64,000 nucleotides of DNA from Zygnema circumcarinatum SAG 698-1b (lineage: Eukaryota > Plantae > Zygnematophyceae), in NCBI GenBank assembly GCA_037447605.1, contig CM074822.1:1697492-1761491 (forward strand). The letters run 5' to 3'. Positions within the stretch are counted from its first letter, which is position 1. Each line of letters begins with the position of its first letter. The translations under genes and the position numbers were made by a program. The notes beneath the pieces are model-generated. The model had not been told where the DNA came from and searched no databases. It saw only the letters and a program-made list of their open reading frames with translations. This document shows, in pieces, positions 1 to 64,000 of this stretch.

Positions 1-96
1 CTTACACCTCTCTCTTTCTCTCTCTCCCTCTCTCTCTACTGGGCCGCAGCTCTTGTATTGGGGATTGACCTTTTTCCGAGAGTATGATTGGTGCAG

Positions 97-3598
<3,502 letters not shown>

Positions 3599-3697
3599 AG
3601 TGGGAGGGACGGAGGAGGGGGGGGGAGGGAGGGAGGGAGGGAGGGAGGGAGGGAGGGAGGGAGGGAGGGAAGTGAATGAGGGAGGGAGGGAGGGAGA

Positions 3698-4022
3698 GAG
3701 TGAGGTCTGCAAAACCATCACTACTTCTCTGTCGAAGTCTTCAAGTTAAAGGGAGTGCGAGGGTGAGAGAGCGAGAGAGAGAGAGCGAGAGAGAGGGTCT
3801 GAAAGTCTATTCAGGGAGAGAAGTGAAGGGGGTCTGCATCTCCATCACCACTTCACAGTCAGAGTCTTAAGTCAAAGGGGGGGAATGACAAAGGGAGAGA
3901 GAGAGTTTATGGAGATAAGGACGGAGGAGGGCGGGCGAGAGGGAGGGAACTGAAGGGGGAAGGGAGTGAGGTCTGCATCTCCATCACCAGTTCACCGTTA
4001 GAATCTTCAAGTCAAAAGGAGA
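3698..4022 (+). repeat. Three diverged ~55-bp direct repeats separated by GA-rich spacers, downstream of SQD2
   Basis: GGTCTGCA..CCATCAC..TTC..G..AG(A/T)CTT(C)AAGT(T/C)AAA occurs at about 3700, 3830 and 3968. Confidence 0.6.
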
Positions 4023-5169
4023 GTATGTGTGAGAGAGAGTGGGAGTGCCACGTTTTTTTTGTTTCAGAGAAGGTGAAAGTAGAATGGGGAATCTGTAAGC
4101 ATTGTGAGGAATGTGGACTGCTGCAGGGCTCGTTCTCCTCCTTGGTAAAATATTTTAATTCTGTCCCCTTTGCTGCAGTGATGGAAAGAATTTTGGTCAC
4201 GGTCGAGGAAACTTTTTGGTGCCACCCGCTTTCTCCTTCTCACTAACCGCTCCGGTTCAATCTTTCTAATTGAAAGAACAGCGGCGTAGTTTTTATCTTT
4301 TCAGATATGAGAGCAATGCGGCGGTGGACCATTCGGTTAGACTGGAAAGGTCTACGACTGATGGTTTTGGGGTCTATCTGTGAGCAGAGTCGTTTAGGTC
4401 GTTTAGGTCCCATGCCTTTTCTCTGTTATTCAATAGTGAACAGGTAGACAGTCTGTTGAGAAAGTGTGTAGGTTGAGAACCGAGGTAAGAGTGGGAAGGA
4501 AAGAAGACTTGTGCTGTTCTTTGAAGTTTTCTGAATTGGACTGCAATGACGAATAAAGGGTCGAGTTAGCTTTGGTCAGCACAAATTTTGTTTGGTACCC
4601 TTTAGCTGTTTATGATATTTTGGATTCGTTCATACTCCCCCTCCCCTACTTTTGATCCAAGTTGGTTTATTTTATGTCGTGTCTGTTTAAAACCATGAGT
4701 TCATTTGTGAGCGGTTGGCCCCTCGTGGTTCCTCCTGTTTCCTTTTCCTTCGACCTTTGATGGCATCGCTATCGTGAGACCAATGCCAATCAATCCCTAA
4801 CTCACAAACATCACTTTCAGCGAAATATAAAACCGGAAGAGCAATCCGTAGTAAAGAAATAGCTCGATCACTGAAGGCATAAAGTAGCAGTCCTCTTAGC
4901 AATATTCCGGGCCTCGGCTCATATAACTGAGAGCTTTTTCTCATGTAGTCCTATACTTAACCTAAGTAAGGTCGCGCCAGGATAGATCCAATCTGAGTAC
5001 AACCTCGATACACTATGTACAAGTTTGAGCATCTCAATTCTTAAATTGCAAAGCAGCCATGCATCTTCTTCTTTTCGTTCTGTCCTCTCCTACCCTCTCT
5101 CTCTAAACCTTGATTCTAACCCTCACTCGAATTCTCGACATTTTTCCGCACATCCCTTCTTCTTCCCTT

Positions 5170-5525
5170 TTGTTGTACCCTAATCCTAGCCCTAATCCTA
5201 ATCCCAATCCTGACCCTCCTCCTTTTCCTCATCGCAACTCTTTCGTATCCAACGTCGTTCCACTCACTACCGTAGCCCTAATCCTAATCCTAACCCTAAT
5301 TCTCTACCACAGCGTCAAAATAACTCCTTTTTCCTCTCTTCTCAAACCCCCGACCCTAAAACTCTACACCCTAACCCTAACCTTAAACCATCCTCTCCTC
5401 TCCCCCTATCCCCAACCTTTGCCCTCATGCCCTTTCCCTAACCCTAAGCCTAACCCTAACCCTAACCCTGAAGTCCTCACTCCTCTCTTCCACCTCTGAC
5501 AAACCCTAACCCTAAACCCGAAACC
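5170..5525. repeat. Degenerate AACCCT/AATCCT telomere-like repeats in the GT43 promoter/5' UTR
   Basis: Runs such as CCTAATCCTAATCCCAATCC and CCCTAACCCTAACCCTG. Confidence 0.7.
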
Positions 5526-5544
5526 CCTCTCCTTCGCTGCCGCC

Positions 5545-10056
<4,512 letters not shown>

Positions 10057-10411
10057 ATAAAGTTCACAAATTCGAGATTTCTTTTTTATTTTTTAACATT
10101 ATCAAGATGGTTTGTTTCGTTTCATGATTTTTTTCGTCTAAACACCCTAACAACCCTAACCCCCCCCCGCCCCCTCCACGTGGCGGCTCATCATTGGCTG
10201 CCGCGTGTCTCGCTGGCAGGCAATAAAGCGTTACACTGTAATTCTGTTTCTTTTTTGGCGCTGGAAAACTCGGGGTCTCTTGACTTTAAAGAGGTTTGGA
10301 AGAAAGTGTGACTTTATAGACGTTACATTAAGAAGGGTTGACTTTAGAGAGGATCCACCTGGAATAGTTGACTTTAGAGAGGTTCCATGAAGACGAGGAA
10401 GCTGTAGGGAC

Positions 10412-10782
10412 TAGGGATGGATTAGTTACGATTATATATTATATATTATATTATACAACTGTGACGAATAGATAACGACTGATATATATTAATTTACAAC
10501 GCCTTTACAACATGTACGGTCGTACGGTCGTACGACTGTACGGTATTACGGTATTTTGCGGCCCGAGCACGAGCAGACAGAAAAAACCAACGCATTTCGC
10601 AACGCCAACGCCAAAACGACCTAATTTTGGTATGGTACGACCGTACGACCGTATCATTAATTGTTCAAAACGAGTGGGTATAATATATGTAATAAAGTGT
10701 TTTACTTTGTAATATATTACTAATTTTAAACCCGTTGTAAATTATATAATATATTCGGAATTTATAACGTAGGCCATCCCTA
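10412..10782. mobile_element. hAT-type MITE
   Basis: TIRs TAGGGATGG / CCATCCCTA. Perfect 8-bp TSD GTAGGGAC at 10404-10411 and 10783-10790. Internal inverted CGTACGGTCGTACG / CGTACGACCGTACG subterminal motifs. Confidence 0.85.
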
Positions 10783-10959
10783 GTAGGGACTCCTTCCATT
10801 AACAAAAAATGACTTTATAGGGCGGCGCAGGGTTTAGGGCTTAGGAAGTTCTGGCGAGTTCCAGCGGGTCTTTATGCTGTGTAGTTCCGTTAAGCGTCGC
10901 AAACCCTCTCCATGTGTTTGCTTGTACGTCCTCCAAATGAACAACAACGCTGTTCCTTT

Positions 10960-12095
10960 CACCCCCACTCACTCTCCCACTCTCTCCCCCTAACACTCTC
11001 TCCCACACTCGCTCCCCCCTCTCTTTCTATCCCACTCGCTCTCCCACTCGCTCTCCCCCTCTCTCTATCCCACTCTCCCTCTCTCCTTCTCTCTCTCCCT
11101 CTTCCTCTCCCCCTCTCTCTCCCTCTCCCTCTCTCCCTCACTCTCTCCTCTCTCGATTGCAGCCTCTTTTTCTACCCATCTCTCCCTCCCACTCCCCCCC
11201 TCTCAATTCCCCCTCTCTCCCCACCTCCCGTCTCTATCCCACTCTCTGTCCCTCTCTCCCTCACTCTTCCTCCCTCTCGCCCCCTCTCTATCTCTCTCTC
11301 GCTCCGCCCACTCTCCCGCTCTCTCCTCACTCGCTCCCCCCCCTCTCTCTCTCCCTCTCTCGCTCCCGCCTCTCTTTCTATCCCACTATCTCTCCCCCTC
11401 TCTTTCTATCCCACTCTCCCCCTCTCTCGCTCCCCCCTCTCTTTCTATCCCACTCCCCTCTCTCCCTCTCTCTCTCCCTCTCTCCCTCTCTCTCTCCCTC
11501 TCTCCCTCACTGTCTCACCTTCTCTCTCGATCCCACTCTCTTTCTCCCCATCTTTCCCTCCCTCTCCCCCCCTCTCTCTTCCCCCTCTCTCCCCACCTCC
11601 CCTCTCTATCCCACTCTCTGTCACTCTCTCCCTCTCTCGCTCCCCCATCTCTTTCTATCCCACTCTCCTTCTCCCCCTCCCCTCTCTCCCTCTCTCTCCC
11701 TCTCTCCCTCACTCTGACTCCCGTTTCTCTCTCCCCCTCCCTCGCTCCCCCCTCTTTTTATCCCACTCTCCCTCTCTCTCTCCCTCTCCCTCTCCCCCTC
11801 TCTCTCTCCCTCTCTCTCCCTCTCTCTCGATCCCACTCTCTCTTTCTCCCCATCTCTCCCTCCCTCCCCCCCCTCTCTCCCCACCTCCCCTCTCTATCCC
11901 ACTCTCTGTCCCTCTCTACCTCTCTCTTCCTCCCTTTCTAACCCTCTCTCGCTCCGCTCTCTCCCCCTCTCTCCTCTCTCCTCACTCACTCGCTCCCCCA
12001 CTCTCTCTCCCTCTCTGCCTCTCTCTCCCGCTCTCGCTCCCCCCTCTCTTTCTATCCCTCTCTCCCTCTTCCTCCCTCTCTCCCTCTCTCTCTAA
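10960..12095. repeat. Degenerate CT-rich minisatellite (recurrent CTTTCTATCCCACTCTCCC) running into an assembly gap
   Basis: Low-complexity pyrimidine array ending at the N run. Confidence 0.85.
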
Positions 12096-12105
12096 NNNNN
12101 NNNNN
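12096..12105. other. Assembly gap (10 N)
   Basis: Run of n characters. True distance across the gap is unknown. Confidence 1.
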
Positions 12106-14229
12106 CCTCAAAAAAATAACTTTTTTTGTCAGATAGCGCTCCGTGAATCCAGAACGATATCCCACAAGACCCGGTTGACCCCAGATCCACTGTAGCGCAA
12201 AATCCGGATTCCCCGCCGGACCCGCCGGATCCACGCGTTGAAGTCGCAGGTCCAAAAAAGGTCGATACCGCACCGCCCGCCCAGCTGGCCGCCTCGCAAA
12301 ACGCCAAAAAATGGCCGCCAATTCTGTCGTTTAGCTCTGCCAATTTTGGGCGGCAGGGACTGTCTTAAGTGCAGATTCTGGATTTGGCGCGCCTCAGAAC
12401 AATGTAATTATCCAATCATGGACTACCACGTGGACTCAAACAGCTGTTAGTGACACCTGGCAAGGAGATTTTGGACACCTGGCGATCTATCGTGGTTCGT
12501 ACGAGTAATCAATGATCAGATTCGCTACGAGCCGAGTATGCCTGTCGGCGCTTGTCCTTTTATGGAAAGGAAATTTGTACGGTTCCCCGGTCGGGCCCAA
12601 TTATCTCGTAGCGTACATTAATTTGTAAATACGTGGCAAATGGTGATTGGCGCAGATAAATAATCAAATTTCAAATCAAGAATTCAGGTTATTAAATAGC
12701 CCTGCCACGTGTTTGAGCCGTACAGATGCAATGTCGCGGTTGGAAGTAATTTCGGAGACTAAAGGCCTAAACTTGCCAGCACTATTTTGTCGTCACACGC
12801 GGTCTCTATTTCAATTTTGTCTGACGTGTACTGCAGGACAAGCCTGCCAGTTCACACAGAGCCATTGCTGAGTCATAGAATCTCATAGACGATCGTTCGG
12901 CTGTGGATCCCGAATCCGTAAAAATGGAATCAGCCTTGAAGATTCCAATCTGCCAATCTTTAGTCAACCAAAAGATGCCACGTAGGTTCTGTGGCTTACG
13001 TGGCGTGACATAATTGAAGATTTCAGACGGGAAAAGTTCAACCAGTCTTGCTCTCATAAGTGGCCTCCAGTTGGGGTCTTTCAAATTCGTACAGTCCAGC
13101 TGATTCGACACGTCAGCACGATCTAAATCGAATCCGATTGCGCGCGCATCAAATAGGACCGGCTGCGTTTGTCCTCTATGGCGTGCGATTGTGTACGAAA
13201 AAAGGTGTCGTTTTCGACACCTTTGTCAGCATTCGCCTTGGTCCTACATCCTGTTCGGCACAAACCGGAGGCGTCATTATCTGTTGGTACAGAAATCGTC
13301 TATTGTCCGTACATGCATTTCGTCGTTTTATGCGAAAAAAATTGTCAATTTGCCGTTCCATGGCCATCTACCGTTTCGTTTCTTCCTTGTCGAAAGTGAC
13401 CCTTCAACTCCACCGACCGTCGAAATGGTTTCCAATGGAAATCCGTCACGTGTAACTTTTCTTCACGTGGCACTCTCCCATTCGTTGCTCGCTCAAAAAA
13501 ACCAGGTTTTTCCGCCAAAAACGAAAGCCGGTTTGTCCCCTCCAATCGCACCAAACCCGGTTGGCTCTTAGGAACGAATCCCACCCTCCCTACCACTCAC
13601 ATCCGTCCGATCTGCCACGTGGTGACCATCCGACGGCTCTCCTACCAACTGGCCCTTTGGCGCGCCCTCCACCGACACTCCCTTGCCCGCCCAATCGGCT
13701 TCCCCTCGTTTTCCTCTGCCACGTGGCACCAATTGGCTACCACATACCTCCACGTGTCACCAATTGGCTTCTCCCGTTTCACCACGTCACCCTCCGCGCC
13801 TCCTCGCCCGCGTCCTTGCCCTTTGGAGCGCGCCAACGACTCACACATGTGAGTCCCCCCGCCAGCCAATCAGCGCGCTTCTTTTCTCCCTCTGCCGCAA
13901 ATCGGGCCCTGTCCGTACATTTCTCCGGAAATTGTGGCGCTAATGACAGGCGGAAGCGCTCCGTCCGTACATTACGCACTGTCTCCGTACTCTGCCGTAC
14001 GTTCGTACGGCCGCCGCCGCCGTCAGTCGCGCCGACGGCAACCGCCCGCCCTCACTTCCTACAAATCCTCCTCCCAAACATTAAGCCCTTATTCCCTCCC
14101 TCCCTCTCTCTCGCCCTCTCCCTCATCCTCTCCCTCTCCCTCTCCCTTTCCCCCGGACCCTCTCCCTCTCTCTCTCTCCCTCTCCCTCTCCCTCTCCCTC
14201 TCCCTCTCCCTCCCCCTCAAAATTAAACA

Positions 14230-15081
14230 ATGGAGGGGCGTGCGAGGCCCACATCCCTCTCCCTCCCTCTCCCCCGCCCCCTCTCCCTCCTCTCCCTCTC
14301 TCTCTCCCTCTCCCTCCTCCTCCCCTCCGCCCTCGCCTACATCAAAGTCGCCACTCCCGACCAGAACTGGGACACAGCCCCCTACCGCGGCGCCAAGCTC
14401 GGCCGCAACCGTTGGTACAAGGGCAGTGCCACGTGGTACGATTTCAGTGGCGGATCCCCTGGAGCGTGCGGCTATCCCTGGTCCGTTGTGAACTCGATCG
14501 ACTTCGCGGCCACCCCTGATCCACGCTGGCAGACCTCCCTCACGCGCCACGTGGCCAATTGGGGCGGCATGGCCTGCGGGCAATGCTACGAGGTGAAGTG
14601 TTTGGCTGTGCCGCGATACGGCCGGAGGGTCTACTGCAATAGAGGGAACCCCTCTGTCATTGTGCAGATAACGGATTACGATGTGCCCGGAACCAGGCCC
14701 GGCGGGAAGTCATGGCCCAACAACCACTTCGATCTGAAGCCGAGCGCTTTTGCTAAGATAGCGGACAAAGCGGCGGGGGAGATCAACCTCATGTGGAAGA
14801 GGGTCCCCTGCGACATGAGGAGGACATGCAAGTGGATGCTATGGCATGACTCGAACGACTTTTGGCACAACATGGTCATCTACAACATTCCGGGAGTTGG
14901 GGCGATGACCAATTTGTATGTGCGGCCGGCGGGGCACAAGAAGTGGATGAAGCCGAAGAGGTCGTGGGGGGTGCATTGGGACGTGCTCGGGTTCATGAAG
15001 TTGGATCGGAGTACGGAGGTCTATGCACGGCTCGCGGAGGGGAAGAAACAGGTCAAGTGTGAGTATTCTCCGACGACGTAA
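14230..15081 (+). CDS. Expansin (DPBB + CBM63 domains, secreted); final ~20 aa / last exon unresolved
   Basis: Signal-peptide-like N-terminus. Motifs ATWY, GACGY, GMACGQCYEVKC, VIVQITD, NHFDL, AGEINLMWKRVPC and WGVHW. Candidate donors at about 15053 and 15060 are followed by a long purine tract. Confidence 0.88.
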   Translation: MEGRARPTSLSLPLPRPLSLLSLSLSLSLLLPSALAYIKVATPDQNWDTAPYRGAKLGRNRWYKGSATWYDFSGGSPGACGYPWSVVNSIDFAATPDPRWQTSLTRHVANWGGMACGQCYEVKCLAVPRYGRRVYCNRGNPSVIVQITDYDVPGTRPGGKSWPNNHFDLKPSAFAKIADKAAGEINLMWKRVPCDMRRTCKWMLWHDSNDFWHNMVIYNIPGVGAMTNLYVRPAGHKKWMKPKRSWGVHWDVLGFMKLDRSTEVYARLAEGKKQVKCEYSPTT

Positions 15082-17042
15082 GGGGAGGGAGAGAGAGGGT
15101 GGGAGGGGAGGGGGGGGTGAGTGAGTGTGGGAGAGGGGAGGAGAGAGAGGGGAAGGGAGAAGAGTGGAGAGAGAGGGAGTGGGAGGGAGGAAAAGAGAGG
15201 GGGAGAGGGGGAGAGGGAGAGAGGAGGGGGAGGGAGGAGGAGAGTGGGGAGAGAGGAAGTGGGAGGGGAGAAAAGAGAAAGGGGGAGAGACGAGAGAGAG
15301 GTAGAGGGAGAGAGGAGAGAGAGGGAGAGGGAGGAGGAGAGTAGAGTGAGAGGGAGTGGGAGGGCGGAAAAGAGAGGGAGAGGGAGAGAGGAGAGTGAGA
15401 GGGAGAGAGGCGAGAAAGAGAGGAGAGAGAGGGACTGGGAGAGGCGAGAGAGTGGGAAAGAGAGGGAGGTGAGAGAGAAGGAGAAGTGGGAGAGTGGGGC
15501 TGTGGGACACAATGTGGGTCAGAATTGGGGGGGGAGAAAATTTGGAGAGGGCGAAGTTAGATTCTTTGGTCATCTGTTTCAGAGAATAAGGTTAATAAGG
15601 GAGAAAGAAGCTTGAGGGCAAATTTGTTCTTTAGATTTTATTTTTAATTCCCTGAGAGAAGCTGGGAGCGAGGATGGAGGGAGGGGGAGGGAGGGAGGGA
15701 GGGTTCGTTTTCTTCACTCTGAATAGTCGGGTATAATTGGCTTTTTGTTGAGATCGTTCGACTTTTATGTTCATTTAGAACTTCTTAAGCCAGAAATGTG
15801 GTTGATTCTGATATAGGCTTGACAGGCTTGCTCAGGCTGAGTCTAGCTCTGTGTGGTCCCCAGTTCAGTTTTTTGTTACCCTGAACTGAGCAGTACTGAT
15901 AGGCGCAGATAGACGGTAGCTCAATTCATTTTTTGGGGCCCAAAGCATTTGGAAATAAGGCTGGGGAGGTTCTGAGTTCGATCTTCAGTTAGGTAAATGT
16001 ACTTTAAAGGGATTAAAAAAGTAGAAATTGGGTATTGATTATTTTGGCAATGGAGAACTGCATGTATTTTTAAGATAGGAGCAAGCTCTCCTGTAATTTG
16101 TTGAAAGCTTCATTTTACCAAAATAGAGGAGTGACAAGCATTGGTCTTTTTCTGGCATCTTATTGTTGATTCTGCTTTTATTTTTTTTTCTCTCTTGAAA
16201 ATAATGCAATGATGGCTTTCTGTTACATGGGAAAAGAGTAAACAAAATAAAGGCTTGAATTTTTTTCTAAGCTTAAACCCTAAAACCCTAAAGAGTCTGT
16301 AAATGTGGCACCCTCCAATAGAATCTTGCCAAGTGGCGCTCTCCTAAACTGTCCTCCTTCAGATATTGGCCGGAGGAAATTGGAGAGTTTTTTCTCAGAT
16401 CTCAATTCGATTCTCTCCACTCCTCACTCTCACGCGGCAGGCCCTTTCGTCCCCTCTCCCTCTTAACGGGTCTGTCTCCCTCTTAACGGGTCTGTCTCCC
16501 TCCCTCTCTCGCTCAGGCCCCTCCCTCACTCCCCCTCTCAAGCTCGCCCTCTCCCTCTCTCTCTCTCTTGTGCTACTTCTGTCTCCTCCCTCACTCCTGC
16601 ACGTGGCATCCCGTCCCTCCCCTCTCCCACTCTCGCGGCAGCCTATCTCTCACTTTCTTCCTCTTCCTCTCGTGCCCTCTTCCTCTCTTGCACGGTGTAT
16701 CCCTCAACCTCCCTCTCTCTCTCTAACGGCAGCCCTTCTCTGCCCCCACCCTCCCAGGCCATTTCTCACTCCCTCTCTCTCCCTCTCCCACTCGCTCTCC
16801 TTCACTCCCTTTCGGTTTCTCCTCCACCCACACTCTCATACACAACTCTCTCTCCCCCCTCTCTCTCTCACTGAGAAAACATTTTCACGGCTGCAACCTA
16901 CGTTCTTCACCTTGTTAAGTTTACGACAATCTGGAGCCATTGTAATCCTCCTCTAAGATCAGAACGTTTTGATGAGGCACAAATCATGCGGCTTTGGTAT
17001 GGTTAGCGAACCGCTGGCATTGGTTCAAGCCTTTGATGCCAG

Positions 17043-17225
17043 TGCTTGCCAACCGTTGGTATTGGTCCAATGGTTGCCAGCCGTTGGTATTGATGCAATG
17101 CCTGCCAACCGTTGGTACTTGTCCAAAACTTGCAACCATCTTCATTTTTCGTCCAAACCACTTGCCATTAGATACCGACAGGGGGTATTTGTCCAATGAT
17201 TGCCAACTGTTGGAATTGGTTCAAA
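17043..17225. repeat. ~28-bp tandem repeat with palindromic core CCAACCGTTGG
   Basis: Three adjacent units at 17043-17128 plus a further unit near 17198. Probably a transposon subterminal relic. Confidence 0.7.
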
Positions 17226-17695
17226 CATTAGTTGCCAATGTTTGCCAACCTTTGGCTTGGTGGACCAAGAACAGTGCAAATATTCGCAACCATTCACCAC
17301 TGGCAGACAACCAAACCAAGACAGTAGGACCATTATTGCCTTACAAGCATGCCGAGCAGGGTGGGAAGAGAGAAGGAGAAGAAGTGTTGAAGGGTGGGAA
17401 AAGAGAGTGGGAGAAAGCATCTCAATACTACCATCACTTTACGAAAACGAAAGAATTAAACGATACTTTCTTATAAAAAAAGACAGCATGTACCACTATT
17501 TATCAATTAACTTGAAGTTGAGTTTCAAGCACCGTCAAGGGGTTCGACTAGTATACAATTGTAAGTCCTAATAGTAGCTGTTCACATCATTCTCCCTAGA
17601 ATCAGCTTTATGTACATTTCTAGCTTTTGACGACCATAGAAACACCCTCCTCCTATGTTCCGCAATAAGCATTCGGAGCCTACCTCCCTTCTGAC

Positions 17696-20172
17696 TCAAA
17701 ATAACTTCGCCAATTTCACAAGCACGAGGAGGACAATCACAATGCCCACAATAAGAAGCATTACGATCATCATATTACACGTCTTGTTTGCTCTCTTCGA
17801 AACAGCCACTAGCCTTTTTTGCGCATTCTGTTGCCCCCCTCCAATTACAACTGAATCAGTTCACATGGAACTCCATGCTAGTGTTATTCAAAGAGAAGGA
17901 TCAGATTATGAGGGCCTGAAATCATCTCCATGCGTCTGAACAGATTGCTTTAGGAGGCAGCTGTGAAATGAGCAAAGATATTACGCACAGCAGAATAGCA
18001 TGACAGAGGCAGTCTTGAAAAAGAGGAGGCTGCAGAACTGCCAAACTGCACTGAAATTATTTACAGCTCTCAGAGATAGGCAGAATACAAGCCAGAAGAG
18101 ATCTTCTTCATCACTTGCAAATAATGCAAGAAAAAAGAAAGCGTACCTTCAACCGAGAGTTGGTAGAGTCCACATCAGTATCCAATTCATTCTGCGTCCC
18201 AAAACGACAAAGACAACCAACTTCCTCATTTTACTTGAGCAGTTTCAAGCTGGAATATTATCAAAGAACAAACAAGTAGAATAGCAAACACTATCATCAT
18301 AACTGGTGAATGTACAAACTTAGCAGATTCATGTAAGGCAGGATGAATAGAATCAAGGCTCGCAGCATGCACCTTCAATAACAGGGATATCTGCATTCAA
18401 AGGGTACAAAGCTTCTCTAAGCATCTGCATTGGGCCACATCAGATTAAGAGAATAGACGAGCAGCAACCCACCAGGAGGCGCGCATGGAGGTCTAACTCT
18501 CCGTTGATTGCAAGTGCTATGTGCTTTGTGCTGCTCACAGTCGTCTCTAACCCTACTAGCTCGTCATCTTGTTCTGCAAAGAGTAATACAAACATCCATA
18601 CAAGCTAACGTTTGTTATGGTTCAAGGAAGTGCGGCGTCCAGTTCATTCATCGTGGCCGGGGAAATAAAACAAAACTCCCCACATTTGGACATGAACTCC
18701 ACGGTCAATTATTCAAATACAAGGAAGGTACACCTCATCACTAAAACATGACGTGTGCTGACGAAAACTCCACGATGCTGTGACCTGAATAGCTTTCTCT
18801 TCCACTCGACCTACCAAGTACATCATTTAAGAATACCACAAGACCGCCTGCTCTGGCCCAGTGAAGAACAGCTGAACCATGTCCTTGAAATAGTATCATG
18901 ACGATGTCAAATAAAGAACACAAAATAGTCTGACCAAGCGGAAAGTAACTCTGCAATTCGGCCTTCCTGCAACTCTAGTTTTCCCCACTTCGCGTTCTAT
19001 GTGCCATTACCTCTCATCATTTGTTGTTGCAAAGAGACTACTCCCCGATTGTCGAGTCCGGCCGTCCTCTCTGTCTCCACTGCTGGCAAGGGCTTGCCGT
19101 CCATTCCAATAAGAGCAGCTCTGTTGCACATAATCCCCGAATCAACAAACGGCACACTTGTTTGCCAGTCCACGAAAGTCCACGCCCTTCTTTAGTACTC
19201 TTGTTTGCTCAAAACAATAGGTATTGCTATTGCACTGCTAGTAAGGATTCTAGGGTTACTGGACAATGACGGACGAGGCATACGTCTACAATTTGTTGTG
19301 GCTTAAGATAAGCAGAAATACGGCCTTAGCAAAGCACAAACCGGTTTGAAGCTTGGCTGGTACTAAGCGTTGTCGCCATTTGTTTAGTCTTGTATCGAAT
19401 GCCTAAGAGCATATCCTCACGCCGCCGAACTTCCTTCTCGCTCCTGGCAAAGGTGCAGGCGAAATTTCATTCAATACATCGTACTGTTATGGTCGTGATA
19501 ACACCAGTTTAAGTGGTGAGGCATTTCCTCCATTCACTGAAGGAAATTCAATTCCTTCCTTCGTTCTTCTGATGCTAACGCTCGCGTTGCTGACAAAAGC
19601 ACGGGGATCAAAGAAAAAGAGTTGACAAAGAGTACATAGAACTTCTAATGAAAACTGGTGGCATTAATCACCATGCTAGAAAAAAAAGGTCGGGCATTTA
19701 AGGAAAAGCAAGCGATGAATACATGCACGCTACGGCACATTTGTATACAGAAAGTATGCAGCGGCTTGCCATGAATCACAGTCACATCATCGAAAACCAC
19801 AAGAAAAATCAGACAAAGCCGAACTCATCGGCTGCATCTTCGAAAGGATCAAAGATGATTCCATTTCGAAAGAAAGAAAAACGTCCTTCATCATTACATT
19901 TCCGGCATCTGCAGAAACACAAGTGAGCAGTTTCCAAACAAACGAGCAACTTACAAGACCACTTTATCGGTAGGGCTCTTCAGAAGCGCCTCGAGGCGAT
20001 CAGCCTTCGTTCCAAGCATGGTAACTTTTCGCCGTGTTGCAGAAACGAGTCGCGAAGGGTCTTCGCGAGCCCTCACCATCGCGTTCCTCTCCTGAATCTT
20101 GGCATGGATGTCATCCGCAAGCTTCATGGCTTCATCAAACTCATGCAACCACGTATCACCTGCCAACGCCAT
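17696..20172 (-). CDS. SYP5: Qc-SNARE syntaxin of plants SYP5 (SYP51/52-like), 235 aa
   Basis: Exons 20172-19955, 19443-19342, 19120-19011, 18573-18473, 18191-18147 and 17827-17696 total 708 nt in frame. Sequence: MALAGDTWLHEF..RRKVTMLG..SEKEVRRRED..EQDDELVGLETTVSSTKHIALAINGELDLHARLL..DVDSTNSRL, then a C-terminal TM. Confidence 0.95.
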
Positions 20173-20851
20173 GCTGAACACAATACCAAACCCTAGAAAG
20201 ACAGAAATTCTTTCTCTCGCTTTCAGAGAGTGCACGGATATGACACTTCTGTTCTATATGCACCCGCTTATCAGCGGCTGCAAGCTTCACGGCAAATGCT
20301 GAACTCAAATACCAACCCTAAGAATGCTAAAAGGCTATTTTCCCCCCTACAAAAAGGTAAGAACGTTATTACGGCAATACGCGTCTATTCATTACTTATC
20401 AGAGGCCGAAAGCTTTTCAGCAAACACTGAACTTCAAACCAAACCCTAAAAATGCAAAAAAAATCCTTCCTCTCGCCAATAAAAGCACAAAAAGAGTACG
20501 CCTCTATTCTACATACACCGCTTATCAGCGCCTGAAATATTCACAGCAAGCTGCTACATCAGTTTGAATGCCGAACCACTTCTACAAGTGCTTCTCCTTT
20601 GAGAAAGCTCCTGCTTCCCTCCCTTCAAGAAGTGAACAGTTACAGGATGCTAGGACTAAGGAGCCTTCTTGGAGCGGCCCAACCGTCGGTCAACCGCCGG
20701 AACGGACAGGACGGATTACCGCGTATCGACAACTCCACAAAAGGAACAGCAGCCAATGAAAATGTGCCACGTTTGGACACGTTTCATTCTGTGAGTGGTC
20801 CAATTTGTAGAAAATTGTTATCCTCGATGGAGCCCCACCCATCCTACCCAC

Positions 20852-21038
20852 AGAAGTAATTGTCTTGAAAAAGGCTATGTCATGTCATGTTGTTGTTGTC
20901 TTGTTGGGCCTAGAAGGAATTGTCTTGAAAAAGGTTATGTCATGTCATGTTGTTGTTGTCTTGTTGGGCCTAGAAGTAATTGTCTTGAAAAATGTTATGT
21001 CATATCATGTTGTTGTTGACTTGTTGGGCCTAGAAGTA
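20852..21038. repeat. 60-bp tandem repeat x3
   Basis: AGAAGTAATTGTCTTGAAAAAGG(C/T)TATGTCATGTCATGTTGTTGTTGTCTTGTTGGGCCT begins at 20852, 20912 and 20972. Confidence 0.9.
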
Positions 21039-21059
21039 CACAGTTGCTCTCATGGCTTT

Positions 21060-21290
21060 CATTCTCTTTGGCCTTGGGTCCTTCGTGAGTGGTTAGTCCC
21101 TCGTGATGTTGTTGGCCATGTTGTACCTTTCATGGCATGGGCATGCGTGAGAGCCATGCCACATTCATGTCTCCTTAGCTCTTTCGTGACCATTTGGTTT
21201 CTCGTGGTTCCCCATGTTGGGGTTGTTGGCCACGTTGCACACCATTCATGGCATGGCCATGCGTGAGAGCCATGCCACATGCATTCCTTC
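21060..21290 (+). mobile_element. Two tandem, decayed copies of the CRE-like LINE 3' UTR
   Basis: Shares CCTTAG.TCTT..TGACCA..CTCGTGGTTCCCCATG with the copies at 45780-45860 and 45962-46060. Confidence 0.5.
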
Positions 21291-21510
21291 GTCAGGGACC
21301 CTCCTCCATTGTGAAACTATTCTTGGAAAGCATCTTCCAATGGCGCTTCGTCACGTGAGCACCTTTCACACTTGGCGTACGCGTTGGGGCGACAGTAGTT
21401 GAGGTGTCCCGGAAAATGTCACTGACATGAACGGCCGTCGCCGTCACGGTGCCGTCCGTTGGGGTTCGTTCCAGTCCATTGGGATTCTGGGAACTACAGT
21501 ACAGCAAACG

Positions 21511-21928
21511 CACACTTTCATTGAACTCGCGATGGCGAGGCCATCAAATTTACATGGATAAAGGCAAAATGTGGAACCACGAAGGACTGGTCACAAAGGA
21601 CCGAAACACAATAAAACGAAGCTAGGAGCGGAAAACTACGCCTAGGCACAACAACGCAGCCCTAGAAGCAGCCGCGAAGGTCACCGATGTGAGGCACGTC
21701 GCGAGGAGGGAGCGGCGGAAGTCCACCAACACGGTCACCAACAACTGCAGCACGCCGAAGTAGCGTAGAAGCGAGGCAACGCTGAAGGGCGACGGAAATA
21801 CGTTGTCGATAAAAGGTAGCCAAGATCGCCGGAGGAGGGCTTCCGGGGCCGTGCATCTCGAAAGAGCGATGGGCGCACTGGCGAAGGAAGGTATCCAAAC
21901 GGGTGTCGAGGCAGCCAAAAATCTCAAG
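21511..21928 (-). mobile_element. 5'-truncated CRE-like (RLE) non-LTR retrotransposon
   Basis: Minus strand reads DTFLRQCAHRSF..LATFYRQRISVALQRCLA..GGLPPL, then a 3' UTR ending GAGTTCAATGAAAGTGTG. Flanked by ~16-bp direct repeat TACAGTACAGC(C)AAACG at 21495-21510 and 21929-21945. Homologous to 45420-45860. Confidence 0.8.
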
Positions 21929-22766
21929 TACAGTACAGCCAAACGTCGTCCAATTTCACTAAAAACAAACTGGGAATCTATTTACACACCTTTTATGGAT
22001 ATATGCACAGCTTACTTCGCCGGTCACATTTTAGATTTTATATTTATCCAAAACGCTGTGCATCTAGCCGAAAGAAGGTGTGTGAATTAACTAAAACCTT
22101 TTACTTAAATCTCTAAAAACCCAATTTATATACGTGGCGCGTTCTCATTGGATATATGCTCGATAACAGTTGGCCCTAAAGAGGAGGGCCCTTTGCCTCT
22201 TTGCTTGCGTCGTCGCCAAACGTCATCCAATAACAATGTGCCATGTGTACATATTTGTACACGTGGCACGTTCCTATTGGATGAATGCTTGCAAAACTTT
22301 GGCCCTAAAGGAGGAGAGCCCTGCATCATTTTTTTGGTGACTGGTTGTTGCTTGAAAGCTTGATGCGGTCTGGAGGCGCTTTTTCCTGATCTTGATATCT
22401 CTTTTTCTCAGTCTTTCCGTTAGTATTTCTGCTTGGTAAGAGACTGCAGGAGTCATTTCCTGGTCATATATTTCCTTGCGGAAGTGCTGCTTTGAATGAG
22501 TCGTTGAACTATTCGCTGATCATCTTGCAAAAGCGCTGAACAAAGGCGAGCAAGGTGGGCGATCTGCAAGCAGAGCGGAAGATGGTTTTCGGTGAGTGCA
22601 GGATCATCGCGGTCAGGATCCCGCTGCAATAGTCCTGCTGCGTGTTGATCCAGGTGTATCAGGAAGGAAGGATGTGCTGCCGTTCGTCTGAAAAGGAAGC
22701 GCGCTCTAATGAAGAGTAATTGAAGTAACATTAGAAAGTTGTTCAATCTTCTGTGTTTCGCCTCCT

Positions 22767-22819
<53 letters not shown>

Positions 22820-23042
22820 GAGGGAGAAAACGGAAAACGTACAAACGCAGGAGCTGTCGGGATCGACAAGAAGTTATTGCTCTCCATTGATTTGCTGCTT
22901 ATCTTGTTTTTTGCAAACGGTGGCTGCCAGTTGTCTGAATATAGATGCAAAGTTTCCAAGTTTTAGTGATTTTTTTGTTTTTTCTTCGTACCTTTCTTTG
23001 TTATATATGATTTCTCATTTTTGCAAGTTCATTGATTCCTGC

Positions 23043-26000
23043 ATGCGTGGGAAACTTAATTCAGTGAGTGTAAAATGGCAAAAGGAGACTTTCAAGGAGC
23101 TGGAGATCGACACCTGTCAGCCTCCGCTGGTGTTTAAGGGCCAGCTCTATGCTCTCACTGGCGTTCCGCCGGAGCGCCAAAAGATTATGGTCAAAGGAGG
23201 TCTCCTTCAGGTTTGACCTGCTTTATTTCTTCAAGAATCATAGTGGGGGGAGTGATGGAGAGTGCGAGGGAGCGAGTGAGAGGGAGAGAGCGAGGAAGAG
23301 AGGGAGAGCGAGAGTGAGTTTCTATCCATAACATTTTAAATTACATTATTATCCTGCGTTCTGATGAGGAATTAGTCGAGCTTTTAAAGAATGGCGCACT
23401 GCTATGTGTGAGGGAGGAGGTGTAGTGTAAAGTCTTTCCACAGCTTTTTTTTTTTGCAAATCTTTGTTTAATTTCTTAAAATTCGTCTATTAAAAAGAAC
23501 AACAATAAGCGCTCCTAAAGTGATGCTGTAAGAGTTAATTACTAGCCTGTCTAACGGCTTTTTGTAACGTATCTGCCTTCTTACGTTGTGCAGGATTACG
23601 GTGATTGGAGTCAATATGCAGTCAAAGAAGTGAGCCCTTGTTTGTTTTGTCTTCCCAAACCTTTAGTTTGATTGCTTATTGGAATCTGCTTAGCGTGGCT
23701 CTTGTGGAGTACTTATTTCTCGGATTTTGCTGTGGTTTTACCACCAGCCTTAGTCTCAGCCAATCCATGTTTTTCTAGATACACATAACAAAACAGGAAC
23801 TTCTCAACTAATGCTATCATTAGCTAAGAGAGAGCCTTGCGGGTGTGCTGGCAGGGTCAACGTCTCATGATGATGGGAACTGCAGATGCTATTCCCACGG
23901 CTCCACAGACTGCTCCTGTTTTTGTCGAGGACCTGCCAGAGGAGGACCAAGATGGCGCAGCTATAGTAAGTGAAGTATTTCGAAGTATGGTCTTGTTTGA
24001 AAGGTTTCTTGTGGTGCTTATTAACAGCAGCATCTAGTCAGATAAGAAATCTTCATATCCTGATGTAGTCATTCAGTAGATATCTTGCATACTGTCTGTC
24101 TAGAAGGTTGGTGATAATCGCCTCTTAGTCTTCTTGAGGAGAACTTGAAGATGTCTCACTTGCGGGGTGCAGAAAGGTTACACCGCCGGTCTTGTGAACT
24201 TGGGTAATACGTGCTACATGAATTCGACAGTGCAATGCCTCCATTCTGTGCCCGAACTCAAGAATGCATTGACTTCGTAAGTGTACAGAATCCTCTTTCA
24301 CTTGACGTACATAAGGTTGCTGTTGCTCCTACCACAGCCTATGCTGCTCTCGGTAAAGGGTGCATGTCCCATCGCGTTTGGTCAAACTTGAAGTTTTAAA
24401 CGGCTCCCTTTATCTAGTTAGGGTGCACTATGCATTGAAAATTGCTGAAGCAAAGAAGACATGGATGGACACAGTGTGGCTGTTAAGATTAGGGCAATAG
24501 GGGAAGTAGTCGATTGCAACCATTCAGAGCTGGAAATTTACGTTTTAATTTAAAAGAAAGGCGGATGCAGTTTAATGAACCTGCGTTTGACGGCATACGA
24601 GGGGGGGCCGTTTTTTGTTAAATTAGAGGCAGTTGCGGGATAAGCACGATGTAGTAGATTTCATAAACATAGTGATTGTACTTGGATAGGTTTCAAGTTT
24701 CTACGTGACTGGTTTCACTTTGACAGGGGCCGGTTCCTCTTCCTGTATGCGTGGATTGAGCTAAGGGGGATAGGCTTTCTGACATGAGGAGGTGCTTTTT
24801 TCGCAGGTATCTTCCTGGCGCTGGAATTGAGCAGGATGCCTCGCACAAGTTGACCTTAGCCACGAAAGAATTGTTTGCAGAGCTGGGTCGAAGTTTACGA
24901 CCTGTTGCCCCTTTTCGTTTTCTGATGGTAGGATTCTCCGCTGTGAATGTTGCGCCAGCTATTGGGAGTACTTAAAACATGCAGGAAGATGCATCCGTTT
25001 TGCTAAATTTCTGTAACCATTGCCAATGAAAGAAGTATGTTCGACACTGAAAAAAATTCTGCAATGGTGGTTGGGGCGTTTAGCTATTGCGAGAGAAGTT
25101 CCCCCAGTTTGCGCAAACAGGCGAACATGGAACTTACATGCAACAGGTAATCTTATCAACTATTACCAACATTCGCCTCCGATAGTTCGGACAAAATTGC
25201 AACAAGGCAGAAGAATCGCATCAATGATCTTGTCTGATAAATGGGAGATATTGTTGAGGGTTGAGGGTTTTCAAACAAGCCTGTGTAAAAGGCTGGAGGC
25301 ACAGAGTCTTGTTTTCGCCGTATACACTGTCACTGGATTTGAATTCATATACGAGTTCAGGAGCCACAGAGATCAGAATTTAATATTGAAATGATGAAAT
25401 GTCTGTTTGGGAAGGTAATTGACAGACGTGGTAATGCGGTTGTGAACAGGATGCAGAAGAGTGTTGGACCCAACTGGTATACACCCTTTCGCAGCGTCTG
25501 AGGGACACAAGCACGCCGTAAGTGAAGTGCTCCTTTATTATTTTTTGTATTGGTGGCATCCTCGCTCCTGAAGGAAAATGATGCTTTCAAGTTTTGACAT
25601 TGCTGTACTTCTGGAAAGGAAGTTCATCGGTCGGTAGGTGGATTGTTGAGGTTAGTGATTCACCTGCTTTCAACACTCGGCTAGAACTATTGACATGGTC
25701 TTAACCAAGTCAGTGAATTGAGCTCATAAGGTCATGGATGGGTGGTCCTTTTTCAGGTCAGCATCCGTCATTAAGGACCTTTTCGGCATTGAAATGCGAA
25801 ATGCGTGAGCAACTCGATTCTTTCCCTGCCACTCTTCTTGTAGAAGCATATAGCAGCTGAAAGCACCTTGATAATATAGGAGTTTACTATGCAAGAAGAG
25901 CCAACAAGAAAAAATTCTCAGCTATTGCGTGCTTCCTGGTGTGTTGTCAAATGTGGTGGACAGAATGAAGTGCATAGAAAGTGGGGACGAGAGCTCTGAG

Positions 26001-28914
26001 ACAGAGACAGTTTATACTCTGAAGTGTCACATCACTGCAGAAGTCAACCAGCTGCATGACGGCCTTAAGGGGGTAATGTATCTGAACCCAATATTCAGTT
26101 CTGTGGTCGCGTCGTTTTTTCTTTGCATGTGAATGAGATGACGTTTGTCAGGAAACCACAGAGTTCATAGAATCCTTCTACTAACCTCCAGATTCCGCTA
26201 AATTTTTAGAAATCCTTGTTTGTCTCTCTGATTATCTGTGGGTGGTAGCTTCTTAAGTTCGTAGCACAAGACGTTTGACAGACAGCACGCCTTTTTTGCA
26301 GGGTTTGAAGGGGGAATTGGAAAAGGTATCACCTTCGCTAGGACGATCTGCTTTATTCATTAAAGAATCTTTGATTCACGGCCTGCCCAAGTACGCATAT
26401 CAGCTACTTTTTCACAGTGCCAACTTCATCTGTCCTTCACTGTCCCTCAGCTCTTTAACATAGTCATCTGCACATAATTGTAATAACCGCACCTTCCTGA
26501 GAGAATCGCATAAGAGACTGGCGCTTGAGGATCAGATATTGGTATAGTTTTGAGTCGCTGAAAATAGCTCGAGAGCACAGGAGACATCTTTTGTTGCCAA
26601 GGGGTCATCTCAGTTTGAAAGTAGTCAGGTTACAGGTCAGATTAAAGATTTTTGTCCTTTTCCTTGCATGTGTCTCGAGAAATCCTCAGAGCAGATGATA
26701 AGATTCTCATCTTGCACTCTTTGGTGAAAGTGAAAATGCCTCTTGATCCAGGCCTTAGCATCTTAATGCATGCTTCTGATACTTATTGTCGTTAGGCTAA
26801 GGTGAATTCAAGGAGATATGCACCTTACACATCCATTGACAAAGCTGCAGTGTTCTGATGTATTTTCAGTTTTCTTGCTTACTGCTTTTGCAATATTGTC
26901 AGGTACCTGACAGTGCAGTTTGTGCGATTCTTTTGGAAGCGAGAAAGCCAGCAGAAAGCAAAAATTCTAAGGGTGAGTGTGTAAACGCATTCTTGTCAAA
27001 GTTAGTAGCTGTAAAGGGGCCTGTACATTGTCGGATGCCCCGTTTCGGAACGATTCGCCAAGGCCTGAATGAGTATTAAGGCGTTGTTTGTGTCGCATTC
27101 TCCGATGTTTATCCCCTCCTTTCCAAATAGACGCAGATCAACTCTTCATCCTTGTCTGTTAGCCGACCCTTTATTTGTATGTTTTATACTTTTGACGTCA
27201 ATACTCTTCAAGGACTTTTAATCCGTGAAATGAATTTTTCGTGAGATCAATGCCACATCTTCTTCTTTTTTCATCCTCCACATCCAAGTGTAGTATTCCA
27301 GCACATTAGGGTAGAAGATGGTCAGCTGTCCCACTCTCTTCCATCCCTGTCTTTGGAAAATGAAAGAAATATGAAATCTGCCTCACTTGGGAGTGGGTAA
27401 GAGGGTGGGTGTGTCCATGGAGACAGAAAGTTGCATATCCTCTAGTGCTGGATGTGTATGACTTCTGCACCTCGGAGCTTAAGGAGAAGCTTGATGGCCC
27501 TCGCAAGGTACTGGCAGTCATTCCTACCTTACTCCATATAGAATCCCTTAATACTGCCACTGTTGCTTGCATGACCGAAAGCAACATGACTTCGATGCCT
27601 TAACCTCACTCTGTTGCTCATTTGAAGTTCTTGACTTTGAATTACTCGCTTAATATTCACAATAACGTTTGGACATGAGACTTAAGGAGCTCCGGAATGC
27701 ATCTGCAGGCTCTTCGGCTGCAAGATGATGTGAAGGCCGGGCTGGTGAGTGATAAGGGGAAGGAGAAGGGACAAGCTTCAACTGTAGCAGAGGGTGCTTC
27801 AGCGACAAAGGGAGAAGATACAGAGATGAGAGGCGATGAGGTGAGAGATATCCCAAGTGCCTGATATAAGCGTGCAAGAGTTTGTGTTGTTTCCTGAACT
27901 CATTCCTTATCTTCCTAATGCAGCACGTGGGTTTGATGATGCATGTACAGACCAGAGGAGCTGAAGGCAATGGCGCAGCACCAGCAGTGCAAGCGGGTCA
28001 GTAGAAATTACTTGTGAAGAAAGTCACCTTGATCTGATGGTTAATAGAGAAGGGCTATATCCTTTCAAAGTTGCTTCATGTATAGCAGCTTAGTGCATGG
28101 CCTTTCACGCATTCACGCTAGGGCTGTGCTTTAGTTGGTTCCTACCTTTCAACGATACCTTTGGATGCAAGTGCGTCTGAAAATAACTATGAAGCGGTAG
28201 TAGAAGTGGAGTGGAACAGAATGACAGATGTGGAAGCATGGCGGAAATCTGAAAATGAGGCGGGGAGAGGGAGGTGCAGCAGAGGAGCGGGAGAGTGCGG
28301 GACCTCCGGGAGAGCAGACAGGCTTGTATGAGCTCATGGCGGTTCTCACGCATAAGGGGCGAAGCGCTGACTCAGGCCATTACGTGGCATGGGTGAAGCA
28401 AGAAAATGGTAAATTTGTTAATGACCTAAAGTGATTGACTAGTAGCCAAAATGTGAAAATTCCATGGCTTTTGCTTGGGGTTTATGTGGCTTTCTCCCAC
28501 CTTTTATTTTCTATCTTTTTCTTTTGTCGTGCAGGACGATGGGTAGAGTTTGATGATGAGAAACCCATTTCACGGAGGGAAGAGGACATCACCAATCTCT
28601 CAGGAGGAGGTAAGGCCCTCCCTCTGTCTACACAGACAGTCGCTGTCCCCATGGGGACAAAGGGCAAGACTGAATCCCTCTATTAGGGGATTCAGACTTG
28701 AACGAACCAATATGGAATTTGTACTTCGGATTTCGCTGTGACTGCCTATTTCGGTGCCAATCTTTTGGTGCTAGTACTTAGGCAATTTCCATGCCATGTT
28801 CTTTTTTTGACACCTTTTGTTTCTTTTTACTGTGCTTTTTTTTCCCTGCCCGCAGGGGATTGGCACATGGCATACATCCTTATATATAAGGCACGGCTGG
28901 CGACGCCAAGTTAG
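23043..28914 (+). CDS. UBP6: Ubiquitin carboxyl-terminal hydrolase UBP6/USP14 (Ubl + USP domain), ~17 exons; start codon uncertain
   Basis: Ubl: [36 protein letters not shown]. Cys box [18 protein letters not shown] (~24190-24240). Also [50 protein letters not shown]. His box [25 protein letters not shown]. Ends [19 protein letters not shown]. Confidence 0.96.
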
Positions 28915-29273
28915 TCACTTGTCATAAAGGAGTTTCTTACGGCCAATGTGGAGAAGTCAAAAGTCACTTTTGGGCAATTGGGTTTCTTGCCTTTGCAGGG
29001 AGGATGGTTTGGTTGGTTTTGTGGGAACGATAATCGGCAGTGGAGGGCTCAAATTCAGTGTGCTTTTAGGACTCATGAAATCCTAATCAATTAAAGCATA
29101 GAATGATTGTTTCGGTCGAATCGCAAGTTGTGTATTCCTTTCTGTGGAAATGGCATTATCGATTTGCGTGGGTGGCATCACAAACAAGTCAAATTTTGAA
29201 GATTATGGTTGGTTAAGCAGATCTGTTCTTTTTTTTGAAAGAAAAATACTTTTAAAACATTGGTTAAAATATG

Positions 29274-29345
29274 GAATCTGTGGCACAATGGTAGCGCGTC
29301 TGACTCCAGATCAGAACCTTGTGTGTTTGATTCATGGCTGATTCA
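29274..29345 (+). pseudogene. tRNA-Trp(CCA) pseudogene
   Basis: GAATCTGTGGCACAATGGTAGCGCGTCTGACTCCAGATCAGAACCTTGTGTGTTTGATTCATGGCTGATTCA is collinear with plant tRNA-Trp. Anticodon arm is intact (TCTGA-CTCCAGA-TCAGA). T-loop TTC is changed to TTT, the T-stem is broken and the D-stem is mismatched. Confidence 0.85.
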
Positions 29346-31313
29346 ATGTCAATGTTGCTCCAGCCAGTTAGGAGCTACCGACCAGCCATCCGTTGGTAGA
29401 CCAACCATTGGCGTTGCCCCCCCCCCCCCCGGGCCGAGTGCCTGGCGATGGACCCGTTCGGCCGGGCCCTGAACGACGGACGGGGGCGAACGATATTTTT
29501 TGCATATCGTAATATTGACGGCATATCGGCTTTGAGGACAAAATCCTGCCGGCCTCGATTGTGTACGGAAGTTCCTCGCTGGTCGGTAGAGTGTCCACAT
29601 CCGGAACGCCGTCGATATGCCGAATATGCTGCCTGCGACTGTCCCGATATCGGAACGGCAAGCTGCCCGCCGGTCGTACAATTTCGTATAGATCGCTGAT
29701 CGGTGGCTCCTGATTGGCTGCATTGACGTCATCGTTGCCGGGGTTTTAGGGTCTCTGCGGTCCTTGCAAGGTCTTGAAGCTTAAAGGGTTCAGGTCTCTG
29801 AATTTCGACTCATTTTGTCGTTTTCTAACCGTACAGTCTACTACAGTACAGTACAGAACCAAATGTACTGCAGTAACTACTTTTCTGAGTTTCAACGAGC
29901 AATGATGATACCGTACGAATCCGGAGACTGCTCCGAATGTTCCATCATGACAGCCGGGAAGGTCCCGCCGACTTTATGTACGGGGTGAAGGAAAAGTCAA
30001 AGCTCTGTGCGGACTGGTAGGGAGGGCCGGCTGTACGGAATTTTAATTCGTTTCTTATTTAAAATTCGATTAGTTCTCGGTCATTTAAAAATAAAAGTCG
30101 AGCCAAAAACTTGGATAGCATCCTTTTTTTTCTTCTTAGAGAAAAAATTATACGGACGTGGCCGCCAGGCATTGGTCTCCAACCATTGGTACCAACCATT
30201 GTCGCCGGCCATTGGCCAGGATTCGAGCCACTGCACTGTGATTGGCAGACGAGACGTGAGGTGACACCACCCTAGTTTTTTTTTTCAGTTTTTTTAAAAC
30301 GGCTTACTTGAAATTTCCAAAATATTCTTTTTTATGTCTTCCCCAATGCTACCCCGTGCAAGACTCGCTCCGTAAGGACCGACATTCGCTCCGGCAATCA
30401 TCTGCCGCGCCGACAGGAAGTTCAAAAAACGACAAATTTGATGGGTAAAACGACAAATCTGGCTGTCGGTGAAACTGTGCAGGGCCGACGGTTGGTGACG
30501 GAAACGACAGATCCTTGTCGTGTATAAGTGTACGGCAGTCTAGCTTATCCGAGGGAGCAATTCTAAGTCGGCCCCTACACGACAAGTAAGTACGGTGGTA
30601 ATGTACTTCTGTACAGAAATCCGGGTACAAACTGTACGGCGCAGAAAACACAGCAACTTTTTTTTCAATAGTGTAATATTATTTTGTTCGCAGTATTACA
30701 CTGACCGTTTTTTATAATGTTTACACGGGCTGCTCACAAAATATTGTTAGCTTGACAGATCCCTCTCATTGGTTGCTTTCCAAATACGCCTCAACGAAAA
30801 AACTGAAACTAAGTTTGGTTTCAATTTTTTTCTCTGCCCAAAAAGTTGTCCTTCCAAAATTACGATCGTCAAATTCCGTCTGACGCTCCGGCCAAGCCCG
30901 ATGTACAAACGTACGGACGTGTCACCTGGGGAGTCGCCTGTCGTACGGACTTTGCCGTACAACCGTACTCATTAGCGGGTCCTGCCGACATATTTGTACA
31001 GTCCGCCTGAGCAGGCACCGGATCCGGTTCAATTGTGAACGGAATTTTTTCAAACAACGACAAATTCGATTTTCCCATTCACACTGGATCCGGATCCGAT
31101 AAGGGCCCTTTGTCCATTTCTTTAGTTCTATTGTCCAATGGAAAGATGCCACGTGGAAATTAATGTCCACGTGGCGCGTTCTAATTGGAAGTTTTCGAAA
31201 AGGTTGAGCCTTTAGAAAGGGACCCTTCCTTCCAACAAACCCTAATTTCGATCATGCTCTGTACTGCTTTTTGCTCTGAGGAAAAATTAGGGTTAGGAGG
31301 AGGAGGGCTCGCC

Positions 31314-34142
31314 ATGGCGGAGCCTTCGCTGCTGGAAGAAAGGAGGAGGCTGCATGAAGGATTAGGGTTCAGGGACAGGTCCTTCGGTAAGGAAATTAGG
31401 GTTAGTAGCATCCATGGCGGCCAGGGAGAGAAAGAAACAGAGGAGGAGCTAGGATTAGATTTTGCAGCAAAGGAAGGAGCGGCGGCACCTGCGAGGAGCT
31501 TCAGAGCGAGGGCGAACTGTAGGGGCATTCGAAACCCTAAAATTTCGGGGCCTTTGGTGGTCAGTTTGCACCGCAGGACGGCGAGCGAGGGGCTGCCCAT
31601 GCCTCCATTGAGCGAGGAGCCGTTAGGGTTAAGGGCCGGGAAGAGGAGGGAGGAAGGAGGAGGAGGAGTTTTTGGGTCGTCTTTTTTCTGCAGAGCCGCT
31701 CGAGTTTTTGGGTTGTTAGGGCCGGCAAGCGCAGATGTAGAGAGGTGCCACGTGGCAGAAGCTGGGTGGTTTGTCGCAGGACACGTGGCAAGAAAGCGGA
31801 GCGCGAGAAACGCCTATTGGTCGGAGGAGGAGGAGAGAGAGGGAGAGGGAGGAAGGAAGCGTCTGCGGAGGACTGTGAGCGAGAGCATAGCAGAGTGGGT
31901 TAGGGTTGAGAGAGAGGACGAGGAGGGAGAGGAGGGAGAGGAGGGAGAAGAGGGAGAGGAGGGAGAGGAGGTAGGGGAGGAATGCTTCATGGAGGAACGA
32001 AGTCCAAGAATTCGATGTGGGAGAGGAGGTAGGAGGAAAGGTAGAACGGTAGAGGTGGTAGCAGGGATGGTGGGGCTGGATGCAGCATTGGATGAGGAGG
32101 AGGAAGAAGATGAATTCGATCGATTTGCAGAGGGAATTTCAAGGATCAGGAATGATGATAATGAGGGGTTCATCCTCATGAATAGCGGGAATTGGATACC
32201 ATCGCCAAAAAAACCAGGAGTTGGCCTCCAAAATTTTGCATGTGTAAAGCATGCATGTGAAGCAGAAGCAGAAGGAGAGGAGGAAGCGGAAGAGGGTGTC
32301 CTTTCTGGAAGCTTTTCTGAATTCAAAGAGAAGCGACATGATGCTCGCGCTAATCATATTGAAGCGGCAAGAAGGATTCAGGAAGATGCGGAAGAAGCAG
32401 CCGCAGCAGCGATAGGTAGAGCAGAGACGGTGGAATTAGGTTTTCACAATGAGATAGATGTGGGTTTAATCTCTGCTGAAAGAGGAGGAGGCGACGGAGG
32501 AGGAGGAGGGGGAGGGGGAGCGGGAGGAGGGCGGTTGGAGAGTGGGAGAGGGGGCTTTAAGAGTGCAAGGGAGTGTGTTGAGGAAGAGGACTTGGTGAAG
32601 GAGGGGAAGCAGGAATGGAAGGAGAAGGATGAAAGCAGTCCCTGGGGAGGTCTGGCAGGGGATATTCTTGAACTTGAAGAGGAGGTGAGAGAGGACCAGC
32701 AACGCGGAGGGGGAAAGGTAGGAGAAGGAAGTGAGGGAGGAGAAGGAGGAGAGCTGCAAGTGACAAATGGCGGAGGTCTAGATCATTTGGGGAATGCAGT
32801 TGGCAGTCTCCGATTGGAGGGAAGTACAGGATATGTGGAGGAAGAGAATGGCATTGTGAAATTGAATGGTGAAGGCCCGGAACTAGTTAATTATGAACTA
32901 GTTAACCATGCGCTAGCTAACCATGAAGGCGGTGAACATGAGGAGAGTATCATGAAGAGTAATGGAGATACTACTGCCTGTGAGAGAAGGAGGAGTGTTC
33001 GATTTACTGTGCCAGATGGGAAGGGCCCGGGGGAGGGCTTTTTGCAGAATATACAGGACAGAGTTTCAACAGACAGAAAAGCCCTTTCATCAAAGAGGGA
33101 AGGAGCAGAAACAATGGCTGTTGGGAGTGAGAAAAGAGGAGGAATTACAAGCTTGGACCTCAGCAACATGAAATTTATCGATCTCCGACGGATGGCAGGG
33201 ACTGATACAAAGGAAGGAACTCGAAATGTTTTAGAAAGTGTTTTAGAAACTCCGGAGTTGAGTGAGCGAACAAAGAATGTGCCGGATCACGTCCGAAATC
33301 CGCATAAGTATACGTATTACTCGCTAGAATGGAATGAAGAGGATGAGGAGAATGTCAATGAAGCTGCTTTTCGAGCGGCACAGAAAGCGGAGGAGCAGAG
33401 AGCAAGCAGCTTAGCATCTGATCTGGAAAGAGATAGCAGGCTGGAAATAAGCAGTGCAGAAAATCGATCGGACGGTGTAGAATTGAAGGTGGAGGGAGGG
33501 AAGGACGCAGCGCTGCCGTACAGACCTGAAGAAGGAGATGGAGACAGAAACCAAGACTCGATGAAGTCTTCATCGGGACATAATATGGAGGGAGAGGGAA
33601 AGCCTGAAGCTCCAATCAGCTTCGTGCCTCGCACAGGAAGCAGCAGAAGTGAGAGCAATGGATCTAATCTGAGAGGGAGGAGATGTATGAGAGGGAGAGG
33701 GGCTCGCTTGACTCTTGGGGGATCGGCTGATCTGAGAGCTCTTTTTGCTGCAACCCACTTAACTTCTCCCACAGCGATATTCACTGCCATGTTGGAAGAC
33801 TCATCCGACTCCTCCAAAGCAACTCCTCCTGCTATTAGTGGAAGTACTAATATTGAATTGGGAGCTGGAAGAGACTCATCCTCTGGGGGGGTAGTAGTAG
33901 GGGAGGGGCTTGGGGGGGGCCTCCCTAGCAGCCTCTCTGAAGAGCCGAAGGGGAGTGCAACAGGAATTGCAGCGAGTACGTTAGAGGAGGAGGAGTATTG
34001 TAAGGATGGGAGTTCAGCAGACACTGAAGGGAGGGGGTCCCGCAAGTTGGCAGGAAAGGCAGGGAGAAGGTATAGAGCCAGAAAGTGCTTTGAAGATGAG
34101 GGACTCGTGGAGGACTATGGCGCAAGGCTTACAGTTAGGTAG
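31314..34142 (+). CDS. Intronless acidic low-complexity protein with TSSC4-family motifs (putative U5 snRNP chaperone-like), ~942 aa
   Basis: 2.9-kb uninterrupted ORF, likely start GCCATGG at 31314. VPDHVRNPHKYTYYSLEWNEEDEENVNEAAFRAA resembles the TSSC4 motif PDYV.HPERWTKYSL..SN..A..AFL. SFFCRAARVFGLL resembles the N-terminal TSSC4 motif. Confidence 0.6.
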   Translation: MAEPSLLEERRRLHEGLGFRDRSFGKEIRVSSIHGGQGEKETEEELGLDFAAKEGAAAPARSFRARANCRGIRNPKISGPLVVSLHRRTASEGLPMPPLSEEPLGLRAGKRREEGGGGVFGSSFFCRAARVFGLLGPASADVERCHVAEAGWFVAGHVARKRSARNAYWSEEEEREGEGGRKRLRRTVSESIAEWVRVEREDEEGEEGEEGEEGEEGEEVGEECFMEERSPRIRCGRGGRRKGRTVEVVAGMVGLDAALDEEEEEDEFDRFAEGISRIRNDDNEGFILMNSGNWIPSPKKPGVGLQNFACVKHACEAEAEGEEEAEEGVLSGSFSEFKEKRHDARANHIEAARRIQEDAEEAAAAAIGRAETVELGFHNEIDVGLISAERGGGDGGGGGGGGAGGGRLESGRGGFKSARECVEEEDLVKEGKQEWKEKDESSPWGGLAGDILELEEEVREDQQRGGGKVGEGSEGGEGGELQVTNGGGLDHLGNAVGSLRLEGSTGYVEEENGIVKLNGEGPELVNYELVNHALANHEGGEHEESIMKSNGDTTACERRRSVRFTVPDGKGPGEGFLQNIQDRVSTDRKALSSKREGAETMAVGSEKRGGITSLDLSNMKFIDLRRMAGTDTKEGTRNVLESVLETPELSERTKNVPDHVRNPHKYTYYSLEWNEEDEENVNEAAFRAAQKAEEQRASSLASDLERDSRLEISSAENRSDGVELKVEGGKDAALPYRPEEGDGDRNQDSMKSSSGHNMEGEGKPEAPISFVPRTGSSRSESNGSNLRGRRCMRGRGARLTLGGSADLRALFAATHLTSPTAIFTAMLEDSSDSSKATPPAISGSTNIELGAGRDSSSGGVVVGEGLGGGLPSSLSEEPKGSATGIAASTLEEEEYCKDGSSADTEGRGSRKLAGKAGRRYRARKCFEDEGLVEDYGARLTVR

Positions 34143-35375
34143 CTTGGCTTTTGTGTGTGAGAGAGAAAGAGAGAGAGAGAGAGAGCGAGAGAGCGAGAGA
34201 GAGAGAGAGAGAGCGTAGGGTTCAGTAAGGCTGGCGAATTTGGTCACTCTTGGGGTTCAGGGGTTCAGGGTGCGCGTTCAGAAGGGGTCGTTTCTTGTGT
34301 TGTCGATTTGGGGAAATTTTGAACCTCACTCCCGTTGAACCTTCAAAGGCATTTAGGTTTTGTACCACTCTTTCTTGTTAATAGGGGGTTTCAGAATTGA
34401 AAAGATTCGATTGGAATTTGTTTTTTCTAAGAAAGGAAGTGACTTCGCTGTGACCACGGATTCCAAAATTGTGAAAAAGTGTCGTTTTGAGACTCCCTGT
34501 TGATGCTTTTGTGAATTGACGTTTTGTGATGAGCAGTTTAACTGCATGCTTCTCCTTACTAAGATAGTAAACTTTTTGCATCATGTGTAGAGTGCTTCCG
34601 CATCCTCCCTATTAAAGCCCTTCACGAGAGCAATTTGCAAAACAACATAAAGCCAAAAGGCCGTGATTCCGTTCATTTGAGAATTGATTGAGAAGAGGGA
34701 GGGAGGGAGCGAGATAGCTATTGCTTCCTTTCTTCCATTGCGAGAGAGAGAAACGATGGCATAGTTGAAGATAGCAAGAAGCTGGACACCATGCATTTGG
34801 ATTGAACTGATACAACGTTGCAGTCGTACCAATGAAGGTAAAGCTTCGAGTATGAAATCGTGGGCACACTTGCATATAAAACTCAAGCAGAGTACAAGGC
34901 CAATGACGATGGCAATAATGAACTGTAATGATGATGATGATGTTGACGAAGGCGAGGTTGAGGATGAGGACGATGACGATGACGGTGAGGATGTGGAGGG
35001 CAATAATGATGGCGATGAGGAGGAGGATGATGAGGATGAGGATGATGGAGGGTGGACGTATGCCTGAAGTATTATAACCTCTTCAAATCTTACCAGGCGA
35101 AATGCGCCTGTTTCACAAGGAAAGAAGGTCAAGCGATAACATAAAGGCTCTACAAATAAGCGAAAAAAACAAAGATTAAATGTAACAGTTGTCGCCGACC
35201 TACGCGGAGTGGATGGACTACAGTATACGTCAGAAAAAAGAGGGTTAAAAAAAAAAAAAAAAAGGGGGTGGAGGGGTCAGGGGATGACGGAGGGGCGGGG
35301 AGGGGAGGGGAGGAGGATTCAGAGCGCCTCTCAAAGTTCTGCACCTTCAGACTCCCGTTACTACCGCCCCCACAC

Positions 35376-37978
35376 TTAGTCGAAATGCCCTGAACGCCAT
35401 CCTCTCCCTCCATCTTGCCCGGCCCCTCTACTTCTAACGTCTTCCATTCCGCTTGTTCCTTGAGAAACACATGCGTATGAAGACCCCCCATCTCCAGATT
35501 CTACCTGCCATGGTGCATCTCCGAGGGCCCCATCTGAACCTACCAACCAGGGCATATTATGAAGACCCATTTCTCCGGGACTCGGTAAAACTCCCTGCCA
35601 GGGCATTGGGGCCGGGCCCCCTCCCGGCCACCCCATAAAGTCATCTAACAAATTCGGAAACTCCATACCCCCTGAACCCTGCCTAGGCACCTCTTTCCCT
35701 ACCTCTACTTGCCCCGCCTCTCCCCCCCTCCCCCCTCCACGCTCCAAACCCACCGGCGTTGACATTATCACATCCCCATCCATCTCTTCCCTCTTCTGTC
35801 TTCCTAACCCTGCTCCTGAAGAATCAGTTGGTGGGTTGGGAATAAGAAGAGGGGGAGGAGTCGACACCTTCATCGAAGATATAGAAGAAGTTGAAGCTCC
35901 GCTTCGAGATGGGCTCGGCATTTCTTGGTCGGGAGTGGAGGCTGCGGGGCCTTGGTTTCGTGGAATTTGTTGGGTTTTTTCTCCTGTGGAATGTTCTCTA
36001 ACACCCGAGGTGGATTGTCCTGCTCCTCCCCCACCTCCTCCTCCTCCTCCCCCGCCCTCCCATGAGCTACTCCACATCTGCAGATTGCCTGCATTTGGAG
36101 CCAACCCTCCTCCCTCTCTCAAGCCTAAGCTGTGCCCCCCTGCACTTCCCTGCCCTTCATTGTCACCTCCTCCGCCTGCACTCGTCTGCGTAGAACTCTC
36201 CATTGCTCGATTGATCAGCGAAAAATAGTGCTCCCTCTGGTGTCGCTGATTTTCTGCCCCCGTTTGTCCTCCCATTGGCGATATTGGGGCAGAGAGACTG
36301 TTGTTGCTGAGACTACCCGCACTTGAGAGGGCTCGTTCGAGCTGGTGGAGCTCTCCCATTGGCCGCTGCAACTGCTGACCCTGCATAGCAGAACTTCTCT
36401 CTGTGGTAGTAGCATTAGCAAGCTCAGAGAGGGAAGTATCTCCATGCTCTCCCATCTCACAACCTGGCAAGAGGCCGGCCAAAGCATCCAACTCCCCTGC
36501 AATTCTCCCTTCAATTTCAAGCAAGCCCTCTTCTCCCATCTCCACCTTCATAGCCTGCCCAAATCCGGATCCTAAACCGCCCATACTATGGGAATGTCCT
36601 AAAACTGTATCACTCAGACTTCCTTGTTCCATGAGCTGGTTTCCGGCATCCACCTCTGAACCGTCTGACTGACCCTGTAACGGAGCACTGAGAGAGCGTT
36701 CTATGTGGGACTTCGCCCCAATCATTCCAAAGAGATCTGTATCGTTTTCCGGTCGGTTCTGTAAAGCTAATTGGTTGTTCCGAATGTTTTCCAAAGCTCT
36801 TGCAAGTGGGTCTATTTCATTATAGACTCCTCCTCCCTGCCTTGACGATCCGGTCAACTGGCCCGTCCCTCCATGGCTTCCCCAAGTTTGGCCTAACAGC
36901 CCTGCCATCTCTCCCTCCACATTGTTCCCCATCCTTCTCCCTCCCGGCCCACCTCTCCCAGCAGCTGCCCGAAAAATTTCATCTAAACCATCTGCTGTTA
37001 CAGGCATCCTCCTCGAGCCCATATTCCCTCCCCCTAACGCTTGTCCCATCCCCAAAGAATTGAGCATCTGTCTATTCCCTCCCATCATGTTCCCACTGTT
37101 GAAGCTCTCCGCTCCCATGCTGCGATTAAATTCTTGCCCTCCCGACTCCTTTCCCTGCGTTAATAAATCTGCTTCCAGCAGCTGCCTCATTCTTTTACTC
37201 TCCAGCGATTGCTGAAGTTGGCGAGAGATGGGGTAGAGAACATCTTTAGCTGATAATTCCGACTCACGCTGCTGCTGGTTCAGCATCTGTATGGTATTCA
37301 GACTATTTAATGTCTCCTGCAGATTGCTTCTTGTCAGACCACTCTGCCTCAAAGTCATGGCTATATCTGCAGGCGAAAGTTGCATGTTTCCCCCTGCAAA
37401 ACTTCGTCCACTTCCTATTGACATATCTACCGACCGAGAATTGTTCGAGAACCCGCCACCTGGCACAACCCCATTGGTCGTGAATTTATCTGCCAGCGCA
37501 GCCATAGCGGCATTGTTTGCCACTTTGGCCTGCAATTGCTGAGCCCGAGCCATAATGTTAAGGTTAGCAGAGTTCGTGCCACCTGTCGCGTGCTGATTGG
37601 CCGAGCCCCCCAGTAACCCATTGGCTGCCCCACTTCTAAGAAGAGCCAAAAGCTGCAAGTCACCAACTGCCAATCCTGAACCCCCTCCCCCCTGAACCGA
37701 AGTATTACTTCTAAGAGCAGCAGCCGCATTCGCATTAGTGAGTTGGTTCAGAACCTTCTGAAGGCTGCTGCTATTGGCAGTGCTTAGGGCTGACGTGGAC
37801 AAGCCGGCTGAATGGAGAGCTCCTGAACCGGTTGTGTTCACATTGGCATTCGATGCGGCTGCTTTGAGTTGTGCAGATGTGAGGAGATTTTGGGCCATAC
37901 GTTGCTGAACGCCGGGATTGGCTCTGCTTAGAGCTGCTTGTGCTTGTCTCAGATCGAGGGCAGAGAGAGAGGAGGAGG

Positions 37979-38012
<34 letters not shown>

Positions 38013-40541
38013 AAGAGAGGAGCTGCTCTCTGCAGGTCGTTTTACACCTATAAGGCGTTCGGCTACTTCCTGCAAAGGTTGGTAGAGAGTTGGATACAAG
38101 TGAGAGAAGAATGATGAGCAAGAGAACTCATAAACCCGGATAAATAAAGCATGTGACGAAAGGTCACATCATTTCAATAGGAAAAGATATATCGTCTATA
38201 CCTTCATAGAAGCAAGGGCTTCTGAAGCACTGGCTGATGCATTCCGAACTGCAGGTGTTGACCCTACAAGGGCTCGAGCCCAGTTTCCAGTTAAACTGCT
38301 GGACAGTTTCTCTGCATCTCCACTCATCTGCCCTCCAACGGAATGGTCCGATTCCAACGGTATCGAAAAGCTTCTCCCTAATGTCTTCAGAAGTCGGGCT
38401 CTATCCAAACTGGCATTGTTTGGACTAACAGAAAGGTTTGTCTTATCTGCAATTCTTTGGCTGGATAACGATCCTGAAGTCGAAGAATCTGAGTGTGCTG
38501 AAGCTTGGCTACCAAGTCGGGCAGCCGAAAGTTTTTCCAGAACGAGGGCAGGCGGAGCACGGGGAGGCAGGGCAGGGGAAGAAAATTCGTTGGCCCTTAC
38601 AGATGATGTGGTTTGGGGGGGGGCTGGTCGAGGAGCCTTAATAGTTTGGGGACTGTTTTCAGAGGAAAGGAGGGAAGAGAGAGAGCTGAAAGCTTCTCTC
38701 GCTCGTTGAACGAATGCAGGGTCCTCAACCAACTGAAAACTCCAACACATGCACATACATAGCTCATGAGTAGAAAGGAGAACGACAACAAAATGGTTCT
38801 AATAGTTGATGAAAGTAGATGAGAGTACAGGAGTGATGGGATTCAGAGAGAATGTAAGAAAGAGAACAAGAGTCTCTCTCACTCTCTCTCTCTCCATCTC
38901 CCTCTGCCCCCTTCCCCCCTCTCCCTCCCCCTCTCCTTCTTCTCTCCCTCTCCCTTTCCCTCTCTTCTTTCCGTCCCCAATCAGCCTGGCAAGCACGAGA
39001 CATGAAAGAGTTTTTGAAGAAATACAACACAACTGCAGAGAGACAATGAAAAGTTTTTTTTGGCTCACCCGAGTGACGGAGCCAAGTTGTAAGACTCCTT
39101 GAGGGACTGCGATTACCGCGATTGTCTGTAAAAAGTTGAAAAATATGAAAGTATATAAGGAAATAATTTCGTTTCGTTGAATATCCAATGGAAAAGTAAT
39201 AGATAGGAAAGGAATAAGCTAAAGGTATAACTTGTAGGCTTTTGCTCACCTGAATTCCGGCATCAAATTGCTCCTTCCACCCAACTGGATACTGAGCAAC
39301 ACATGGAAATCGCACATGTAAAATGTTAGACTAAGTTTCACCGTTCTCTCCGACGAGGGTGCAATTAGATGGCCATGAAAGTCTTTAGGTGGTTAAGATT
39401 CTGGAACAATAAAAAAGCTATGGACTTCACGAACCCTAGAAAATAAAAGACAAAATAAGGGCATATGACTGCCTGAGATACTACTGAGATTTTTTATTTT
39501 TTTTCTCCAAAGACTATGACAAGGTTTACCTGGTCAGCCATGGAGTCAAGAACTGAAGAGGGAGTTTCTGGATTGATGTGGTCCCGCAGGACCCACCGAT
39601 GGTTGCCACGAAGGGCCACTTTGCCAATAAGCCTGCGGGAGAGAGAGAAGGGTGGTAGGGAAGGAGGGAGAGAGGAAGGGAGGGGAGGAGGGAGGGAGGA
39701 GGGAGGAGGGAGGAGGGAGGAGGGCGAGAGGAAGGGAGGGAGGAGGAGGGAGGAGGGAGGAGGAGGAGGGAGGAGGGAGGAGGGAGGAGGGAGGAGGGAG
39801 GAGGAGGAGGGAGGAGGGAGGGAGGAGGGAGGGAGGAGGGAGGAGGGAGAGGGAGGAGGGAGTGAGGGAGGAGGGAGGAGGAGGAGGGAGGAGGGAGGAG
39901 GGAGGGAGGAGGGAGGAGGAGGAGGGAGGAGGAGGAGGAGGAGGGAGGAGGGAGGAGGGAGGAGGGAGAGGAGGAGGAGGGAGGAGGGAGGAGGGAGGAG
40001 GAGGAGGAGGAGGGAGGAGGGAGGAGGGAAGAGGGAGGAGGGAGTGGGGGGGAGGGGGGGGAGAGGACAAGAGCGCAGAGAATAAAACGCGGAGGAAAGG
40101 GGAAGAAAACGGAGAGAAACAGGCGAAATACGGGAGAGCGGGCGGGAGAAAGAAAGAGAGGAATGGAGAAGGGAGCGAGGGGGAAGGACAAAAAGGAAAA
40201 ATAAAAAAACTCGTGAATACGAAAGTGAGGGATATGCCAGAGAGGGGAACCAAATAACTTAGTTCTCCCCTTATGGAAACGGGAGAACTAAGAACTTGAA
40301 ACATATGCAGAAAACAAACAAGAAAAACAAACGTGCAAGTGTTTTGTAAAGAAATCCTTGGAAAGTCAATAGCTTACCCTTCCCCATAGTTGTACAATTG
40401 GTACGACATTTTGGCATAGGCGGAGGGGAGGAGGACTTCGGCATCGAGCTGCTTTGAATCGACGGCTTCGGCGCCGCCCTGAGGGAGATACGAGCGGGAG
40501 GGAAGGACGCTGTAGCCGTCCTCCCACATGAGAACCCTGAC

Positions 40542-40573
<32 letters not shown>

Positions 40574-41758
40574 GTGGAAGGGAGGAGAGAGGAGGAGAAG
40601 GAAACGGAGAAGGAGAAGAGGAGAAGGAGGATGAGAAGGTGAAGGAGAAGGAGGAGAAGAAGGTGGAGATGGAGAAGAAGACAGAGCAAAAACGGAACAG
40701 GAAGAAGTAAAGAACACGTTAGCAAAAAAGGCAGTAAATGTAAGAAAATAAGACTTTTTTCGCAACAAATCAACTGAAAAGCTCAGACGTGCAAACCAGA
40801 ATTTGACCCGATGAGCTTTAGTTCTTCACAGCCTTCCGTAGACTGCATGTAACGCCGTTGACATGCATGGTGTCTTCGAACTCTACATTTTCCAGACACC
40901 AAACGGAAATACAGAATACACAACTCTGCGATTGAGGTTCCTTCGGCATACTGATTTTCCTTCCCCTGACGTTTTTGCAGTGAAGTTTTTTATTCTTAAC
41001 CCTCATCGCTAGGATAATATTGTGCTGAATGAATGTACAATCTCAAAGAAGAGCTTCCATCCGGTGGATCATCCATACCCACAGTCGGCTAGTTACATGC
41101 TGGCCTTCAAGACCCGACATTGTTTATTGTAGTTTTGTCACTGCAAGCTAAGCTTGAGCAGATCCCGCAGTTTACGTACCAGTTATTCTTCTCCTTCTCC
41201 TTGCTCGAACCACTTCCCGTCATTTCTCCTGCTTTCCCAGTCCTATAAAGAATACCAACACAACAGAACCTTTACTCTTTTGACCTAAACGACTCATAAG
41301 GGCTCAGCCTCCTCGCTCCCGCTCTCTCACACTATCGTCACCTCTATTGCTTTCTCACAGCTTCTCCCCCAACCCGTTCCCCTTTCTCCTCCAGACAGCC
41401 AGACTCGCATCCAAACACAGAGAGATAGGGAGAAGAATCCAGAAGCCGACAAACTTATAACCCGTGGTTGGCAGGCATCTGTCAATGCATGCAGATAGTG
41501 AGACCTTTGCTCCATAGCCACAAGCCCTAAACTGAGTCATTCAAAAAACTAAAACCCGATCTTCTAGATATAATACATGAAAGCAGAGAACCAAATGTCG
41601 CGTGGATGCAAAGAAGCTTACCGTTGGCGAACTTCCCGAGGGAAGGCCCTTGGACGAAGGCGCCAAAAGACAGTATAAGACCAGCCTGTGTTTCGACACA
41701 TAGCACATAGAGCTTCATGCAGGCGCTGGTGCCCTGCCTGCACCATCTGGCCATCCAT
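35376..41758 (-). CDS. bHLH-MYC_N domain protein (RSS3/LHW-like) lacking a visible bHLH, with long Q/G/S/N-rich tail, 1261 aa
   Basis: Exons 41758-41622, 41242-41180, 40536-40378, 39632-39530, 39291-39250, 39125-39069, 38732-38202 and 38069-35376 total 3786 nt in frame. Sequence: [92 protein letters not shown]. Confidence 0.9.
39639..40070. repeat. (GGA/GGGA)n purine tract (CT-rich on the transcript) in intron 3 of the MYC_N gene
   Basis: GGAGGGAGGA repeats for ~430 bp next to the acceptor at 39633. Confidence 0.9.
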
Positions 41759-44522
41759 GGCTGCTCAAACCTAAGGCCTTCTGGCTGGCAGGACGCTTCC
41801 TGCAGAGTTTCTAAGCCTGTGCGTATTGAGTCGAGCCCAGCCGTTTCATATCGATGAAAGCCGGCTCAATGTCCTAAGTCAGACTAGTAATTAGAATCCC
41901 TGCGGCAGAAGGTAGGACGGGTGTGTTTCAGGGGATCCATGTTTAAAAATGCAGGTTTCAGGACATGAGCACATGCAGACAGTTATATGCAGAAAGGAAG
42001 AGCATGAATGCAGGTGGATTAAGGAATGGCCTTGTGCTCTTGTATTGAGCTTCAGACCGCCTCTGGATGGAAGTTAGTTAATAGGTTAAAATCTATCATG
42101 AGGAGGTCTCCTTCCACAAACTCAGTTTTCCGTCAAAGGCGAGTACACAGGTATGTTTTTCGGGCAGTCTCTATCAGATTTTTCGAAGTTCTGTCCTGCA
42201 AGCAAATATTGCTTCCAGCAGCTAACAATCGACTCAAATAAGCTCTCTGAAAGGACAGGCCCACACAACCAACATTTCATAAACGCAGCGCTTTAGCTGC
42301 TGAGGCTTATCAAGGATTCTCTGAAATCGAGAGAGGGAGAGAGAGGGGCAGAGGGTTGGCAAGTCTATGAGACGTCTCGACTGACGCATACAACTGATAC
42401 ATGCCGTGTCAGACGCAGGTTATTGTAGAAAGGGAAAAAAAAGTTGGCAAGAGGTCTTAGCCAGGTATAGGAGACCGGCTGAATCTGTTAAGTGGTAATA
42501 TGTGAACAACAAAGTAGTTTTGGTTAACGGTAATCTCTTTAATGGCATGCAATTCCTACAGGTCCTGAAGCTCCTGCATTTCCTGACAATGTCTGGCATT
42601 CCCGGAACCTTCGTTCCACGATAACTGGCACGAGGATGAACGAAAACGGCATGTCAAAGCCTGCCTACCTTACAAAAAGACTCTGCATCCCTCCACAGCT
42701 GTACCCATGCTGCAGTTTCCGTCTCAGTTTTGAATGCCTGAACAACCGCATTAAACAGAAGGCCCTCAACACTCCTGCAGCCTTGCCCGCCATGGTCTCT
42801 CCTCCTTCATTGCAGAAAGAAGCCACTCCCTTAAAAACTTCCAAGAAGTCGCTATGGCTTCTCTACCTCTGTCGTTTTCAAAGCTCCTCTACCTCCCTCT
42901 CCCTCTCCCCCTCCTCGCCCCACTCCCTCCCTCTCTCTCCGCTTTCCTCCTTTCCCTCTGCTCCCCCTCCCTCTCCCTCTCCCTACTCCCTCTCCCTTTC
43001 CCTCTCCCTCCCCACTCACACCATTTACCCTAACCAGTTGGCCATGTACATTTGATGGCATCGCCATCGTCAGATCAGTGCCACATCCTTTGCCCTAATC
43101 GTACGGTCCCACAGATAAATTCCGTACCATCAGACGGTAGTAGGTGCTAGATTCGTACATTGTTCGTACAGTGTTCGTACAATGCTCGTGTAATAACCGT
43201 ACAACAATCGTACGTTGTTCGTACAATATCCGTAGAACAAAAAGAAGGCGTACTTATATCCGTACGGTCCCCTCGTGGTGTCTTTATCCACTGTGACCAC
43301 CATAGCCACACTCAGCCAATGGTAGATCGTCACGTGGACACAACGCCATGTGACGCATTTCTATTGGTGAGAATGGTCAAGAAAGTCTCAAATGCAAGAA
43401 GGCTCCTGGAAGGTTCGCCTCTTTCCGTACAGGTTCTGGTAGGTGTCCCTACTTGTAAGGGCCGCCTTTGCGGCCGGCGAATGCATGGCGGCAGCTCTGC
43501 CAGCTCAGCAGATCTGGAGGACGGCGGCCAATGGATGTCTGTCACGTAGGTGAAAGTGGTGGATTTAGTCGGCAACCGTGTTGGACTTTTCTGGGTTTGA
43601 ACTTCGAACCCTGCCGGCCGCTCGTTGACTTTTACAGTTGGATCAACTCTGGAATTTCGTGGATCGCATCGAGATCAACAACCCTGGATAGCCGCCTAGG
43701 GAATCGAATCACGATTCCATTTGGATCAAACCGTGGTTGCTCCTGCTGGGAAGGTCGGTGGATCCAGTTCAGATGGGCCAATGCAAGTGGGCGGCGAACG
43801 AGATATTCTAGGGACCATCATAAATTCAAAGGTGTGTTCCAATTCTGCGATTGGTTCATGTGTTCAACTGAATCAGCCATATCCACGTGGCTGAATCGGG
43901 GGCGCACATGGCTCCAGGACCAGCACTGGACCGTACGGACGAACTGGCAGGACTGTTTCCATGAATTTTCACACCGTGTTTCGTATGCATCAATCCGTAT
44001 CCTTGTCTGCCGTACAATTTCCGTATCGTACCTACCGAGATCTCGAGGCTGAAAGGGTAGGTCCCGGTTCATATCGTAGGTCGGTGGATCGTACCGTACG
44101 GCCTACTCAACCGTATCCGTTGGAGGTGAAAGGTTTCACAGTTCGGACCAGTGGATCGGCAACCATTGGACAACCATTGGATGGCAATGGTTGGACGTCT
44201 ACTGGTTTGTCTAATGGTCCGATCTGTGAAAGGTTTAGGTTGTCGGCCTGTCGGTGCCACCGCCTCGATGGTCGGATGGTTTTTTCATGTGTTAGTTGAT
44301 GGGACTTCGTACTTGTTTGTACAGTTTTGTCTCTGTTACAGTATACTGTACCTTAAGGGAATTGTTTTTCCGTACATAGTTCATACGGCCTATGCAACTG
44401 TACGGGTGTGTGATATCGTATCGTATCGTATCTCTTGGGATGCAAATACGATACAGTATGTATGCGATGTTAAATGTACGGTACGGTATTCAGATACGTA
44501 TCCTATTGTCCTCGTGTTGTGA

Positions 44523-45910
44523 GTCGACGACGCAATGTAGCTCAAGCGATCGCAATGGCAGCTACCGCGTTTTTGGGTAGTTGGGCTCTCGTTGCTCCTA
44601 TTTCGGCTTTGCGTTTTCTTGTGGACGAGTGTCCGTTGCTTCAGTCTGTTGCTGCCCATGTTGATGATGGTGCTCTTTCGTTCCAGGCTACATTGCGTTA
44701 TGCCCTTAGTTTGCTTCCTTCTAGTGCTAAGGCCCGTGCTCCCCCGTTCGCTTCAATTGCCGTTGAGTCTGTCTCGCGTGTCCAGCTCACATTGACTGAG
44801 GATGTAGTTGCTGCTGAGTTCTCTCCCCTTATTGCGGCTCTCCCTTCAAATGTTGCATGCTAGGCTCCGCTCTTGTGCTGGTCTTGGAGCCCGGGCTTGG
44901 TTGGCTGTTACCCCGACATTTTCCACCCTTCCTTTTGACCCCGAGCCAGTTTCAGCTTGTAGCGCGACTTTGTCTCGGGCTCCCCCACCCCCCATTGCAG
45001 GGTTTTCTTTGTTGTGTTTGTGGTGATTCGGTCGATGTGCAGGGCGTTCATCTCCTTCCATGCGCGCACGGTGGCGAAAGCATATTGGCTCATAATGTTG
45101 TGCGCGATGCGATTGTTGTGGTGGCACAAGAGGTCGGCTTTCTTGTGTGATGCGAGCCGAGCCACATTGTGCCCCCTCGACTAACTGTTCTTGGCGAGCT
45201 TGGAGTTCGCCCTGATTTGGCTATCATGGATGGTGCTCAGCGCATTTTTGAGGATGTTACGTTGGCCGATCAACACATTGCGATTTATCGTCGCGTTCAG
45301 CGCAGTTTTAGTTAATTCTTTACGTGAATCAAAAGTTCAATGCAGAAATACTTTTTCTCCATCCTCCGCAAGTAGCGCACATATGCCCATTTTGATGCGG
45401 CCGACGAGTTTGTTCCTATGGCTGTTGCGATCTTTTGTTGCCTTGACGCCTGTTTGGATGGCTCCTTCCCTTCGCCAGTGCTTACGTGCGCCCATCGCTC
45501 CTTGGAGATGCGCGCACGGCCCCGGAAGGAAGCCCTCCTCCCCTCCTTCGGCAATCCTCGCCACTTTTAATCCACAAAGCATTTTCGTCGCCCTTCAACG
45601 GTGCCCTCCTCGCTTTTACGCTTCTTCGGCGTGAAGCCATGGTTGTTAATGACCGTGTCGGTGGCCTTCCGCCGCTCTCTCCCTCCCTCCGTGCAATGTG
45701 CCGCACATCGGTGACCTTGGCGACCTTGGCGGCTGCTTCGAGGGAGGGCTGCGTTGTTGAGCCTAGGCGTACCTTTCAGCTCCTAACTTTTTTCTTTGTC
45801 CTTAGGTCCTTTTGCGACCAATTCTACGTGGTTCCCCATGATGATTTTGTCCATGTACGCATCATGAGATCAACGCACATCACTTCTTCAATGACAATGG
45901 CTTCCGTAGT
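44523..45910 (+). mobile_element. Decayed 3' portion of a CRE-clade (restriction-like endonuclease) LINE
   Basis: Frameshifted ORF remnants: AFLGSWALVAP, ARLRSCAGLGARAWL, LCLGLPHP, Zn knuckle CVCG..VHLLPC..HNVVRDAI, RLE motif RPDL..EDVTLAD, FVPMAV and ..SIFVALQR. Possible TSD GTGTTGTGA at 44514-44522 and 45911-45919. Confidence 0.85.
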
Positions 45911-45961
45911 GTGTTGTGACATATACGGTTATGTGTTGTGAATGAGAGAGGGATGTAGCTT

Positions 45962-46060
45962 GATTTCACGATGGCGATGATGGCATCAAATGTACATGGA
46001 AAAAATCATCATGGGGAACCACGAGGAACTGGTCGACAAAGACCTAAGGACAAGAGTAAA
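45962..46060 (-). mobile_element. Short CRE-like LINE 3' UTR fragment, inverted relative to its neighbour
   Basis: GTACATGGAAAAAATCATCATGGGGAACCACGAGGAACTGGTCGACAAAGACCTAAGGACAA is the reverse complement of the 45795-45860 3' UTR type. Confidence 0.7.
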
Positions 46061-46163
46061 AGAGCCTGTAAATGGCGCTATGGCACCATGCGCTGCACTT
46101 CATGTTGCCCATCCAAAACACAAGGGATAGAGAGAGAGAGTGTGTGCGTGTGCGCGTGTGTGT

Positions 46164-46211
<48 letters not shown>

Positions 46212-47182
46212 GGGGGGGGTAAACACGGGAATTTGACAGAAAGCAGGCTGAAGCACGCTTGAATCTCCTCCTTCCTTGAGGCTTTGCCCCCTCATGCAGT
46301 CATTGCGAGAAACTTGCAGCTTGGCCAAAGTGATACTGCAATAAACTGACAGAGTTCAAATGAGAATTATAGAGGAAACGCTTTATTTTGTAAGATAAGA
46401 GATTACAACACCTTTTTAGAGGATCCTAGAGGAAAGTACAAACAAGCAATCGACTACTGGAAACCTTCACAACTCCCCATGTTTCGTCAAGATGCCACGT
46501 GGCAGCAGCTTGCTGAGGAACTGCATGTGCCAACATATCGGTATTCCTACGTAGGTGAAACAAAAACATGCATGTAACCGAACCTTCAGAAAACTAATGA
46601 AAGAAAAAAAAGAAAAAAAAAAACCTGTATGGAAACTGCATTGGCTATGCATTCGTTGCTGAACACATACATTCAAAGCTGCGACACACGTCCGATTGCA
46701 TTAGGGGACCGCTGCTTTTAAATCAAAATGACTAAAGCAGGAAAGAAAAATTCATGTTCTACCAAAAATCCACACTGTCGTGCAGGGAAGCATAACACAC
46801 TCAAACTGACTGTCCGCAGAAGCTTAAAGTTACAATTCCGGAAGCTGCGAATTGCAGCCATTGTCGATAGACACAAAACACCACTCTCTGATATTTACAA
46901 AACAGTTTCTTATCTTTACATGTAAGCGCAACTCCTTGCCACTCTGTAGCTCTTTCACGACAGGTTCACTACAGGTTCCTTCCATATCACTCCAAACAGC
47001 ACCACTCGGATTCTACATCTCTCACTCCTTCAAAGATTCCAGTTGGAATCCACTCCATAACGCGAAAGCCGACATGAAAACCGATGTCAAATCATGACAT
47101 TTGGAAACAGAGGCGGAGGTACCCTCAAAGCAGCCAGAGCTGCAGTGGCTTCACGCTATTCAACTTCCGACCTAACTCCCTG

Positions 47183-47410
47183 TCAATGAGCTGCCATATT
47201 TTCGGGCCTCTTTTCCGAAATTTGCATCAGTTTTTCTCGGAATTGTTCCACTGTCTCTGAGGAAGAAAGCTCCGATGTGTTTGCAGGCGAAGACGAAGGG
47301 GACTGCGATATGGCCACCAGACGTTCCATTATCGACTGCCTCTCAGTTCCAATGTCGATGCCAGAGGATGGCGCTCCAAAAGCCTCCTTGTTTGCAGCGC
47401 TTTCCGCCAT
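47183..47410 (-). CDS. Small orphan ORF (75 aa, MAESAANK..), possibly preceded by a 5' UTR intron
   Basis: GCCATGG start just after a strong acceptor TTGCTTTTTCCCCAG (47433). Candidate donor CCAG|GTCAGC near 47955. No recognisable domain. Confidence 0.3.
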   Translation of the reverse strand: MAESAANKEAFGAPSSGIDIGTERQSIMERLVAISQSPSSSPANTSELSSSETVEQFREKLMQISEKRPENMAAH

Positions 47411-47701
47411 GGCCCTCCTGCTGCTACTGCTCTGGGGAAAAAGCAAGTCCTGGTCTCCTGCTGAGAGAGAGCAGGACCTTGTCAAGGCTGGAGGCTCTCC
47501 AACAGTGTATATGTAACTGGTACTATCACTGTTGAACTATCAAGGTAACTGTGAAACAGTAACAGTGACTAACATTTATTTCACAAATTTAATGAAATGT
47601 GAGCATGGAACGTCTGTCAGACGGATCAGCTCCGTTCCGAGCATACATGTAGACAGCGAACACCGCCAGTTCCCCGATCCAACCGCAAACTGGCACTACG
47701 T

Positions 47702-47748
47702 TGACGTCACGGAATTGTGACGTCACATAATTCTGCCTCGTGACGTCA
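47702..47748. promoter_or_regulatory. Cluster of three perfect C-box/CRE palindromes TGACGTCA
   Basis: TGACGTCA at 47702, 47718 and 47741, plus TAACGTCA at 47752. Confidence 0.5.
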
Positions 47749-48851
47749 ATTTAACGTCAGCGGCAGCCTGACATACCGTACTACGTATGGAGGAGTCATG
47801 ACCGTACGGCAAAGTATGACGAATTGACGATTCATGCTGACATGGCAAGTTTTCAAATGACCCTGCTGATGTGGACCAACTAGGCGTCATGTGACACCTG
47901 GACGAGGAGCAGCGCTGGCGCTGAGAAGTGTGCTCACGTGGCATGAATTGCTGACCTGGACGCCCACATAGGACGACACGTGGAGGCTGCTCCCCGAAAG
48001 CAGAAGCCATGCAAGGGGTCGGGTCCGAATGAATTCTTGAGTGGGAAGAGAATGGGAGAGCGGAGTATGAATGCGAGAGAGAGAGAAGAATGTGAGAGGG
48101 AGGAGAGCGTGTGAGAGAGAAGTGAGGAGAGTGACGCGAGAATATGTGTACGTGTGTGAGAGAAGAGAGGGACGAGAGAGAGTGTGTACGTGTGAGAGAG
48201 AAGAGAGTGTGTACGTGTGAGAGAGAAGAGAGAGTGTACGTGTGAGGGAGGAGTGAGAGAGAGAGACAGAGAGCGACAGTGTTCGTGCTGAGGATAAGGA
48301 TGGATGAGGCAGTGAGACGTCGGTCGACCATTTTGGGTCACGGGGAGCGCCATGCAGAGTCAGGTGATAGTCAGCAGTCCGAAGAATAATCTGATGCGTT
48401 TCCTCCGTTTGTGCAGGTGCAGGTCCTAGAGCATTGTTTGATGGAATAAAAGTAGAATTGTTTGATGGAATCATATGAGCAATAATAATAATAATATCTT
48501 TTGAGCGATGAATCTTATTGTTTTCTTTCATGTTTCTGATTGTCAATTGAGCATATTATTTCCGTGTAAACACCCTAGTGAGGGGGGAGGGGGGGACAGG
48601 GGAGGGGGGGGAGTTGGGAGGAAGTTCAGCTGTTTCAGCTGTTACTGCATGTAACGCCTATGTCTTGATTGAATCTATCGATGCATCGAATCCTAGTAGA
48701 AAGCATGACTTATTGGAGCTACTTCAATGGTTGTCTTGCCCTAAAACAACTGCTTCCGTCCGTCAGTTTACAGCATTTTTCTTTTCTTTTCTTGATTATG
48801 CCTCACACGATGTTCTTTAGTGGATTTGCAGATTTCTGGTCGGAAGGGGGG

Positions 48852-49533
48852 ATGCCTGTTCACGCACCAAAGACGCTTCCATGTCTTCAGTTGAGGTATT
48901 CATAACAAAGCTATGATAATTTTACATTTGCGTGCTTTGGATGAGGCTCAACGTAAACTCAATCTGTTGAAATATGCAGCAATCAACCAATCAATCAATC
49001 AATCAAGCTTTAGGACAGGTTTGGGTATGAATATAGCTTGCTGCGCTACTTTATTGTGCAGTCGCCAGCCTGCAGCAGCGGCAAACAGCTCAACAGGTAC
49101 TGCGGAGCTCCGCAAGGCCCAAGCTTATGCTCCAAATCCAAAATTGGACGATCCAGAACTAGCGAAAAACCTTGCCGAGTCCGCTAAAAGCGAAGCAAAA
49201 AAACCGCAAACTTCAAATACTGAATCGAGTACTGAAGAAGAAATCGATGAGAGCAGCTCGCAAGCGAACCTCTATGCGCCGAATTCAGGAGCAAAGGTCC
49301 ATTCCAAGCCTGCGAAAGAGAATTATAACTCGCAACTTCAGCTTTATTCACCGGAGGCAGCACTTCAATTGAACGATCAGGATGGCCAAAGTGAAGGGAA
49401 GGACGAGAAGCATATGGGAGCTCCTAATGAACGAAAAACTGACAAGAGGAGCCGTCCCAAAAGGAACCTTGGGGGAGCGGAAGTTGACCCTAACTTGCTT
49501 CTGGAAGGTGAAGGGACCCGGTCACGGCTGTGA
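48852..49533 (+). CDS. Hydrophilic orphan protein (~171 aa), two exons
   Basis: Exons 48852-48895 and 49062-49533 join in frame. Coding-like charged sequence with repeated AYAPN/LYAPN/LYSPE motifs. Start uncertain. Confidence 0.45.
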
Positions 49534-49978
49534 ATAATATGCTGTGGAAAAACGCAGAATGTCTTCTGGTAGTGAGCCTATTTTGAAGCTTCAAACAAGG
49601 CGAGGGAAAGGGAAGTAGAGCTTAGAAGGATAGGGCTCGTGTTAGGGTTCTTCCAAGAACGAAAGCAGAACTAAAAAGAAAGAATTTTAGGTGAAATCTT
49701 GGCTGGACTTTGAAATGGGTTTGGAAGTTTTAGCAATGGAGTGTAGGATGAAAGTGGTTTCAATTGAGCATGGGAGAAGAGGCTATGGCGGTTGCATGCT
49801 TACCGAGAGAGATGCCTTGCAGAGCTGCAGGTGTAGAAACATGCCATGCAATGGTATTTGAAGATTTTCGCTTTGAGTTGTACTACAGAGAGATAACTAA
49901 CTCCCAGTGAATGTTGAAAAGATCCCTAAAAAGGAAGTAACAAAAAAAAAAAAAACCCTTGTTTGGAAAAATCGTTAC

Positions 49979-50711
49979 CAACGGTCAAGATTAAAGGACA
50001 GGTTTACCGTATAGCTACATGCTGCCCTGCATGAGGCGCAGCAAAGAAGGTACAAAAAACATTATCGAGACAAAGTAATTACAAACTTGACCACTGCAGC
50101 ATTCACGCAGTTCGATATTCCCAACGGTTGCGATTCAAAACTTTCCAAAATTTGAAAAATCCTAGCGACGAAATTTTGTTCAGAAGCTATTACATTCCGG
50201 GTCTCTTTTACTTGCCGTGTCGTGTTGGCGCACGCGTGAACAACGGTTCAGATTCAAACAATTTCCAAAATTAAATGCCCGAGACAGAATTTTGTTCAGA
50301 AGGTATTACATTTCTTCCAAATTTCAAAGTTGCCGCGAAACGTCGATCCATGTGTAATCGACGGTTGCGATCCAATCATTTCCAAATTTAAATTCCTAGG
50401 ACGGAAATTTGTTCAGGAAGTCCCATTTCTTCAGACTTGCCGTGAAATGCCGGCGCACGTGTGAACAACGGTTGAGATTCAAAAAATCTTCAAAATTTAA
50501 ATCCCAAAGGCAGAATTCTGTTCAGAAGGAATTACAACTTTGGTCCAATTTCCAATTTTTTCAGACTTGCCGCGTAACGTCGACGAACGTGCGACGGTTA
50601 CGATCCAGAAATTTCCAAATTTAAATCTCGAGGACGGAAATTTGTTTAGACGTTACTACATTCCTGGTCCCATTCCCCCTTCCCGGGGGGCCCAACGGAA
50701 TCCTGCAACGG
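49979..50711 (+). promoter_or_regulatory. MSA-like (CAACGG, MYB3R-type) motif array upstream of the coiled-coil gene
   Basis: CAACGG at 49979, 50122, 50241, 50466, 50693 and 50706, all on one strand. CGACGG variants at 50359 and 50592. Confidence 0.55.
50120..50670. repeat. Degenerate ~115-bp minisatellite x5 with alternating A/B unit types
   Basis: Units start at ACGGTT near 50123, 50242, 50360, 50467 and 50593. Each carries ..GATTCAAA..TTTCCAAA.TT..AATTT.GTTCAG(A)AG.. Confidence 0.8.
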
Positions 50712-51637
50712 TCACTGGGCCCCCGCCTCCCCTTCAAACCAAAAATTTGAATGGCGCTCCAAATCCTGGAAGCTCTCCTTCCCCTCTCTCTCCCTTCAAA
50801 GCCTGCTCCCTCTCCGCACAGGGCGGCCATGGCCTCTCTCACTCCTTAGCATCTCTCCTCCGCCTCTTTTTTCAGGGAGTCTCTTCTTGAAGGCTGTGCA
50901 GTCGCAGCAGTCGCAGGAGAGAGTTTGCGGGATTGAGAGTTTTGGCGTAGAGCTCGTAGGGAAGGGGAAATCTGAAGGAGTTGCAGTTGTTTGGTGCAGA
51001 AGCTATATACTGGAGGGGATTTGGATAAATATTTGTTTAGTACTCGGGCTGTGAGAGGCAGGCTCTTTTTGTTTAGTTGTTTTTGTATTAAAGGCCGTAG
51101 GAAAGAAAGGGAGGAGGTTTGTGGAGAGCAGGTTCAAGCAGATAATGCTAGAGGGGTTCTGATAGGCTGTTGATATTGAAGATTCCATCCATTTGCTTGA
51201 GAAATGGAGTTTTGAATCTGCATCTCGAGAAGCTGAGGAATATTTTGATTGATTGTCAAAATGGTAAGCACATATCTTTTTTACAATACTCTTGGAGCGT
51301 ACTCGCGAAAGACTCACTTTTCTTTTCAGCCATGACGAAAATTTCCTACTTTTCATATGGAAATATTCCTTAAACAGGAAGCGATTGCTTTGTCCTCTTG
51401 CAAATAAATGGAAGCATACTTTGCAGGAACTGCAACATGAAGTGGTTGGACAGCTTAGCTTGTCTGTCGTATCCATAGCAGGCGCATTAACCAAAAAATT
51501 GCGTAACCCGTGTTTAGACTAAATAAAGCTGCGACTTCAGTGTTGATTTCAGTCATTAGAGGTCATTTACGCGCACGACGATGATGGATTGCTGGCTTTA
51601 AGGGAACTTCTGTGGGGGGGCATAGCAGTTGAACCGA

Positions 51638-54600
51638 ATGTCTTCCACAACTGCGAAGGCCTTGGAGGATAAATGCCGCACAGCAATGGATGCTGCAGAG
51701 CAAGCAAAGGCGGAACTCAGCAGGAAAGAGGCGCAAGTTGAGAATTTGCAGCAAATGCTGCAGCGAGCTAGAAAGGTATGCACTCATGTTGTGGGGCGCA
51801 ATTTTTTCTCTGCTTTTGGAATGGAGAGGATACAGTGTTGGCGGAAAGGGTGTCCCCATGGAAATGTTGAGGTTGATATTTGGTCTTTGTCTTTCTGCTT
51901 GAGGTTTTCATTGTTCCTCGGTCTCTTTTTACATATATTGACAATTACGTCATCTGCATGGGCAGGATCTCGAAAGGGAGAAAAGCGAGAAACAGCAACT
52001 AACTCAGGTAAGAAAGATCTATACCTGGATGCTGAAGTAGATTTGCGATCTAAGGAAATGGATTTGCTCTTATATCCGCGAGTTCGAGGAATGCAATATA
52101 TCTATAAACTCTGTGCAATCTACTTTGGTATCTACTGTGTTAATCAACAAATAGGCATGTTGCTGAATTACCCTTCGGTTATCGAGATAAATCAAGTTTG
52201 CTTGTTGAGTCGGATTCAGGAGATTCTCAGATTGATTGTAATGTGTCTGTAACGTATGTTCCTGTGTGCAAAATGCACGAAAATGGACAAATTAATACTT
52301 GGAATGTAAATAAGGTCAGCGAAATTTGCTCTGACTTCATGTTTTCTGGTGTTGATCTATACTTCCATACAGGTGGACAGTCAGTTAAAGGAGGTTTTGG
52401 AACGAGAAGCCAACATGCAAGAGCAGCTCAAAAAGTCGTTATCTGAGCTAACGGTTTTGCAAGCTCGAGAAGGGAATCTGAGGAAAGCGCTGGATGTCAG
52501 TCGTAAACAGGAAAAGGAGCTTCATGGGAAGTTGGACGAAGCCATTGAATCATGCGCAACAATTGAGAAGAAATCTGAGTCTCAGCTCATGATAGTTAAG
52601 AGACTGGAGGATGAAGCGAGTCATCGGAAGAAACGGGAAGAAATGTTTGACGTTACGTTAAAAGCAGCTGAGAAGAAATGGCAAGAGACAAAAGAAGAGT
52701 TGAATGAGATCCTCAAGATGGAGAAAGATTTAAGGTGCGAAGTGGAGGCCCGGCAGGAAGAATTAGAAGATACGAAGAAGGAGCTTCGTAAGGAATCACT
52801 GGCAAGAGAGAGAGCAAATTTGCAGGTCTCCACTCTACAGAAGCAGTTATCAGATGTGAGGGCTGAAATGGAAGCACTTTGCAAAGAAAAGGAGGAGATA
52901 CTTGGCCAGTATGACGAACAAAATGAGCTGCTTAAGAACGTCACTGAAGCGAATCAGAACTTGCTGCAGAAGAAACAGTATTTGGAGCAGTCGCTGGCAG
53001 CTTTGGAATCAAAGGTGGAGGAAGCGAAGAAGGAGGCTGAGAAGAGGGAAGACGCCGTCTCTTCTCTAGAGAAGAAACTGGAAATCGCTGAAGAATCGCT
53101 TGGTAATAGGGAAGCTGAGGTCAAAGAGATGACAGCTCAAATTCAGCGACTTGTTCAAGAAAAGGAGGCTGCCAACAAAGAGTTGCAACACGTAACTCTG
53201 CAAGTAAGCGAACATATTTGTCATCGCTTTTGCATAGACCTACAAGGCTGCTTGCATCTTCTACATACTAACCAGTTTCACAGCCGTTGCAGAAAATGAG
53301 CAGGTTCTGCTGTTCTGACATCGCGTATGCTTAGGGAAAGATCGCTTCCCGATACGAATATGCACAGATTTTGACTCTCTCTAATGCTTTCTTTTTCAGG
53401 TGGCGGAGCTGCAAGTACAGCTCGAAGAGGCGGAAGTTGCAGCCTCAACAGGAGAGAATCTCGTTGTCTCCTCTGATTGGGCTGTGCGAGAAGTTGCTAA
53501 GCAATTAGAAAGCTCCAAAAAGGTATGCATTCGATTGAAAGGAAGAACTCCGTCATACTCCTCATACTCCGACTTATGTCTACTTTAACATCTTAGTAGA
53601 CTTTTCATAGCTGAGCTGCTGGGTCGGATAAAACCTCCTTGATCTATTTGCTTCACTTTCTTTAATCCAAACCCAATGGTCTAATCTCTTTCAGGAACTG
53701 CTGGTTTGTAGAGGCTATGTGAGGGATTGACCTTTACCCAGGATGGGCTTGTTGTGCTTTGGCAGCTTGTAGCGGAAAAAGAAAAGGAAATTTCGGATCT
53801 GCTTGAACAAACGACTCACCTTCAACATCAAGTTGAACACACGGAACAGCGAAGAGAAAGGGCTGTGGCTCGGCTGGAAAGTTCGAGAGCAAAGTTTTTA
53901 ATGGCGGATGAAGAGATTAAAAAGCTCAATGGAGACGTTCAGGATAGAGAAGGAAAAATCGTCCAAGCGAAGGAGAGGGAGGAAGATCTCGAAAAGCGAT
54001 TGAACGATGCTTTGGAAGAAATGGATCAAAGGGCAGCCGAGTTCGAGAAAACGTGCAAGGATGTGAAGGAGAAGGAATGGCAGATTGAGAACTTGCAGGT
54101 TTTGATTCAGAAACTGAAAAGTCAGGAAACAGAAAAAGACAGAGATTCAGTGCAAGCCTCGCAGGAGATGGAGATGGAGATGGAGAAGGAGATTGAGGTT
54201 GAGAGAGCAGAAAATTTTGAGGCAGAAACGAGAGAGAACTTGTTGAATGAAGCAGAACTGGAGAAAGGGAGGCTGCAAGTGGAGCTGATTGACCTCACGG
54301 GTAAAGTAGAGTGGCTAGAGAGAGAGAAGGCAGACTTATCGCGGCAGATAGAATCGCTAGAAAAGGAAAACAGGTCCTTGGAGACTGCAAAGCATGAAGC
54401 AGTTTCCTTTTCCAAGGAGATCGAAAAGAAGAACGAGGAAATAGAGAAGCTGAAGCGACTAGTGGAGTCCATGAAGGTTGAGACAAGGGACAAAGAAGGC
54501 TCCTTGAATGTGGTGATGGGACAGAACGGAGAGAGAGCGGAAACAGGGAAAGATTCTGTGCTGAAGTCTCGTCCAGTGGATATCACTAAAGGGATGGTTC

Positions 54601-57130
54601 TAAAGCCTTACGTGGATGAGGTGACGAAGACTCGAGAAAAAGTGATGCAGGCAGGCCAGAACACCATTAAAAGATTTGAGAATAATGGGTTTGAGAATAT
54701 GGCAATTTGGCAGCAGAAAAAGGTCCTTAGACAAAGAGGAGAGGATTTCCAAGAGACTACGATTCCGAACCCAGATGGAAATGCTTCTCTTGAATGTTAC
54801 ACTTTAATGGATCGCGAGTTAAAGGACAAGGAGGTGATGCAGGCAAAAGAAGAACTTGCTCAAAAGCAGGCCGAGCTGAAAACTGCTTTAGCTGAAGTGA
54901 CTACGTTGACTAGTCTGATCAAAACTCAGACTGCGACTTCTGAGGAGTTGAAGGTTGCCTTAATGGCGAAGGATTCCGAAATCTCTGTTCTTAAGTCGAG
55001 GCTGCTAAAGGGAGAAGGGGCTACAGAAGATCACCAAAAGGAGCTTTCGAAGGTCCGAGCAGAGTTGAGTCACGCTGAAGGTAAAGTAAAAAACGTTCAA
55101 TCGTCTCTGAAGTCTGCCACTGCTGCTTCCGAAATGAAGGATGCGGAGGTATGCCGAATATTGGCAGAAAAAAACAGAGAAAGCATGCGAGCAGAATCAT
55201 CTGCAAGTGAATTAGCGAGAGTGAAGTCTTCCTTGGAAAGGACTGCCTACGATCTTTCGGCTAAGAGTGAGGAGTTGGCAGACTTGAAGGCCAAGCTCAA
55301 GGAGAAGGAGGAAGTTGTCGAAAAGGAATTCAATCCGATGAAGAGAAGAATGGGAGTGAAGGATGGGAGCAGAATTCAGGATGCGGATGTGGAAAGGTTG
55401 AAGACGGAACTAAAGCAGTCAAAGGACAGGTTAGTTAGTACGGAGCGTGTACTGACAGAGGTAGAGACCTTGGCCAAAGATTTAAGAAAAGAAGTTGCAT
55501 CTTTGAAGGGAGAATTGGACAGAACTAGGCAGGTTAGGTCTGAACCTGTGCTAGACCTCTCGATCGAAATGTCACAAATTGATGGGAGCGACAAAGATGC
55601 GGTTATGACGAGGGTGAAGGATCTGCTACAGGAGGTGCAATCTCTAAAAGAAGAGGTAAAAAAGAAAGAGGAAGAGAGAGCTTCGTCGGAGCTGAAGATC
55701 AGAAACTTGGAGAAGACTGTCGAGAAATGGCGAGCATTTGAGCAGAATGCAAGAAAAGAGGCGAGGTCTTGCAGGCAAGAGATTGAACTGAATGGAAAGC
55801 TCCTTTCCGATGCTCGCCTCGATAGTGAGAAGAGGTTTGAAAATGAGCAGGCTATGGTGGGCCTGATTGAGAGCTTGAAATCCGAAGCAAAGGAAGCGAG
55901 AGAGAAGTGGGCAAAAGCAGAGAAGAGGATGGAACGCCTGGAAGCAGAGCATGCAGACATTTCTTGTTCCCTTGAAGGTAAGCAATCGCAGCTCATACAG
56001 TTGCAGGAGAAGTTGTCGAGCGTGGAGTTTGACCTTGTACGGGAAAAAGAGAATGCAATCCATGAGATAACAAAGCTTCAGTCGAGGGTGGAGATAGCTG
56101 AGGCTGAAGAGTTGAAGGCTAGAACGACAAGAGATGACATTCAAAGCCAATGGGAAAGTGCAGTGGAGCAGTTATCGAAATTGACAGAAGCGATGGAGGC
56201 CCGAGAAGTGTGCATGGCTAAGCTGCAGGAGAATATGGCCACATTGCAAAAGAATGCGATTGACGCGGATGAGCTGCGGGTGGAGGTAAAGAAGCAAAGA
56301 GAGTCAATCCAGATCAAAGATGAAACGATTGAGAAGCTTCAGAGGGAGTTCGCCGGGGTATCAGCGATCGCAGAGCAGACAACTGAAGCTTTGAAGCATA
56401 AGCAAGCTGAAGCAGCTTCCCTACAAGTACACTTGGCAGATATCTTGGAAAGACAGAAAGACTGGAAGGGGAAAATGGAGGAATTGAGGGAGAGAGTAGT
56501 GGAAGCGGAGCGGAATGAGATGACTGCGAGAGGCAGATTGGATGTAATCTGGCTCGAAATGGAAGGCGTGATGGCGCAGAAGAAGGTGATTGAAGGAGAA
56601 CTGGAGAAAGCTAATCAGAAACATTTTGGACCTTTGATGGAAAGAGACGGAAACAAAGCGCGAGAGCAAGGCGGAGCCAAAGTAGAGAGGGGAACGAAAG
56701 GTGGGACATATGGAGGTCCGGCCGGACTTTTTGAAAGCTCAAGGTGAGTTTACACCCGCAGGAAGCGGGTCTGAGTCTGGGAGCTCTATATATTGAATGT
56801 GCGGTTTTTTAAGCCAATGCTCTCCATCTCCCCCTCTCCCTCTCAAGCAGCGCCCCTCAGTCTTTCATGATCTTTTCCTCTCTCACGCTGTCTTGACAAT
56901 ACTTTGCTTGATTACCTTCAGGAAACTCGCATCAAAAGACAAAAATGAACTACCTTTCTGAGATCGTTTATGTATCAAATAATTGCGAACTTACATGTCA
57001 GTAACAATGTTTTTGCAGTGCTCGCGTGAAGAAGCTCAAGTCGCAGTCAGAAATCATGCAGCGATCTACAAGACCGGCAGAGCTTATTTCAAAGAGTGGC
57101 CATCTTAAATCCGAGGACGAAAATGCATGA
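51638..57130 (+). CDS. Very long coiled-coil protein of unknown family (~1407 aa)
   Basis: Exons 51638-51775, 51966-52007, 52373-53203, 53400-53522, 53766-56743 and 57019-57130 total 4224 nt in frame. E/K/L/Q-rich heptads throughout, with no catalytic or motor motif seen. Upstream spliced segments (51166-51262, 51427-51502) look non-coding. Confidence 0.85.
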
Positions 57131-58147
57131 GGACTTGAGAAAGGAAATGAAGGAAAGGAAGGAAATGTGGATAGGTGACGACGCTGAGAAGCAGCAGCAA
57201 TGGGGTATCATTGTTTGGGGGAATAAGGCTTTTGCGGTTGTTCGAATGAGAGATATGGAAGGGAGTAGGGTAAGAACCAGTATCAGTAGCCGAGTCAGAA
57301 TCATCTGACTGGTTAGCAGCTTGGCGTCTGGTTTCATCAAGACAAAATTTTAGCTATAGAAGAGTGTGTTGTAGTCCATTTTGGGTCTAGTCTGTTTGTG
57401 GGGACTAAGTCATTGGATCCGGTGAGTTTCAAAACTTCTCCTGAAACGAAGTAGAAGTAGCTTCATGGAGGTGTACCATCAAAGAAGTGAATGGCTGAAG
57501 AGGTAGCTGTCATCTCCTTGTGAGAAGTGGCAGCATACGGGATATTGATAGCTTGAAAGGACTTAGTAATAGATCTCCAGGATCTATTGCAAGTATATGA
57601 TTTCCATGTACTCCTGAAGTTATAGTTCTGTAAACGGGATAATATATGAGGCTTATTCTCAGTTCCTTTTCCTGTTTGTCTATGCCCCTTTTTCTAACCT
57701 TAGGGCTTAAGCTGATGATAAACCGATATAGGCCCCGTTAAACGCTTCTGTTCCCAACTCCCAAACTCCAACTCCAACTCCAACTTCAATCCCAAGTAAC
57801 TTATAAGCTCAACTCCGACGGAAGTGCAGACCGCTGCTGAAGCAGCAGGGTGAGCAGTAAGTACAACTTGAATTGACCTAAAATCAAAAGATTTTCGTTC
57901 GAGATGATAGGATTATCTTTCACACAACGATACCCACTTTCCCGCCTCAGCTCAAGAAGACACAAATAGCGGGATTCTGGGTCCCTTTGGATCCCTTTTG
58001 GGTCATTTGGGCCCTAAGAAATGCTCAGGACTACGTTCGCATAGCTTCAGCTTCAGATCATGTTGCGCTCCATTCCATGCCTCTTGCTGCTTCTCTTATA
58101 GATGTGAAATGCATAATTTTTTTTTAATCACAATATATCAGTTAAGT

Positions 58148-58302
58148 AGTAACTCGGTAGTTTTCCGCTCCTAGCTTCGTTTTATTGTGTTTCGGTCCTT
58201 TGTGACCAGTCCTTCGTGGTTCCACATTTTGCCTTTATCCATGTAAATTTGATGGCCTCGCCATCGCGAGTTCAATGAAAAGTTCAATGAAAGTTTGCGG
58301 TG
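58148..58302 (+). mobile_element. Extremely 5'-truncated, young CRE-like LINE copy (~155 bp)
   Basis: About 120 bp nearly identical to the reverse complement of 21517-21639. Ends with duplicated GTTCAATGAAA. Flanked by 10-bp direct repeat TCAGTTAAGT at 58138-58147 and 58303-58312. Confidence 0.8.
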
Positions 58303-58321
58303 TCAGTTAAGTGGAAAATGG

Positions 58322-58410
58322 CATTGAACTCACGATGGCGAGGCCATCAAATGTACATGGACAAAAGCAGCATGGGGAACCACGAGGAACTGGTCGCAGA
58401 TGACCTAACA
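58322..58410 (-). mobile_element. Second CRE-like LINE 3' end, inverted, adjacent to the previous copy
   Basis: CATTGAACTCACGATGGCGAGGCCATCAAATGTACATGG..CATGGGGAACCACGAGGAACTGGTCG, same subtype as 45962-46060. Confidence 0.75.
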
Positions 58411-58539
58411 ACAACAATCTTTTTCCATGCTTGGTTTTAGCACGGCACAGCATGGCATGGCATGGCATCGCACATGGTGAATTTCATGGAAGGTAAAAGC
58501 AATCCACGGAATTTGCCACTAGCCAGTCGGCAGCGTTTC

Positions 58540-58975
58540 CATCTGACGTGGCTGGCGGCGATTGGGTCGTGCCTTACAAGAAAAAAAAGTACAGTACGTA
58601 TGAAGCGTACGATTGGCCAATATCCATGATCATCTGCATGGATCTGCATGGCGGTGTTCACGCGCCGGCGATCTTTCTCTGGACTGTTGGCGTGGGGCCA
58701 CTTGACGTGGGGACCCATGCATCCCCCCGTTTTGCGGCGCACGTTACCTAAGGATCTCACGCGTGCGCAAAGAGATCATGCGTGCAAGAACGAGTAGAAC
58801 ATGCAAATTGTCAAAAACGAGAGAGATTTTAACCTTACAAGTGGCGCATAAAGTGGCATTAACACACGCACCATGCTGACGTTTCTGTCCATGCTTGAAG
58901 CAATGAAGCAGACTCGTTGATTTCAGCCGCAATTGATTTCCGCCGTCCGCTTGGGCCCCTCACAGCACTATAAGA
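58540..58975 (+). promoter_or_regulatory. Cupin gene promoter with ABRE, CE3-like, RY cores and TATA-like box
   Basis: ACGTGGC at 58546. RY cores TGCATG 58635, TGCATG 58645, CATGCA 58716, CATGCA 58800. CACGCGTG at 58758. TATAAG at 58969. Confidence 0.55.
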
Positions 58976-59106
58976 GCTTGGACAGCAGGCAGTGTGTCTC
59001 AGTAGGTGCGGAGAAGTGGAGTGCAGGGGAAGGTTGGAAAGGAGGTTGATTTTGCTTTCTGAGGAATTGAACTTTCTCTCTGCGGGGGTGCCTACTAGTG
59101 CTCAAG

Positions 59107-61825
59107 ATGGCTCGGGTCTCTTCTGCCTCTTGGGTGGTGGCTGCTCTACTTTTGACCTCTTTTGCTGCAGCGAATGCTCGTCGCCAGTCACATCGCGAGG
59201 AAGAGGAGTTTGTAGCTCCTGAGATGCAGGAGTATTTCAAGAATGAGGGAGGCCGCGTGGAATGTATCAGCGAGAAGTTCAAGCTGCTTCGAGTGCGTTG
59301 TCACTCGAAACTCAGTATCTGAACGTCAATTGAAAGGATCATATGACGATGTTTTCTATTTGACAAGCAATACGTTTTCCTTTAATGGGTTCTTATGTTT
59401 ATTTCGCATTTTGCTCGCCAGGATGCCAATCTTGCTGCAGCTGTTGTGACAATCGAGCCGAATTCTCTAGCTCTTCCTGCGTATGCAAACGTCGCCACAT
59501 TGAAATACATCATCCGGGGGAAGGCGCGCGCAAATCTCATCACCCCAGTCGGCCTTCCAACAAATGTCAAGTATGTCGTACATTTTTTCTCTCTCTCCTT
59601 CTCTTTCTCTCTCTCAGTTGCCTTTTTCTTTGCTTCTTTGTACTTGTTTACTTTTCAATTTTCATTGAAATTCTCACCGATTATTGTTCTCAGTTACCTT
59701 CTCCTTTGCTTCTTAGTACTCGTTTACGATTCAATTTTCATTGAAATTCTCACCGATTGTTGTTCTGCCTTGCGAGCAGGCATCTCGAGAAGGGAGACGT
59801 GTTGGCAGTGCCGAAGGGATGGACCGTTTGGATTTGGAACGATGGTGATGAACCGCTCCGAATGGTCGGCGTCGCGCGGAGGTCCGACCGGCAGGGCAGC
59901 CACCTCCGCCCGCAAGCCTTCCACCTTATGGGGGGGAAGGAGGAGAAGGCGGGAGGACTCGTCCATGGGTTTAGGTGAAAGTCCTTCTATCAAGCTACGA
60001 TGTAGACTGAATTGGGTTTTTTAGGGTTTTTTAAGTGGGGAGTTTTTGCTTTGGATTAGCTTTCTTCCTTCCCTTTTTTTGAGCTGATTCACATCTTCCT
60101 TGGTAGATTTTCAGAAGATATTTAGAGCGTTCAAGACTGAAATTTTTTCTTGAAACGTCCTTTTTGCAGCAAGAAGATTCTCGCACGTGCGTGGGATGTT
60201 GAGGAGGATGACGTGCAACAGCTCAGGGAGTCCCAACAGGATGCGTTCTTTGCAAGAGTTTCCGAAGGGGTATGTCCAGAACATTACATCAAACTGCAAC
60301 TATAGAAACATATTTTATGCTTCTTTGCTTCTGCAGAGTCTCGTCTGTAAATTTTTCTCATGCAGTTCTTAATTATCTCCTGTTTGTCGTCTGCATGTGT
60401 TTGCGTATCAGGATGCCTCCAAGATCACATGGCAGCAGAGCTCTCCCCTCCTCGGGGAATTTGTCCATAATGTTCGCCGCAGTGACCCGGACGTGTTTGT
60501 GAGAGACGGAGGCATGATCAACTCCATCAACGGAAGGAAGCTGCCATGGCTCAAACACCTTGATCTCTCCATGTCGTGGATTGAGCTCGAGGTCAGTGAG
60601 AGCTCCCACACGACTTATCCATTGTTGGGTGAGAGGGAGAGGGGAAGGGAGAGAGGGAGGGAGAGAGGTACGAGGATTGGAAGACTTAAGGAGAGAGAGC
60701 TGCTGTTTTTTTGGGGGAGAAGGGCGGAAAGTGATGTGGGCGGACAGCTTCTCTCGAGTTCACTAGTAATTATACAATTATGTATTCTTCTGTACTTGGA
60801 AAATTTTTCTTTCCTCTTTTTCAGGGAGGAGCCCTCTTGGCCCCGCACTACACGAACTCGTGGAGACTGCTTCACTTCGTCAACGGAAAGGGCCGCATAG
60901 AAATGGCGCACCCCGACGGCCGGAACGCGCTTCGTACGGACTTCAATGCAGGAGACAACATCGTTGTGCCCGCCTTCTACCCTGTCTCCATCGTAAGAAT
61001 TCTTTGCAGTCTTTGTTCCTCTTTCCTTGTCTCTCCGTTGCCTCTTGTTTCTTTCTCCCTCTCCCTCTCTCTCTCTCTCTCTTGATTGGTGTGCCTCTCT
61101 CACTCCCTTTTCTCTTCCTATCCCTTTCTCTCGTTTGCTGCCTCTCACCCTCTTTTCACTCTCCCTCTTGTCTTCCCTCTTGTCTTCTCCACCTCTCCCT
61201 CGTCTCTCGCTTTCTTTCTTTCTTTTTTTTCTGTCTTTCTTTCTTTCCTCGCTTTCTTTTCCCTTGATCCTTTCAACAGTGCGCGGATGAGAACGAGCGG
61301 CTCGAGATCGCGTCTTTTTCCAACACGGAGTTGACCATTCCCGCATTTTTGGCGGGGTACAACTCCCTTTACCACGCCCTCCCGAAGGAGGTCCTCCGCC
61401 AAGGCCTCAACCTCAAGGAAGAGCTCCTCGAGAAGGTTTACCGCACACGCCGCCGCAGACAGGAAGTCGCAATTTTCCCCCGCAGAGAGGAGGGGGGGAT
61501 GAAGGCACACCCCAATCTCTTCAAGGACGAAGGACCCGGCCCGGCCGCTTTCCAGGTGGGGTTCCTCTCAATTTTGGCCTATGTTCTTATGGTTTTTATG
61601 GTTTTATCTTCCTTTGTGTTGAGAAAGAGTTTCATAAGACCTTGTTGTTTGTTTAACAGCTCACTGCTGAGGAGCAAGGCTTGTTTACAGATATGGTGGG
61701 TTGGGTCTTGGTTTCAGCAAGGCTTGTTTACAGATATGGTGGGTTGGGTCTTGGTTTTTTGACAGGCTTATCTCCAAGATATGGAGCGGAGGATCGTGGA
61801 AGAACGAGGTGTGGGGATGTTCTGA
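59107..61825 (+). CDS. Secreted bicupin, 11S globulin/legumin/glutelin-like storage protein, 437 aa
   Basis: Exons 59107-59292, 59422-59570, 59780-59974, 60170-60269, 60412-60591, 60825-60992, 61280-61555 and 61766-61825 total 1314 nt in frame. Signal peptide, then cupin 1 (LALPAYAN..YIIRGKAR..KGDVLAVPKGWTVWIWNDGDEPL..GFSKKILARAWDV) and cupin 2 (DGGMINSINGRKLP..LLAPHY..NGKGRIEM..AGDNIVVPAFYPV..LAGYNSLYHALPKEVL). Confidence 0.9.
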
Positions 61826-62596
61826 AAGTGGAAAGCAGTAGAAACTTTGAATGTGTGAATAGGCAGTTGCCCAAGTGCGGGTACAATTTTGAGCATGAGA
61901 GGGATGAGAGAGAGAGAGTCTGAGAGCTTACTGCAGTTTTGGTTCCATTAGCAGTAGGCGCTCTCATAGGGTCCTTCGTTTTGCTTTTAGTGATAGATGA
62001 TACCGATACTCTCCAGAATGGGGGGTGGATAGAGGGAGGGAGAGCATGTCAAAGGAAGTTCGGAAATAAATCAAAGATGACTTCTTGATCGATGGAAGGT
62101 GTTTGTGATTGGCTTCTTGTTTATTGTGTCTTTAAACGAATTTTAACAGGAGAAGAGAAGATAAGAATAATTTGGAAAGTGATTTGCTCAATGTGCCGTC
62201 GTATATGCGGAGCAGGTTTCCATTTCGGCATGCAAAAATCTCAAGATAGCTTTGTGGCGATTTTACATTATAAAATAAACAATTCCAATTGATTTTAGCT
62301 TCAGCTTCATCAAGAGTTTGTTCGCCTCTCAACAATCTCCAACAGCAATTGCTATTTTACAGAAAACTTGAAGACTATGTTTTCCTCATTACAATCTTTA
62401 TAAACGAAAATATTGTCTTAATAATTCTTTTAGTTAAAAGTGCTATATAGCAAACTTACTACTTACTACTAACAAACTTACTACTAAACTTACTTAGCTA
62501 ATTTACAAACTATGAACACGAACTATGAACTATGAAGTCTGTACAGAAATCAGTCGACAACTAGTCGACTGAGTAATAAGAGGGCCTTCACTTTAA

Positions 62597-63821
62597 CTAT
62601 ACAATGACTAACTCGACATTACTAGCCCCCCCTTCATGCTTATACTTTTCATACAAAGCTCTCATTTCCTCTATAAACTTTTCCTGCACTTTCTTCACAT
62701 AGTCTTCGGCCGGCTCCGCCGAATGTTCCACTTCGATCGGTTTTCCGATGACTAATAGAAGGGGCTTAGAGAGAGGAACAGGGCCTCCCCACAATCCAAA
62801 GTAAAGAATTGGAGCGAATTTTAGGGCTCTGGCGAGCTCCTTGAACCACTTTCCACGTGGAAACCAAAAGTTGAACACATCCCGTTGGCCGAAACAAAAG
62901 GCGGGAACTATTGGAGAGCCCGTCGAGATCGCCATCCGAATGAAGCCGAGTCTCTTCTTAAGGTAAAGAATCTGGAGTCAAGAAACCACGAAACATGTAA
63001 GGGGAGGAAGGAGGAGGGAGAGAGGAAGAGAGGGAGGGAGGGAGGGTGGGAGGGAGGGGAAGGGGAAGGGGAGAGGGAGGGAGGGAGGGAGGGAGGATGG
63101 GAGGGTGAGGGAAGGGGGAAGGGAGGGAGGGAGGGAGGGAGGGAGGGAGGGGGAGGGGGGGAGGGGGAGGGGGGGAAGGGAGGGAGGGGGAGGCGGGGAA
63201 GGGCGGGAGGGGGGGGGGAGGGAGAGACGGAGCGAGGGAGAGTAGAGGGAGGGTTATTTGGAACATCAACGTTACTCTATTACTGAACACGCCGATAAAA
63301 CGTCATGAGAAAAGGACTGGAAATGATAGACTTTCATAAGCACTTCGATTAAAACCATAACTAGGAACCTAAACCCCCCAATCCCTTACCCTAACCTCAA
63401 CCCTAAGTCCCCAACACTAACCCCAAACTCCTTCCTATAACCAAGACCTAACCCTACCTAAGAGAAACCGATATCCAACAGGACTGCGTAGTTACAAATG
63501 AAGAAACCTTACTTCGCTTTTCCTATTCATGCAGAGACATTCCTGAACCCCTCCCGGAACGATGACGCAGCTTGTTCCCTCCCTCAGAAGCTTTGAGAAG
63601 GAGTCCTTTGAAGCCGCCGCGAGGCCGAGCCATGTCCAAAGATGGCGGCCGAGAGGAACAAGATCCAATGCGCTGCTGCCAAGTGTCCGCAAACGAGAGA
63701 AGGGGACGAGGCCGGAGCCGGGAGAGAAGGCCAAAAGGGAGACGGGCCATACAGAATGGGGCTCTAAAGCGATCACATATGCACGGTTGGGGTCGATAGA
63801 AGTCCCATCTTCCAAAATCAC
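62597..63821 (-). CDS. DGAT2: Diacylglycerol O-acyltransferase 2, last two exons; 5' part beyond the window
   Basis: Exons 63821-63513 and 62971-62597. Plant DGAT2 motifs PNRAYVIALEPHSVWP, RHLWTWLGL, VIVPGGVQE, LYLKKRLGFIRMA, PIVPAFCFGQ and VIGKPIEV. Confidence 0.93.
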
Positions 63822-64000
63822 CTGAAAGTGTGTGAGAGAGAAAGAGAGAGAGGGAGAGGAGAAGGGGGTGACAGTGAGAGAGAGGGAGAAAGGGAGAAGG
63901 GGGGGGTTACATTGACTAGCCTGATACCAGCTTGATAGCCTGATAGATGTATGAAGGCCTCTGAAAAAGTAAAGAAAGAGTTTATGAGAAGTGTGTTGAT

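Follow-up and report, generated by a model that had tools for sequence, protein, structure and literature searches.

A rigidly spaced CCAAT-N10-CACG element with ERSE geometry, frequently in mirror-image pairs, in a 64-kb window of Zygnema circumcarinatum DNA

A composite element, consisting of a CCAAT box followed on the same strand by a CACG core at a distance of ten nucleotides, occurs 14 times in a stretch of 64,000 nucleotides from the streptophyte alga Zygnema circumcarinatum, hereafter the window. The boxes keep one order and one spacing, the sequences around them are mostly unrelated, several copies are paired in mirror image, and none lies within the parts of the window that could be bounded as genes. 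On balance, these copies are probably cis-elements under selection for protein binding, arranged as in the ERSE, the predicted composite of NF-Y and an ACGT-binding bZIP serving as a general promoter module.

Definition and Spacing of the Element

The 14 exact CCAAT-N10-CACG matches, distributed over both strands, reproduce the coordinates and strands listed in a preliminary description of this DNA, and compare with 0.21 matches expected and a maximum of 2 in 100 dinucleotide-preserving shuffles. A second expectation of ~0.37, calculated from the 161 CCAAT and 291 CACG words of both strands, corresponds by our own arithmetic to a Poisson P of ~1e-17. The slightly longer CCAAT-N10-CACGT module exceeds chance ~40 to 70x in the intergenic DNA of the window. 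When the spacing of CCAAT-Nx-CACG was scanned over x=0..30, a spike over neighbouring spacings was found at x=10 (14 matches, against 0-2 elsewhere), the only other departure, 4 matches at x=28, arising because mirror pairs supply a second G-box. One-mismatch variants number 10 at x=10 and ~3 at other spacings, the excess being made of partners of exact sites; exact and one-mismatch forms are thus enriched only at the strict spacing of the ERSE and the plant ERSE-I. The opposite order, CACG-Nx-CCAAT, gave 0-3 matches at each x in the window, with 0 at x=7-8 and no spike.

All 14 sites carry a T after CACG and extend to G/A-Y-CACGT, as previously described. The base preceding CACGT is C in ten sites and T in four, and the base preceding YCACGT (spacer position 9) is G in 13 of the 14, with an A at 12412 only. 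The base following CACGT is variable (G 8, A 3, C 2, T 1), so that the half-site next to CCAAT, G-Y-CAC-GT, is fixed, in contrast to a relaxed distal half. A full CACGTG occurs in 8/14 sites, the six others being devoid of the final G required for a CANNTG E-box; the majority are accordingly full G-boxes (CCACGTGG) rather than CCACGTCA, and two sites contain the UPRE-like CCACGTC. Weak preferences follow the CCAAT box, C/G at +1 (12/14) and A/G at +2 (13/14), and the spacers are otherwise mostly unrelated between copies. The spacers of 31170(-) and 22133(-) are identical at 9/10 positions, within unrelated flanks.

The sites and double units are listed below (coordinates; strand, with a dot for double units; description).

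10179..10197; -; single exact site, ~126 bp past the stop of the last GT43 ORF
12412..12430; +; single exact site, sole A-YCACGT copy, with 2 further CCAAT boxes <=100 bp upstream
12597..12650;.; decayed double unit of 54 bp; the right half is exact site 12632(-), the left half has kept CCAAT and lost the ACGT core
12998..13017; -; one-mismatch site (TCAAT) at x=10 spacing, in the same intergenic cluster
13432..13484;.; double unit of 53 bp; exact 13432(+), partner 13465(-) with CGAAT; the expansin ATG (14230) follows 746 bp downstream
20753..20771; +; single exact site, with a second ACGT (GGACACGT) 6 bp further on
21337..21355; +; single exact site, outside a MITE-like arm located 160 bp away
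22133..22151; -; exact site, duplicated in tandem, at a period of 129 bp, from or to the right half of unit 22227-22280, with TATATAAAT directly after
22227..22280;.; double unit of 54 bp; exact 22262(-), partner 22227(+) with CATGT; ~763 bp upstream of the UBP6 ATG (~23043)
30157..30175; -; single exact site, with 3 more CCAAT boxes <=70 bp upstream and TATAAT 5 bp downstream
31135..31188;.; double unit of 54 bp with both halves exact, 31135(+) and 31170(-)
43316..43367;.; double unit of 52 bp; exact 43316(+), partner 43348(-) with CACAT
43528..43546; +; single exact site, 161 bp to the right of the 43316 unit
58547..58565; -; single exact site of the CCACGTCA type, 838 bp upstream of the first ATG ORF of the cupin region (59385)

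Neither the sites nor the double units extend across the assembly gap at 12096-12105, where a CT-rich low-complexity tract ends; the gap lies 307 bp from the closest site and affects only the distance from 10179 to 12412.

Mirror-Image Double Units

Five exact sites are halves of four mirror-image double units of 52-54 bp, so that many copies belong to an architecture that is absent from the preliminary description. In the layout, CCAAT-N10-CACGTG-N12-CACGTG-N10-ATTGG, the CCAAT boxes flank a central pair of G-boxes separated by 12 nt. The corresponding CCAAT-N44-ATTGG arrangement was observed 3 times in the window versus 0.1 expected, and a partner half with <=1 mismatch was found at 5/14 sites, for a null probability of 0.0016 per position. 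Self-complementarity outside the fixed boxes extends to 10-24 of 30-32 positions, and the units are unlike one another. A palindromic hairpin repeat was rejected, since the arms are not complementary through the spacers and the units are not near-identical.

Genomic Position and Neighbouring Genes

About 53% of the window could be bounded as gene spans, counting introns, and this part contains none of the 14 sites, an outcome with a chance of 0.47^14, ~2e-5, or ~1e-3 if the sites are counted as 9 loci. The two tail-to-tail intergenic gaps of the window contain no sites. The earlier statement that no copy lies in a coding sequence stands for the Pfam-supported exons and three long ORFs, none of which is overlapped by a site, and has to be qualified for six ORFs without any Pfam family (13060-13452, 13104-13568, 13400-13849, 43151-43546, 43133-43360 and 10067-10285), which overlap sites and may include orphan coding sequences. 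On average, a site occurs every ~4.6 kb, which corresponds to about one copy or more for each gene.

The gene map rests on single ORFs and exons searched separately against Pfam, rather than on joined spliced models, and is incomplete; an exon finder based on codon usage, with the long ORFs as training set, was dropped because it was swamped by coiled-coil and low-complexity bias. The only families recovered in the window are GT4, GT43, expansin, the Ubl domain of UBP6, TSSC4 (weak), Cupin_1 and DAGAT. The neighbours of the sites comprise GT43, expansin, the Ubl start of UBP6, the weak TSSC4-like match, Cupin_1 and DGAT2. SYP5 and MYC_N, which had been named among the neighbours, gave no Pfam match on any ORF tried in the window, and these incomplete models include no ER chaperone gene, in line with the earlier view that the neighbours are not a UPR set.

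The closest association with an open reading frame is that of unit 31135-31188, which precedes the first in-frame ATG (31254) of ORF 31185-34142 by 66 bp and the second (31314) by 126 bp, with a telo-box AAACCCTAA at 31237 between the unit and these ATGs. This ORF of ~940 aa corresponds to the weak TSSC4 match; a word search with its 942-aa form found neither relatives nor the ORF itself, which shows the protein collection used to be devoid of this genome's proteins. For three units, the closest ATG that could be recognised is ~750-840 bp away, a long distance for a proximal element if the 5' UTRs are not long, and several sites have no identifiable adjoining gene. The position of 10179, just downstream of a stop codon, counts against a promoter reading of that site. 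TATA-like boxes are directly adjacent downstream at 3/14 sites, at inconsistent positions, and no hexamer in the 120-nt flanks survives 1339 tests, save extra ACGT/G-box words.

Predicted Binding Proteins and Alternative Readings

In the reading proposed here, the CCAAT box would most likely be bound by the histone-fold trimer NF-Y, and the G-Y-CACGT half G-box, which follows on that strand after one helical turn (10 nt), by an ACGT-binding bZIP that NF-Y would help to bind. The NF-Y matrix of JASPAR prefers C/G and then A/G after CCAAT, a preference matched by the bases following the box in the window. In the ERSE, only CCACG is needed once NF-Y is bound (PMC3645738), and the fixed proximal and relaxed distal halves of the window sites are likewise suggestive of such a requirement. 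NF-Y also keeps promoters nucleosome-free and sets the choice of start sites (PMC6624317), and in plants it works with bZIPs beyond the UPR (PMC3602376). Because the element is often mirrored and located beside ordinary genes, it would represent a general building block of proximal promoters in Z. circumcarinatum rather than a dedicated unfolded-protein-response switch, the symmetric pair being suited to promoters firing in either or both directions.

The bHLH proteins also bind G-boxes, which counts against the bZIP assignment. A partnership of NF-Y with a G-box-binding bHLH (USF-, PIF- or MYC-like), as a counterpart of the stereo-positioned CCAAT/E-box module of human promoters and LTR12, is unlikely, although it is the most probable of the alternatives. 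The full CACGTG of 8/14 sites speaks for it, together with the well-documented fixed CCAAT/E-box distances with USF1/2 and MAX (PMC4889920, PMC3730095) and the rice NF-YB/YC-bHLH complex on a G-box (PMC6576074). However, the human E-box lies 5' of CCAAT (-12/-11), whereas the ACGT core of the window lies 3' and the 5'-side order is without any spike; moreover, six sites lack the final G of CANNTG while the CCAAT-proximal half-site is invariant.

The NF-Y/bZIP composite could also belong to a true ERSE regulon, induced upon ER stress (UPR) via NF-Y and a factor of the bZIP28/bZIP60/ATF6 type, with secretory clients and machinery as neighbours. Several neighbours belong to the secretory pathway, namely the Golgi GT43, the secreted expansin, DGAT2, which is an ER enzyme, and a storage-like protein of the cupin type, and a regulon of stress or secretory genes therefore keeps a small share of the probability, slightly below that of the bHLH partnership. 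Ten of the 14 sites are exact CCAAT-N9-CCACG and the two UPRE-like sites point the same way, but the density of the sites, their presence beside UBP6 and the TSSC4-like gene, the lack of any ER chaperone gene in the window, the absence of ERSE-II and of UPRE enrichment in the window, and the predominance of full G-boxes over the CCACGTCA form all argue against it.

That a lineage-specific factor or complex other than NF-Y reads the whole bipartite 20-nt site, perhaps as a dimer on the mirror pair, is a shade less probable still. The rigid spacing, the weak spacer consensus at position 9 and the exact dyad geometry would suit such a factor; yet each half is a canonical site for factors universal in eukaryotes, the CCAAT flank preferences fit NF-Y, and NF-Y and bZIP bind the identical geometry in animals and plants.

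Relation to Repeated Sequences

The claim that the sites are not copies of one repeat is borne out. When flanks of 200 nt on each side were compared, only the pair 22133/22262, a local tandem duplication of 129 bp, could be aligned (score 71 versus a null maximum of 17), all other pairs scoring at the null level, and because the flanks are unrelated outside this duplication, the sites do not form a transposon family in this window. A MITE-like family occurs 130-180 bp from two sites, including 58547, which lies outside an element 130 bp away, and does not carry the sites. Alignable flanks and conserved internal sequence, the characters of a dispersed repeat or MITE, were not found. It is thus highly improbable that the sites are inert relics of a motif-bearing dispersed repeat or small transposon. 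The tandem duplication, the nearby MITE-like elements and the near-identical spacers of 31170 and 22133 speak for such an origin; against it stand flanks unalignable for every other pair, spacers that differ, the conservation of nothing but the functional boxes and the distance between them, and the exclusion of the sites from the MITE-like family.

Lineage Range and Possible Significance

The suggestion that the element represents an ancestral grammar from which the ERSE was specialised is not supported by two Closterium expansin neighbourhoods, where no CCAAT-N10-CACG was found in ~42 kb; a lineage-specific expansion therefore fits better, within the limits of this small sample. A metagenome scan for the double unit yielded 61 loci, 59 of which belong to a single AT-rich repeat family. 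Its copies, from an unrelated organism, are near-identical palindromes (44/53 self-complementary positions) that bear no similarity to the window and are therefore uninformative on the conservation of the element.

It may tentatively be proposed, at somewhat less than even chances, that this streptophyte alga uses an NF-Y/bZIP composite of ERSE geometry as a genome-wide promoter organiser, with about one or more copies per gene and often as a 54-bp mirror-image dyad, the ERSE of animals and land plants being one specialised use of that protein geometry. To our knowledge, rigid genome-wide promoter grammars are rare in plants and algae, and this one, if true, would be of a type undescribed for any of them. 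Should NF-Y and a bZIP read the module, promoters could be recognized by a simple sequence marker in a lineage that is near the land plants and poorly annotated, and the positioning by NF-Y of a partner one helical turn away could be studied in a natural system. It would also become directly testable whether the ERSE is a specialised use of a broader geometry or the module a secondary expansion here. Being compact, the mirror-image unit is in addition a candidate bidirectional promoter part for algal engineering.

Comparison with Known Systems

Among known systems, the NF-Y complexes (LEC1/L1L-NF-YC) that act with ABRE/G-box bZIPs on seed and ABA genes illustrate the involvement of ACGTGGC-binding bZIPs outside the UPR (PMC3602376). 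In this respect, 10 window sites resemble the seed and ABA modules, since they read ACGTGGC on the reverse strand. We know of no rigid CCAAT-to-ACGT spacing or mirror-pair unit described for these modules.

The human NF-Y/USF-MAX module, found in promoters and LTR12, associates CCAAT and CACGTG at fixed distances genome-wide at ordinary promoters, and an NF-Y composite grammar can therefore be general. In contrast to the window, where the 5'-side order is not enriched, its E-box is located at -12/-11 from the first C of CCAAT (PMC3730095).

The mammalian ERSE (CCAAT-N9-CCACG), recognized by NF-Y and ATF6/XBP1, shares the boxes, strand order and spacing of the element, ten of the 14 sites being exact, as well as a fixed CCAAT-proximal CCACG and a relaxed distal half (PMC3645738). 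The window sites differ from it in that they occur about every 4.6 kb beside non-chaperone genes, extend mostly to a full G-box and frequently form mirror-image pairs of 52-54 bp, any link of theirs to stress being hypothetical. Promoters of ER chaperone or quality-control genes, where the ERSE and plant ERSE-I reside, were not encountered among the incomplete gene models of the window.

The plant ERSE-I or pERSE (CCAAT-N10-CACG), bound by bZIP28 and NF-YA4/B3/C2, has a sequence definition identical to that of all 14 sites, as the preliminary description had recognized. It differs from the window in its companions, ERSE-II being absent and UPRE-type elements not enriched there, and, whereas ERSE-I marks UPR genes in Arabidopsis, the density and the neighbours of the Zygnema sites point to a general use.

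Spacing and Consensus of the Composite Element

The composite element CCAAT-N10-CACG occurs as 14 exact matches, distributed over both strands of the 64-kb window, for an expectation of 0.21 and a maximum of 2 in 100 dinucleotide-preserving shuffles, and a pattern search exactly reproduced all 14 coordinates and strands of the preliminary description. When the spacer of CCAAT-Nx-CACG was varied from x=0 to 30, the window yielded 14 matches at x=10, 4 at x=28 and 0-2 at all others. Based on the 161 CCAAT and 291 CACG words found on both strands, the naive expectation is ~0.37 and the Poisson probability of 14 matches ~1e-17. The observation is real and strong. Neither the reverse order CACG-Nx-CCAAT nor the two inverted-CCAAT arrangements gave a spike of their own in the window scan; the 8 matches to CACG-N12-ATTGG and the 5 matches to CACG-N30-ATTGG arise because CACGTG is palindromic, so that the same sites are reread, and from the mirror pairs discussed below.

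Alignment of the sites bears out the YCACGT extension previously noticed at every site, together with the G that precedes it in 13 out of 14: a T always follows CACG (14/14), the base preceding CACGT is C in ten sites and T in four, and the G stands two bases ahead of CACGT. Downstream of CCAAT, C or G occupies position +1 in 12/14 and A or G position +2 in 13/14, the spacer being otherwise variable among sites. Only 8/14 sites continue with G after CACGT.

Mirror-Image Double Units

Mirror-image double units, in which two sites face each other with the CCAAT boxes outside and the G-boxes inside, are new in the present analysis. Sites with exactly one mismatch number 10 at x=10 versus 2-6 (mean ~3) at other spacings of the window, and this excess corresponds to partners facing an exact site, namely 13465(-), 22227(+) and 43348(-). 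These three pairs and 31135(+)/31170(-) make four units of 52-54 bp, of the form CCAAT-N10-CACGTG-N12-CACGTG-N10-ATTGG, and a fifth one is decayed:

31135-31188: double unit 31135(+)/31170(-), both halves exact
at 13432: double unit, partner 13465(-) with one mismatch
at 22227: double unit, one-mismatch partner 22227(+) facing an exact site
at 43316: double unit, one-mismatch partner 43348(-) facing an exact site
12597-12650: fifth unit, decayed, both CCAAT boxes kept 54 bp apart, one ACGT core gone

Five of the 14 exact sites are accompanied by a partner half carrying no more than one mismatch (null probability 0.0016 per position), CCAAT-N44-ATTGG occurs three times in the window versus 0.1 expected, and the raised count at x=28 of the spacing scan comes from the second G-box of the double units. 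The remaining 8 exact sites are single. Since the symmetry of the spacers from half to half is only partial (10-24 of 30-32 positions), the double units are predicted paired protein sites and not hairpin repeats.

Genes and Placement of the Sites

Gene support consists of Pfam matches on single ORFs:

3014-3595 (+): GT4 exon
6681-7016 and 9703-10053 (+): GT43 exons
14230-15081 (+): expansin
ATG about 23043 (+): UBP6 ubiquitin-like start
in the 31185-34142 ORF (+): TSSC4, weak match
60780-61082 (+): Cupin_1
62600-63998 (-): DGAT2

SYP5 and MYC_N, two labels proposed earlier, were not recovered by Pfam among the ORFs searched. None of the 14 sites is located inside the boundable gene spans which, introns included, occupy 53% of the window (chance 0.47^14 ~2e-5, or ~1e-3 counting nine loci), and the ORFs overlapping sites are devoid of any Pfam family, in agreement with the initial statement that no copy lies in a CDS. 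The two short tail-to-tail gaps also contain no site. Downstream of the unit 31135-31188, the first two in-frame ATGs of the long 31185-34142 ORF follow at 66 and 126 bp, and a telo-box (AAACCCTAA) occupies part of the interval. The nearest recognisable ATG is 746 bp from unit 13432, ~763 bp from unit 22227 and 838 bp from site 58547, and site 10179 occurs ~126 bp beyond a stop codon. Orientation of the sites is independent of gene direction. A TATA-like box directly follows 3 sites, but neither a TATA box nor any other co-motif recurs consistently near the sites of the window.

Spurious ORFs of 300-430 aa arise from long CT/GA-rich low-complexity tracts (2640-2960, 5700-8360, 10912-12095, 15080-15460 and 39640-40630). 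The assembly gap 12096-12105, located where one such CT-rich tract ends, is spanned by no site and affects only the distance from 10179 to 12412. A period-8 array (CCCTAAAA)n at 8385-8770, an interstitial telomere-like repeat of the TTTTAGGG type, occurs within the GT43 gene span. Other tandem repeats include a 33-bp repeat at 8893-9148 and three 60-bp copies, 94-97% identical, at 20852-21036, between sites 20753 and 21337.

Repeats and Relatives

Alignment of 200 nt on each side for every pair among the 14 sites revealed common flanks for 22133 and 22262 only (score 71 on both sides versus a null maximum of 17), which are local tandem duplicates spaced 129 bp apart; the earlier view that the element is not one copied repeat is upheld. 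The spacers of 31170(-) and 22133(-) are identical at 9/10 positions despite unrelated flanks. A MITE-like family was rejected as the carrier of sites, the alignment placing 21337 and 58547 outside the element, 130-180 bp away:

58157-58417 and 45745-46056: MITE-like copies with long inverted arms, two facing arms each
21516-21663: MITE-like solo arm

Over their 124 nt, the segments 21516-21639 and 58157-58280 match with 100% complementarity, the arm pair being identical, which suggests a recent movement of this element.

The best relatives of the expansin are two transcriptome proteins (53-54% identity), followed by Closterium proteins (40-41%), which places the window in a streptophyte alga, probably close to the Zygnematophyceae. 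Around the Closterium homologues, ~42 kb of unique DNA contained no x=10 match for ~9 expected at the window density, in a small sample with one gene called per locus, and the suggestion that the element reflects a general grammar ancestral to the ER-stress element (ERSE) is left unsupported.

Searching JGI metagenome contigs with the double-unit pattern retrieved 61 loci, 59 of which represent a single family of dispersed repeats, ~0.8 kb long, whose host is AT-rich (GC 32%) and unrelated:

L004-L064 except L015 and L058: AT-rich repeat family, contigs Ga0315913-5, Ga0228710-1 and others

The 53-54-bp unit of this family, CCAATGACAARGTGACACGTGT...ACACGTGTCACYTTGTCATTGG, fits the double-unit pattern in sequence; it forms an almost perfect palindrome and is often repeated in tandem every 110-122 bp. 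As a true copied repeat, with near-identical, truly palindromic copies and no similarity to the window, this family was discarded as a conserved relative; the match is coincidental and therefore uninformative on the conservation of the element. Another locus, L015:1359-1502 (environmental contig ERZ1034375 NODE-20543, 1.8 kb, GC 42%), contains three CCAAT-N10-CACGT sites within 150 bp, with unrelated spacers and including one 53-bp mirror pair, and may come from another organism sharing the grammar.

Comparison with Known Systems

The protein partners, promoter role and regulation of the element are predicted from its sequence. Proteins of the bHLH type require CANNTG. Given an invariant CCAAT-proximal half-site and an inconstant G after CACGT, a bZIP helped onto the half-site by NF-Y would fit better than a bHLH.

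NF-Y keeps promoters nucleosome-free and fixes start-site choice (PMC6624317), and cooperates in plants with bZIPs beyond the unfolded-protein response (PMC3602376). A literature search found no paper in which this element is assigned a general promoter role in streptophyte algae. The human NF-Y/USF-MAX module similarly pairs CCAAT and CACGTG at a fixed distance, in ordinary promoters and LTR12 elements, but with the E-box at -12/-11, on the opposite side of CCAAT (PMC3730095, PMC4889920), an arrangement not enriched in the window. The window element shares its sequence definition with the ERSE of mammals, CCAAT-N9-CCACG, bound by NF-Y plus ATF6/XBP1, and with the plant ERSE-I, CCAAT-N10-CACG, bound by bZIP28 plus NF-Y (PMC3645738), the exact mammalian form occurring in 10/14 sites. 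The geometry is that of the known ERSE, in an unusual and often mirrored deployment that appears to be general.
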